DNA of 59,548 nt, the filler included, from Perkinsus olseni (lineage: Eukaryota): the NCBI GenBank assembly GCA_013115125.1. It is 3 parts of 3 records of this genome, joined end to end, with 100 filler letters (N's around TTAATTAATTAA, not from the genome) between each part and the next. Parts side by side here need not be neighbours in the genome. Positions count along the whole stretch, not along the records: positions 1 to 19,811 come from JABANN010000592.1; positions 19,912 to 39,696 come from JABANN010000593.1; positions 39,797 to 59,548 come from JABANN010000594.1. One strand, given 5' to 3'. A program made the position numbers and the translations under genes. Under the pieces are notes generated by a model that was not told the DNA's origin, did no database searches, and saw only the letters and a list, made by a program, of their open reading frames with translations. This document shows, piece by piece, positions 1-59,548 of the stretch (position 1 is its first letter; each line of letters begins with the position of its first letter).

Positions 1-2900
1 TCCACGTCGACTGACACAGGAAACGGCCATCATACGGTAACACAACCCCACCGAACGAGGCCTCGAACATTCGACGAGTGGCGACCGTCAGTCGGGTACG
101 ATTATGCCTCTCGCCCGAAAAGGTGGCCAGCAAATACTCCCGACCCTTTCAAGACAGATCGGGTTACCCGGGAGTGAGCCGACGACTAGAGCACTGTCGG
201 ACTAGCAGGGTGCCAAGGAAGTGCATCGATCAGCAGGCAGCGCACGGCTAGATGGCATTCCGGCAATTATTCAAACGGTGGCCCCCCTTTATACCGGGCT
301 GCTTCTACTACGTATATGCCCGCGGAGAGAGGTCCGATACACTCAGTGGGAGGTGAAAATAGTTACCGGAAACTTCTGGTTTTGGCAGAAAGGCCGCCCA
401 CTAAGACACGATCGGACTTTGACCGGCCTACCTCGCTTCAGTTCATCCCCATCATCCCCGCTGGCCGACAGTTGCACCGTGATGAGCCCATCAGGATTGT
501 ACTTGGTACTCAATGCCGAAGCCGAGACTGTGCCAGCCGGGCCGATTGGATGGACGAAGCTGACATGGTGCGGAAGGTCCCCGGTTCGATCCCTGGGCTC
601 CTCTTACATTTCTTCGCTCTTGCTCTTCACCACGACGAGAGGCGATGCCCGAGGGCCTGGTATGATGAAAAGTCCCTCCCTGTCATACGACCCGAGTCTA
701 GCGAAGGGCGATACCAATGCTGATGACGCCTGAATGGGAATGTCAAGTAGTCGGTCAGAGGTCCCCGGTTCAATTCCCAGGCGGCGCAATTTTCATCCCT
801 CACCCAGACAGTGGTGTCCTCCGTGGATGAGCTCATCTCCGCAACGAGTCCGCAGTTTTTATGCTCTACCATTTGGAAGGAGTACGGGAAACTCTCCTGC
901 AACGGTCGACCAGGGCAGGAGAACGATCGGTATCTACAACGAAAAATCGCCAAACAAAAATCCCTTCGCTCCGCCTACATCAATGGTGGTCTGTTCCTAA
1001 TGAGAACCACCAAGACAGGGAGACCGTCGATCCAGTGGAGCTGCACTGCTGCAACAACCGAGGTGGCATCGATAGGCGGCGGGGCTGGTGGAGGCGATAT
1101 CGGCCTGGAATAAAAGAGTTCACCAGAAGGCGTGAACACGAAGTCCGTTGATGAAAGGATCTCCATGAGTGCTGATAGTACAGTCGGCAGCCGTACGCGA
1201 CATCTCGAGAGGCCGAACAAGACATCAAGAATAGGGACCCGAAGTTATCCAGAGGAACTTATTGCATCGCGAATAGCGTACAGAATGATGGTCGAAAAAC
1301 TTCTCCGCTCCGCCGAGGTCTATTCTTCGGCGAATTAGAACTCACCTGGAAGTCGGATCCGTGATAGAGAGGAACAGATTGGTGGTCTTCACCCTAGGAT
1401 GCAACAGCGGCGGGGCTACCGCGATGCAGGCCACATCAAAGACCAGCACAGGAGGGGTGACGGAAATATCGTAACTAGAACGAAAGGGTCGGACGAGCTC
1501 TCGGCACTTGCCGTGACTCATTAGGCCCTTTGCGAAAGCATGTACGGTTCATTCCCAAGGCGTCCAGACTGGAACGAACATTCTGATCATTCTACCTTGC
1601 GCTGACTATGAACGACATTGGAGAAACATCCAACGTCCCTTCTATAATCTTCGCACTTACATCTTCACAGCGCTAGTCTCCTGTTCCACCAGAGTGAGGT
1701 ACTTCGTCATCTTACCACCACTGACATGAGCCAGCCCCCATAGTGGTGGCGGGGTAGCCGAAGCGCCTGGCTCGTCAGGGCAGCCGAGTCGGTCCGTTGG
1801 AATCTCCTTGAACGACCCGTCAATGTGATGGAATAAGCCCAACGTGCCTGGAGGGATAATGACAAGTGCAGGGATCGAACCCGGGATCCACCATCGTCCA
1901 TAACAGCCGCTACAAACTCGTCATTGAGACTAGCCTGTTTGCATGGCAGACCAAAGTGAAGGACCATCTCCGCCGAACACCCAATAGGTAGTCGACGAAC
2001 ACCCAATGGAGTCACCTAAGCAGCATAATTTCGTGGCGCAGTGACAACTTTCCAGTCAGCGTACCATATAAAATGAATCGCCCATCTTCCCAACGTCAAG
2101 TGGAGCTTCCGTGGTCCGATAGACCTCGTCAATAGACGACGTGAGGTCCAGCAGAACACAGCCTTCCTGTTGTCCCAGGCTCAGCACCTAAACCGAGCCA
2201 AGCTACTACCCCTCTTCCACCGCTTCCTCTCGGACACCTGCCTCACCCCATAGCGGTTATCGCCATCAACTACAGTCCATAAGGATATGCTTCGCAGTGA
2301 ATCCAACTCCAGTGCTGTTGAGATGGAGCCTGATCATGTCAGTAAAGATCCCAAAGTGCCCTCCAACCGTACAGCACAGTACTGTGGATACGGCAATTTA
2401 AATATCGTACCGCACCTTCAACAATTCACCACATTATTATCTTAATGTCCGATAAAAAGCTAATCGACGGTAGCAAACGGTTTGCGAGTAATTTCATTTC
2501 GCCCCACTCACACGAGTTTCCTTTACCCATACTAAAGTAGGTAGTACCAAAACTTCCACTACTCACAATTATTCCCAATGCGATGAGCCGAGGGAACCCT
2601 GCCTGAGCTCTTACATGTGAAGACCTCCTCAATAGGAACTTGTCCTTCCCGATGAACCACAGCTAACCGCCCGGTGGTCGACATACCGCACGACAAGACC
2701 AGCAAGTCCGATGGCAGATCCTCCGACGCTGGCAACGGAGCATCAACAGCACTCCCTTCCCGTCACGGCCTACCGGGCAGAGGGGCGGCATGCCTGACCA
2801 CTCCCAGACTTGGCAGCAGATGAGGATTCAGAGACCGGCACTTAACCGAAGGCACCACTTGACTGCTCATCTTCTCGCCAGCGTAACTGACAGGAGAGTT
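1..2900 (-). mobile_element. Possible heavily decayed retroelement/repeat mosaic
   Basis: No long ORF. Minus-strand fragments weakly resemble integrase (LFLSITDPTSR, LHWIDGLPVLVVLIRNRP) and RT (MHFLG) motifs, broken by stops. Motif order is not clean. Confidence 0.3.
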
Positions 2901-3519
2901 GCCGTAAAGACCACCGACTCGACGGAGATGAGCGCTGAAAATCCTAACTAATATTTATCATAATCAGTAATCTATCCGATGTCCAACAAGAAACTAATAT
3001 ACCCTTCATTTGGCATGAGAAATGAATTGAAAATCACTGTTGTTCATAGAACATCTTTCACAGTTTACAAACCCGATTTCGCTCCACTCCAATTTTACTA
3101 CTATGTCACTACCGTAGAGCATACATCACCAGGTCTATGCCGAAACTACAAGAATGAGCATCAACTACCAATGTTTGCAAATAAACACCCCCCTTCTGCG
3201 GTTCCTTATAATAATGAATGTCTACCGTCCGCGGAGCGGTCTCTCGAAGCAGCGTTCGCAACGAGAAATACAGACCTCGCTAAAAATGAGGAATAGAGTG
3301 AATCGTGATAAAGTCAAGAGCACACATAACGCTTTCTCTCCTCTGATAAAATATCAATACTACATCAACCACACCCGTATTACATCTCCATCAGCCTGCC
3401 GAGTAGTGGGTCATCCGACTCCTTCTGAACAGCCTCGAAAACACTCACACCTCCACAAGAATCCTCCGGGCTCTCCGGCATCGTCGACCTACATACAGCA
3501 CGATACGCGCGTACTACAG

Positions 3520-6380
3520 TAGCGCCCCTCATTCTCTACTCGGAGTCGCTCCTCGCGCTCAATGCTGGCAGCCGCTGGGCCGAGGCCGGCGACAACGTAA
3601 GTTGGCTCTCCTCAACGTCAAAGGATGTCAGATCGCCCATCGTTGACGCGCAAATCACAACGCTAAAGAGAAGACCATCAAGAAAAATCCTTTGGGTAAT
3701 TAGCACTACTTTTTTTGTCGATATGAGAGCATCGTGTGGACCGCTTGTAACGGTAGAGTTACCTCAACCCGTTGCCACACCAGATCAGTTATTTGCTCCC
3801 CAGCTCCGAAGATTACATGACAGACGTAGGCCACGGAGGATGCTAGCGCGAAGATAACCTAAACATCAAGCCTTCAACCCATGGGAGTGCGGCATAGCGA
3901 GAACCACCAACTCCGAGAAATATCGAATACGAAGATTCAACCTCGCAAGTTTTCGTGCATCTTGAAGCGTCGAGTGGCCCACCGTATAACCAGCTGCACG
4001 CCATCCCCCATGCCGCCCGCAACTACCACATCACTCCTCCATACAGTAGTTGCACATCCGTCCATCGAGAGCTGCTGGTCTAGGAGGTTTCGTTGCTTGA
4101 TGGGGAGCCGTGTCCGCTTAAGCTCCTTGGCAGATGCAGCCTGCGAACCGAAGAGAACCGATATCCATGCGAAGAGATAAAATTCAGATGCCCAGAATCG
4201 AACACATGATCTTTCGGCTAACCGCCCAGAACCAAAACGATTATATCAATTTCACAGACGACTTCTGCTTCAAAATCCTCGCTCTTCCCCTCTATCACCT
4301 CCGTTGTCGGCTGACACCATGTCGCTCCGAATCCTCCGCTCACAGCTACTACCGCATCCGGCGATAACAGCAGCATGGATGTTCCAAGGCCCAAGGGAAC
4401 CTGCACTTCGGAATGTGACCGAGGTTCGAACCAACCACCCTCTGTTCCCCCCTCCCGGAATTTCACTGAGCGTCCTCCATCCAAACCGCTTCAGTCTATA
4501 CCAGTGTATGCATCTCCGCTGTGAATAATTCTGACTAATCAATGCGTTGAGTTTTCAATCCACACACTCAAGGAAACTAGGGCCTGTTTCGAAATGTTAG
4601 TAGAACAGAACCAGCGCTACATTATCCCGCTCCCCGCATTACTATCGAGAAGGTATTCAACGGCAATTTCTTGACTGCCCATACTGGTGACACGCAGGGT
4701 GATGCGGCGGAACCTCCTCTGAAGAAGACAGCCATGACTTCGCGTATTTGAACCGATATTCGCGAGCATGCAGCCTCTGTTATTCAGTGTAAGTTGCCAT
4801 GAAATGCAATCTCACTACGAAAAAAGCATTTCATACATCCGACGAGTAACAGCTCTCGTCGAGCACACTTGCACGATTTCCGTTATGCCCCAGTACGCAC
4901 GAGCGACCAATCCCAATGTATTACCCAAGGCCAAGGGCTCCTCCCTGTCCATAGCCACCCAGAGCAGCACTACTCTAACACAGCAAACGGCCATGAACAG
5001 CAGCTTCTTCCGGAGCCTTACTGTAGATACAATCCTGCTCATGTCCACTGCCAATATGCTTAGCATGGATGCATTATGGCTACTATGCTCCATACGACTC
5101 GCTGATGGATGAGGGTTCAAAAACGATGGGCCGATGACCGCCAAGACCTGACAGTACCACGCGTCTCCTTGCACGGCAACTTTCTACAGCCATTACCGGT
5201 AGAGTATCCTTCGAGGTACTCGATGGGGTGTCCAAGAACTGCATATCATCGATCGAGTACAAGCCCAACAACCGACGTATTTGGACGGTCTGAGGTGCTG
5301 AGGCCATCGAGCAACAACAGCAAAGCCAACCGAGTCATTGTAGCACAATGATGAAGCTAAGCTCATCGACCAATGCTAAGATTGCGGATCGAAGGCAAAG
5401 CGGCGAAAAGTTGACGCTTCCGAGCCTGAGTTCAACTTCCTTCCTCAATCGATGATGCCTGCCGTGGAAAATACTTCCGCGAAACCGCTGTAAATGCCAC
5501 GATGGCAGTTCGATTCGTAGGTGATGATACTGATGCTGGCAACAAGCTAGTACGTCAAGTTGACAATCATTCAATCTGTCGTGTAACGGAGACAGCAGAT
5601 ACGGCAGCTCCAATCACCCAAATGTAATACACCACGGTTCACGCAGGCCCATGAAGGCCGTCTAATTTTCTGTTACGTCACCAGATCGACACGTAAGTTC
5701 CCGAAGCTCTCTCGTTATAACTGCCCCATTTATGACCTGCGCTGAGCATCCACTTGCGCTCTGCTGCGTATCATCTCCCTCCATGTCCATTGATGAGCCT
5801 CCCAACGTACCTATGCAGCAGTCCAAACTCCGACTGTTCGACAGAACGGGAAGTAAAACACAGAACCATACTCAGGAGGATATTTCACAAAGGGTAATCT
5901 CCCGCTTCAGGAGTTCCACCTGCCTCACGATACTTACACAACGTGAGATGGCCCAGTCTATCGCTGACAGTGATCGCGCAGAGAGACCTCGTCGCACTCG
6001 CCCTCACAGTACAATGCTGCGGATCATTCAAACAGTGGCCCGTCTCCGCTACCACCGATACTGTACGAGTACCTATCAACGCCGCTACGACGACACCGAG
6101 ACGGGTAAGGAAAATCCTACTAGAGCCATCAGCTCCAGTAGCCTCCTCTACTCCAGTCACATGAGACACTCCGCCGTATAATGGGGAATAGCTGCACGTA
6201 CATCGCATCGCATTGGCGTAGGGGTCGAAGCACAGGAGCGATAGCTGACAGAAACAGCTTGAGGGACGGCTGATCGCTGGTGCAAATTATGATGAAATTT
6301 CCGGAAAAACCAGAATCTCCAGGCCTCACACAAGACCAGACTTCCCCGCGTTCAGTTCGAGTTTCACGCTTTTTCCTCAT
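3520..6380 (-). CDS. Possible many-exon hypothetical gene with an N-terminal hydrophobic segment; boundaries approximate
   Basis: Short GT..AG-bounded pieces splice in frame, e.g. IFLTRLGVVVAALI|ALY|SIDWAISRC|SEFGLLH. No family recognised. Confidence 0.3.
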
Positions 6381-9300
6381 CACTACGTGAAAGCACCCCT
6401 GTTACCTGTCCATCTCTAAATATCAACAGCACTTGGTCCTGCTGCTCTCCAGCAGTATCATCCATGTCGCTGTCAACTGTAGCTCTGGGACGGCGGTACA
6501 CCACTGCGTCATGACACCGGCCAGAGAGAAGGGTCTCGCAAACGAACCTAGTAGTGTGATTCAGCGGACGAAGGACTCGATAGTAGTAAGGTAGAATAAT
6601 TTCTCCCTCAAGTTTTCCCTCCGTCGCCTATCATACTGAATTACACGTGGATCCATTCGGAACCGATGCGCAAGTTCGAACTACACATCGTTATCGCTCG
6701 CGTTTGAACTTTGCGGTCGGTATCTTCAACTTTACAGTTACGGGCTCAAGAGCAAATTCTGTAAGTGGTGATGGATTGGTGATATTTCGACTGATTTTAT
6801 TTTTTGAATGTACACTTTACATCAGTGAGTGAAATTGTCAAAGATGCTTCCCTTTCGGTGAGGAGGGAAGGTTACTCCGTAGGGCAGGTGGAGCAACCTT
6901 CGCTGTGCGCTATAAAGATACTCCCATTTCCCTACTACCTCAGCTCTCTAGTTGGTGTGATACGATACAGCCGAAGGAGACATCCACCGCATATGAGAAC
7001 GAGATCCTCTCCTTCACTGTCGCCATCCTCTTTGCTCTCCACATTCGCAATGAATCGGCCTTTTAACGCGAAATCAACGGTGGTTCGGGAGGAGCATTCA
7101 GTGTAGACTTGATGGGACATTAGACCACAGCCCAACTACGATTGGATTACTAGCAACAACGCGGCAACTCAGCATCATCAAACGCCGAATGATTATCATC
7201 ATCAACGGGGGGCGGTCCATCATAACGCATGTTGAGTTCCATTTCGTTTTCCGCGGAATGACCCAGAGCTTATCGCGCCGTCTCGTGAACCAGCTCTTTT
7301 TAACTCAAGAAGGGGGCACCGGCACGAGGTCTTTTGCGATTCAAGGTTGTAATGAGGGTGAATCTTCCGCGGTGATAACTGCACGTTACAGTCCAGGCGT
7401 TAAGGAAAAACCTGTTGATTGCAAATGTAAAGCCACATGTGGATGGAAGCCGAAATCCCAGGCTCAAATTTTAATGCGACTGAGGACCGTCATCCGCGCG
7501 GAATGGCTTTTATCAAAATAGCCGAAAACCCTTCAAAAAAGTTTTTTGAGTGGAAACGGAAATATACACGACTGACATGATAGATTATGCAGGTCACAAG
7601 CGAAACGTTTATCAATCTCAACCAGTCAAACAGACGGACAAAACAGCGCCAGATACAGCAATACCTGTTGTGAGGATTTTGTGGCGCGTGACTCATCTGT
7701 CCCTGTCTTTATCTTCTCGATAATCTTCGGGCGCGGCTCGGCCGTGCTGGCCCCACAGCCGACTAATCGGGCACCGGCGGTGCCCTAGGTACGAAGGTTG
7801 TGCAAGGTTGATAGGGAGGCCGATGTGCCGGACTATCAACGACGCTCCCAGAAACTGAAAACCGGCAGCCAGCACCGCCGGTCAGCAGCAGCAGGGAGCT
7901 GTGAGTCACAGCCTGCGACCTGCCGAGCACCCGAAGCCGTCTTCGAGTAGTATGTGGCGCGTGCGGACTCTGCAGCACGCAAGCTACACGGCATAAGGGC
8001 TCTGACCGCACTCGGCAGCCTGCTGGCAGCCCGCTGGCAAAAGGGCGAACTAGGGGCTCGTCACGGCGATGACATCGCCGAAGCGAGTCACAACTTTGAG
8101 ATCGCTGTGAACGTCTTGGCCATCCGGGCCAATCGATATTCGACGTCACAGGGCTCCTTCTCAAGCTTAGCCACAGTTTGGACTAGCGTCATCTCCCGCA
8201 CGGCGAGACGCGCAGCTGTCGATCAGTCGGCTTGGTAAGGAGCCGTTCGTCGCCTCTGCTCAGCTGTTCACCTCCACAGCCTGTGGAGCCCACAGTGTGG
8301 GCCACAGAAGCTGCCTGCTCAAGTTGGTAGGGTGGGTGTCTGGCTCAATCAGCGGTCAGTGACATCGCCATCCGTCAGTCATCACCCACCAAATATGGCC
8401 ACCCGCTCGGGTCGCGGTCTGCTGACCCAACAACAGGTAAACGGCAAGGATAACCCGCATGAGATTTCGAGAGGCCATCCGCGTAAATGGCTCATGATGT
8501 CATGGGACTTGCGACTACTACGACGGTCCTGTGACTCAGAATTCCTGAATCAGTAAACGCTCCTCAACGTCGTCTGGACTGGCTCCTTGTGGACCCGCTA
8601 GGAACGGTAGCTGCTTAGCGGCAGAAATGCATAATGCGAGCGAAATCCCCATGCTCAAGGTTGGGAGTGTGAACGGCGTGTGGCTTTGCTCTGACCTGTT
8701 TGCCACTCATTAGTGTTAGAGCCAGCAACGGGGCTGCAGCCGGTGTTTGACGTGATCTGGAAGTCAGTCGCCACTACGGCTCTGTAGGACACAATGCTGA
8801 TGCTATGCCACCCCGCTGTCTCTTCGTCTGTGCACGCATGCGCATCAGCCTGGCTGCTGTTGGTCGAACGCATGCGCGCCAGTCTTATTATTAGTTATGA
8901 TAGTACGTGCACTATTATCTGTTCTCTGTATCTCTCTATTCTGTCAAATTGACAGCTCGAGAAATTGAAACTTGGCTTTGGGCATCTATTTAGAGGAAGC
9001 ACCAGACACTGGTGACGGATTTTAGAGTTCTCGCACCGACTTCACGGTTCTACGCACGGATTAGATATGCCCGTTAGTAACGAGCCGTTACAAACTGGGG
9101 CATCCGAATTCACCTTCTCGAATTTGATAGCTCTTTTTCCAACCAAAAATTGGACAAGGTTTATTCTGCGCCTCAGCCAATGGTAACGTAGTTGTGTGAC
9201 AGAACTTCTGTCCCGTTGTATCCACGCGCTCGCGCGTACGTGCATGATCATCACCAGCACCGGCCGCACCATAACTGCTCTCTCCAGAATTGGCCTCGTT

Positions 9301-9787
9301 ACTGCAACACTACCTTGTCTCACTTGACGCACTCCGTACACTCTGTTCACTCGAGTCAGATTAACGGAGCAAAAAGTTATGAAGATAGCTTGTTGCTGTT
9401 ATGTTGGGGCCAGCGTATGCGTGCAACGATGAGGCTAGCCGTTGCCGGGTGTTGACCAGAAGACGCTTCTGAGAAGAGGGACTAGTCCTAGCCCGAGACA
9501 CTGTCGGGCCCTTCATTCATCGATAGAGGCTCTATCATCTCTATATCGAGACACTAAGGCTCTAGGTGACTCGGGCAAGAGAGTCTTTCGGCCTAGTAGC
9601 GCATGAAAACTCACGGTAAATTGTCCATTCTGAAGTGTGCTTTTTCTGGTGAGATGCGTAGTGGGGCATCAGTAAGACCGGAGTCTCCTTCGATTCCCTG
9701 AGATGAGCTTTGCTTCCTAGCCTCTCGAGACAGGCTTTCCGTAGAGGTTGATAATCATTTCAGGTTCTCAAATCATTTGCTCTCGAC

Positions 9788-11239
9788 ATGGACTGCAGTA
9801 GGCTACGGTCAGACTCGCATAGCGATGGCCAGCTACGAGGCTGCCCTTTATCAAGTATCATGCTGGATCGAAGTTTCCTTCGTCACTGCGACAGTCGAAG
9901 TGATGCATTCAGTGCCTCGGTACCAGTCAGGTCCATCGACTTTTTCTTGAGCCATTCTTGGTCTGCTGACGGTTTTTGGAAACAGATGGCTATTTTCATC
10001 TATTTTAATTCTGCTTACAAACTCGTGTTATTGCCATTTTTGACGGGAGCATATCTCTTTCTCTCCCCCACCCTCCACGGCAGACTTCTAGAGCTATTCT
10101 TATTTGTTCCCAGTTGTGTATCATTCCTTATTGTTCTATTCCTTATTCCTCTTTTCAAGCATCGCAATACGATGGTTTTCCTTGATATATGCTGCATACC
10201 ACAGAAGGATCCGGCTGCCAAGCTATACGGTATATCGAAGCTGGCCGAGTATCTCCGAGTATCAGATAAGCTCTTGATACTCTGGTCTCCCGATTATCTT
10301 GATCGGCTTTGGTGTGTTTACGAGCTGGCCGTCTTCCTCCGGACGCATGACGAGAAAGATGTGGTTTTGGTTAATCTGAATCACATCAAGCTCTGTGTGT
10401 CGTCGATGCTTCTGCAGTTCTTCAGTATCCTCACTCTGTGTCTACAGCTCTATTATAAATCAACACAGAACGTGTATATCGGATATCTCATGGGAATGGT
10501 CACGAGTCTCTTAATAGGTCGTGAAGCCTTCGCTTGCAGTAAAGAGTGGCAAAAGTTCTGCTCCAGAGTGAGGCGCTTTAACGTCCGCGAGGCTGAGTGC
10601 ACATCCTTAGCGGACTACGATAACCTCAAGCAGCTCATTACTGATATGTACGGATCGGAGGCGAACTTTGCAGCGGTTGTGAAGTGTCTGTGGCTAGGTG
10701 GAGGTAAAGCGAAGAGCTTTCCCACTTGGCTATTCTCCGGGGCGTCTTTGAGGATCATGTGTGCACCTTCTATCCCCCTCATCGTGGCGTGTGCCGTGGA
10801 CTATATAGTCTGTATAGCCACAGAAGAGTCGTTTCCTATGGTGCCGACTTATTCTCAGAGTCACGCCTCTCCGGTCCCAGCGAGTAAGACGCTCGCGATA
10901 TTCTGGGCCACACGGCTTTCTATTTTTCCGACAACGTTGATGTGCCTTCGTGCTCCCTTCATGCTACTCATCGGACACGGATTGGCGACTCGTTGGAACC
11001 TTCGAAAAATTAGTGGGCGGTTCCTGGCTGTAGCCTTCGCTTTGTGCTTCGCCGCGTACAACTGTTTCGCTCAGCTTGTATGCGGGTTGGATATTTTTCA
11101 TCACCCCTTACGCATATCCATACTGAAGGGGCCTACGGATGAGGCGCTTCTCTGGCTGACGGGATTCATTGCTCTAAGTATGGTATCTCTTCTCTTACGA
11201 CGATCATATACATATCACCTTCCGGAGGATTTGTCATAA
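9788..11239 (+). CDS. Intronless multi-pass membrane protein with split TIR-like motifs (483 aa)
   Basis: Motifs DFFLSHSW, VFLDICCIPQ, LLILWSPDYLDRLWCVYELA and FNVREAEC..D...I are separated by hydrophobic helices. Acceptor-like catttcag lies 24 nt upstream of the ATG. Confidence 0.8.
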   Translation: MDCSRLRSDSHSDGQLRGCPLSSIMLDRSFLRHCDSRSDAFSASVPVRSIDFFLSHSWSADGFWKQMAIFIYFNSAYKLVLLPFLTGAYLFLSPTLHGRLLELFLFVPSCVSFLIVLFLIPLFKHRNTMVFLDICCIPQKDPAAKLYGISKLAEYLRVSDKLLILWSPDYLDRLWCVYELAVFLRTHDEKDVVLVNLNHIKLCVSSMLLQFFSILTLCLQLYYKSTQNVYIGYLMGMVTSLLIGREAFACSKEWQKFCSRVRRFNVREAECTSLADYDNLKQLITDMYGSEANFAAVVKCLWLGGGKAKSFPTWLFSGASLRIMCAPSIPLIVACAVDYIVCIATEESFPMVPTYSQSHASPVPASKTLAIFWATRLSIFPTTLMCLRAPFMLLIGHGLATRWNLRKISGRFLAVAFALCFAAYNCFAQLVCGLDIFHHPLRISILKGPTDEALLWLTGFIALSMVSLLLRRSYTYHLPEDLS

Positions 11240-11962
11240 ATTTAATCTGTATATCACGACTTGACGACCGGTCAGACAAGTTTCGAGTTCTCGTTAATGA
11301 TGAACGCTGCTTCAGAGATCTCATCGAGGATGTCTGTCTGACCTGCGACCATCGCGCGATGATGCGACATCGATTATTGTATGACGGTTTGTCCTTGAAG
11401 ACAGCTGCCGAATTGCATGCAGTACAGGTGCGAGGCTCTTCCGTACACTTTGAAGTCAAACATATTCCGGTCGTACACTTGCAATCCGTCCAGAATCAAC
11501 TCGGTCACGGTAAAGCTTATTTCGACGCAGTTTCGATTCGTGTAGTTTCACTGAAATTGTAATCGCGGCGGCCAACACACCAGAAGAAAAAACCACCACG
11601 GTTTTTTTTCTTCTGGCCATCGTGGGTCTTTTTCTTCTTCTTCCTTACCGTCTTCTTGAGTACATTACAAAGATCTTAGCGGAACAAAACACTTCACGGT
11701 TTCGCGGATTATCGGGCGAGCTCTAATGATTATGGGCACATGGCTTCTGATGTTGATAACTTCTAGCCCGTAAAGAGCGAACCCAGCGAGGATCACTAGC
11801 TTCAAGATAGCGAACCTCGCCGGGATAGTATCTTGTTGGGTAGTCGTTGCTAAACTCCACCCATCGTATCACGGTTAATGCTACACGACCCGAAGTTCGG
11901 TCTGGTGGTCGCAACAGCTCGACCTTTTCCGATCGCCTCTCTTCACATGTTTTTACCTATTA

Positions 11963-12300
11963 ATGATGAACATTCTGACACTTCTAGCTGCTATTGTGGC
12001 TACTCAAGAGGCCTCTGCTAAGCTCTCCGGCGTGTCGTTCCTCGAACTGTCTGAAAGTCCTTTCACGACTGATAACACTGATCAGGAGGCCGCGGAAGTT
12101 GCTAAGACATTGGAAGGACTTAACTTGGACGAGGACGAAGACGGTGAGGAAGATATCTCGTCCGGCGAGGCCATGCTAGGCGAGTCGGGCAGCGCTCACA
12201 TTCACTACTACGTGTGAGGGACATGCGTGTGAAGGGCTCTCAACAACTGTTGTTGTAATCTCATGTCTAGTGCACCCGATTCGAGCTTGCGTTTGAGTAA
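11963..12300 (+). CDS. Small acidic secreted protein; 3' end uncertain (probable short intron near 12212-12270)
   Basis: Signal peptide MMNILTLLAAIVATQEASA, then an SFLE motif and an acidic body. A GT..ctag intron candidate follows HIHYY. Confidence 0.6.
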
Positions 12301-12478
12301 TTCATACCGTCATGTTCGAACACATCCCATTGTTGCTACCGGAGGTCGCCCGTGTGTTTCACAAGTACCAAAGATACTCTGTCATTACGATCCTTTCCAT
12401 GCGTCGACTTTGCAGGTGTATGTTTTATCCCTTCGTCGTTTCGCACCGATCAATTTTCTCGTGTCGTTTAGCGCTCTA

Positions 12479-13005
12479 CACCATTCAGAAGTCTATTTGG
12501 CGGATAAGGTTGCCGTTGCCTATATGGGGGTAGAGGATTTCACGTTGGCGGGTCGTTGAGACAGCGAATTGGCGGTAGGGTAGAGACGGGGGTATACAAT
12601 TGGCGGATAAAAAAGTCATTTTAGCGGCAGGCCCCGAATAAGGCACACAATTTCATGGTTAAGGAAGTCAATTTTGCTGATAAGGACATCAATTTCGGGG
12701 GGCCAACTTGAGTCATACCGGAAATCTTACCGCCGCTTTTCTCAGAGTGACACAACTGCGCGACAGTGTATGACAGTATCTACAGTATCGCGACAGTGAT
12801 GTCCGTATCAGCGAAATTGACTTCCTTAACCATGAAATTGTGTGCCTTATTCGGGGCCTGCCGCTAAAATGACTTCTTTATCCGCCAATTGTATCCCCTC
12901 ATCTCGACCCTACCGCCAATTTGCTGTCTCAACGACCCGCCAATGTGAAATCTCGGCCCCCATATAGGCAACGGCCTTGTCCGCTAAATAGACTTCTGAA
13001 TGGTA
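12479..13005. mobile_element. MITE family A: ~527 bp with ~210 bp terminal inverted repeats, flanked by TA
   Basis: 12479-12691 is a near reverse complement of 12797-13005. Ends are TA|CACCATTCAGAAG...CTTCTGAATGGTA|TA, with TTGGCGG subrepeats in the arms. No coding capacity. Confidence 0.9.
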
Positions 13006-14459
13006 TAGTTCTCTGAAAGTCGTACGAGGCATGGTAATGAACATAACAGTAGCCTGGTAGTTATGAAAGGGCGTGGGAAAGATATGCCCGACGTCCCGAG
13101 CGTATAACACCATCACCTATAATTCAAGATCTATATCAGTACATATTGCGTATTTAACCTGTCCTGGATAGGGTATTTATATTCATCATCATTCATAGGG
13201 GCCCTTAGAGGTTGATATTAGATAGATTCACAACATACGGGTCCAGTATTATGAATAGTTGTCGCTAACTCTGTTGCGCTCATGACGAGCATCTCGCCTG
13301 TCCCTCCCATCGTAGCGAGGCTGCTGTTTTCATAGTTCTATCCGGAGTTGCAGTAGATTGTGTTCATGTCGGCTGCTGCTGCTGCCCCTCCACCTGCTGG
13401 TCATCATCACCACTGGCAGCACCCGTTGGAGACCGGGCCTCTAACAGTCTGTGGTAATACAGGGATTCGGGGCGATACGGGAAACCGGAGGGAAGAGGAT
13501 CTAGTCATTTCACGTAGGGCAAGCTCACCTCAATGAGCTAGCCATGCGTGATGTGAAAAATACGGTACTGATTATCCTACATCTTTCACCAACCTCGCCC
13601 CGCCCGCCCGTGGACAGCGTATCCGAATTGAGATGTGCATGACCACTCCACCAGTATTGCGTTGCACACTCTCGACGCTCCGCTTTCTGGTACCGATCTC
13701 AGAGGGCGCGCTTGCTCTCCTCATAAGGGCTGTGATAGGGGATAACTGATCTGCGTGGTTACACTACTTCGTCGACTCCTGATTAGTCACCTCTGAAATC
13801 ATCGAGAAGCAGTCATGTACTATCGAATGAACACTATTTGCCAATAGTGCCAACACTAACTATTATTATAATACTATTATTATCACCTACTATTTGCCAA
13901 TAATCTCACCGAAGCACGTCCTGGAGCGGTACTTCCATCAAAACTGATCGCATTCGAGGAGAGATGGTATCCTGAATGGTGTCATAAGATGCGCTTCACT
14001 TGAGACCTCTCTGGGAATCCGGGGTATCCCAACTTTCTCTAATCCCGTATACCCGGGAATGTGGACTCTCCTTCCCTTCTCCTCCTCCTTATCGCCCAGA
14101 ATGACCGAAAGGGCGCATGATTCTCCAATATCCGATGATGCCATGCTACCGGTGTTTGGGCTGAATGGCTCCCGAGTGTTGGCAAGATCCACCGCGTGTC
14201 ATGAGCTTCATTCCCGCGTATTTGATCTCACCTCCCTGCCCGGCGAAGCTTTGTTTCTCGACTGAAGAATAGTCTTCGATCGCGGGCCTGCTAGACGTTT
14301 CGGAAACGACAGCCTTTCGGTCCTCCTGTCCACCGACGGCCAATAGGGACCTTGTAGCTTTCCGGAGATACTCTCAATCGTCACAATTCATCATCTGCCT
14401 CTTCTCGTGTCGAATGATCGGGAATTTCGGCTCACCTTCTGTGCATGGATTAATCCAGA

Positions 14460-17400
14460 ATGCTGCGCGCAACCTTGGATACGATCGGCATTCCCGCAGG
14501 TTCTCGGCCGCCGTTATTGGAGCCCTTAGTGGCGGCAGTCTGTGATGCCGCGAACGAGGCTCTCGTAACAGATCAGGATCTGTCAGACCTAGAGGTCATC
14601 GCCTCCCACCAACGCAGTGCATACTATCAGCAGAATCTGTCTTCAGATTGAAGCTCGGCTCGGATTCTTAGCTCCCCATCGAGACTCGTACCATAGAGTG
14701 TTGTTGCCTATAACGTCAGAATGTATACTGCAAGAGCCTGACCATGGCAAGAACTGGCGGTGAGAGTGTCGATGAGTCTGGTAGTTGGGCGGATGTTTTT
14801 CGCTCGGGACAGATATGAGTTTCAAGCTTCGGTGATGCGAGAACAGTTCTTCGCGATACAGAAGCATTTGGAGAAGTTGGCGGCGGGGACTCCTGGACAA
14901 GTTCAGGGACATGTAGTGAGTTGGGTGTGGATGGTAGCTGGGTGGGGGCATCAGCGCCAAATCCGCGGCTTTGAACGTGCATTACGCATCAGCGTTGCTT
15001 TAGTAAAGAGGGAGAGAGTTCCCACTCGTCCCTTTGATAGGCGGCCTTGGAAGTATGTCGCTCATGGTACCTCTTGTAAGGCATGCAACCTAGTGGAACC
15101 GGGAGCGGTGTTATATTCGGACTCCTCCCACCCGGGTTCGTTCCCCGGCCTAAGCATCTCATTCTGTTAGGTTTTCCGAGTGAGAGATGTACGACGGCAA
15201 GTGACGACAACCGATGAGTTCTTCGAGTCCCCTAAGGACGGTCGGGTAAGTGAGCCGCCATCCCGTCGACGCCGCATCAATCAAACCAGATACGAGCAAG
15301 CTACGACAGCGACAGCTACAGTCTGGGAGATCGGACCCGACCGATCGAGATCATTCGGAAGGACCGTCTTAAGACGATCAACGTGTAATATCATACTGAG
15401 GGTATTGGACGTCGCTTTTTTCACTCATCTCCCGTTCTGCCGTTTCCCGCAGCACACCTATCACAACTCAGTTTATTGTCGCTCTTATTGCTCGCGGAAA
15501 GGGGTGCCCGAATTGCATAGGGTTCGCCATGCGTCTTCCAGTATCTGTGGAGCATTCTTGTTGTTGTAGAAGGTTGTTGTATCTTGTTGATACGTGGCCT
15601 GTGTAGGTTCAGCGGACATTACGACCCCACCTATTGTGATGAGGAGAAGTATCCTCTAGATTTGAGGATATCCGTGAACAGAGAGAACAAGTGTAGTTTT
15701 GGGGGCGGCATGGGAGATGAATGGGTGCTCGTAGTGAGCGGACAGTGGTGTTTCGCTTGCGAAATGGAAAACACGAAATCATGTATTTTCACTGGCTTTT
15801 TTCACATCACGGGGGGATCTTCAATTATGATAACTAAAGCGATCTCGTGATGACCTTCGGGGACCACGGTGGATCTTTCTTGAGAGCCGGTCGTGGGCTA
15901 GTGGGAGTATCGTAGCTAGCCAAAGCGTATAGACGGGATAATCCACTCTTGCATTCTCTGAAGTATCGAGGGGGAAAGCAGAGCCACCCAGCGTCACCTG
16001 GTAGCTAGGGAGGGATGCGGCAACGTGCTCCACCAATAGGGAGCAATGCTCTCTGCGTATGCACTAGCATCGGCAACGTGAGATTCACGAGGCAGTCGCT
16101 GAGCTCTGAGTTGGGAATATAATCGACCGAGGGCCAGTTCTTCACTCGGTCGTGTGGTCTTCAGTCTCATCAGTACCCTCTGATGTCTCCAAGTGCACTG
16201 GCAAACGTAACAAGACTCGCCACTCGTACATCTTCAAGGCCTGGCAGGTTGACCTTACCGAGGTTATAGCACAAGGGAAGCAGGGAGAATGGTAACATGC
16301 TCGGGTCGGAACGGGAATCGTCATAAGCTTGCCCTCTTAGTGCGTCGATGTCTAGTGAGATGTGAATGATGACTACCAATTAAAAATACCGCTTTACTGG
16401 GTATTACGGGACTAATCGGTATTATGGATTTTAAAATACCAGTATTGAAAATACCACTAATACCACTCTACTAAATGGGTATTTACTATCCATAATACTG
16501 CCAATACACATGATAGCTTTTGGTCATATCCGATGGCCCTCTAATCTGCATGAACTTTCTGACGGAATCTGCTGCATAATCGATAAGAATGATGATATCG
16601 TCATCGATGGTAGTCTCATGGATCATCTCTGCATTAACCTCGCCCCCTCAACTTTTGCTACTTTCCTGCATAAAGTGGCTTCCTCCGATTCGAGGCCCCG
16701 CACAACGCCACTGCTGTCTCGGATGGCGTTATTGGTGTGTTCGTGTACAGGTCGAGCTACGAGGTTGAGGTGGAGTTGAAGAAGGATCTCATCGCCGAGC
16801 AGTTGAAACGCCTAAGGCTGGGCAAGAACCATGCCGTGTATGAAATTCTCACTGGTAGCCTGACTGCCACACGAGACGTTGGTTGGAATTTCGTGGCGCG
16901 CGGTCATGCTGTAGATTTTATATACTGCGTGCGTGATTTGGCGTGGATGTTCGGCGATGCATATACAGCGAGTGGCGGTCAGCAACAGTGGAACAAGAGT
17001 GGCCAGCGGAAGAGGTGAGTGCGCTTGTGTATATTGCAATTACATACCAACTTTTTCCCAACTCTCAGGAACCGCGGTGACGTGAGCTCGAACGACATAG
17101 ATTTCACGATGTGGTTGGAGCCTGAGGAAGTAGTGAGGGTGCTCTATAGGCCTCTGTCGAATTCCAAAAGCCCTCCAAGGATTTTTGGCTCAACGTCTCA
17201 TGATGAGAGCCCTCCTCATGAAACTCAGGAGAGGCAGCAGGCTATCGAGCACCCGGATTACAGCTCAGGTCGTTCCGTCAGTAGCTTCACCGTCGTCAGG
17301 TACAGCAGCGGTACCTCAAGCGGGTCGCTCCAGTGTTCCCGATAATCGGCGATTACTGTTTTACCATTGCCGAGGAGATCCGCTCACCAAAGGCAGCGTC

Positions 17401-18382
17401 CGCCGAGGAGCCTCCATCGTCTCAGCCTCCCAGTAAGCCCCCACGCTGGTCCGCGGCGTGAAATGATCTCCCTGTTCAACCGGCAGGTGACAAGGAACAG
17501 CCGAAAACTGATGAACCCCCAGCGACAGTGGAAAAGGAAGAGAATGCTCCGGGTGAGTCGGTCTCGCCTCCCTAGTCCACCAGTTTGCTGTTGTAGGCGT
17601 GAGGGTGTCGCACGGTGGGCCACTCCCTGGTGATTGAGTGTAGGGTCTCGTGGCCCGGCTATTCGGGCTGGGTTTCATGTTGTGCTTTTCAGTAGTGCAT
17701 CCAGAGCCGGCCAAGGACGTTAACATGGTGGACGCGGATGAACCTTTAGCGATGCCGGATGACCTCGAAGGAGCGCTGACGATGGATGGAATTGAAGGAG
17801 AGGAAGCAGCAGCGGTGGAAGAGACGCACCATCCGAGTAGGGAATGATACGTGTGATCGGCCGAGCAGCATTGAGCTTGTCTAGGCCCCCTTGGCAGGAC
17901 GCCTGAGCACTCACCGTTCTCCGCAGCACCAGCAGCAACAGCAACAGTTGGCAATGCCAGTACTGTGACAGAGGTTGAGGGTGATGGAGGTGGGGGATGG
18001 ACGAATCTCACACACGGTGGAGTGCTCTGTAGCGCCAGCTGTTGTCATCTCAGCTCCCGTGCAGCCCAACGGTCTCACTGATACCCCGCCTAAGGCCCCG
18101 CTCCCCGTGCCTAGACCTGAGCAGAAGCCTGATGGTGCACAGGAGAATGAGGGTAAAAAATGCAGTGACGGCGGATTGAACCCCGGACCTCATGTTGCTT
18201 CTTCAGATGGTGGATCCTCATCCTCCAGCTCGCGCGGCTCGGACAGCGACTCGGACTCTGATGAATCAGGGTCGGACTCTGGCAGCGAATCATCCTCGAG
18301 CGGCTCGGACTCCGACAGCAGCAGCGGCAGTAGCAGCAGCGATGGCGAGAGTGTTGCCGGAGGGAACGAGGCTGCTACGTGA
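14460..18382 (+). pseudogene. Disrupted multi-exon hypothetical gene(s) with a low-complexity Ser/Asp tail
   Basis: Coding-like pieces with GT-AG introns (e.g. ~17015-17068) but in-frame stops and frame changes. Cys pairs CKAC and WCFAC are present. Ends in SDSDSDS.. at 18382. May be more than one locus. Confidence 0.4.
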
Positions 18383-18606
18383 TGACGATCTTGCAGTATC
18401 ATTGCCTCTTCCACCACTGACCTTGCTTGTATCATAATGGTATCTTGAGGTTCATTCCAGTCTTGTGTAGCTGTCACCCTTGAGTGGACTACGAGGGATC
18501 GAGATATCCACATAGCGATTGGTCGTCTCCGAAGGACATTCACGTCGATGCGCGGGCGAGCAAAATTGCCATGCACCGCAAGAAGGCCTCTTCAGTAGTG
18601 GTTCTC

Positions 18607-19545
18607 ATGAGGTCCTTTCTAGTAATCGGCCACCTGTTCCTAGTAGCGTCATCATCAGCTCGGCAGGGGTATTCTCCTGTGTACATCATACGCCACGGCG
18701 AAAAGCCGGCTGTGAATGATATTCGACAGTCACTCGAGCTCTCACTCAGGTGTGACTCGCCGTATCTTGTCTGACTGTTGTCGACTTGGGTATTACATTG
18801 TGAGGTAGAGAGCGAGAAATGCGTCGCCAAGATGTAGATTCAGACTCATTGTTCTTGTCTAGGGGCGAGATCAGGGCTGCTGCCCTGTCTGGGGCATTCT
18901 TCCCGCAGTACAACCCGTCCAAGTACCGTCATATAGGTAGGTAGGCGTCGTCTTTATCGTGCTCGACAAATCGCGGGTTCTAGGGAGATAGTGTTGATAC
19001 GATGGGAGTCTTGGCTGGGCTGCAGTGATGATGACTTCGCAGACCAATCCTAAAGAGTCCCGTTTTTCCTTGCTAGGGGTCGACTAGGGGACTGCCTTCT
19101 CAGACGTCGTAGTCACTCAGCAGCCCTCTGAGGATTTCCCCATCAAACGTGAGCTACACACAGCACAGGCTATCATCAGCCACACCTCCGCTCCGCTGAG
19201 ACAGTTCAAGTTCGGCCCTCGACTCTTGCCCTCTCTCCTCACCCGTGGCACAGGCACGCTGAGGAAGCCTCCCTTGTCGAGTACCTCCGGGGTCGTGTCC
19301 TAGCTGGCGATATCTCTCTATTAGTGTGGGAACATTATCGAATACCAGCGGTGGCCCTCGCTCTCATCTCTCGATTCAACCGTTCGTATGAAGATGCTCG
19401 GCCTCCAGTGTGGGCTGATGATCGCTATGATATCCTCTGGCAGCTCAACCTCGATGGTGGTACAATCCAGCAGCACTGCATGGTACGCCTGCCGCCCTCC
19501 TTCCAACAGTATACCACTCTCAGGAGCTTCTCTACGGTGATCTAG
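18607..19545 (+). CDS. Secreted histidine-phosphatase superfamily protein, 4 exons
   Basis: Signal peptide, YIIRHGEK, LSLRGEIRA, KRELHT, LLVWEHYRIP, WADDRYDILW. Exons start at 18607, 18863, 19104 and ~19254 and splice in frame. Confidence 0.85.
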
Positions 19546-19811
19546 AGTGCTCGCCCTTCACGATATTCCCGCCAAGCGAGTACTTCCGACGTGCCGAGCT
19601 GCCAGAATCGTTGCTTTCATGACTCAGCAATCTCTTAGAACTGTTAGCTTGTGTTGTCTACATTCTAGGTGTGAGCTTGGTCTTCCTTCATTCCATAGGA
19701 TACTATTCGTTCACGATGTATCGGCTTTCTTCAAGATCTGCCCTACTACGCGCTGCTTGTCTCTCCTGTACTTTGCTATTTTTCCTTCTTTGGCACTACG
19801 CCGAGAGCCCG

Positions 19812-19911
19812 NNNNNNNNNNNNNNNNNNNNNNNNNNNNNNNNNNNNNNNNNNNNTTAATTAATTAANNNNNNNNNNNNNNNNNNNNNNNNNNNNNNNNN
19901 NNNNNNNNNNN
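19812..19911. other. Artificial contig spacer N44-TTAATTAATTAA-N44
   Basis: Six-frame-stop linker inside an N run. Confidence 0.98.
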
Positions 19912-20484
19912 CAACTACTCAAGCATATCTTATCGTTACTGAGCAGATGAATTAAAGGGCGAGCGATGATCAAAACTGCTCACAGCGCCCTGCAGAGCGG
20001 AGCGAAGCTATCGGTATAATTTTGAATCGAAATTCTTCATTGCACCTTGACTTCCGTCTGCTATACTGCATGGTTAATGGCCCATGTGCTACCACTTTTC
20101 GCCGCGTTTCTTTCCATGTCGATCTGGCGGGTTATTGCCGGCTGTTTGGAGCTCCATTAAGTAGAAGTAGAGGGTTGAGAAACATCTTGGACTCGTGAGT
20201 GATGGGAGGCTCCGTTCTTCACACGATTTGCCAGGGCGGTTTTCGATTATATTTCGTTAATGAAGGAGCCCAGTCGCTGCAACTGGTAGCGAAGCGCATG
20301 GCCGTTATCTTTTCCCTTCTAGCTCTATTGAGCTCTAGATACACAAAGATTCTCTTACCCTGAATACAGCATGCCTCGATTGTGTGGAACTCAACATGCT
20401 CCAATTCAATGCTACCTCAACATGCTGAATGTGCTTTATGCGTGACCGTCAATACCTGGTTTTTCCTTGTCAGTTTTCCTATCA

Positions 20485-22037
20485 ATGCTTGCCACCTGCA
20501 CCTCGTCGTTCATTACTCGTTACTTCGCTACAGCCGCTCCCAAGGCCGCTGCAAGTGCCCTTCCCTTCGCCAACCTCGCCAAGGCTCAGGCAGCTCTTAC
20601 CAAACACGAGGATAAACTGAAGAAGGCTCAACACGACCTCCTGTTGAAGTATGCGTCGCTGGAAAACAACAGGAGGGAGAGGGAACAGAATGTTAAAGAC
20701 GCGGAGAAAAAGTAATAACTTCAGGCCGGATGATTGCCGCCGTTGGAAGTCAGCGGCTGACAATGGCCGTCAATAGGGTTAGCACTTAAGCGCTGTAATG
20801 ATCGACTATAGTAATGTTGCAGTATGAATCACCCTAGTTCATCGAGGATGTCCGAGTAAACGTAGGGAAACAGGTCTTGTATCACCCACACTGTCCTCAA
20901 CCAGCCCTGCGTCAAAGAATATTTCAGCCTCTTTCTTACAAGGTTAACGTCTTCGGTAGCTTGAGTGTTATGCGGTTCTTTTCTGTATAGTAGAACTGAA
21001 TTGAAGCGTCGCTGTCATGTACCGAGGAGCCTGAGCTCCGCTGTATTCTTCAATTCTTTCCAGAGTATTTCTGTTTTTCCGTGGATTCTGGTTATCAGAA
21101 TTGTATGGTGCAATGATGTTGTGTCCAATATTGTCGTTCTTCTCCATTCATTTATCACGCGGACGGCTGGCATGATGAGCCCGACGCTGCCTTCCGCAAT
21201 TTCACTTCAAGCGGATGGCTCGTCTCAACCAATCAAGGGTGTACTTCTCGTCATTCCGGAAGCATTCGCTGCTAATAAAAGTGAACACTGACAAAGCAAA
21301 GGTCATCCCTTTGCTCCGTCAAAGGAATACTTGAATACTGTGATTCTCGTCATGCCATAGCTTCCGTGCAAAGTTCGCTGCCCTTTTATTCGGTTGTCGC
21401 TAGCTCCTCGGGCTTCTCGAATTCTACAGGCGAAAAAACGCCTCGTGCTGAGATACTTTTCAAAACGTTACTGATTGTTACGTGCCGCTACGATGCTCAT
21501 GAAATGACGATACCTGCCGCCTGCCGATGCTGAAGAATTGTCGTACCCGACGTGGATGTACGGTTTTCCTTCCTACCATTTCTAACGCATCGTGTGTTTT
21601 ATGACTAGATGTTGATCGTGATTTGTTCTCTGGGATTCGTGATTTTTCGTCGAAATTCTTTCCTCAGGCATGTGAAGGTTTTCGCGGCCAGCATAGTGGA
21701 TGTCGCCACCAAGATGAACGAAGCGGGCGATTTGGCAGACCAGCTGGCGAGCAAAGAGGAGGCTTCGGAGAAATTGAAAAGTGTCGCTGAGGGCGTTTCG
21801 ATCGCCAGAGACTTCCTAGTGAGAAGTGTGATGTTGCAAAAGTACCAGATCGAGCCGTTTACTGTGGAGAAAGGAGAAAAATACGATGTCGCGCGCCACG
21901 AAATTGCCCTTGAGAGTGCGGTGAAGCAAGTTAAGAAGGGCGAGGATGCGTTCGTTGATGGGGTCTCGAAGGAGGGATGGAAAATGGGCGAGGACGTGCT
22001 GAGGAAGGCCCGGGTGAATCTGACGCAAAAGCAGTGA
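20485..22037 (+). CDS. grpE: GrpE-like nucleotide exchange factor, probably mitochondrial; 2 exons, intron 20712-21667
   Basis: Presequence-like N-terminus, LLKYASLENNRRE coiled coil, GEKYDVARHE and EGWKMGEDVLRKARV, matching GrpE motifs GxxFDPxxHE and GYxxxxRVLRxAxV. Confidence 0.85.
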
Positions 22038-22429
22038 GAAAGTAGGGAGTTGTGGTCGGTTGCGTTTCGGTACTTTTATTAAACATTGGACAGGAGGATG
22101 TTGTGTTGGTCATTTCCGCTGTGGATGGGTCATACCAAATTTTCCCGAACTCGTCTTCCTTCAGTTAGATGTGTTTCACATCCAGTAGCATCGCTGTGAG
22201 CTGTGATGGAAAGTCACTTGTTTTGCGATGGCGAATCCATCGATTTTTTTTCAACGAGGACATAATTATTGTATCGTCCCATGCAGCATTGTTGCCATGA
22301 TAGTAGAGGGGAAAGCGGCGCTTGTCTCGAGGATCTTTGCGGATGGAAGATATCTTTGAGGTCACTTGATATGATATGTCTCGGGTAACGTCTTCAACCT
22401 CGACCTCTCATCGTCCAGGAGTGCCGGCC

Positions 22430-25400
22430 ATGCAGCAGGGTGGTGCCATGCCCGCTACGTCTAAGCGGAACTACAAGAAGGCCTTGGAGTTGGCCAAGAA
22501 TGCAGCACCGTTGTTGAAGGGGTAGTAGGGTGGTGCGCAGATGGCAAAAATGATGTTCCCGATATTTTTCTCGGGAGTTTTTCACTAAAATTTGTGTGGG
22601 CGATGACGGAATTTGGAAACCGGGAAAGGCAAGTTCAGGTTGAATTGTTGCTAATTGTTAATACCAAGGGTGTGGGTAGATTTCGTTGATTGTTCGTAAG
22701 CAGCGTAGATGTCGTTAGCTGTGAGTGTGGCTTCAATCAGCGGCATACTGTTTTTGATCCCTTTACGAATTCCCGTTGTGAAGTGGTTAGGATGGTATCG
22801 ACCGCCGTTTTCATGGGAGATTTTTCCCCGCCTCAAGACTATCAGTTTTGGGGTTGCACGTTAGTTAAAGCAACACATCGTCACATTGCATGGTCTCGAT
22901 CACAATTTTTCCATCAGATCTTCGACCTCGTCAGCCGACCGTGAGCAGGGCATCGCGTTGCTCACTGAAGCCATCACGCTTGCTCCGGATAAAGCAGCGT
23001 TCTATTCACTCCGAGGGAAGGCCTTTGCCCACGCTGGGATGTTCCAACGGTGAGTCGCGATCGTTATTTGGGACGCGACCATTGGGGCGCACTTGTTATG
23101 AGAATAAACGCCAGCAAATTGCTGGCAGCAATAAGTAGAATCGTTCTAAATTTCTGTCACCGCGCCGCGATATTGTCTTGTTTTTTCAGGGCGCTATTCG
23201 ACTACTCCATGACGATCCGATTGGAGCCAACTGCTGCGAAGCACTACGGATGCCGGGCTGAATGCTTTAAAAAGTAGAGGGCATTTTGAATGAAAAATAG
23301 AGGAAAAAAAGGATGGAGAGAAACCAGTTTATCTGTCTGTAGCTTTCAAAAATGGGAAAAAAGTCCTAGCGGTTTTCTTCGACAGTTGGGCTCTTTAACT
23401 TTTCTAGCATGTAAACGGTAAAAAATACGGTTTTGTGGGAAGAAGGATTCCCATGCGCGTATGATCTTTCTGTTCCTGGCGATGAGAGAAACCAGTAACA
23501 GGCCAGCGTTTCGTCTCCACTCAGACTTGGCAGAGTTGCTGATTGCTTGAAAGATCATACTGAGGCGGTACGGCACGAGAAAGGGGGTGGACGATATATA
23601 TTTGAGAGGGCTATGGTACTATGGGGGAACAGGAGTTGCATTTGGTGTGGTATGATATAGTATCTGACCACATATCTAGATATAATATCTTCGAAAGCGC
23701 TGTCCGACCATAGCCGGAGACCAAGCGCGACCAGCTGCCAATATAATTCCAATAATTGGAATTTGACATTTCATGAATCTAATGAATTGTATTAACCGAA
23801 ATTCACAACAGGTTCTATCGTTGAATACTGTGCTAGGTCGATGCAAGCATTTTCCAACGATTGTCTTACAATCGATCACGCGATCGATTTGCTCGCCTTG
23901 TAGGGTCAAAGAAGAATTCGGCTATGTTGACTGTTCCTGTTGATGTACGCACATGTTTTCCACGTTTGCAGATATATTTTGAAGTTGGCGATTATTCGGC
24001 TGCAGCCCAGGACATCACTACGGCGCTATCGAAAGAGTGCGCTAACCCCTTCAGGGCGTATTTATGTAGGGGTATATGCCATCGCCATAACAAGGTGAGG
24101 AGATCTTGGCCACTCCGCCGATCTTGAATTTCTTCAAAATTCGAGTCGCGCCCTCTCGCACATCCGTGTGCGTGCCACGCAGAGGTTGCCTGTGCTGAGC
24201 ATATTGACCAACTAAAGGCGTTCTATATGCGCTCACCAGCGGGTGTCTACCAAAACTTCATGAGGAGAGACATCATCACTTGGTTCTGAGCGGGGGGAAG
24301 CCGTCAACGACTCCATCCAGGCCCAGGTCTGGAACTTTGCGTAGCTCGTGTTTGAGTGCATGGAGGGAGGACTGAACCGTCCGTAGGAGGCTCAGAGACG
24401 CCGGTGGGCATCTTCTCCGTGTTCCCTCCGCAGCGTTCTCGCACACTGCGTACGGCGAGTGCAGCATCTCATAAGGGATGAAGCGAATGCGCTGCATATT
24501 GGTGACCTCTACGACCCTCGTGTCACCGACTGAACGCCTTCTCACCCGGCACAGACCGATCAGAGACAGCCGATGCAGCTCCTACTAATATCCTCCTGGC
24601 GGAGGAGTCCCTGGATGCCAGTGAGATTACAGGCTGTAACTCACAGCCATAGTTGAAAAGCTCGGATGGGCCCTACGAGCCTTGGCTTCATGCTCAAAGT
24701 ACAGGAACGACGACTCAATCCGGTGGAGGAGAGGGGGTCTGACTATATCACGATTCGCAGTTGACTAGTCCTGTCCACGGCTGAGAAAAATGTGCAGCGA
24801 AGCCTATTTTGCTATGTCCCGGAGATTTATGTTGGGGAAAAGCTCATCAGCGGTTGATCGGGACCTGGAGAGTAGCGGGGACTCATGGTTGGGATATAAG
24901 CACTTCCCGATATAGTTGCGTACCAGTACTCGTCTTTTAAGTAATGTCGTCTCCCTGGGAGCACTCCCCTGTACTCCCTCGGTCCTGATCGTTAAATGTG
25001 AAGGTTGACTACAGAAAGGGGTGCCAGGAGAAGACAGACTGGAACACACGTGGCAGCACCGAGTTCCTGGATGACGTGTTTGGCATCAATGTCTTTAGCG
25101 GCATCCATCAGTTCTACGGCTCAGTCCGCATCAGGAACCGCTGATAGTATCGGACACGAACTATCGCTCATCGACCCTGTCAACCAGCTGCAATCATTGC
25201 CGCGATAGAGAATTGCGATTACTGTTCCGTCCCCGGCTTTTTTGACTTAACTCTTCAAGTGTATTTGAAATCAGTCTCACTTGAAATATGGGAACTGAAT
25301 TCTGAAAATTGACAGGTTTGTGTAATACTAACATGATCAACACAAAGCTTATTGTTAATGGCATTTTGCACGAAGCTCTCAATTTGATAGCAAGGTGATG

Positions 25401-28400
25401 ATTTTTCAGGATATCGATCAAAGTGTTGATGACTTGAACAAAGCGATCGAGCTGAATTCCGCGGATACTGATGCCCATGACCATCTTGGATTGTCTCTGG
25501 TGAGTGACTGTTGATCGCGAAATGGATAGACGCGGATTGAACGAACTACGGTTTTTGTCACACGCCTCGGGGTTTCTATGTTTCGTGTATTCAGTTACTT
25601 TCACGTGATTATAAAGGGGCGTTGGGAGCTTTTACGAAGGCGGTTGTTGGTTGCACTACACCGGCGGAAGATGACAGGAAGGCGAGGTGAGCACAACGTA
25701 GATGACAATGGACTTCTGCTGTGAAACGCTATTTTTTAATGTATAACATGACACATTACTGGCTTAACGTTGGCTAGGCGTTAAGAGCAGTCGCCACTAG
25801 AGTGTTATTGCATGTTGAGGCGAAGTGCTACGACTACACGTCATGTTGTTGAAGTTTTATACAGCTTCCCGGTGATAGTTCGATTTATGGTCCATGGGTC
25901 GGTGCGTGGCGTGGTGGTTATTCTCTGTTGTGGTCTGTGAACACTCTCCAGGTTGTCCGGCGTCATCATTATATTGGAGATTCGGTTGTCCGTCCTTGGG
26001 CTCGGGAGGTCGCGCGCCACGAAATTATTTTGTTTTAAAGGTACTTGAACCACCGGGGATTGGTGCAGCATCAGTTGAAGGAATACGATAAGGCGCTGGA
26101 GGACTACACGGCGAGCCTTCGATTGAACCCGCATGAGGACAACACGTATTTTAACAGGTGAGAACTTTTCACTGCGCCACGAAAATATTTGGGCTGATAA
26201 GATGAGTGAACCTCGTCTTGCTCAGGGGGAACACATACTGTTTATTGGACGAGTACGAGAAAGCGATCGAGGACTATGACAAGGCGATGGCGATTGATCC
26301 GAAAAATGCCGAGTGAGTTTGCCTCAATTTCAGCGAGTGAAAAATTATGAATTTTTTTCTAAATTTTCTGGTGAGTTCGCCTGAAGGAGGGCCCGAATTT
26401 TGTAGAGACTAACCTTCTTTCGGCGTGACTGTGCAATGTAGATCGTTTTGGGACTGCTTTGCGGTCCGGAGACTGTTGGCCACTGCTTGATTGCTTGAAG
26501 TAGATCGAATGAGGGTACGAGCCTGAGTTGACCAGGCTCGTTGTGGCTTTCTTTGACTGAGCGCGTCAGCAGTGAGGGTCGGGATGAGGAGGACACGGCG
26601 TAGTCGTATGGACTTTATCCGTCAGTTTGTGTTCGGATTAGATGCTGTTCGAATGGTAGAGTTATCATAAGCGTTGTCTAGAGCAGGACTGTTGCGGGGG
26701 CGTGAGCGTGATTAGCATTCTGAAAATACTAGCGGACAGCTCTACTACCCGAAACTAACTGTACTCGTGAAACAACTTTGCATCAAACTGGAAATTATAG
26801 ACGAGTATTGTGGGAGGAAGTGAAGTTTAAGTAGCATGTTGAAAAATTGAAGAGAAGAGAAGAAAAAAAATCGGAAAAAAGTACGGAAAAACGGAGAGTA
26901 AAGAAAAAAAAGTACACACAAAAGCTGAAAGTGTGGAAAGGTTTTTCTGTAGCTTGCAAAGTTTACTTTGCACGACTCACCTTTCGTCTCAATGATGAGC
27001 GTGTTCGGGTTGATGTTGATTTACCAGATCTAGGGAAGCGTTTTATTTCTGTCAGGTACAGCCACTATAAGGGGTTAGCTCACGAGAACGCTGGCAGGAC
27101 CGAGGAGGCCATTGAGAGCTTCCAACTCGTTTTGGAGAAAGATGATACCTACTTGGCCGCGGAGTTGCATCTTGGCATGATGTGAGTGCTGGAGAGGGTT
27201 GACAAATTTTCCGGAATTTTCTGGGAGATTTCTGAGGCGAGAGATATTTTTACTCGTGTTGCGAAACCAATCGTCGTTTTAGCCTACTCACAGTTTTATG
27301 AATATCGGTTTGACTGTGATGGGGCTCATGCGTGTCCTGTTTGCTATGGACACAAAAGAACGAGCCGAGCGAAGTGTAGGCTGCAAAATTTTCCCGTCCA
27401 ATTCTCGCAAGAAAGATCCAAAAATCGCTGTTGTTTATTTTGAGTTTTTCTGGTGGATTTTTTGGTCGACCTCTTTTGGCGTATCTTTTGACTTTGTAAA
27501 AAGTCATCTCAATGTGCTAGGTATCGTAGAAGTCGTAAATTCGAGGACGCTCTGGCCTGCTTGATGGACGACCGTTTCGAGGCGGTCACTGACAAGCGAA
27601 TGCTGGGGCAAGTTTATGAGACTCGAGGCCTGATTTGTGGGGACATGGACAGGTGAAACTCGGCAGCGTCATTTGCGCACTGGAAAGATTCCTCATGGTT
27701 TGTTCATGCTCAGTCTAGAGGAATCTTTGGGTTATCTGGATAGGGCGATAGAAGTGGTGGAATCGGCGAGAAGAGAAGAAGATCCAGAATTGAAAGATGC
27801 GCTAGACGGAGCGTTGGGGGAGTATCTTTTCCATCGAGGTGTGGTGAGGTCGAAGCTCAAAAGATACGAAGAAGCTCTGGCGGACTTGCATGAGTAAGCC
27901 TGCCACAGCCTGGGCAGTGAGGATTTGGGGATGGCGTGGTATCATACCACACCATCACCAAATCCTCACAAATCTGGTATGTAGGCATGCGTTAGGTCGT
28001 TGAAGTTGTCGCCGAAGGACGCAGCGGCAGTGCTCAATGAGAGGGGTATGTGCTGGAAATATCTGGGCAACCTTCCCGAGGCGATATCTGACTTGTCAGC
28101 TGCCGTTGAGAAATCTGGTAAGTGAGCAAGATTGCAAGATTTCACCTCAACCTCGCTTTGTTCAGGAGGAACAGTACTGCAGTACCTGTGTAATCGTGCC
28201 CAGTGTTTCCTAGAGTTCGGTCTCTTCACCCGTGCGGACGATGACTTGTCCAAGGCGATTTCTATTGGTGGTACAGAGAGCCGAGGCAATTGTCTTTACT
28301 ACCGTCGTGGTGAGAGGGAGGGCCGTGACCGCGCGCCACGACATTCGGGGTGCTCTTGACCAACGTAGGTGTCGCCCGTTTCGTACAGCAGCGGTTCGAG

Positions 28401-30180
28401 GAGTCCATCAAAGACTTGCGGAAGGCGGTGCACTTGGACCCCCCACCGGAAGCCTCGATGGCAGATCTTTATTACCACCTTGGGCTCTGCGAGGTGAGTT
28501 GGAGGGGAGCTGTTATTAGTTCTACTCGAGAAATATTGAGAACAGTTGCGCGAGTTGTGGTATGTTGTTGGCATTGAGAAAATTCCACCGGAGGCGCATG
28601 TTCTTGACACTGCGCTCGCTTTGGAGAATGTCCTTCCTCGGTTTGGTGATGATTGGAAATTGGATTTTCGAGCGGTATGCTGCTGATAGCGACCTTCAGA
28701 AGAAACGCCTTCAAGTTGCACCATTCGAAGCATAGCATTTTTGAGGTTGATTTTCAATCGTTTGCTTTTGGTCTAGGACGAATATTATGATCGATTTCAG
28801 GCGAATGTTGGGACTAGGCCGCAGCGAGCTCTACACGCATTTACGAAAGCGATAAAGTGTCTGCCGAGTGAGGGGCCACCGAAGCCTCATTACATCCACG
28901 AGATGGCTAAGGCCTTGCAGATGTGTGGTGAACATGAGAAGGCCCTCAGAAATTTCAGTGAGGTAGGCGGAGGGAACTGGCACTTGTTCGAAGCACAACT
29001 GAGGGAGTAGGGGTGTTGGAATCTTGCACACTTGAAATTCCTTAAGAAGTGAATATTTTCTGATAGGAATTCCGTTGTCAGCTAGCGTCGGCGAGAGCTG
29101 CGGCATGAACCACGTTCGCAGGGCCGCTGTGAGGTGCCCGTGCTCGACTCTTTGCTGCTTCGCTCAGCCTAGTGATGCATCATTATCAGGTCCTCCGATG
29201 GCAGCCGTTGAACGCGCGGGCGATGTTCCGGAGGGCGTTTAGTTTTAAAGCGCTGAAGATGTTTGACGAGGCGGCAGAGGACTTCGAAGCAGCTCGGGAA
29301 CTGGAGCCCAACGACATGCGATTTGTGGTGAACTACAAGAAGATAGCCGACTACGAGGCGGTCACGTTGGGGCCCGCGGGATACGAGGTCAGTTTGATGC
29401 TCCCTCTGCACAATGAACGCGTGATATATGCAAAAATATAGATTATAGAGAGATTATATGCTCGCCCGAATCTCGTTTTTTTGAGAAATTAAAAAATTTA
29501 CCAATATTTACTCACGTGTTTTTCCTCGCCAAAATTTTCTCGCGTTTTTTCATTCTAAAATTGACTCACGTTTTTTTGTTTTTTACGCTGAAATTTACTC
29601 ACGCTTTTCTGTTTTTTCGCTAAGATTTGCTCACTTTTTTTGTTTTTTATGCTGAAATTTACTCACGTGTTTGTATTATTCGTAGAAATTTAACATACAG
29701 CACAAATCAGACGGTTCTTGTGAAGGAGCGAAGCCTTCCTCGAGAATCTTCCGAAGCCGGTCCTAAAAGCGAATACAGCCTCACTTCGCTAGTGCTGTAC
29801 TAGTGCAATCACTGGAACTCGACAGTATTTAGTGATTCTGGCGGGTCCCTTAGTAGTAAACATCACGATGAGAAAGGGCACTACTAGAGCTAGAGGTCAT
29901 GTGGATTGTGGCCCACACAGTCACAACTAGAGTTCCCTGGCATCGACTGGGGTCTACTTTCTCCGGTACGACCAAGTTGAAGTTGATGTTATGATTTGTT
30001 CTGGTGGCGCTTTGATCGAGCTGTTCACGGTGTAGTTGGCTCTCGCCTCGCTCTCAGGACCAGATACCCTACAGGGATGCCAAGGCTTCGGCGGTGCCGA
30101 GTTTGGATCGTGGGTTGGCCAAGTATAATGAGCTCGTGGCGGAGGTTGATGACGACGATGACGATGATGATGATCTGTGA
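22430..30180 (+). CDS. Tetratricopeptide-repeat protein, ~16 or more exons
   Basis: Exons encode successive TPRs: AFYSLRGKAF, YLNHRGLVQHQLKEYDKALEDY, YFNRGNTYCLLDEYEKAIEDY, AMFRRAFSFKALKMFDEAAEDF. Probable last exon 30058-30180 ends DDDDDDL*. Confidence 0.88.
29500..29673 (+). repeat. Degenerate ~30 bp T-rich tandem repeat, about 6 units, in the last TPR intron
   Basis: Recurring aaatttactcacg(t/c)ttttt units. Confidence 0.75.
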
Positions 30181-30795
30181 TGATTGGTTGGCATGTTTAT
30201 AGTGGCTGCTCAATGTTCGTCGATGTTGCACCGTGTCAGACACGATGTGGAAAGATACTTTTTTGGTGTTGATTGAGTGTGTTAATCATGATTTGTGGAT
30301 GGTGTGGTATGAACTAGGAGAAGTTGGTGTAAAACGAGAGAGTTGGACTGGGTTGTCGAGAGAAAAGACAGTTGTACTTTAGCCGAGGGTCGGCTCGAGT
30401 GTGGTTGGAAGACGGTCAGTAGGTGATTACACAGAAGTGAGACGTGAAGTTCAATCTTCTCGATGTGTGTGTGAATTCAAAGTCCACCGCGGACAGAACG
30501 GCTTAGTTAGACTATTACCAACGATGTATCACCTGAGGAGGATTAGTTCTCGATGAGTTGTGCCATCTATTGGTATGGAGTTGGTGTCTGGCTAGTCCAT
30601 TGTTATGATAGCGACAAGCTGGCCTTGGCATGGTCTACTGTGCGCTGTTGTTATCGTCGTAGATGTCAATGATGAGGGAGAGCTTCTCAGTCGGTGTGAG
30701 CTCTTCTCAACAGCCCACGTTATTGTACTACGGCGCTTGATGTTGTGGACGGGTGGAATCCGAGCAATCCTTTTTTAAGTATCATTTATGTACTG

Positions 30796-31435
30796 ATGGC
30801 CGTCGCTGCCGCTAAGGCTGGGCCTGCGTCCAAGGTGAGAGCTTGCTGCCAGGCCTCAGCGACGAAGACCCGCTTGTTCTCAGGGTAACCGATCCCGCCG
30901 ACGACAGACCCTTCGGGAGAGTCTGGACCGAGCGAACGAGCTAAGGGAATCGGTCGAGAAGAAGTACGGTGTCGGACGGCGAGGGTCTGGCAAGTCTCAT
31001 GACGTTAAGCTTGTCGTCTGCGGAGAGGGGCTGGTGGGGGGTCGATCGAGGAGCAGGACGCCCCCGCAGACCAGGGCGGCGAAGTCACCGAGATTCACTC
31101 GAGAGACCGAGGGCTCGACGAAGGATCCGACGGAACGGTTTTGGAGTGCGCTGGAAGGGAAGATAGTTGAGCACCGGGTTCAGCACATCATGCCCGAGGA
31201 ACACGCCAAGCAAGCATTCATCGATCGAAGTGTATCACCTCCAAGGCGTCCTGTTGCGGAAACGACCCCGAAAGTGCAGGCGAGCGCGCCTGAGCCGGAA
31301 GAAGCGGCGCGGCGGTCATCAGCAGACAACAATGAAGTGGAAGTTAGTAGTGAGATCTCGTCTCTGGTGCGACAACTGCGGGAAGATCGTGATGGTGGTG
31401 GTGATGGACGGGAGGGGTCTGTGGAAGATGTGGGC

Positions 31436-31477
<42 letters not shown>

Positions 31478-31552
31478 ATCCTGGAGCGGTGGCGGGCTAG
31501 GCGTAAGGGCCTAGGGATAGTATTCGACTCAGTGGATACGGTGATAGAAGAA

Positions 31553-31592
<40 letters not shown>

Positions 31593-32431
31593 CGGGTGGT
31601 GCGGAGAGGGTGTTGGAGAGGATAAGGAAACGGCTGGGGAGGGTGGAGGCACCGACGGCCTCAACACACAAAGCGTCGATGTCGCCGAGCCGCATTGTGA
31701 GACGACTTCTGCGTAGACATGAGAGACTGGAAAACTCACTGGTGCTGACTTCTTCATCCTCGTCGTCTACGTTTACATCATCGGCTAGGCAGTCGTCGTC
31801 GTCGTTGCCTGGATGTGCCTCGACGGCAAGGCCGTCACCAGCAGTTGAGAGTGTTGTCCCGTCGATCGATCTGTTGGGTAGCCCACGGATGGGTGAGCAG
31901 AGAGCGCCGTCGATATTGGAGTCAGCTGCGGCAGCGAGTATCAGCTTTGAGCTGACTCCACGGGAACCCTCGCAGCAGCCTCGAACAGGGTCGATGGACT
32001 CGCTGGCTTTGAGTGCGGATGAGGAGGTTGAGAGACCGATGTCACTCATGAACTTGATAGAGTTCGAAGATGCTCCGCAGACTGTCGAGAGAAGCCGCCT
32101 GCCACGGGATGATAGTCCCTCAATGGCCTCACCGGCAGCGGTGGAAGTCAGTGCGATTGACTGTGGTGTGCAGGTTACCCCTGAGATGATCGACTGTGCT
32201 GTACAAGTGGATCTGCTTGATGCACCGCTCGGCATGGCCGGTCGGCGGAGGTCCTTTTCGGGACCGGTTTCGAGGCGAAGAGCGTTGTCGCAAGACTCGG
32301 GTACTCGTAGTGCGGCAACCGGGCGTGCACAACACGATGGAAGCGGTGGTGTGATGCTGAGCTGTGAGGATGCGTACACTCGAGCTCGGGAGGAGTTCAG
32401 AGCGCTGGTCGCTGAGTTCCTGGATAGATGA
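30796..32431 (+). CDS. Low-complexity disordered hypothetical protein with poly-Asp tracts; 3' end may be spliced further
   Basis: MAVAAAKAGPASK, a short intron, then a continuous frame joining ORF 31034-32431. Confidence 0.7.
31436..31591 (+). repeat. Two coding microsatellites: (GAT)14 at 31436-31477 and (GAT)13 at 31553-31591
   Basis: Perfect GAT runs read directly. Confidence 0.95.
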
Positions 32432-33287
32432 TATGAATTCAATGCTGATACCATTGCGGGTCGCTTCACGGCAAGAGAGTATTTTGAGTTGAACATAGTC
32501 AGGTCGGCAGGCCTGCTGGGGGCCCTGGGTGTGAGGACCAGGCCTGGCTGGTAGCTGCCCTTGTGCGAGGCCTGGTGTGAGTTTGTGATCGCCATTCTTG
32601 CCATACACGCACAACAGTCATTAACGGGCACATCCGGGCACCATGATTATCGTGAGTTTCCCGAGCTGCTGTCAAGGCATTCCCACTGGGACCTCTGGAG
32701 CATAGGAAGCCCCGGAATCGATGTCGTGGAACCCTACTGTGGTGGCGTAGGGCCTACCAACACCAACTGGGGCAGTGTGATGATCGAATGGGGAGAGTGC
32801 TGATGAGGAGGGGATGGAGGGCTTCGACGGACCGTACGAATGAAGTCTTGGTCAGCTGTTCTGGGCGACCTTGTAGGTCGAACTCGACTCGTGTCTGGAT
32901 GCGCGCTAAATGCGAAAGGGTAGCCTCGAGTGAAACAGAAACCACTCGAGAGAGAGAAGAGGAGCTCCCCACACTCCTTCGATGGTTCGTTCGCTCCACG
33001 CCGAACGCCTCTTGAGTCCAATCGTAGCACTTCGCCACCTACTGAAGCCGCTGTTGTCCCAAACGCTGGGCTGTTTGCCGTATCATAGATCCCCGTGTTG
33101 CCGCAGAGGCCTCGCCATGCAGTCCATCTCTGGTGAAGCTTCCTTGTCACCAATAGCCTGAAACCTGTACGCGCACTCAAACTCTGTCACAGCCCATATC
33201 GATTACCGGGGCCTTCGCTACTGCAACCGCCAGCACGGCGTCACGCGAATCGCTGTCGGACCATTCCCACAGAACCTCTCCTTTACG

Positions 33288-34577
33288 ATGAAAGGCGAGC
33301 TCGAAGCAAGGCCTTCACTCTATGCCGCAGACATGGTCGTGAACCCTCAGGGTTGTTCGGACTACCGAGGCGTTGCTAACATCGTTATGACGGCTGTTGG
33401 TGTTGGCGTATTGGCCTTACCCAACGCCGTTGCTTTCGGTGGATGGATAGCCGCTCCCTTACTATTAGTACTGTCCTGGGCGTTAACACATTTCCAAATG
33501 TGTTTACTGTGGAAGTGCCTCTTCATGAACCCTTCCCGCAAGCAAATGCAATCGTACGAGGAAGTCGGTCGGGCCTGCTTCGGACGAGTTGGTCAAGTTG
33601 CGGTAGCAGTATGTCTTTATGGCGGTATCTTTTGTATCTGTTCTCTGATCATGATACTTCTCGGTAGTTCTCTTCACAATCTAGCCCCGAGTTTGAGCCG
33701 TTCACTGTGGATTGTCATTTCCGTGGCATTGATGTTGCCCTTCGCCTGGTTGCCGACCTTCAAGCGCGTGGGTGTCATTGCTGCTATAGGTGTAGCAGCA
33801 ACAACAGTCGTTGCGATTTCTGTCATCATAGCCGGTGCCCGGGAAGCAGCCGGTCCCGATGATCATGAGCACGTATTGGGCCCACAGGGCATTGGTGGGC
33901 TCGGCCTTGCCTTCACCAATTTCATGAATAGTTTTACCTGCGCTCCGGTCATCCCAGGGTTGATAGCCGAGATGAAAAACCCGGCCACTTTCCCGCGAGT
34001 TGCCATGTGGTCTTTTCTCACTATAACTGTGGTTTTCGGCAGCATTGGGTTCGCTGGATACGCTGGCTGGGGCATTGACATGCTAAAGTTCGACTTGATT
34101 GTCGATGCTGTGGCGTCATCTGCGGGAAAGGGTGATTGGGTGAACTACATAGTTCAAATATCGATTCTTATTGTTTCCTTTACACATCTACTGGTATTAT
34201 TCGCCCCGCTCGGGAAGGCGAGCGATCGAGCTCTATCCTGTTTCCGGAAGAACAATACGATGCACTGGACAATACTACTGACCGGAAGAAGTGTTGTTTT
34301 TCTGGCTGCTATGGGTTTGGCCCTTCTAGTACCGGGTTTTGGTTCGCTGTTCAACCTCGTGGGCTCTACAATCGTAATGTTTTTGCAAATTCTTTTTCCG
34401 AGCTCATTTTTCCTGAGATTGTTATATCTTGGTTCGAAGGAAGGCATACCTCTGCCATTCAAGTCAAATTTGCAATATAAGATTCATGTAACGGTAGTCG
34501 TATTATGTATTCTCCTAGGTCTCTTCGGATTAGTCCTGGGGACCTATCAAGCGATCGATGCTCTGGCATCCAAGTAG
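33288..34577 (+). CDS. Amino acid transporter, AAAP/Aa_trans family, intronless
   Basis: NIVMTAVGVGVLALPNA, SYEEVGRACFG, EMKNPATF; about 11 hydrophobic segments. Confidence 0.93.
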   Translation: MKGELEARPSLYAADMVVNPQGCSDYRGVANIVMTAVGVGVLALPNAVAFGGWIAAPLLLVLSWALTHFQMCLLWKCLFMNPSRKQMQSYEEVGRACFGRVGQVAVAVCLYGGIFCICSLIMILLGSSLHNLAPSLSRSLWIVISVALMLPFAWLPTFKRVGVIAAIGVAATTVVAISVIIAGAREAAGPDDHEHVLGPQGIGGLGLAFTNFMNSFTCAPVIPGLIAEMKNPATFPRVAMWSFLTITVVFGSIGFAGYAGWGIDMLKFDLIVDAVASSAGKGDWVNYIVQISILIVSFTHLLVLFAPLGKASDRALSCFRKNNTMHWTILLTGRSVVFLAAMGLALLVPGFGSLFNLVGSTIVMFLQILFPSSFFLRLLYLGSKEGIPLPFKSNLQYKIHVTVVVLCILLGLFGLVLGTYQAIDALASK

Positions 34578-35734
34578 CTAGAACGTGGTATTGTAGAGGA
34601 CTTTTGGTCCTTTACTGTTTGGTCGTCGCTCACTTCAATTTTGCCACTGACCAATTTCTGGGTAACCATCCTTCTTCTTCTCGTCAAAGCCTCGAGTTTA
34701 TGGCCTAGCTGAACATCATGCGAACCACTAAACCTATTCGCATCGTACTCTTTCATAGAGCGGGAAAGTCGCAGTAAATAATGACGCTGGAAACGAGTCT
34801 CGTTATGAAACTGTGCATGCAGAGAATGGGAAGGGCCGTTAGAGATGGTGTATCCTCCAGGAGCTCGACCACCACGACCAGGACGGGGCGACCACGAAAA
34901 GCCATGGAAAATTGACCAGCGATTCGCGATCGAGGGGCTCGACTTGGTAATTCATCAAGTCTTGGTTAATGCCACGTTTTACCGATGATAAAGCATCACA
35001 CAGGGGGCGGCCAGCAAACCCCTGAACGAACGGAGAAGATCATCAAAAAACGTCAAAAGCTAGAGACCACAGCAAAAACCATGACAAAAGACCACTATGG
35101 TGACTCGCGATGCGTGAGAAAAGTGAGGCCTTGCTCGGGAGGCAGAGCCGGGGAGAGGAGGTTCGGCACGAGTAAGATACCCGATGTAACTAAAATTTTT
35201 GTGGTAGAATCATCTTGGCTGTCAACAAACTCGACACCTTTTTCCTCGTTCTTAGTACTATCATTACCCTGCTGAGAAGACGGCATAGATAAGAGGAAGT
35301 AATACGAATGGGAAATCCAACTTGATAGAAGATACATGATCTGAAATACTCATCTCACGATTATCACAATCAATAGTATAGTAATACCCACTCGTCTTCG
35401 TCATACTCCTAGCTTCAGTTTTGCTGAGGAATCTTAGTTGTGTTCGTATCGTAATGAAATCACACAAACTAAAGAAAAACAGCACCGCTCAGTTACTACG
35501 AGAGACGAGAGATGAAGGATAATACAAAGACTCTGCTATCCTCTACACTCTCGTGAACGCGTGAACGCCAGAGTCGTCGTAATCCAGAGAAAGCGTCTTG
35601 AAGATCAGGATTCCACCGGATGCCAGTGAAACTGGACAATTTCTCACTAGAGGCAGAGACGTTGCCGGATTTCGAGCTCAAATAGAGCACAGATTGATTG
35701 AAGACGGTCGTGAGGAGAGCAGGCCGCTTGAACT

Positions 35735-36280
35735 TCAAGCCTGGAAGTCTTTAATGATCGCTAGTTCATTGATCTGAGCTGGTGGTAGTGGGAAGCGCTG
35801 CAATGGACTTCTCTGCAGGAGAACTATGAGCCCGCGAGACCTGAGCGACGTGAAAGCGTCCCAGAGCCTCCAACACAGGTGTGGGCGGGAAGGGTTTAAA
35901 TTGGAATCAACTGCAACGGACAAGATACTGTACCTTGTAGACGAAGACTCTGTCTCAGAGTAGCGGTTGAAGCACTCAACCATCTCGCCTCCCCAGAGCT
36001 CACAAAAGGTTGAACCTTTAAGGGTCGCGAACCTGACAGTGCTATTGGCTCTGTCTTCAAACTTGACGCGCCTAATTCGTAACCGGTACTTAGGTTCGCT
36101 CCAAACATCAACCTTCCACGTTGGGGAGTCCCCAGTGGGAACTCGAGTGAGGACCCCCGCGGAGATGGTACGAAGCTCCGGACTATCGTCAACCGGTGGA
36201 CGGAGTACACCAACAGTTCAAATGGGAGTTGGAGCGACATACGCATTAATGCGACCCTTGAACGAGAGCCACTGAGATGA
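35735..36280 (-). pseudogene. Possible degraded hypothetical gene fragment
   Basis: A long coding-like minus frame runs into ORF 35735-35983 with an upstream in-frame stop. No family recognised. Confidence 0.25.
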
Positions 36281-36484
36281 GTCATCTCAGATGAACCGCA
36301 GCGCGCTTCCCCGAAGCATTGACCAACAGACATGCGGCGTTGAAGTGATCGATTGTTACAGAAAAGTTGGTATAAATATTCCACTAATATATCACACCAA
36401 GGACGACGACAATGACGAGGGTAGACTGCATGTAATGGTCGGCATTGTTCTGCGAGCACTGTCAAATTCTCAACTGTTGGGCCA

Positions 36485-37999
36485 CTAACGACACTCCACT
36501 GGAGGGACCCCAGATTTTTGATGAATAATAGCAGCAGCGTGGACTCTACGGTAGAAGGGTATCATGAGCAGACAACAAACAGCTCCGACTAGGGATAGGC
36601 CAATGAGGAAATAGTAGTAGTAATCGTAATGCGAGCCGACCATGGACTCTTCGGGTTCCTCAAAATCAAAGTTTGGGAGCCAAGGGGACGCTACTTGGAA
36701 AACCGCAGCGGAGAGACTATTGGCGATTGCCATGAAGCAGAGGTTCACAGCAGACGCAACAGCCTTGAGCTCCGGTGGGGCATGAGTGAAGGCAACCTCG
36801 TAGCTCGTTGAGATGACGAAAATCTCACCAGCGGCAATGGAAACAAATTGGGGAACTTGCCACCATATTGAAACGGTGAAAAGGGGATGCGCCATGATTA
36901 CATACTCCCCGATAAGAGCGCAAAGTAGGGCCAATGCGCCCAGCAGAGTGCCAATGAAAAACCGGACTAATACAGAAGGCATTTTGCTATGCCTGCGCAA
37001 GCATGGATAGAGGAGTCGGTCTAACAATACAGAGATGACCACGACCGCGATGGGGTCCACATTCCGCATCAGAGCTGCTGGCATGGTCCAACCAAAGGTG
37101 TTACGATCCATCTTAAAGGCCTGTGTTAGGAAGGCAGTAGTCATGTTAGCGCACACCATGTTAAAGGGGATGACCAAAGCAAGTAGAGGGAGCAAATGAA
37201 AAAAGACTTTGGCGTCTTCGATAAAGTCATCCTTGAATTTTCCTCCCTGGCTCTCCTTGTTCTTCTCTACTGAGCATCGAGCAATGGAGTAGACAACAAC
37301 CTTACAAATCTGCAACACGGCAGACCCTTGTGGCTTAGCCTTCACGTAGCGGTTCATGAAATCGCCAAAAACAAAGACTACGGTAGCCAGCACGAAGCAG
37401 GCCAGAATGAAGACAAAGCTTGTCGTGAAGTTGATCTGCTGTATCAGGATCGGGCTAACGATACCCCCAATGATGGCACCCAGATTGATTGAGGCGAAAA
37501 AGTATGTGAAAAAGTTAGTTATCAGCTCCTTATGCTCATCAGGATGCATCTGCTGAGCTCCCATCACGTTGACGCAGCTTTTGATACCACCAGCACCGAC
37601 CGTGATGAGCCCGAGCAACGACAAGTGCACCATCCAGGGCTCGGTGATTGAGTGAATAGACGATAAAGTGAGAATGACAAGGCCCAGCATGTAGTGCAAT
37701 GAGAAGCCAAGAATGGTATAGTACACACCGGCAAGCGTGTCGGCTATGATGCCGGCTAGGAGGGGGGTAACATACAGGATGGCAACGAAAATGGAGACAT
37801 ACGCGTCAGCTTGCGCATCCTCGTAATGAAGATACTCCTTGAGAAAGAGCTGAAGGTTCGAAATGAGTCCATAGAATGCCAGCCTCTCACAGAACTCCTG
37901 CATGAGTATGAAAGTACAGGCCACCCATATGGGGTTATCATAGTAGTGATAAGTGTTACCGGTTCGATCTGTCCACGAGAACGGTTTGTTGGAGGGCAT
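36485..37999 (-). CDS. Proton-dependent oligopeptide transporter (POT/PTR), intronless
   Basis: ExxER motif EFCERLAFYG, GIIADTLAG, GAGGIKSCVNVMGAQQ, FFTYFFASINLGA. Confidence 0.95.
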   Translation of the reverse strand: MPSNKPFSWTDRTGNTYHYYDNPIWVACTFILMQEFCERLAFYGLISNLQLFLKEYLHYEDAQADAYVSIFVAILYVTPLLAGIIADTLAGVYYTILGFSLHYMLGLVILTLSSIHSITEPWMVHLSLLGLITVGAGGIKSCVNVMGAQQMHPDEHKELITNFFTYFFASINLGAIIGGIVSPILIQQINFTTSFVFILACFVLATVVFVFGDFMNRYVKAKPQGSAVLQICKVVVYSIARCSVEKNKESQGGKFKDDFIEDAKVFFHLLPLLALVIPFNMVCANMTTAFLTQAFKMDRNTFGWTMPAALMRNVDPIAVVVISVLLDRLLYPCLRRHSKMPSVLVRFFIGTLLGALALLCALIGEYVIMAHPLFTVSIWWQVPQFVSIAAGEIFVISTSYEVAFTHAPPELKAVASAVNLCFMAIANSLSAAVFQVASPWLPNFDFEEPEESMVGSHYDYYYYFLIGLSLVGAVCCLLMIPFYRRVHAAAIIHQKSGVPPVECR

Positions 38000-38612
38000 G
38001 CTGGGTCACAAAATAGCTGAGCCTACGAGGCGGAATGGTAGTGAAAATTCCCCTCTTCTGCTGCCCCAGTGCGAACTACCGGCCAGAATCCATCTGGTAC
38101 CGACGTCACGTCGGCGACGGGCCCGGTCATACTGAAGACAGAACAATGGCGAAGTTTGCTGTTTCTGGTTCCTGCCCGTACGAATAGCAGTTGATATTTC
38201 CTTGTTGCTGTCTTCTCGATGCACATAATGGCAGCTGCGATTGCATGATAGCGCTGCTCTGCATACGGAACCGCGAGGAGTTTTGAGGCTAAGCACACTG
38301 CGCTTTGTACGGAAGCGCAGTAGTGCCGAATTGTATAATCTGAGAGTGAGTTTTTACATTTTAGCGCGGAGCTCTTTTTAGAGACCACAGTGCTCTCTCT
38401 CAGGTTGTGGCGGGTTTGTGTACTTGAGCAGCATGTTATTATGCTCCAAGTTCCGAATATACGAACAGTGTTCGAGGAGGCGCGGCATATTTCCCTTCAC
38501 TCACGAACACTCAGAAGGAAGAACACAGAATCAGAATTTTCGCACACGCATTAATTCTCCTTATACTTACCTTTCTGCCTACTCGTATTGACCTGCTTAG
38601 ATACTTAACCAG

Positions 38613-39105
38613 TGTAACACCGGCTGTTCTAGAACCCGGCGGCGCGTATGGAGGACGCTTACGGGATCCTGGACTCTGGAACAGTGACCTAGATACCGAT
38701 ACGTAAATCTGTTATTCAACTCATTATGTTATGGACTCCGCTGTGGCCACGTGCTAAGGTTTGACCCGCACAAGGGGCCTGTGCTGGTGTCTAATACCTA
38801 AAAACGTGACGCTCCGATTCTCTTGCTCATGTCTCCTCGGGCTTCTTTCGGTAGTAGTTGGCGACTCGGCCTGAGGCCGTGAGCCAAGTTTTCGGCTCAC
38901 CCTCCCACGTCAGTGGCGTGACGCCACGGTGGAGGTGATGGGCTAGTCGGCGTCTAGCTGTAAGACTCGCCATCATCTCGCAGAACTGGCTTGCATACCG
39001 CACCACAGCTCGCAGCCTTGTCGCGGTACTGGACGTGAGCCTCCCATCGGGATGGACTCTGGTGCCAGGTTTACGGGCCGCAGGTTGCTATTTGGTGGTT
39101 CGGTC
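38613..39105 (+). mobile_element. Possible LTR-like sequence followed by a PBS-like motif
   Basis: Begins TGTAACA and ends gttgcta, followed by TGGTGGTTCGG. No second copy, and the canonical CA end is missing. Confidence 0.25.
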
Positions 39106-39696
39106 TAGCCATCTGCTGCGCTTACCCAAACTCTGCGGATGAAGAAAATATGCGGCTTCTCAAACTAACCCCCTAACCAACCCCTGCACAACTCTATCTG
39201 ACAGAGACAGTTGTGTGCTTGCGCGCAACGGAGTGCGCGTTCGGTGGCGAATCGGTTTCGCGTTGCGCGTGCAGATTGCCTACTACCAATACTCCTATAC
39301 TCGGCTGGCCAGTGCCGGCCGGGTATGTCCCGAGTACCGCAGAAGGGCTTTGTTAAATCCCGAGGAGAGGTCAAACCCTCGCAGTTCTTATGTAGCTTAT
39401 AAACCCAATACCGATCCTCTGGGCTAGCGAGATGCCAGGCCGTGCTGAGAAGCAAGGCACGTTTCTCGCTCGCCCAAAAAAAATTCCCACTCTGCCCAAA
39501 ATTCCACCCTGCCCAAAAATCCTTCAATGTGGTCTAGCGCCTCGGCGCGGCCAAGCTAGAGGTCCCTACGCGTCACCATCCCGTGAGGGTGACCGGAATT
39601 CCCCGGCACGAAGTAGAGACCGATGTGTCGATCACCCCCTGAGGGAGATCGAGGTGGGCGAGCGCTCCTTACTTGTCTGTGACCGTCACAACCGTG

Positions 39697-39796
39697 NNNN
39701 NNNNNNNNNNNNNNNNNNNNNNNNNNNNNNNNNNNNNNNNTTAATTAATTAANNNNNNNNNNNNNNNNNNNNNNNNNNNNNNNNNNNNNNNNNNNN
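39697..39796. other. Artificial contig spacer N44-TTAATTAATTAA-N44
   Basis: Same linker as at 19812. Confidence 0.98.
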
Positions 39797-39864
39797 TTTT
39801 ACTAATTTGCTCTGGGCTTTATTAAATTGCTCTGGGGTTTTACTAAGTAGGTCTGGAAATGGTG
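39797..39864. mobile_element. Right end of a MITE family B copy, truncated by the contig start
   Basis: TTACTAAGTAGGTCTGGAAATGGTG|TA is identical to the end at 55170-55196, with the same subterminal repeats. Confidence 0.85.
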
Positions 39865-40679
39865 TAGAATTGTCGGGCTTGGGCAAATTCCGTAGACAAA
39901 AGTTCCGAGTCTCAGGGAGACTCAATGTTACTCAGACGGTGATCGACCTCGTGAGTCGGCGCTGCGCATCAGTGGCTTCGGCACGCCAGTGGCGTTCTTA
40001 CTCCGTCCTCGTCTCTCGTGTATGCACCGCGCTGCAAGGCGAAGACTCAATCGCCTCCGACTTGTGGGAGAGGCGGCGGCTTGCAGCGCATCGATGTGTT
40101 TATTGACTAACGTACTATGGGACACCGTAGTATATAGTGGTTTGTTTCGCACGATACGATAGCTTCAACGATCGAGATCATCCGGGTATAACCTCTCACA
40201 ATGGCTGGTTACAGCTGCTCACCAACCTTCAGAGGTCGTTGTCCGTCCGAGAGCTCCGCTCTCACGTAGAGTTCACGTTCACGTCAGGGACCCTGACTTG
40301 AGGTCGACCGTGCGAGGGTGTCGCCGGCGCAGTGGCGGTATGGCCATCGACCAGTGGATGGCCGCCAGCCCGTGGCTATGATAACCGGCGTATACCTTGG
40401 CGAGCCAAGTTGGCCTTGACCCATGCTGCCGACAGCCAATCCAAACCATTGAGAGCTATACCCAGAAACTTCATCCAGATATCCGAATCGGCACTTCCAC
40501 CCCGGTGATCGCTGCGAGCCTCTGGAGGTGTAATCCTTGAAGTGATCGCACTCCCGGAAGCGAAGCTCGCGCGGTTTCTAAAAAAACTCGGGCCGAGTTA
40601 CTCGGCTCAAGGAACGATCTGTCGAGCTTTCACTGGAAGCCTCTCAGGAGGGACTGGCGGCCGGTCCTTTGCCGCCCGG

Positions 40680-43641
40680 TGATAACGATACGGTGGTACC
40701 TCACATTCGACGTTGCACAACGCGGAAGTGGCAGGTTTGTTAGGGCAAACCTCAGCGGTCGAATTGGGTTGTCAGAGATCGAGTGGATAAGATATGAGCG
40801 AGCTCATACAAGCTCGGATGAGAGTGGTAGGAGTATAGTACTCCTACTTCGAGTATTAACAGCAGATGCAGCCGCAGCGGCTGAGCCGCTCTATGAGTCG
40901 CTTGTATGTCCGGGACATAATGTCCCTCAGAGGGACTCCCTCTCACCGCTCCACCACGGCGGCAGGAACGGGAGAGATCCGGGCGAGGGAGTGATACAGT
41001 GTGGCAGATTGCCACTGACTGTCAGTGACTGACACTCCATATGCGTGCGCTGAGACGTAGGAAAGTCTTCGCACGGTGTATGTCAGCTTGTAATAGCAGT
41101 ATACCGGGGACCTGATTCGGAGCGTCGAATCGGGATTCTCTCACTCTGAGTGGCGGAGGCAGGTTATACGCGGTGGAGTCAGCCGTGTCAAAGGATAAGA
41201 GCTTCAGCAGTCGCGCGAAGCTCTCGTTGAGCGCATCAATGCTCTTGGAGATGCTGGGACTTTCGGGAACTGCTCGATGAGGAGTAGTTGACTTTGTACT
41301 ACGTAGAACTCTTGATACCAGACAGAGTAAGTAGTATCTAGCGTGCGGCTCTATACCGTTACAGGAGCAACCGACGTTGCGGTGAAGATATTACCGAACT
41401 TTGCTCGGGAGATGGGCAGTCGCTTGCTGCGGCTGTGCCATACGAATTTGCATTGGGGACCCGGGTAAGTCTTCCTGATACTGCCTGCCTTGCAACAGGA
41501 ACGCGTTACCTGGAGCTAATCGTTTCTGCGCACACCCTGGTTGATGTAGAACTGGTAGGCTCAGAATCACACTCGTATTCATGCGGGCGTCCATGTCTGC
41601 ATCACGATCAGCGCGTATTCGTGTGTCGCAACCTACGTCTCGCAGGACTGATAGCGAGGGATCAGCAATAGTCTGTCTGTCACAGGTGGTGGCCGTGATT
41701 GTCAGAGCCGCAAGTTGTGGCTCTTGTTTTAGCCCGAAACACCGACCGGGCTAGACGCATCGTTGCAGGACGCAATAAGACTAGCACACGGTGCGCGGCT
41801 CACTTATAGTTTGGAGGGATTTACGGTGATCGTTCCCCTGGAAGGGCGTCGACGGGGCACTGCACTTCTGCCAGAAGTAATGAACAGTAAGGGATCGAAC
41901 GGACGTCACATAATGGCGAGCCTCGGCGGTAGCGTTGCCCCCTACTCAAATACGGCAGGCAACCTACCGGCATATCTACTGTGGTCGCGGGTAGAAGGAA
42001 TCGTTCTGAACGGTAGCAGTCGAATTCGCGAATGCTATAGCGGCTGTACGCGAACTATTAATGCTACTACCGGGTTGGGCGGCATCAAGGTTCGTCGTTT
42101 ATAGCGCTGATTATAGGATCACAGCCGGGTATGAATCGGGTAGGAATTGGTACACCCTGATTCACATTCCTCCGTTGAACTAGGCGTGTCCGCATTCGAG
42201 CAGCGCGTCGTCGTGTGTCAAAGATCGCGTCCCGCAGGACCACTGGCGAGAGAGCGGTGTCGCCATGAGGGTTCCTAGCGACGTCATCGGTGGACCCCGT
42301 GAGGACCAACCGGGCGCACCGCATGACGGCGCAAGGTTCGGAAGTAACCCACTCTTGGCTCAGTGTCAGGGCAACGTGCCCTGACCCATTAGGGACAGGA
42401 CTCCTGTCACAGGAGGGAGGGTTGGCTATGAGTCACGGTTTGCGGCGTTCGGTTAGGTCGCTAGAGTTCGTCACCGGAAAGGTGACCTGCCGCGGGAGGG
42501 ACGGGTGTGTGAGCGTATGGTGCGATGGTCGCTCCTGATCGCACAAAGGCAACAGGCAACACTGCAGTGGTCCTGATGGAGTGATAGTGAGAGTTTCTAG
42601 GAGGTGCGAGGCATCACCTCAGGTGATTCACCTGACCGGCATGACAACCTGTAGTTGACACAGAGAGCAGTGGTGACTGCTAGGTGCGAGCGGGGATCCG
42701 TCCATCTGACGGACTGTGTGAGATAGTGGTGATAGGCAGAGCGGTCACCGTTGCGGGGTGTGGACTGGAGTATGTGATGGGACGACGCGGGGTCACCGTC
42801 GCTACGGGTATCCGTCAAGAGGATCGGTGTCCGTCAAGAGGACCATACGCCGTCATGGTTCTCGTCACGGACGCCTCCTTTCGAGGTTACAAACGAAGTT
42901 GGATAAAACGGACGCGTAGCTGTCACGTCTCGAGGGTACATTTCGTACGGGGTCTCGACGAGACCGTCTCGTACTATGCGGGACACGCGGTTCGTAGTGG
43001 CATGAGACTCAAGCGAGGGTGAGAGGGCCTCTATCCCGTTAGACGCGGGTTTGTGCGAGTTGGGGGGACTAGAGATGAGATGACTGTGTGGTCAACACGC
43101 GAGTAGCTATCCCACTACAGTCACGCTCAACCTCTGGTCTGTATTGCCAAACTCAGGCCCCGGTTTTCGGGCCGCGGGTTTGAGGTTTGGTCAATACCTC
43201 TCCCATCCCCAGCGTCTATGGGATTTCTATTGGAGAGAAATACGGCACGGTTTCTTGGAGGAGAAATCGATTAGCTGGGGATAGAACCCTGGCTTATCGT
43301 CGAATTGGTTGGATATCGGGCGTGCGCTAAGTTGGATTCGGGCATGAAACGCATGAATGGTGCGGAGGTAGGAATCCTTCGGAAGCTCCAGGCACGGCTT
43401 CGCATCGTGTTGTTGAGCTAATGGTGCCCTTCGGCACTGATTTTTTTTTCTTTCTCAAAATAATCCCTTGATGTTGGGGGACTAGAGATGAGATGACTGT
43501 GTGGTCAACACGCGAGTAGCTATCCCACTACAGTCACGCTCAACCTCTGGTCTGTATTGCCAAACTCAGGCCCCGGTTTTCGGGCCGCGGGTTTGAGGTT
43601 TGGTCAATACCTCTCCCATCCCCAGCGTCTATGGGATTTCT
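40680..43641 (+). mobile_element. Decayed tyrosine-recombinase (DIRS-order, PAT/Ngaro-like) retrotransposon remnant
   Basis: Degenerate motifs in the order RT-like (DVGKSSHGV, TRYLELIV), RNase H-like (VRTNRAHRMT) and YR-like (GIRPSD, RCP, YAGHAVRSG), followed by a B-A-B repeat end. Confidence 0.45.
43059..43641 (+). repeat. 170 bp direct repeat pair (43059-43228 and 43473-43641) with a 244 bp spacer
   Basis: Copies are identical except for a G6/G5 run. Each contains stems tgactgt..acagtca and gtattg-ccaaac..gtttgg-t-caatac. Confidence 0.95.
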
Positions 43642-44566
43642 CTCCTAAGAAACTGTCGGATTTCTTAGAGAAATCGAGCCACAGCCTGTGGCCTGTGTTC
43701 CATTACTCAGCTTCTAATCTTTGAGAGTTATTCATCAGTAACATCACTTTATTACGGCCATGCTTGCTTTCCAAGTCTACGACTTAGAAACTGATATTCA
43801 ACGCGGCGATATTAGAGGGATGTTTCCCCTAGGAGAAGAGTGATCATTAGACCGTCAAATTTTGACGAATATCGCCATCCGTTATTTATCTCAGGATACT
43901 TGAGTTTGGCTACGACTGAGCCGTTTTGATGTTTAGTAGTGCTGTGCTTGCCATTAGCAAGTTGCCATCAAAAGGTCGCCAGAGCGATGCTGACGGTTGC
44001 CAACTGTCGGTTGGCAATTCACAAAGCTTTCTCCCTCGACGAGTTTGTAAGCCGCAGGGGAGCTGGTTCGAACCGGTTTACGCTCCTCTCAAGAGATCAG
44101 CGTTGAGGACCTTAAGGATTCCCAACAAACGGATGCTAAATTAGCATTGCTAATTTGGGATTCCTAGATTCGTACAATCTTTAAGAACTCGTGTCTTTTT
44201 TGGGAGATATCCTGCTACGAAAATGAACAACCCACTTAGGCTGGAGTCAAATCGCAAATGAGATTGAATCACTCATGTTGAATTCTCGATTCCTAAACCC
44301 TCACAGCGCGTCGATTCGCAGTGAATCTATCTGCTAAGATCAATTCGGCAGCGCCGATTTCTGTTTCGTACTTTCGATTATCTACCGCAGTCGCATCCGC
44401 AACCCCGAGACGCAGCATTTTTTGAGACATCCACAGGGGTTCGCTCACTCCCATACTGACACTACTGCAGAATCCGAGAGGGAGCTCCGTCGCCTGCATC
44501 AGAGGTCTGATACATATTCGGGTAGTTTCGACTGCTGAGATTTAAACCCTCACCCCCCAAAGCTTA

Positions 44567-45998
44567 ATGACTCTCTCAAGCGACAGTCCAATCAACCGTG
44601 CAACAGGAGGAGCAACAACGAGGCCAACGAAGTACTTCATTATTCTCACACTCGCCTTGATAGCGGCCATCGGCATCATCAAGATGATGCCTGTGAGTTC
44701 TGCTCCCTCTCGGACAGCAAATTCCATCTCTGCCTATTAGGTTTCGATTATTCGTCTGAGTTCGTCATCGCCTACGTTGAATCATACACGCCAACAAAGT
44801 GAGTTGGATCTATTACCGGTGTCGACTCTTATACGGATTGAACCTGGAGATCCTCTCATCACAAAAATTCCATACTGTTGCCCCTTGCACCGTAACCGCG
44901 TCGTTGTCCGAGCGCGGCATCTAGCTTTGTATCCTATTAGATACTGCAGTCCTCGCGCGAGAGCTCGGCCCTGTGGTTGCGATGACGAATTCTGGCAATC
45001 TCGACTTCGCTACGAATTGGGTGAATTCTCTCCGAAGGGTGGGGGTCCGAGAGTGGATCATATTTGCTACTGATGATCAAACGGTTGCGCAACTACAGAA
45101 ACGTGTGGGCTCGGCTGACGCCACAAAGATTCGTCGGATGCCTGAATCTGTCTACAGCGGAAAGAGTGATAAACAACACCATCAATACAGAAGTGCTGGA
45201 TGGACAGAGATGATGCATTCTGTCCCTCGCCTGCTCCGCTGGCTCGTGTTTGAAGAGATCAAGGGGCCAGCTCTCTACAGCGACACAGATATCGTCTGGC
45301 TCGAGCACCCATACTCAGCCTTCCCTGCTGACTTGAGAAGGTGCCATCCGACAGAGTCAATCGATCTCTCTGCCCATTGTATCCTTCTCAGGTTCGATTT
45401 GGTAGCCTCAGTGGATGGTAGAGTATTCGAAGATAACCCTACTGAGTGCCCAGAGGACGGCAGCTTCTGTGGCGGCCTTATGTATTTGCAGCACAGCGAT
45501 CGAATCGCGAAACTGCTCGATGATTGGGAAATCGAGATCACGAAATCCGTAAGTGTCCGGCAGAATTGGTCATGTTTTCATCGGCTCTGCCAAAGTATCT
45601 TAGCCGGTCGTTAGCTGTCAGTACGTGCCGAGGTGGGTGTTGGGCCCGATGAGACTTGGAGAAGCGGTTGCGACAAGTGTCCCCCCACTCAGGCTGATGG
45701 GAAGAATCAGCCAGCCTATAACGCCGCTATCTCGGCCAATCGCAAGACTTCTGGCCTGAAGGTTCACACTCTCGACTGCGCAGCCTACGTTAACGGCTGG
45801 CGTGCCTTCTGCCCTGGCATCGTCTCCCGAAAGAGGAAATTCACATGCAAATTCGACTGGAGTAGTTATCAGAATCGGAGCCCGGTGATGATACATGCAA
45901 CCTACACCGTTGGAAAGGACCTGAAGGTTGAGCGATTGAAGAAACGAGGCTTGTGGTGGCCGTACTTCACGATTCATGTTGAGTTGAATAGCTCCTGA
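44567..45998 (+). CDS. Nucleotide-diphospho-sugar transferase (GT77-like), type II membrane protein, about 5 exons
   Basis: N-terminal TM YFIILTLALIAAIGII, FATNWVNSL, DxD motif YSDTDIVWL, NQPAYN, IHATYTVG..KVERLKKRGLW. Confidence 0.88.
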
Positions 45999-46851
45999 CT
46001 CAGGAGTCCTGAGGAGTCTCACAGCTGGGTTATGACTCATAACTTATGAGCATGCTGAGACAAGTTGTCTCAGGCGTCCGCTTGATCTGTGGTACATGGC
46101 CTAGCATCTCGTCGCCGATGAGATTCAGACTCGGTCTCCACTCTGTTTGCGTGAAGGGTCACGGTCATGTCAAACCCAGTCGGGACAACAGTTGAACTAC
46201 ATGGATAGCGTTACACTTAGCGTGTGATGCACAGTTCATGTCACAGCGAAGATAGGTATTGAGAGTAAGTGAGGGAAGGAAAACTTCTTTTGAGAGTCTC
46301 TCACTTTCCTCAAGAAATAGAATCTCGAACCCATCGGGCCACCATGGACCTCCGATTTAGCCTAGCAGGGATTTAGGGAATTTGTTGTACAAGGAGGCAG
46401 GATATCGTCCTGCCCAGGATTCCTGAGGGACCTGAAGAATCCGGGCCTGAATCCATCCTTGAGGACCGAATCCAATTGTTGGATCTCGATTAAGAGCCTG
46501 AGGATCCTCGATTTCGCTCCCACTTTAGGTTCACTCTCCCCCAGTGGAAGTTTCCCTCCCATGGTCCGGGATCAATGACGAAAACGTCATCGAGCAGTGG
46601 CACAGTTGTCCTGGACAACTCGTCCACGCCAAAGGGCTCTCCTGTACCGGTGCCGCAGTGCCCAAGCCGCTCGGAAGGAGAGACTGGCCGGGTATAGTCA
46701 TCACTACCGCGAATTTTAGTGCACTCTGCATGTAGAGCGTAAGACGCCCGTGAGACTTCGAGCGACTGGAAAATTTCCAACGCTCGGGGGCCTCACTGCA
46801 GGATCAGCCAATTTGGCGTCCTTCAGCTCTCTCCATACGCTACATCCTTTA

Positions 46852-48827
46852 ATGCCGCGGCTACTCAAGTCATGCAGTGTATGGATCTCAGCCATGCTCG
46901 CTCGAGGAAAGAGAGTCGATAAGATGGAGCCTGGACGTTACCACGGGAACGCTTCAACTATCGTCGGCACGCTGGGGCAGATGGAAATGCACATCCTTCC
47001 TTCTGCGGACGACAATATTCACGCATGGTTCCTATTCCGTAACTCTTATGAGACGGTGAGGATGCCCCTACGTTATTCGGCAGTCGCATTGAAACGAAAG
47101 GGAGGCACCGGTCCTGTCCGACTAAATGCGGGCAAGTTAGGAATAGTCCTTTCGACGAACTGCTGGTTCCTTCCAAGGCTCCAGATTTACGTGGAAGAGC
47201 TCCGCCGTGTGTATAGCAAGTTCTCGATCGAGGAGGACGGCCCAATCACGACGAGATTTCATATCTGTTGGGCTCAGAGTCATCGGGTTGTCTTCTTCGG
47301 CAGCAGAAGCACAAAAGGACACATTGCCGAGGTCTCTCTTGCGGTCATCATGGAGAGAGACTACGCACGTGTTGAACAACGAAGTTCAAGAACCGCAGCT
47401 GGTAGCATCATCGAACAAAATTTTATCGTCGAGGAAGGCCTCCTTTAATTTCTTCGAGCTTCTTCTATCCCTCAGGTACACTGCACCCAGAAAACCCAGT
47501 AAGAAGCATCGTGAAGACCGTGAGTGAGGTGGCGGGAGCCGCCAATGATGCTTTTCTGTTGGATACAGCAATGATGACAATGTATGAAACTCCATCACAC
47601 ATCTCATCAGCGGCAGCTGGAGACTCGCTTAGGCTGCCGCCCGTCCCTCTAAGTAGGGCTGCTATGATCGAACCAGGACATTACTTCGGCACAACTTCGA
47701 CCGTCGGTACCCTGAAACGGATGGAGATGCATGTCCTTACTACGTTGAATGAAGATATCGAGGCTTGGTTCCTATTTTCTGGCTCGGATGGGAGGGTGAG
47801 GGTGCCGCAAGCAGATTTAACGGGCGACGCGACGGTTGTGTTGCGACGAAAAACGCGCGGAAAGTCTCTACAGACAACTGAGGGCAAGTACCCCACAATC
47901 CCTAGGACGAACTGTTGGGCACTAGAGAAGAAAAATGTGTACAATAAGGACCTTGGCCGTGTCTATCACACATTTTCAATCGGACCAGGGAAGTATTTAA
48001 CTTCATCATTTCATCTCTGCTGGGTATCCGATAATTGGGTTATCTTTTTTGGCAGCGCGAGTAGATGCAAAACTCATATCGATGAAGTCTCTCTGTCCGT
48101 CATCCTGAACAAAAAAGAAGAATCAATGGAGCCAGCAATGTCAGGAGTGTCTACCCGCAGCACTATTGAGAACAGAAGACCGCCCTTGGAAGCCTCCGCC
48201 CTCCTTCGTCCAGCGAGAATTCGGGACACTGGAGCGTCGGTCGAGACGACTGAAGGACAGGTAACAGGATCCAATGACAACAACCCACCGTGGGGTACAT
48301 CAATGGTGACGTTGCAAGAGGCTATTCAACCACTCCCAACTACCGTCATAGAGCCGTTACCGATGCCAGCCGCATACTGGCACCCGAGCAACACGGATAA
48401 ACAACTTCCCGAGACCTACCCCCAGATGGAATCCCGGACAACGTCTATGATCCCCACCATTACTCCTGCGCTTGGTTCGTACTTCAACGAACAAGCTACT
48501 GAACAGCTCAATACCGTGTCCCTCGAAGTCTCTAGTGGAGAACAGCAAACGTTGGATGCAAGACTGATGCTCTTTTGTACCACAACTCGTTGCTCACAGA
48601 GCACCTTGGACCACGAAAAGCCAAAGTACTTCGAGAAGATGTCTTTGAAGAGGGTTGCTGGGTTGGCATTCACTCCTCCCATATTTCGTCTCACCCGTGC
48701 GGATGATGCATGTTTTCTGATTGACCCCAATGGTAGAGATGATGATATGGAGATGAGCGGTGCTTTCATGCTCGCTGGTGTTTTTTTTGAGATCAGCAAC
48801 TTCATGACTGCGACTATTGCCATGTGA
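46852..48827 (+). CDS. Lineage-specific putative secreted protein with three related domains; intron 47402-47476
   Basis: Repeats MEPGRYHG..VGTLGQMEMH..AWFLF..TNCW..FHICW and IEPGHYFG..VGTLKRMEMH..AWFLF..TNCW..FHLCW, plus a diverged third (LGSYFN). Splicing joins ORFs 46750 and 47511 in frame. Confidence 0.7.
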
Positions 48828-50949
48828 TGGGCGCAAGACAGACGCGCTTGGACTCTACAACTTGGCCTGAGAATTGACAAGCAAAAGGCAGTATCGCCCG
48901 ATTGTATCGTCCAATTGCGGTATGCTAATGATGAAGCAATCGCTAGCGCCTAAGGTCGAGCAGGACAACTTGCTGGGAGCCCTTCACAAGCCAGGTTGCA
49001 TCAGGGGATTCGAAGTGGGAAAGTGCTCGGCGGAGAACTGACATCGGCAATAAGGCAGAACGAGGGAGCTTCTCCGGCTAAGCAAGCGAAGACTGGGGTT
49101 TGATAGACCCTCTAATGCAGGTGAGTTACCCTGGGTAAAATACCCATGGGGGACAAGTTAACAAATATGTTTTCAATCGGCAACCAGTGGCTGGATCTGA
49201 TGACATTCAGACTGGTTATGGTCAAGGCTTGGTTATCAGCGACGACTTATCACTTCAATTGAGCAGTTCCTTCCATAGCGGAATGGTTTTGTTTTTGGTC
49301 GTTTTTTTGTTTGTGGGTGTTACAGATGAGACTTGAATTGCGTTGATGAGGCTTCATGTCACTGAGTCATCTGTGGTTGACAGGGCTTGCCCTAACTGAG
49401 AAAACTCTTGAGTATTTCGGGGAAACGGAATTTCCGGGAAATTTCCCTTTACCAATTCCCGGAAAAAACTTGAAACAGTACCGGATAAGCCTCAGCTACA
49501 GTCGGAACTTGCGAGTCAGAAGTTTCGACTACAAACTCGACAATGCCGTTCGGCACCTCGGTTGGCAACTAAGTCGGACGGACTGCGAACTCAGCGAGAG
49601 CTTGCCCATACCTCGCTGTCACCTGGAAGCGGCGCATCCACAACTTGTGCCTCTCTGTCGGAAGAAGACGCTTAACCGAGCGATTGCGAGGCAGCGGTTG
49701 ACGCCCAAGCAGATCTCGGGAGCGAAACACGGAATACGGACCGTATTCCGTGCCGTTACGGCACTGCCGTACCGTATGATACGGTGACCATACATATCAA
49801 GAACGGTGAAATGAAGTTCGCGAACGGTCGCGAGAAGGCCGTAGAAATGTGGAAGCTCAGCACTAAACAGGGCGCTTGTTACAGGGGCGCTAAGGTCAAG
49901 AGACGCGCAGGCGTTATAGCCCCAGTGCACAGTGTTGTAGTCTCTACAACACTGTACACTGGGGTTAGGGGCCCGCTACCTCTGCTACAGAGGCTCTGGA
50001 GGTAAGCAAGGGAGGATGGCCCATTGGGCCAGGCCCATTGGGCAGGTTGAATTTTCTGCCGTTCCCTCAGGAAACAGTGAAGCCTCTCTCTGCTCAGTCT
50101 TGAGTACTAACTATGACGACGTTATACTAGATGCGGTATGTATCATGGAGACAACCCTCGAGAGGGGACGCATATAACTCATTTCTACAATCTCGAAGGA
50201 TCCGCACTCTCATCAGAAGCGGTCCAGGCTAGGTCCAGCTTTCCGTACACAGGTCCGTATCACGTCCCGTATTATACAGTGCGAATGTTCCACTTACTGA
50301 AAGCTGTCGCTGTCGGCGGACGCAGTCGTGGTAGAGTATTGCTATATATTCAAGTATTCATGTAGATCATAATGATCCGATCGTTGTTAAACATATGACA
50401 GAACAGTTCTGGCAGAACTCGAGACATCTCAACGGCCATGGGCAAGGCTTTTGATTGCAGAAGTTCGAAATCCGAGCGAAGCATCATTGGGATGAAGCGG
50501 CATGGCGTAAAGACCTCCGTAAAAGGCCATCTTCATCGGTACTACCACTGGAGTGTTTGGTGATACTATTATCGTGATACCTCATCGATATCTGACGATT
50601 TTATGACGAACATCTTGCGTCGCTGTTATGCGGCCCCTCAGTTGCTGGGCGCCACGTCTTATAAGCCACTTTAGCTCGCGCTCCGGAAGTAGAAGGTCGT
50701 GAGTTCAGTCCTGGCAAGTGACTGGAGTGTTTGGTGGTAATACCACCGTGGCATCGCATTGGCCTGTGACGACTTGGGTCGCTGTTATTCGGTCCTAAGT
50801 TGCTGGGTAACATGTCGCGTAGGTCGCGTAGGCCACATCGGCTTAGTGAACCAGTTGTTCATCAAGCTGATGTGGCCTAATAGGTTAATCAAGCTTGTTC
50901 ATCAAGCTAGTGGTTCAGAACCAGTAATAGTGGTAGAGCGTGTGCTTCG

Positions 50950-52050
50950 TGAGCAGATAACTGATCATCATAGTGATGACATCTGAGTTTCATTCATTTC
51001 CCTTGCCTTTATTCCTCTTCACCAGGCTAGCAGCGGTGTCTGCCAACGTGAAGTAACTTGGCATCGTTGTGCGACCTAAACGATCCGATGGTAGCCTGCC
51101 GATCCTCGCTAGGCGCTCGTCGCGTCCGAGACTGACTGAATCACGCCTGAGCCGCAGGGCGCAGATACAGTCCAATGACCGTCTATCACCACTTTTATGT
51201 ACGTAGATGCTCACGTCGTAAGCCTTACGACGTGATACCGTTCATCGTGCTGGAGGTACCCAATCAAGCGAGTTGTGTCGTGCCGAAATGAAGGTTCGGA
51301 CTTTGACGTACTTTGAAGGACAGCTCTGACTTGGCTTCGTCACGACAAGGGGGATCAGTACGGCACTGCTGATCTCCTGTGGAAGTGCATGGGCTGCGTG
51401 CGTGTCACCATCAAACTTCAGTGATGTCGATTCCAGTGAAAATATTCCACCCATAATTGTGTTATGATAACACTGAGCCGCGATATGTAGAAGGAAAGGC
51501 AGCGCCTTATGTTGGATAGCTGGTTGTGAGAGAATTGTGTGGAGTCGTGTATGACAGAATTGTTCGCTATACGTATATAACTTGTGATTAGGATACTTGT
51601 CAATCAAGCCTGAATGTACCACAGCAGGCCTCCATCATTCGCACAGCGCTGGTTGGTTGTCCGGCTGCTTCCTGCCGGGGCCCCGTTGACTGGTCGCCAC
51701 GCGCACCGGGTGCCTGAGTTGATTGTACGAGAGCGATGAGAGGGTCCTCCACCGCTTTCAACGGTAACCCCTCTAACAGGGGCATCTCGAGCGAAGACCC
51801 TCTGTAGCGATATAGTCTATCCCTTAGGATGCACGTGGGTATTCCGGTCGAGTTCTCTTCCACGGTTGAAAGATTCCAGTTTCATGCGGACTCGTTCTTT
51901 CGTTGACATGCAGCTGCTACTCTTATCCGCCAGTAGTTTCGTCTTGCTGTCGTGGATGGCTGGTAGCGGCGTGAGTCCTCTGACTCACGTACTTCTCAGA
52001 GTCCCCGAAACTTCGTCCACCGTATCCTCGTTACCTCAAGTTCCCCACTG
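50950..52050 (-). mobile_element. Possible decayed retroelement pol fragment
   Basis: Broken minus-strand ORFs; LPFLLHIAAQCYHNTI resembles the end of an integrase core. Weak support. Confidence 0.25.
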
Positions 52051-52887
52051 ATACCCCGTTCGCAGGCGCTCGCACACAGTTCAATCTTACACCCCCAACT
52101 CGTACATGGATGATGATTCCGTTGCTATCACTACTAGCTTCGAGCTAGTAGCTTGTATGACTACAGCTCTCAACCGCCAAAATATTGTTATGCAAGTCGC
52201 ATACAAAACTTCTAACATGCCACCTTAATGGTGGCACCATGTGGGCCACATGGCCATTTGGTTCTGGAATACATAATGTGCCGGCATGAGTGCTTGATAC
52301 GCGCGGACATCTTGTAGAAGTTCGTTATTAATAGTGACTTACTAATGAACGCAATCTAACAGTGTTCACATCTAATAGCTTGCTTGCATACACAACTTAA
52401 GGGCAGTAGCCTCTATCGACGACTGAACATAAAGAATGATAAACTTTCACCTCAAAAACTGCTAAACATTTGTCGCTCGAGAGTTCTCTTCTTCTGTCGA
52501 ATCCTCGCCGGCATCACTATCCGGGAAGGACCCCCAGGAACCAATCCTGGCTGGATTGTAGGAACACAGCTGTCCCGAACCTGATACCGAACACTCTGTT
52601 ATCATCTCGTGTCTGGATGATTCAGCGACCATTCAATGGCCGAAAGCTGAGCTACGTCATCAATAAGATTGAACTAAGGAAGACATAGAAGCCGCCATGC
52701 AAACAGATCCACAATTTCGTGCTTCCATTCGTGCTTCATTCGCCTAGCTCGAATCTGTCATCTCAGCGGACATTCTCAACCTCGCATGGAGAAAGATGTG
52801 ATAATGAATACTCTTACAGCCAGACATCACCAGCGCCCACTCTAACGTGTAATACTAATAACTATTTTCCTATGAATAATCAGCTCG

Positions 52888-55708
52888 CTATAAATACTGT
52901 TTACCATTATATCGCATCCCTATCATCGTATTGCTGGCATTCTTCAGGACTTTATCAGTAAGGCCGAGAAGGTTCAGAGAATCCTCAGTCAGTTGATAAT
53001 GACCCTCCTCATCTCGAACCATCACCTGCGAATCGAGCGGAGCGAAGGGTTTCATGATCACCATTTTTATCTCCTTCTTACAACAACATCGCAATTGTGA
53101 GGGTTGTAAGTTTCCTCGAAAAGATCGACCGTCCAGTTGAACCAACGCATGAGAAAAATACGGAGAGTTACACCATGAGTGACAATCACCTGTGAAAGAT
53201 ACTCATGAAACGGTAAGATTTCTCAGCAGCAACAACGACCTACCACGTCTGAATCCTCAGTATAGCGCAAATGACCAGCGAAAACATCGCTTCGAGTTCG
53301 CGGCCGATAGGCCCTCCTGAGCAGACATAGAATCCGCTACTGGAATTCCAGCCCTTATTACGAGCTCCCTCGGGTTGGCTCACTCCAATGCCGCTTCATC
53401 GACTCCAGAAAAGTCGTGACGCGATCATAGACATCAGCACCAGATTCACCTACAAGAGTTCACGAAGGAGTGGTATGCCTTCGACACGCATGCCCAGATT
53501 ACCATGAGGGAAGCGGTAAAAGAAACGGCCGAATCTCTCCCTTTCTTGTTTGCACTTCAACATCTCCGTCGGACACTGGAAGTTGCCGAAATCTTGCTCT
53601 CTGATCCGCGGCTCCGATCGGACCGACACAACTTTATCCAAACCGATCGTTTTCGCGATCTCTTCGTACGTCTGAAAATCCACAATAGCAAGCGCGATGT
53701 TTCCTCTTGCTCACCTCAACTGTCCTTCTGTACGGACTGACGTAGAACACTGCTCGTTTGACCAACTTTCTGATCTGCTCTCCGGCCACTCGAGCCTCGA
53801 GTCTTCCTCTACCCGTGAGGGGCACTTTCCAGTCGGGAGTTTGACTGTACCTGCAGAGGGAAATCAATGTAACGAACAACGACAGAAACAACAACAAGTT
53901 GTTGTCAATTAACGTTGTTCTCATGACATGCTGATAAAGTCTACAATGATAACGACAACGGGTGTTGTAGCAATAGCCACGATGGAAGCTTCCGGGTTAT
54001 TAATTTCGAGGGCATCAGAGCCTCATCAAGTTTCAATCACGAAGAATATTTTTCCCATTTTGCTTATATCCTAGATACGTCGATTCTGCCAGAGGAGCGC
54101 CAGTTCCATGCAATCAAGAAGATCCGCGATCTCCTTCGCTATCAATTCCGGCAAACCACGAGAAGAGGAACTTATGAAGCATAAGAATCAAACCAACTCC
54201 CAAGTTATCCAAAGCGATTTTCTATCCAACAAAGAAAATCACAGATCAAACGAGGCGAAAACAGCAGAAAAATTGATTCAGATTTTCAGGAGCCACCCGG
54301 TCCCAGTATTACGTATGCTCATCTATGTTTCCCATACTCTCACCGTGTCGTACCTGCAATCGAAAAATCCACCGAAGTTGGTGTGTTTTCGAATCAACCT
54401 ACCAGGATGATCCGCCGAGGTCTGAAACCGGAGCCTACGTTGGGACGAGGTTTCCGCTTGAAATGACTGTAGGAAGGCAATCGAGGACCTGAGCCAATCG
54501 TCAGCTGATCAACGATTAAGTCCGCGATTGCGAGCTTGATGGTCTTGTAAACATATCAAAAATGATGTCATCGGAACCCGAAGATAAATCAATTTCGGGT
54601 TCCACTGAGTGGAACCATCAAGTTCCGGAGATCTACACCATTTCCAGACCTACTTAGTAAGACCCCAGAGCAATTTGATAAATCCCAGACCAAATTAGTA
54701 AAACCCCAAAGCAATTTGATTTTATGAAAGACCAATTTAGTAGAGCCCCAAAGAACCACTAAATAGTACGGAAAGACTCACAATCGGCCTACATGAAGTA
54801 AGCACTCGGTATCCTGAAGTTCACAGGTTTTTCAAGTTATCGTTAAACATTCGAATTGGGGCTCCGAATGGCATGCCTTCCATGGCTGAGCAACGAGGGT
54901 ACAATGTTTGAGCGTGATTGAAGCATCGTATACAAAGTTGCATGCTAACCGCATCAGCCCCTGTTTGAAGCAACCTCCTTCGTTCTGCTTTCGTTCCGCC
55001 GCCTCTCCCGCCACTCATGGCCGGAGTCCCCGGGCCGGGAGGAGGGACGAATCGTCCCGGACGATCCGGATGTCGATCTCGCGTGCCGACTAAATTGCTC
55101 TGGGGTTATACTAATTTGGCCTCGGCTTTATTAAATTGCTCTGGGGATTCACTAATTTGCTTTGGGGTTTTACTAAGTAGGTCTGGAAATGGTGTAGTAG
55201 TAGAAGAGATAGCAAAGACGAGAAAGAACTCATCGACGATCGATAAACCAAAGAGGCGAGCTCGAACAGAAGTAAAGGGGGACAGACTACATAAAATCCG
55301 ACGAAACTCTTCTCGCTCCGGAACTTCCTTTTGTTTGTGATCACAGCTTCCGAGGGCGACAATCGTCAACACAATCCCTCACTGCGGGCCCCTCTCCCCA
55401 TTACTTTGAAAATCCTCATCAGTACTGCTGCAAACTTCATCCTCCCCGCACGACGGTGACAGCCCGACGCTCGGCGAGGCAAATCCGCAGCTCTCCGAGG
55501 AACTCACGGGAGTATCGTCAACGCAATCAGAAGCAACGACCTTGAGGGTTGGAGGCTGCCTGTCGATCGAATCAGGGTGAATTGGCATTGACAACAACAA
55601 AACTAAATGACTATCGAGTACAAGAAGTAAGACCACAAGCACGCCAGACACCCCTAGAAGAATCATGAGATGTTCGTAGCTCAGCGGTGATTGCCACGAC
55701 AGTTTCAT
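52888..55708 (-). CDS. Phosphoglycerate-mutase-like histidine phosphatase (DET1-like), many exons, N-terminal hydrophobic extension
   Basis: Spliced RPRRIIL|VRHG, PDWKVPLTGRG, YVSPYRRT, EPRIREQDFGNFQ, RFFYRFPHGESGADVYDRV, VTHG, FLMRWF. Linkage of the 5' exons (55280-55708) is inferred. Confidence 0.85.
54636..55194. mobile_element. MITE family B, 559 bp, TA-flanked, probably intronic in the phosphatase gene
   Basis: TA|CACCATTTCCAGACCTACTTAGTAA ... TTACTAAGTAGGTCTGGAAATGGTG|TA, with subterminal repeats of aaaccccagagcaattt. Confidence 0.92.
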
Positions 55709-56122
55709 CCTCAGGCGAGCGAGTTTAAAGACGAATCCTTAACAGTGAGAAATGACGAGGACAAAACTTGGAGAGCATCGTCGTAACATTGTGACACACA
55801 AAGAACGAGAATCCAGATGAAATTGAATTCGCGGAGAACTGCCTTCCCCTCCACCCGCACCAACGCGTCGAGTCTCACCGATTCAGCAGGACAGGCCCGA
55901 CCAGATCTGCTATGAGGAACGAGAGGGTATTCAGTCCCCGAACTAACCCTCGTAAAAACCTACTGAGGCTTTCTGCTAGATCCCATGCCCTTTTCGCACT
56001 TGAATTCTCAGACGGCGACACTGAGCGACTTCGCATACAACTAAAGTGAACTCCTCCCCACACACGTCAATTCAACACTACGAGGATTATGAAACCATTA
56101 ATCGTTAAAAACACAAAAAAAT

Positions 56123-57289
56123 CTATAACAGAATATCTTTCACGGAAGAGACCTCAGGATCCACAGCCTCTGCAGCATCATAGCGGACTCTTCCCCAAAG
56201 CTCGCCGCTCCTTGGCGACATCACCGCGGTGTAGATCGTCCCATCATTCAACACAGGCCTTTCAGAAATACAATCAACCACCACTCCGAACGTAGCCACG
56301 TCACCGTCCTTTTGACCGTGTCTGGCAATGCACTCCTCAGCCCTAGTTCGCCTCGGGTCCGTCGGAGGGTCGGGTAACCAGTTATCATGATTAGTCTCAA
56401 CAGCATACCAGTTGTCCTTCAAGTGCTCTACCGGTACAACAAGGCTGGTTTCGTTCCTTGTCAGGATCGACCCTTGATACTTGCCATCGCCAGCGACAGC
56501 AACATAAACAGCCGCCCCGAAAGGAACTCTCTTCAAAAACTCAACGGCGCCGTCGTAGTCTCTTACGCCATTTCTAAACATCATCTCCCGGAACATGAAC
56601 TTGTGAGGAACAGCTCCCTCTCGAATCCGGTTCAAAATCTCTTGTTTCGGTCGATTCACGGACCGCCAGTTCTCTTGCATAGACAAACCATCGGCAGTAA
56701 CAGCAGTCACCATGCCACCAGCGAACCAGTAGAAGTCCAGGGCCTCAACGTCGGCAGCACCAGGCGCGATATTTTTGTATCTTAATTGCAAAGTAACTCG
56801 CCTTGCAAAATCGGGGGCGCCCTGGTCCATATTTCGGCCGTGAACGACATGCCCGTTTTTGTCAGAAACCAAGAGGGCGCTGCAGTCATGATGAACCTTC
56901 GGGTCCTCGCTGAAGTGGCCGATCTCGTGACTGTAGGCCCAGGCGCACAGGTAGGGGTAGCTGACGTAGTGACCGTGAGCGGCAAACTCCTCAGAGATGC
57001 CGCGCAGCTCGAGAGCTTGCACGGGGAAGTACTTTTCTAGAGAGTCCATGAAAACATCGTAGTCCTTGTCGGACAGACCATCGAAAGTCGTCTTGTTCCA
57101 CTGGGCGAAGAGAGGACGGAAACTCTGGTCGAAGGGCCACGCTTGCAGTGACACTCGGACGGCGGACTTGAAGTGCTCCGATGGTCGTCGGGCGAGATCT
57201 ACTTCAGCGAAAGGGGCCTTGGTGGCGGTGAAGTCCTTGCCGAAGGTGAGGGGAAGGAGGATCCAGAGGATGAGGAAAAGGGGTAGCAT
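56123..57289 (-). CDS. Acid ceramidase/NAAA-like Ntn hydrolase with signal peptide, intronless
   Basis: MLPLFLILWILLPLTFG signal, ELRGI, nucleophile motif CSALLVSDKNGHVVHGRNMD, VETNHDNW, DPRR, PVLNDGTIYTAVM. Start placed at the Met after an acceptor-like site. Confidence 0.9.
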   Translation of the reverse strand: MLPLFLILWILLPLTFGKDFTATKAPFAEVDLARRPSEHFKSAVRVSLQAWPFDQSFRPLFAQWNKTTFDGLSDKDYDVFMDSLEKYFPVQALELRGISEEFAAHGHYVSYPYLCAWAYSHEIGHFSEDPKVHHDCSALLVSDKNGHVVHGRNMDQGAPDFARRVTLQLRYKNIAPGAADVEALDFYWFAGGMVTAVTADGLSMQENWRSVNRPKQEILNRIREGAVPHKFMFREMMFRNGVRDYDGAVEFLKRVPFGAAVYVAVAGDGKYQGSILTRNETSLVVPVEHLKDNWYAVETNHDNWLPDPPTDPRRTRAEECIARHGQKDGDVATFGVVVDCISERPVLNDGTIYTAVMSPRSGELWGRVRYDAAEAVDPEVSSVKDILL

Positions 57290-57563
57290 TATAGTGGAAA
57301 AAACTGCATGGAATCTTGTAAAGATAAATCTCGTGGACCCAATAGATTCTGAAACTTTAATTTCACTTGTTCTCATCAACCCGATCATCACGAGCTTCAC
57401 TGCGTGTTCAACAGAACTCTCCTGAGCTTCGAAAGCGATCCTTGGATGGTCTTGAACTCGGTCCCCTAAATTCATTAGAGGTCCATTGACCACTCTCTCA
57501 GAAATGGTTGCACTTGAGCTAGACAAATCAATAACAAGTCGAATACGCATGCGCAGTCTGGGT

Positions 57564-57753
57564 TTCCGTCACGCGCCACGAAATTCCGTGATTGCCGACG
57601 CCGGTCGCCTTTTCCTGTGACTTAGAGTGGAACATGAAGATCACAGAGGTGCCCGGATGCGGGCTAGGCTAGGGAAGATCCTTAGCCCTTGAAGGGACAT
57701 CAACAACAAATACGAGGACGGGTTGAGAAAATTCCGTCACGCGCCACGAAATT
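57564..57753 (+). promoter_or_regulatory. Duplicated TTCCGTCACGCGCCACGAAATT in the divergent intergenic region
   Basis: Identical 22-mers at 57564-57585 and 57732-57753, between head-to-head genes. A regulatory role is inferred only. Confidence 0.5.
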
Positions 57754-57797
57754 TCGGCGTGGTCGCGATCTCCCTTCCCTAGGTGTTTTCATTGATA

Positions 57798-59033
57798 ATG
57801 ACATCAAAGGATCTCCGTAAACTACCTGAGGAGGAGCGGTTAACACTGGCCGTCCAGGGACCTACCTTCATATTCGACGGAGTTTGCAATCTATGCAACA
57901 CTGCACTCAGATTTGTAATCATGAAGGGTCAACCTAGGCTGAAACTCAGGCGGTGCTCAATAGACTGCCTCTCCCGAATGCCAGGAGAGCTCCCAGGATC
58001 GATTCTGGCGTCTAAGTTCCGATCCTGGGAGCGTTCTTGAAACTCTGGAGGGGTCCATTGAACACGCGGTCAGCATCGATTGGGGAACAGTGACTTCACG
58101 TGTGAAGAACAATTTCGATTCTGAGCTCCGAAATTACTTTATTCGACGGGCGACAGTCCAAGCCCAGATTCTCAGCTACATCCTTGTTCCAAGGGGCGTT
58201 ACAACCAAGTCGTGAAACTGACTCCTTTCGATCCTCGTGTTGTTCGGTTAGGTTAATGATCACGTGCGGCCCGATGCTGATGTGAAGTACATGTGGACGA
58301 ACCATCCAGACACGTTGAAAATTCTGGAAAAGTAATAGTCTTGACCTGTTCCGTATCTTACTCGGTTGACCTTAAGATACCCTGTGTCAGATACGACGTT
58401 GACGAGGAGGACATCAACAAGAGCTGGGGTTACCTCAAAAATGGTCAGCTCTATCGCGGCTCCACCGCATGGCTGATGGGCCTCCGCGAACTCTGTGCTC
58501 CGTGGTGCTGGGGTTACTATCTCATTTACGTTCCCGAGGCTATCAGGGAGTTTGTGTGAGTGCGATTCACTGCGGTTGTCCCGTAGATCGACTCTTGAGG
58601 CTTTTTCACCAGATGCTAGAGATCCCGGGTTCAATCCTGGGCCTCGGCACTGACCTATCGAATTTATAAGATGTGATGAAATTATCTACATTAATTTCAC
58701 TTCAGTGAATATTACTTTCGGGATTTACTCGATTCCCTCAGCGTTTGGGCAGCTAGCTGCATAGCGCCAACGCACAGCTCATTGTCTAGCATATCGGTGT
58801 CAAGTCTAAGTTGGCTGCGGCAGTGGACTCTCCTTTGATCCCCCCCCCACTCTTGATTCACAGTAGCAGGGTGGTTGTAGATGCATCTCCGATTGTGTAG
58901 GTACAACTTGGTGGCGAAGAATCGTTACCGGTGGTTCGGCCGAAGCGACCAGTGTCGTGTTGTGGAGAAGTCTATGCTGCATCGTTTCTTACACAGCACA
59001 GCCATGCCATCGAAGGATACTAAAGTTGAATGA
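57798..59033 (+). CDS. DCC family (DUF393) thiol-disulfide oxidoreductase, 4 exons
   Basis: FIFDGVCNLCN (DxxCxxC), YRGSTAW, VPEAIREFV|YNLVAKNRYRWFGRSDQC. Confidence 0.92.
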
Positions 59034-59548
59034 TTTCACAACTATTGTTACTACGAGTGTGCGAAGAAGCTTGATGACGACAGTCTCTAGTTGAAGATGC
59101 TTCTTGAGTTGTGAGTAGTCCTCGCTCGGAAACGCGATGGCTGTGTGCTTGAAGCTGCAGATTTAGAAATGGGACTATGGATGTGCCGGCGAAACTTACC
59201 TCGCTCGGGATATGTGAGGAGCGATGACGAAATGTAGGAAACGATGTACTTGCTTGGGGGTTCGCAATCGTGAGTTTCCTGGAGGCTTCGAAGCGAAGCG
59301 GTGTTGGCCATACCGATTAACCGGACTGAGTTATGGTGGCATTCTTCTAATTTGGCGCCATTGTTGCCACACATGCCACTTCACTCAGGTATGAACCGAA
59401 GGTGGCGAAGAGACCGACTGATTGAGTCTACACAACAACCGAGTTTACCGTCTGGAGTTTAATCTTTCATCTGCTGCCTTCTCATCATCCGCATCACAGC
59501 GTAGCTTCTTGTCGTAGCAAGATAGGATCGGCAATAAAACCATCATAA

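Follow-up and report, generated by a model that had tools for sequence, protein, structure and literature searches.

The window, a stretch of 59,548 nucleotides of Perkinsus olseni DNA, consists of three contigs delimited by N runs at 19812-19911 and 39697-39796. Among named matches, the best are to P. olseni, with 97-100% on some exons. Perkinsus, which forms a sister lineage to the dinoflagellates, is a major cause of disease in oysters and clams; to our knowledge, almost nothing is known about gene control or chromosome organisation in this genus. Gene models in the window were obtained by homology mapping, codon-usage exon finding and GTGAG strand density being too weak. The genes and regions that concern us are:

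13414..17440, plus strand: gene for the beta subunit of the mRNA-capping enzyme (RNA triphosphatase, PF02940), with copy 3 of the word described below in one of its 11 mapped introns
21668-22034, plus strand: exon 2 of the GrpE gene, with a Pfam GrpE match; RNA contigs cross copy 4 without a gap
22919..30147, plus strand: TPR-repeat gene, mapped by local tblastn of the P. marinus protein P0122, splice refinement and Pfam TPR matches
57551..57797 (247 bp), no strand assigned: divergent intergenic (promoter) region, with copies 9 and 10 in tandem, 168 bp apart

The ATG at 57798, to the right of the divergent region, is the start of a DCC1-like thiol-disulfide oxidoreductase gene; PF04134 is present in its homologues P0132 and P0133, whose alignment begins at their residue 1. 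The ATG at 57550, to the left, begins a minus-strand ORF of 475 aa.

These genes and regions have in common a near-invariant DNA word of 18 bases that recurs about once per 6 kb across the window. Its core is the 12-mer GCGCCACGAAAT, and the full unit of about 18-19 bp can be written as GTC[A/G]C, followed by 0-1 base and the 13-mer GCGCCACGAAATT. There are ten copies, divided 3, 5 and 2 among the three contigs:

2027..2045, minus strand: copy 1, GTCACT, exact 12-mer, T
7675..7692, minus strand: copy 2, GTCAC, one-mismatch 12-mer (CACAAAAT), then C
16887..16905, minus strand: copy 3, GACCGC, exact 12-mer, T; antisense in an intron of the capping-enzyme gene, 9 nt short of its 3' splice site
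21888..21905, plus strand: copy 4, GTCGC, exact 12-mer, T; sense in GrpE exon 2, where it encodes VARHEI
23156..23174, plus strand: copy 5, degenerate, GTCACC, GCGCCGCGATAT, T; sense in the 140-nt TPR-gene intron 23050-23189, 15 nt short of its 3' splice site
26009..26026, plus strand: copy 6, GTCGC, exact 12-mer, T; sense in the 354-nt TPR-gene intron 25687-26040, 14 nt short of its 3' splice site
26168..26186, plus strand: copy 7, TTCACT, one-mismatch 12-mer (GAAAA), T; sense in TPR-gene intron 26158-26225 (68 nt)
28327..28345, plus strand: copy 8, GACCGC, one-mismatch 12-mer (GACAT), T; sense in TPR-gene intron 28310-28368 (59 nt)
57568..57585, plus strand: copy 9, GTCAC, exact 12-mer, T; intergenic, 23 nt from the ATG at 57550 and 213 nt upstream of that at 57798
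57736..57753, plus strand: copy 10, GTCAC, exact 12-mer, T; 45 nt upstream of the ATG at 57798

Copies 9 and 10 have nine further upstream bases in common. Copy 1 may sit in a putative GT..AG interval of 49 nt on the minus strand. No ORF with a homologue was found near copy 1, and a Pfam search of the window's 296 stop-to-stop ORFs of at least 70 aa found no family across 1-9700, the region of copies 1 and 2.

Nine of the copies had been listed in the original prediction, and their coordinates, strands and mismatch counts were all reproduced exactly. The tenth, a degenerate copy of GCGCCACGAAATT at 23162-23174(+), has the typical GTCAC prefix. The strong iteration on all three contigs that was claimed then is also borne out: the six exact and three one-mismatch copies of GCGCCACGAAAT compare with 0.18 expected (100 dinucleotide-preserving shuffles), an excess of about 50-fold inside the window, and none of the 100 shuffles contained nine copies or more. 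Nor is this an artefact of choosing the motif after the fact, since in an unbiased count of all k-mers in the window, only a GAT/ATC microsatellite outranks the word and its sub-words among the 9- to 14-mers. For the 13-mer, copies with 0, 1, 2 and 3 mismatches number 6, 2, 3 and 12, against 0.05, 0.05, 0.75 and 12.9 expected from 20 block shuffles; the excess is thus limited to near-perfect copies.

Across the ten copies, the 13 core positions are invariant or nearly so, and the information content falls to background within 5-7 bases on either side of the core. The word carries about 25-30 bits of information. The GTCAC, GTCGC or GACCGC said to precede it and the T said to follow it recur as described, the T in nine of ten copies. 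One reading of the alignment is a pair of imperfect GYCAC half-sites in direct orientation at fixed spacing, GTCAC or GTCGC and then GCCAC 7-8 bp downstream, followed by GAAATT. The downstream half-site is invariant, and the upstream one comes in four distinct classes. In each of three pairs of copies, 5-9 additional upstream bases are shared. The word is non-palindromic, and CpG is not depleted (observed/expected = 0.97).

The word had been placed in exons, introns and intergenic DNA, and all three are represented, exons by one true coding exon. Five of the ten copies lie in homology-verified introns, four of them in the sense orientation in four of the 13 mapped introns of the TPR-repeat gene (copies 5-8) and one antisense in the capping-enzyme gene. 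This last intron, at 16855-16914, is 60 nt long, in frame and bounded by GT..AG, and its 20 codons are skipped by all six aligned orthologues; copy 3, formerly assigned to a coding-like exon (NFVAR), is therefore intronic. The assignment of copy 4 to the GrpE reading frame was correct, as the Pfam match and the orthologues agree. Tolerance in coding DNA, as originally proposed, would have a single example, the GrpE copy, the second copy claimed being intronic. Copy 4 matches all 18 bases of the word, six third-codon positions included. The peptide is VARHEI in P. marinus and VTRQEI in P. chesapeaki, with no difference in length, and the change in P. chesapeaki falls at the A/G-variable position of the word itself. 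Since all 18 bases match and the peptide is kept in both species, the GrpE copy appears to be old yet still perfect.

Both orientations relative to genes occur, with six sense and one antisense among the seven copies that have a transcript context. The word is found in five of 28 verified introns, at 9, 14, 15, 23 and 39 nt from the 3' splice site, and the proximity to that site is non-significant over these five copies (Fisher P=0.15). Introns make up 70% and exons 30% of the length of the three mapped genes, which hold five intronic copies and one exonic copy (P=0.42 for at least five intronic). An apparent enrichment in introns (five of ten copies in 8,657 nt of verified introns) was dropped because introns were mapped mainly in copy-bearing genes, where this P of 0.42 applies. 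Copies lie within 300 nt upstream of two of the five supported gene starts, both in the one shared intergenic region; there is none upstream of the ATGs at 20485, 33288 or 37999(-), even at three mismatches. At 29 nt beyond copy 10 there is a pyrimidine-rich AG, which precedes the start codon by 16 nt. On a larger scale, the copies are clustered, with a largest copy-free gap of 29,140 of 59,348 nt (P=0.014), a stretch that holds expressed, intron-bearing genes. They are also co-oriented within each contig over 6-15 kb (P=0.008).

The flanks of the copies were compared in 180 pairs, with a mean score of 8.7 against 8.9 for 580 random control pairs, in agreement with the earlier statement that the wider flanks are unrelated. 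The single high-scoring pair is paralogous TPR coding sequence, and nothing is alignable between copies beyond about 25 nt. No separate inverted copy with up to three mismatches lies near any of the ten, the sole inverted match, at 57730, overlapping copy 10; no target-site duplication was noticed when the junctions were read. A transposon or MITE remnant, for which the flanks had been set as the test beforehand, was rejected in the absence of alignable flanks and of an inverted partner. An introner element was rejected as well, as the five motif-bearing introns range from 59 to 354 nt and have only the core in common. Only the putative 49-nt interval at copy 1 and the verified intron at copy 3 have ends that are alike, though the word is inverted between them.

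The word is neither a general promoter, nor a branch-point, nor a spliced-leader signal. As a general splice signal or branch point it would be present in only five of 28 verified introns, once antisense, at distances of 9-39 nt, and as a core promoter element at only two of five supported starts, both in one intergenic region. The Perkinsus leader exon (PMC9399869) has nothing in common with it. The Dada transposons of P. marinus, which target tRNA genes, have no relation to the word, and no tRNA was found in the window. A likeness, as we take it to be, to the 3' part of U6 snRNA fits copy 9 only, and Rfam finds no U6; a heat-shock-element reading of GAAATT fits copy 10 only. There is no Rfam match at gathering scores in the window, nor any at the copies at E up to 1, and the copies have no consistent RNA fold or hairpin (z-scores -2.4 to +1.6, with differing structures).

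The word is present in contigs from several independent sequencing runs, one of them from a diverged relative, and the copies are therefore real DNA. At position 28342, the mismatch in copy 8, every covering contig reads the consensus A; these contigs come from the three runs with depth at that position, X7, X8 and the relative X9. One X7 contig has three joints at which the word, at 19-20 nt, is repeated after an interval of 7-8 letters. At copies 4, 6 and 7, side matches of 20-21 nt and loose ends in the runs lead to other loci that have the word and a few flanking bases. Such contigs of other loci are the only hints at the genome-wide occurrence that was originally proposed.

Several known systems invite comparison. 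HIP1 of cyanobacteria is palindromic and the uptake sequences (DUS) of Neisseria and Haemophilus serve transformation; all are prokaryotic, and we know of no such system in any eukaryote. Like them, the word is short, exact, hugely over-represented and able to sit inside genes. However, it is non-palindromic and clustered and has one verified coding copy, and its abundance is known within the window. The sites of budding-yeast general regulatory factors and cell-cycle boxes are promoter-proximal and of high copy number. These sites and that of E2F presumably resemble the word in their letters, with a GC-rich, CGCG-containing core beside an A/T run, and they share its high copy number across many unrelated genes, whereas the word is found at two of five gene starts only, is mostly intragenic, and is longer and far less degenerate. 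In Cryptosporidium parvum, the E2F site is reported to be the most over-represented upstream motif (PMC4117751). Introners, found in Micromonas, Aureococcus and the dinoflagellate relative Amoebophrya, likewise place a repeat in many short spliceosomal introns, in either orientation. They are alike along the whole intron, with inverted repeats at both ends and direct repeats at the boundaries (PMC7789003). The word differs in having a common core of only 18-25 nt, ordinary GT..AG sites, and exonic and intergenic copies as well.

The SPE2 element of Plasmodium falciparum is bipartite, with two imperfect 6-bp repeats 4 bp apart, and its binding needs both adjacent AP2 domains of PfSIP2; it occurs in arrays and as single sites (PMC2829057). 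SPE2 and the word are alike in that each pairs two imperfect half-sites in direct orientation, the short spacing between them being fixed apart from an occasional extra base. The likeness extends to the high sequence specificity of SPE2 and its hundreds of sites in arrays and singly, set against ten copies of the word in the window. Plasmodium and Perkinsus belong to the same superphylum, and ApiAP2-type domains are present in P. marinus (PMC4117751). However, the sequences are unrelated, and the sites of SPE2 are concentrated upstream of var genes, within subtelomeric heterochromatin, whereas the word lies in the introns, one exon and one promoter of ordinary genes, with arrays inferred from one contig.

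The best explanation, which we hold tentatively, is that the word is the site of a sequence-specific DNA-binding protein with two modules, resembling SPE2 and PfSIP2. The double-stranded word would be a cis-element, and a tandem-AP2-type factor would be a candidate reader family in this lineage. Selection for binding would fix nearly every position, and copies would be tolerated where they do little harm, mostly in introns, in one divergent promoter and in one permissive exon (VARHEI of GrpE). Binding might serve gene regulation, a chromatin boundary or another chromosomal mark. We infer the reader, its two modules and the upkeep of copies by selection rather than by copying. The original prediction had also suggested a chromatin-protein site, among other marks; a real, high-information signal in both orientations has stood up, and such a protein site is also the best reading here. 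The analogy to HIP1 and uptake sequences appears weak.

Several observations count for the binding site. The excess of near-perfect copies only, with its sharp drop in information, is one of these, and sense and antisense placement in verified genes fits a reader of double-stranded DNA better than one of RNA. Others are the tandem placement of copies 9 and 10, at 23 and 45 nt from start codons, within a single divergent promoter of 247 bp, the old yet perfect GrpE copy, and the consensus base found in X7, X8 and X9 contigs at the mismatch of copy 8. The recurrence in X7 with 7-8-nt spacers is the kind of site array known for protein-binding motifs, and unalignable flanks, the lack of an inverted partner and the lack of a fold count in the same direction, as do the SPE2 precedent within the superphylum and the ApiAP2-type domains of P. 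marinus. However, six exact copies out of ten are unusually uniform for a family of transcription-factor sites, and the four upstream classes and shared extra bases look more like descent from source copies than independent origin. Clustering and co-orientation are not predicted by a simple orientation-free binding site, and copies at only two of five gene starts, with most deep inside genes, also count against it. The ratio of six sense to one antisense may leave room for a role at the RNA level.

That the word spreads by copying is somewhat unlikely. A self-copying or templated unit of 20-26 nt, from a short-period tandem array or an introner-like element, would be pasted in as break-repair filler or by ectopic gene conversion and survive mainly where it is spliced out. 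The discrete upstream sub-families, the copy pairs with extra bases in common, the head-to-tail words in the X7 contig, the side matches at copies 4, 6 and 7, the clustering and the like ends of the copy 1 interval and the copy 3 intron would all suit such a unit, as would the 60-nt motif-bearing intron missing from all six aligned orthologous proteins. On the other hand, copies cannot be aligned beyond about 25 nt and have no terminal inverted repeat, inverted partner or noticed target-site duplication, while the introners of Amoebophrya have inverted repeats of 8-20 nt at both ends as well as direct repeats (PMC7789003). A length of 18-25 nt is far below any described transposon or introner, the proportion of intronic copies is what the intron content predicts, and the GrpE copy, with no length difference and a peptide common to three species, points to substitution or an ancient event rather than a recent insertion. 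If the word did spread in this way, no mobile or templated unit described in a eukaryote would be shorter, and its case would bear on the origin of short introns.

Action at the level of RNA is improbable. Here, an RNA-binding protein would recognise the word in pre-mRNA and so influence cis-splicing, spliced-leader trans-splicing or intron retention in some genes. Perkinsus mRNAs are trans-spliced (PMC9399869). Of seven copies, six are sense, namely those in the GrpE exon, in four TPR introns and in the 5' flank of the DCC1-like gene, although this bias is weak, with four from one gene. The pyrimidine tract of both long introns directly follows the word, which ends 14-15 nt short of the 3' splice site, and copy 10 has its AG shortly before the start codon. 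However, 3' proximity is non-significant, most verified introns lack the word, copy 3 is antisense in a verified intron, and no RNA fold is conserved. More doubtful still is a genomic word comparable to HIP1 or uptake sequences, targeted or generated as a side effect by a system for repair, modification or recombination, at high copy number everywhere, including coding DNA, and with no regulatory role at single sites. The three unrelated contigs do carry the word in exonic, intronic and intergenic positions, its exonic copy is perfect, and its co-orientation recalls the polar words of bacteria. Against this stand the single verified coding copy, the clustering with an empty 29-kb stretch of expressed genes, the lack of a palindrome and of CpG depletion, and no evidence of an uptake or modification system; the literature searches on Perkinsus yielded none. 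Chance, compositional bias or an assembly or adapter artefact has next to no probability. The only point in its favour is that the motif was first picked by eye, and it is countered by the shuffles and the k-mer ranking, by the independent runs with their diverged relative, and by the word's in-frame position within a conserved GrpE peptide. By contrast, metagenome and viral contigs have one exact copy per locus, at no fewer than 120 and at 37 loci, respectively.

A broader version of the binding-site reading is conceivable but improbable. The word would be a genus-wide chromosomal punctuation mark, with on the order of ten thousand near-identical 18-bp sites, kept perfect by selection or a conversion-like drive in introns, in promoters and even in codons, polar over tens of kb, and recognised by a two-module protein of its own, whose task would be the organisation of chromatin or replication and not of individual genes. 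In a eukaryote, such a mark would parallel bacterial words like HIP1, Chi or uptake sequences. For the binding site as proposed above, an 18-bp word every few kb offers a ready-made handle on the predicted reader protein, and a map of its sites could tell promoters, chromatin boundaries, origins or splice decisions apart. No description of the word, on either strand, was found in the main text of openly available papers, including those on Perkinsus promoters and motifs, introners, over-represented k-mers, introns, splice sites and branch points.

The matches in other DNA came from searches of viral contigs with a 16-mer and of metagenome contigs with an 18-mer. The viral loci lie on 37 contigs with a single copy each, giving no viral or mobile source. 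The metagenome loci, with a mean G+C of 0.635, include no Perkinsus-like multi-copy contig among the matches listed; these matches are due to chance and are uninformative on habitat. Among the same matches listed, one locus (L082) has a second copy at one mismatch inside an unrelated tandem repeat, and another (L109) matches the window over 23 nt in an otherwise unrelated contig.

In the window, which consists of three contigs of about 19.8 kb with N spacers between them (19812-19911 and 39697-39796), the 12-mer GCGCCACGAAAT occurs in six exact and three one-mismatch copies. Dinucleotide-preserving shuffles gave an expectation of 0.18, and nine or more copies were seen in none of 100 shuffles. 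The coordinates and strands of all nine copies in the original prediction were reproduced exactly. Because the word had been picked there after it was seen, all k-mers were ranked without prior choice, and the word and its sub-words were the top 9- to 14-mers behind a GAT/ATC microsatellite. CpG is not depleted (observed/expected 0.97), and the word itself contains three CpGs. With the trailing T included, matches to the resulting 13-mer with zero, one, two and three mismatches numbered 6, 2, 3 and 12, compared with 0.05, 0.05, 0.75 and 12.9 in 20 block shuffles, so that only near-perfect copies are in excess. An extra degenerate copy, with the typical prefix, is present at 23162.

When the ten copies are aligned in motif orientation, there is little or no variation at the 13 core positions, which are preceded by 5–6 bases: GTCAC, GTCGC, GACCGC, or GTCAC with one base added. 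Outside these positions, information is at background, and the unit is therefore about 18–19 bp long. One way to read it is as a direct pair of imperfect GYCAC half-sites, 7–8 bp apart, with GAAATT after them. Four discrete classes of upstream half can be told apart, and in three pairs of copies a further 5–9 upstream bases are shared. An artefactual origin is ruled out by the presence of the word in several independent sequencing runs, and at the mismatch position of copy 28333 the consensus base is found in every covering contig of the runs X7, X8 and X9, the last from a diverged relative. Chance or artefact can thus be taken as excluded; the word is clearly real and testable.

Genes were placed by homology, and the exons of the TPR gene by local tblastn with splice refinement.

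Copies of the word (start and strand) and the features that hold them
2028 (-) and 7676 (-): DNA without an established gene
16855-16914 (+): capping-enzyme intron 9, 60 nt, GT..AG
16888 (-): inside the capping-enzyme intron, antisense
20485-20711 and 21668-22034 (+): GrpE exons; GT..AG joint in three runs, Pfam GrpE match
21893 (+): GrpE exon 2, sense, encoding VARHEI
23162, 26014, 26174 and 28333 (+): introns of 140, 354, 68 and 59 nt, respectively, of the TPR gene, all sense
57573 and 57741 (+): 168 bp apart, same orientation, in the 247-bp gap between ATG 57550 and ATG 57798

Five copies are thus in verified introns (four sense, one antisense), one in a verified exon and two in a divergent promoter, with two unassigned. 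Copies are present in 4 of the 13 mapped TPR-gene introns. ATG 57550 starts a minus-strand ORF of 475 aa, and ATG 57798 is confirmed as a true start by homologues with a DCC1-like domain (PF04134), which are aligned from their own first residue. For a 504-aa POT transporter ORF, the best named matches come from Perkinsus olseni, P. marinus and P. chesapeaki.

The distribution is uneven. Five copies lie within 6.5 kb, followed by 29,140 of the 59,348 nt without a copy (P = 0.014), a stretch that contains expressed, intron-bearing genes. Within each contig the copies (3, 5 and 2) all share the same strand (P = 0.008), although copy 16888 is antisense to its own gene. The results cover the 59-kb window and the sequencing-run contigs that match it. 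Among the matches listed, a contig of X7 repeats the 19–20-nt word after 7–8 other letters at three joints, a hint of an array with a period of 26–27 bp; loose ends and short side matches at 21893, 26014 and 26174 likewise hint at further loci with the same word.

The claim that one copy lies inside the GrpE reading frame is borne out by the Pfam match, by RNA contigs that cross copy 21893 unspliced and by the orthologues: the peptide is VARHEI in the P. marinus homologue and VTRQEI in that of P. chesapeaki, with equal lengths. A second copy, 16888, had also been placed in a coding-like exon. It does lie within a plus-strand open frame, that of an mRNA-capping-enzyme beta gene (PF02940), several exons of which are 97–100% identical to P. 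olseni proteins, but its coding status did not hold up, as exactly 20 codons around it are skipped in all six orthologues compared with the window. The intron is in frame and stop-free; its retention would lengthen the protein by 20 residues without truncation. A putative intron, the 49-nt GT..AG interval 2016-2064(-) around copy 2028, matches it in 10 of the first 13 bases and has a similar end (ATGCTG..TAG), yet the 18-mer inside is in the opposite orientation.

Neighboring genes are fused in the public annotations of relatives (window 20485-30147 and 9788-17440). The P. marinus protein P0122 combines GrpE with a TPR part that continues past it, and the P. olseni protein P0125 combines a TIR-like ORF with the capping enzyme. 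The GrpE frame ends with a stop at 22035, and X7 depth falls from about 200–290 to about 13 past 22551, which makes annotation error the probable source of these fusions. The fused annotations do show that gene order is conserved.

The word fails the defining tests of transposon remnants, introners, splice signals, core promoter elements, spliced-leader relicts and RNA families. The wider flanks are unrelated, as originally proposed: in 180 flank comparisons, the mean best local alignment was 8.7, compared with 8.9 in 580 random control pairs, with a single high-scoring pair that consists of paralogous TPR coding sequence. None of the copies is accompanied by a separate inverted partner; the one inverted match overlaps copy 57741 itself. 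At gathering scores Rfam returned no match, and even at E-values up to 1 it returned none at the copies, and the RNA folds of the ten copy contexts are dissimilar (z-scores −2.4 to +1.6). The word is in only 5 of 28 verified introns, one of them antisense, and within 300 nt of only two of five supported gene starts. It shows no enrichment in introns beyond their share of the sequence: in the three mapped genes, 70% of the length is intronic, as are five of six copies (P = 0.42). A spliced-leader relict is ruled out by comparison with the leader sequence in PMC9399869.

The word is dispersed, high in information and protein-site-like; its distribution is unusual in being polar and mostly intragenic. 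The most likely reading, one we put somewhat short of even, is that it serves as a site for a protein that binds specific sequences through two DNA-binding modules. Such a protein would recognize the word on double-stranded DNA, and selection would keep it near-invariant. Several observations favor this reading: very high information is restricted to about 18 bp, copies stand in either orientation to genes, a short divergent promoter contains two of them, the copy within codons is old but perfect, X7 gives a hint of an array, and neither an RNA fold nor mobile-element anatomy is seen. Against it, six of ten copies are exact, more uniformity than is usual for a factor site, most copies are deep within genes, and the sub-families and clustering resemble descent from source copies. 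A copied mini-unit, such as individual repeats of a short-period array inserted by repair or conversion, would account for these last two features and for the array, but the GrpE copy is indel-free across three species and no element anatomy is found, and we consider this origin rather unlikely.

An RNA-level element that affects splicing or trans-splicing is less probable still. The sense bias of 6:1 and the position of the word directly upstream of two pyrimidine tracts point that way, and in the two long introns the word ends 14–15 nt upstream of the 3′ splice site. However, one intronic copy is antisense, and the position test for the five intronic copies combined was not significant (P = 0.15). 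Strand polarity is consistent with a HIP1-like driven word, yet a single coding copy supports it, and we regard this as the most doubtful of these alternatives.

The nearest described system to such a protein site is SPE2/PfSIP2 of Plasmodium. SPE2 is a pair of imperfect 6-bp repeats with 4 bp between them that needs both adjacent AP2 domains, and it occurs in arrays and as single sites (PMC2829057). ApiAP2-type domains are present in P. marinus (PMC4117751). The word would work most like a bipartite AP2-type site with a putative reader. It is not filed under SPE2, since its sequence and genomic setting differ. A full-text literature search, with supplements and subscription journals outside its scope, returned no published description of the word.

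Other repeats are present in the window. Another dispersed repeat, 40 nt or longer, starting AAATTGCTCTGGGG and unrelated to the 12-mer, has three to four copies on contig 3, one of them inverted and two separated by 41 nt:
39824-39870: AAATTGCTCTGGGG repeat
54638-54700 (-): AAATTGCTCTGGGG repeat
55092-55180: AAATTGCTCTGGGG repeat

No tRNAs were found in the window. A tRNA-like T-arm/B-box string, GGTTCGATCC, at about 1860-1895(-) drew no tRNA call from ARAGORN or Rfam and may represent a degenerate tRNA gene or an element derived from a tRNA.

The 8-mer TCAACCTC (15 copies) and the 7-mer CATCTCA (21 copies) are over-frequent. They stand 8–12 nt upstream of the AG acceptor in two verified introns and in several unverified places, and may represent a local branch-point-region consensus:
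28147: example in intron 28118-28165
27505: example in intron 27182-27520

The segments 43076-43160 and 43489-43575, at a distance of 413 nt, have 60 or more identical bases in common around CATCTCA and TCAACCTC and so indicate that a local duplication took place.

Follow-up and report, generated by a model that had tools for sequence, protein, structure and literature searches.

A Perkinsus olseni membrane protein with a predicted TIR-like domain interrupted by two membrane hairpins

Within the 59,548-nucleotide window analysed here (the whole stretch of joined DNA, filler included), an intron-free, single-frame coding sequence of Perkinsus olseni occupies 9788..11239 on the plus strand and encodes a protein of 483 amino acids. 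The gene, its RNA coverage, and the fold, topology bias, conservation and family size described below are computed results. The open reading frame is covered by two X15 contigs, 8902-10374 and 10351-11269, with no joint and no differing letters. Upstream, a 5' UTR with an approximate left end (8902..9565, plus strand) is delimited by contigs of X15 (8902-10374) and X1 (8916-9567), and is followed by a 198-nt GT..AG intron (9566..9763, plus strand) whose joint is seen in one X1 contig with a shorter side of 26 letters; the same intron is retained in the X15 contig. Downstream, a short 3' UTR (11240..11271, plus strand) has an approximate right end, the X1 contig stopping at 11271 and the X15 contig at 11269; true transcript starts and strand are not given by such contigs. 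Since an in-frame TAG is the triplet directly before the 9566-9763 splice joint in the single X1 contig, ATG 9788 is the likely translation start. The records of X1, X2 and X15 carry no RNA label; contigs of all three skip five GT..AG introns of the neighbouring gene (region 7500-15500), so that they contain spliced RNA. In X15, depth is zero over 11505-12305 and 13641-14441; X1 shows some depth in 30/30 bins, and thus has mixed-in DNA or unspliced RNA. A database model (P0005) fusing the reading frame to an mRNA-capping enzyme was rejected as a likely gene-prediction error.

In order along the plus strand, the protein opens with a conserved extension ahead of the TIR core (9833..9865, residues 16-26, LRG.xL), a strand and helix in which R17 is kept in 129/144 aligned rows and strand 17-20 is present in both models; mutual information over the 144 sequences identified no partner for this strand. 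The first TIR piece (9935..10003, residues 50-72) consists of betaA (strand 50-56) with S55-H56-x-W58, followed by alphaA (helix 62-72), and aligns with betaA of both the TIR_2 and the HET profiles. Membrane hairpin 1 (9986..10156; TM1 ~67-90, TM2 99-123), placed from hydropathy, model helices and K+R bias, comes between alphaA and betaB, and the spacing from the betaA Ser to the betaB Asp is 69-112 residues in the family versus 26-30 in TIR_2 and 45-58 in HET. The second piece (10157..10375), which Pfam TIR_2 matches, carries betaB with D133, C136, I137 and Q139, then alphaB, betaC, alphaC with R173, W175 and E179, and betaD (strands 129-131, 159-166 and 192-196). The codon of Glu179, the catalytic position of TIR NADases by conservation and by alignment to the TIR_2 and HET Glu, is GAG at 10322..10324. 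Membrane hairpin 2 (10376..10525; TM3 197-221, TM4 229-246) follows betaD directly and was placed by hydropathy, model and K+R bias; TM4 hydropathy is weak in the query copy (1.2) and stronger in distant members (~1.7). The third TIR piece (10526..10762), recognized by residue conservation, comprises cytosolic helices with F264, C271, D276 and F294. A membrane tail of four helices, TM5-TM8 (10763..11197; hydropathy, model, K+R), has variable outer loops at 345-369 and 432-451, and the short basic C-terminal tail (11198..11236; K+R after TM8) is inside and packs against the TIR core in the model. FLSHSW (residues 53-58), VFLD (130-133), the betaC-alphaC motif LLILWSPDYLDRLWCVYE (residues 162-179 of the ORF protein), the segment A269.C271....D276 plus I284, and the multi-TM tail all lie where the first-pass annotation had put them, with hydrophobic stretches between and after the motifs. 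Its reading of the signature as S..Y..S.WC..E stood for S, Y, WC and E and failed at the second Ser: the protein has S167..Y170..R173.W175C176..E179, and the residue-173 column holds R in 127 and K in 15 of 142 non-gap rows, Ser being found at the equivalent position in 12/14 TIR_2 controls.

The motif trio, in order, is present in the query and in 119 of 144 aligned family members versus 0 of 20,000 shuffles of the protein, and is therefore more than chance. The Glu179 column holds E in 141 and D in 1 of 142 non-gap rows, so that the residue is conserved among homologues, as the first-pass interpretation required; it sits on helix 174-186 and aligns with the Glu of the TIR_2 S.W...E and of the HET R.W...E. 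S55 and H56 are each kept in 143/144 aligned rows and W58 in 144/144, D276 in 143/143 non-gap rows, F294 in 140/144 and C271 in 134/144; E179, D133, Q139, H56 and D276 are nearly invariant polar residues. All nine signature positions are retained in 137/144 sequences, most of them only ~20-25% identical to the query. Among 13 close paralogues, dN/dS (pooled Nei-Gojobori, with dS near saturation) rises from 0.10 in the core through 0.19 in the third piece and ~0.3 in the helices to 0.49 in the outer loops, the last value indicating no positive selection on average in those loops. Mutual information couples S57 with D169, C176, Y288 and G289 across the three pieces, a signal from 144 related sequences that is confounded by phylogeny.

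Hydropathy and the model, in place of a dedicated predictor, served to set the limits of the membrane helices. Mean K+R counts in the 8 residues before/after each helix over the 144 sequences are 1.81/0.45, 0.52/1.55, 0.96/0.46 and 0.44/1.65 for TM1-TM4, and 0.57/0.58, 0.59/1.26, 1.65/0.41 and 0.61/1.49 for TM5-TM8; the bias alternates as expected at 7/8 helices, TM5 having none. By hydropathy and the positive-inside rule, the protein is most likely an eight-helix membrane protein with both termini inside and every TIR piece on the inner side. With the hydropathy threshold set at 1.6, 88 of the 144 sequences show two segments in the first insert, 52 a single one and 4 none; for the second insert, the counts are 87 sequences with two segments, 46 with one, 10 with none and 1 with three. 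Since one helix of each hairpin is often weak, a re-entrant arrangement is possible. The tail contains three hydrophobic segments in 63 sequences, four in 33, two in 33 and fewer in 15. The four outer loops measure only 7-25 residues, there is no ectodomain, and the N-terminus precedes the first TIR piece on the inner side, which leaves the earlier label "receptor-like" weak.

These membrane features bear on a rival reading in which the eight-helix bundle is the effector, be it a channel, pore, transporter or scramblase, and is gated by a nucleotide (NAD+, ADPR or a cyclic messenger) bound to the TIR-like domain. Bacterial defence employs messenger-gated membrane effectors, which provides a precedent; eight helices could line a path, and in the model the hairpins join the nucleotide-binding fold directly. 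A polar lining is, however, not conserved: the best-kept polar or charged residues are N74 (58%) and D334 (38%), every other helix offering 22% at most, so that TM2-TM8 have no well-kept polar residue (38% at best). Moreover, helix identity among distant members is 11-24%, the number of tail helices varies, and no channel or transporter is prominent among the structural matches. We regard such a gated effector as unlikely; as judged from the sequences, a conserved enzyme on a variable membrane body fits the data better than a conserved pore.

AlphaFold2, given the 144 sequences, returned a model with pLDDT 88.5 and pTM 0.88 (five models, 85.6-88.5) and strands at 17-20, 50-56, 129-131, 159-166 and 192-196; residues 10-321 modelled alone gave the same fold. 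In a structure search over 48,161 chains, the top eight rows were all TIR domains (Z 6.7-7.8), followed by nucleoside deoxyribosyltransferases at Z 6.6 and 6.4 versus 7.8 for the best TIR. The 10-321 model scored no higher (SARM1, Z 8.0), helical hairpins occupying most rows of that search. A second structural comparison placed AbTir (7uxu) at Z 9.0 and rmsd 3.0 with 92 residues aligned over model 49-196, followed by MyD88 (Z 8.7), SARM1 (Z 8.5) and RPP1 (Z 8.5), and the TIRs of MyD88, IL-18R and TIRAP score about as well as enzymatic ones. The top five Foldseek rows were plant TIR domains, none reaching E 0.001 (best 0.13). These scores are moderate, and Z values under or near 8 can be common with such search tools; they take their weight from agreement with the sequence evidence. 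No HET structure was among the fold-search matches, in a library that may hold none, and a viral fold library gave no match at E 0.001. DSSP finds no strand of three or more residues after betaD, and bridges there only at 270, 317 and 476. Isolated bridge residues occur at 173 and 270 in both models and at 317 and 476, and many TIR structural alignments extend to model residues 480-483, others ending at 312-317. In the model, this suggests that the third piece packs on alphaC and the C-terminal tail on the core, the pairing being deduced from the bridge residues. The separated motifs are thus predicted to form one alpha/beta TIR-like domain, betaA-betaD, interrupted twice by membrane hairpins, which agrees with the first-pass proposal of a single TIR domain with transmembrane hairpins inserted in the fold.

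Sequence profiles point the same way, with a complication. On the query, Pfam TIR_2 gives E 0.0015 and 19.4 bits against a cut-off of 28, over betaB-betaD only, and Pfam TIR 13.4 bits against 21.3; Pfam HET has no match. The split of the domain by membrane hairpins lowers the Pfam score. Of 27 Perkinsus copies, TIR_2 matches 20 and HET 2 at E <=1, and of 80 library members TIR or TIR_2 matches 50 and HET 1 at E <=0.05, 6 of them above the TIR cut-off; the HET cut-off was never passed within the family, whose best HET match has E 0.035 and 14.9 bits against 22.5. When the intact family profile was compared by hhalign, TIR_2 reached Prob 80.7 and HET Prob 56.7 (35.7 in another run). Without the hairpin columns, TIR_2 rose to Prob 95.7 (E 9e-9, 99 columns, betaA-betaD) and HET to Prob 91.8 (E 7e-7, 106 columns), reversed profiles gave Prob <=0.4 (<=0.6 over the whole comparison), and the HET and TIR_2 profiles matched each other at Prob 0.18 only. 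Could the TIR likeness nonetheless have arisen by chance, from short motifs in a family of membrane proteins unrelated to TIR? The query falls below the Pfam cut-offs, a sequence search of solved structures gave none at E 0.001 (best TIR rows, E 0.22-0.32), and Z is ~8. Against this, sequence-profile, profile-profile and fold searches concur on TIR/HET with the elements in the right order, and unsplit proteins with the same signature exist that are annotated TIR or HET. We consider such a chance likeness largely refuted and very improbable. A sensory rhodopsin match in the alignment search (E 0.01) covers the hydrophobic tail only and was set aside as composition.

The control sets for this comparison are narrow: 14 TIR_2 domains from one Thiothrix genome, and a single HET subtype, HET-E-type metagenome proteins fetched by a motif pattern (118 loci, of which 65 carry the two blocks in one frame; 46 aligned; 4/4 tested pass the Pfam HET cut-off). 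In the 46-sequence HET set, SHxW is kept in 46/46, DxxCI in 44-46/46 and RxWxxxE in 46/46, this last block being fixed by construction as the search pattern. The family shares SHxW, DxxCI and RxWxxxE with HET in the same order, while TIR_2 has instead SY, a lone Asp and SxWxxxE; at H56, W58, C136, Q139 and R173, TIR_2 shows Tyr, variable, variable, variable and Ser, respectively. The Asp-Glu spacing is 46 in the family, 40-41 in the TIR_2 set and 56-93 in HET. By sequence, then, the signature is HET-like and the spacing TIR_2-like, the profile matches both, and the family sits between TIR_2 and HET, a canonical member of neither, the query itself passing neither Pfam cut-off. The HET-branch identity of the signature residues had been missed in the earlier note. 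An equation of the A.C...D plus YGS segment with the HET-E C-terminal motif was unsupported: with short profiles of one subtype, the C-terminal piece gave Prob 0.3 and the N-terminal match was limited to the SHxW block.

The same residues raise the question of substrate. An active N-glycosidase or transferase of this fold might act on something other than free NAD+, such as a different nucleotide or, at the membrane, a ribosyl group attached to lipid or protein; invariant H56, W58, C136, Q139 and R173, unlike TIR_2, could mean a different substrate, and the nucleoside 2-deoxyribosyltransferases come close to the best TIR in structural score. TIR domains nevertheless occupy the top structural ranks and the Pfam profiles favour TIR/HET, so this reading, too, seems unlikely to us, a shade more so than the gated effector.

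The TIR fold of plants, animals and bacteria often cleaves NAD+ during immune signalling. With the enzymatic TIRs (AbTir 7uxu, SARM1, plant RPP1/RUN1, SpbK and ThsB; Pfam TIR, TIR_2 and ThsB_TIR), the P. olseni domain shares the betaA-betaD core, the parallel strand order by alignment, the Asp on betaB and the W...E on alphaC. Those domains are contiguous and soluble, whereas the P. olseni domain is interrupted twice by membrane hairpins and shows no separate betaE in the model; in its signature, betaA is followed by His/Trp and betaB by Cys-Ile-x-Gln, and an Arg precedes the Trp. Canonical TIR NADases complete their active site between protomers via certain surfaces; in the model, these may be absent, given that DSSP shows no separate betaE. 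HET (PF06985) is soluble, has a longer betaC-alphaC loop and often heads NLRs, in contrast to the membrane-embedded P. olseni protein. Dyrka et al. (PMC4986451) describe HET as distantly related to TIR, present in haptophytes and stramenopiles as well, the resemblance weakening beyond alphaC, and PMC10890737 describes its mode of action as unknown (further background in PMC12881547). The family profile matches TIR_2 as well as HET, two profiles without a mutual match in the same comparison, and the family may thus help to decide whether HET domains have enzymatic activity. A parallel for an interrupted fold is TeTIR (TEP1 extended TIR), reported in 10.64898/2026.09.21.753143 to be insert-rich and still an active NADase: several insertions break up its TIR-like fold and its C-terminal portion is rearranged, which recalls the insert-bearing P. 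olseni domain, but its insertions are soluble, it has an RWG loop and always precedes NACHT, and the word "transmembrane" does not occur in the paper. TIR identity does not ensure activity, since Dictyostelium TirB and TirD showed no NAD+ cleavage in vitro (PMC13142454).

Toll-like and IL-1 receptors are likewise membrane proteins with a cytosolic TIR, but differ in being single-pass, with a large ectodomain, an intact TIR after the helix and mostly no catalytic Glu. Taking them as the model, the P. olseni protein could be a membrane scaffold without catalytic activity, its TIR-like domain passing signals on through contacts with other proteins. MyD88, IL-18R and TIRAP match about as well as the enzymes, and an adaptor role for HET has been proposed by Dyrka et al. 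(PMC4986451). The work of Hurieva et al. (10.64898/2026.04.20.719644), however, makes the alphaC Glu the defining feature of catalytic TIRs and describes the adaptor-type TIRs of animal TLRs and interleukin receptors as mostly lacking it, whereas here E179, D133, Q139, H56 and D276 are nearly invariant. Further, a TIR_2 search of the P. olseni genome, run exon by exon and hence a lower bound, gave only members of the split family and no separate partner TIR. A scaffold thus appears to us quite unlikely, less probable than either alternative enzyme substrate or gated effector.

The reading that we favour, at slightly better than even confidence, is a signalling enzyme that is embedded in the membrane, cleaves NAD+ and has its active site switched by way of the hairpins; catalysis, substrate, gating and a role in defence are what we infer. 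The three cytosolic pieces would assemble into one TIR/HET-type alpha/beta domain held against the inner membrane face, with two helical hairpins leaving the fold after alphaA and after betaD. A pocket of S55/H56/W58, D133/C136/Q139 and R173/W175/E179, probably with C271/D276, would bind NAD+ (or NADP+), and Glu179 would release nicotinamide to yield ADP-ribose or a cyclic ADPR messenger, or to deplete NAD+. The hairpins run straight into betaA-alphaA, betaB and betaD, so a rearrangement of the helix bundle, brought about by a small or lipid-borne ligand, a partner protein, damage to the membrane or clustering, would act as a switch on the site. Paralogues would then combine a common enzyme with a differing outer face, as in a sensor repertoire.

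The family is large. A search of the P. olseni genome gave 33 matches, 20 in uninterrupted frames of at least 450 residues; several other copies are broken or cut by contig ends, and one (L013) is eight residues short ahead of the Trp. When two divergent copies served as queries, each gave 29 matches, all at loci already found, so there are about 29 core-bearing loci, as a lower bound. Named relatives occur in P. olseni (up to 97% identity over half the length) and P. chesapeaki, many labelled just "TIR domain-containing protein" or hypothetical. Searched against 1.84 billion representatives, a profile built from 16 Perkinsus cores found 4,706 clusters at E <=0.001, 2,853 at 1e-10 and 999 at 1e-30. 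The best 150 of the 4,706 were examined; among 20 of the best matches looked up, 5 were named dinoflagellate proteins, from Gymnodinium, Fugacium, Symbiodinium, Polykrikos and Durusdinium, and 2 Perkinsus. The nearest ESM Atlas clusters are eukaryotic, without a Pfam family and most commonly from Haptophyta (0.96; a partial query gave only values <0.9). In a FastTree analysis of 142 cores (2 of the 144 rows left out for gaps, and a sample biased to the best matches of the Perkinsus profile), the 17 copies from the P. olseni genome fall in one 29-tip clade (support 0.86), and 11 close copies form their own clade (support 0.90). Pattern scans, which do not prove absence, gave no split form: of 83 pattern matches in viral contigs 0 were confirmed, and in prokaryote genomes the 1 confirmed of 12 matches is an unsplit ordinary TIR in Thiothrix; PADLOC gave no match, and a search for long fused forms (1141-3255 aa) gave 1 weak match. 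No description of a membrane-split TIR was found in the open-licence literature, which was the scope of our survey; the suggestion of an undescribed protist family in the first-pass annotation is borne out to that extent.

A broader proposal, possible but doubtful in our judgement, is that these are protist-wide one-chain receptor-enzymes, in which membrane hairpins in a TIR/HET fold switch an NAD+-cleaving site upon sensing in or at the membrane, with thousands of clusters and separate perkinsid and dinoflagellate expansions. If true, dinoflagellates, perkinsids and haptophytes would have in them a main repertoire for innate immunity or sensing, and they would serve as a sequence bridge by which HET catalysis could be put to the test. 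Known TIRs are contiguous and switched by clustering driven from other domains, while a TIR threaded twice through the membrane suggests that its site is controlled from inside the bilayer. Members are found in coral symbionts, bloom dinoflagellates and shellfish parasites, organisms in which little is known of defence and sensing.

Published surveys contain such proteins under other headings. In a table of the TIR atlas of Culbertson et al. (PMC13142454), 27/27 RLWC rows are given as "Not in supported Clade", in line with the family having been missed by domain surveys owing to its split domain. By eye, these rows are mostly split membrane forms from dinoflagellates and a haptophyte, a diatom, a pelagophyte, a foraminifer and a euglenid, transcriptome contamination being possible; several are unsplit or carry a soluble insert (choanoflagellates, Ectocarpus, Rebecca, Yihiella), and a single row is a TIR unrelated to the family. 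In Gephyrocapsa huxleyi, 15 TIR genes change expression in viral infection according to Shaler et al. 2025 (PMC12489294), and four rows of their Table S9 (373cFLNC_57018782, cogent2300_i1, cogent4121_i1 and 373c_4351) share the signature, with the same SHSW, D..C..Q and RLWCV.E including the Glu. Membrane helices, 5-7 of them, are predicted in three of the four proteins, and two have a HET-labelled top structural match; the four differ from the P. olseni protein in being unsplit (~30 residues from SHSW to the betaB Asp) and placed after the membrane part, and two have C-type-lectin-labelled matches. One of these signature-bearing G. huxleyi TIRs falls in the early-response cluster of that study.

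The NCBI gene model P0005 joins two loci of the window, 9788–11239 and 13355–15386, by splicing residues 129–365 of the split-TIR protein encoded at the former onto the beta subunit of an mRNA-capping enzyme. Because RNA-derived contigs covering the split-TIR ORF stop at approximately position 11270, and because those over the capping gene connect 13452 to 14499, we conclude that this fusion is probably a gene-prediction error. Similarly odd tails appear to be present in the models P0024 and P0025.

Downstream of the split-TIR ORF lies a non-coding element of approximately 540 bp (12467–13017). Its inverted arms are long, 162 nt at 93%, and are accompanied by outer arms; many copies related to it occur in the genome (112 matches). 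The element looks like a MITE or a foldback element. Just upstream of the split-TIR transcript, the short stretch at 8795–8947, where contig depth was far above that of the surroundings and loose ends were present in three runs, is probably repeated sequence.

Elsewhere in the genome, split-TIR paralogues are found in tandem on contigs C571 and C537, and several are broken. A frame change, internal stop or early frame end was observed in L014 and L019 (C2724), L016 (C2481), L024 (C537), L028 (C3232) and L021 (C2781). Such broken paralogues are consistent with birth-and-death turnover. In L013 (G000:C2939:6713–8155), eight residues are lost in frame immediately before the WCVYE motif.

Contig C2893 accounts for positions 1–19811 only, the remainder of the window being derived from two other contigs, with N spacers at 19812–19911 and 39697–39796. 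Outside C2893 there are long single-frame ORFs at 33162–34577 (+), 36485–38005 (−) and 56123–57568 (−), which by eye look like a possible amino-acid transporter, peptide transporter and N-terminal nucleophile amidase, respectively. In G001, the 4.3 Mb Thiothrix MAG that contains L031 and supplied the TIR_2 control domains, 22 of the 24 TIR_2 matches were above the cut-off.
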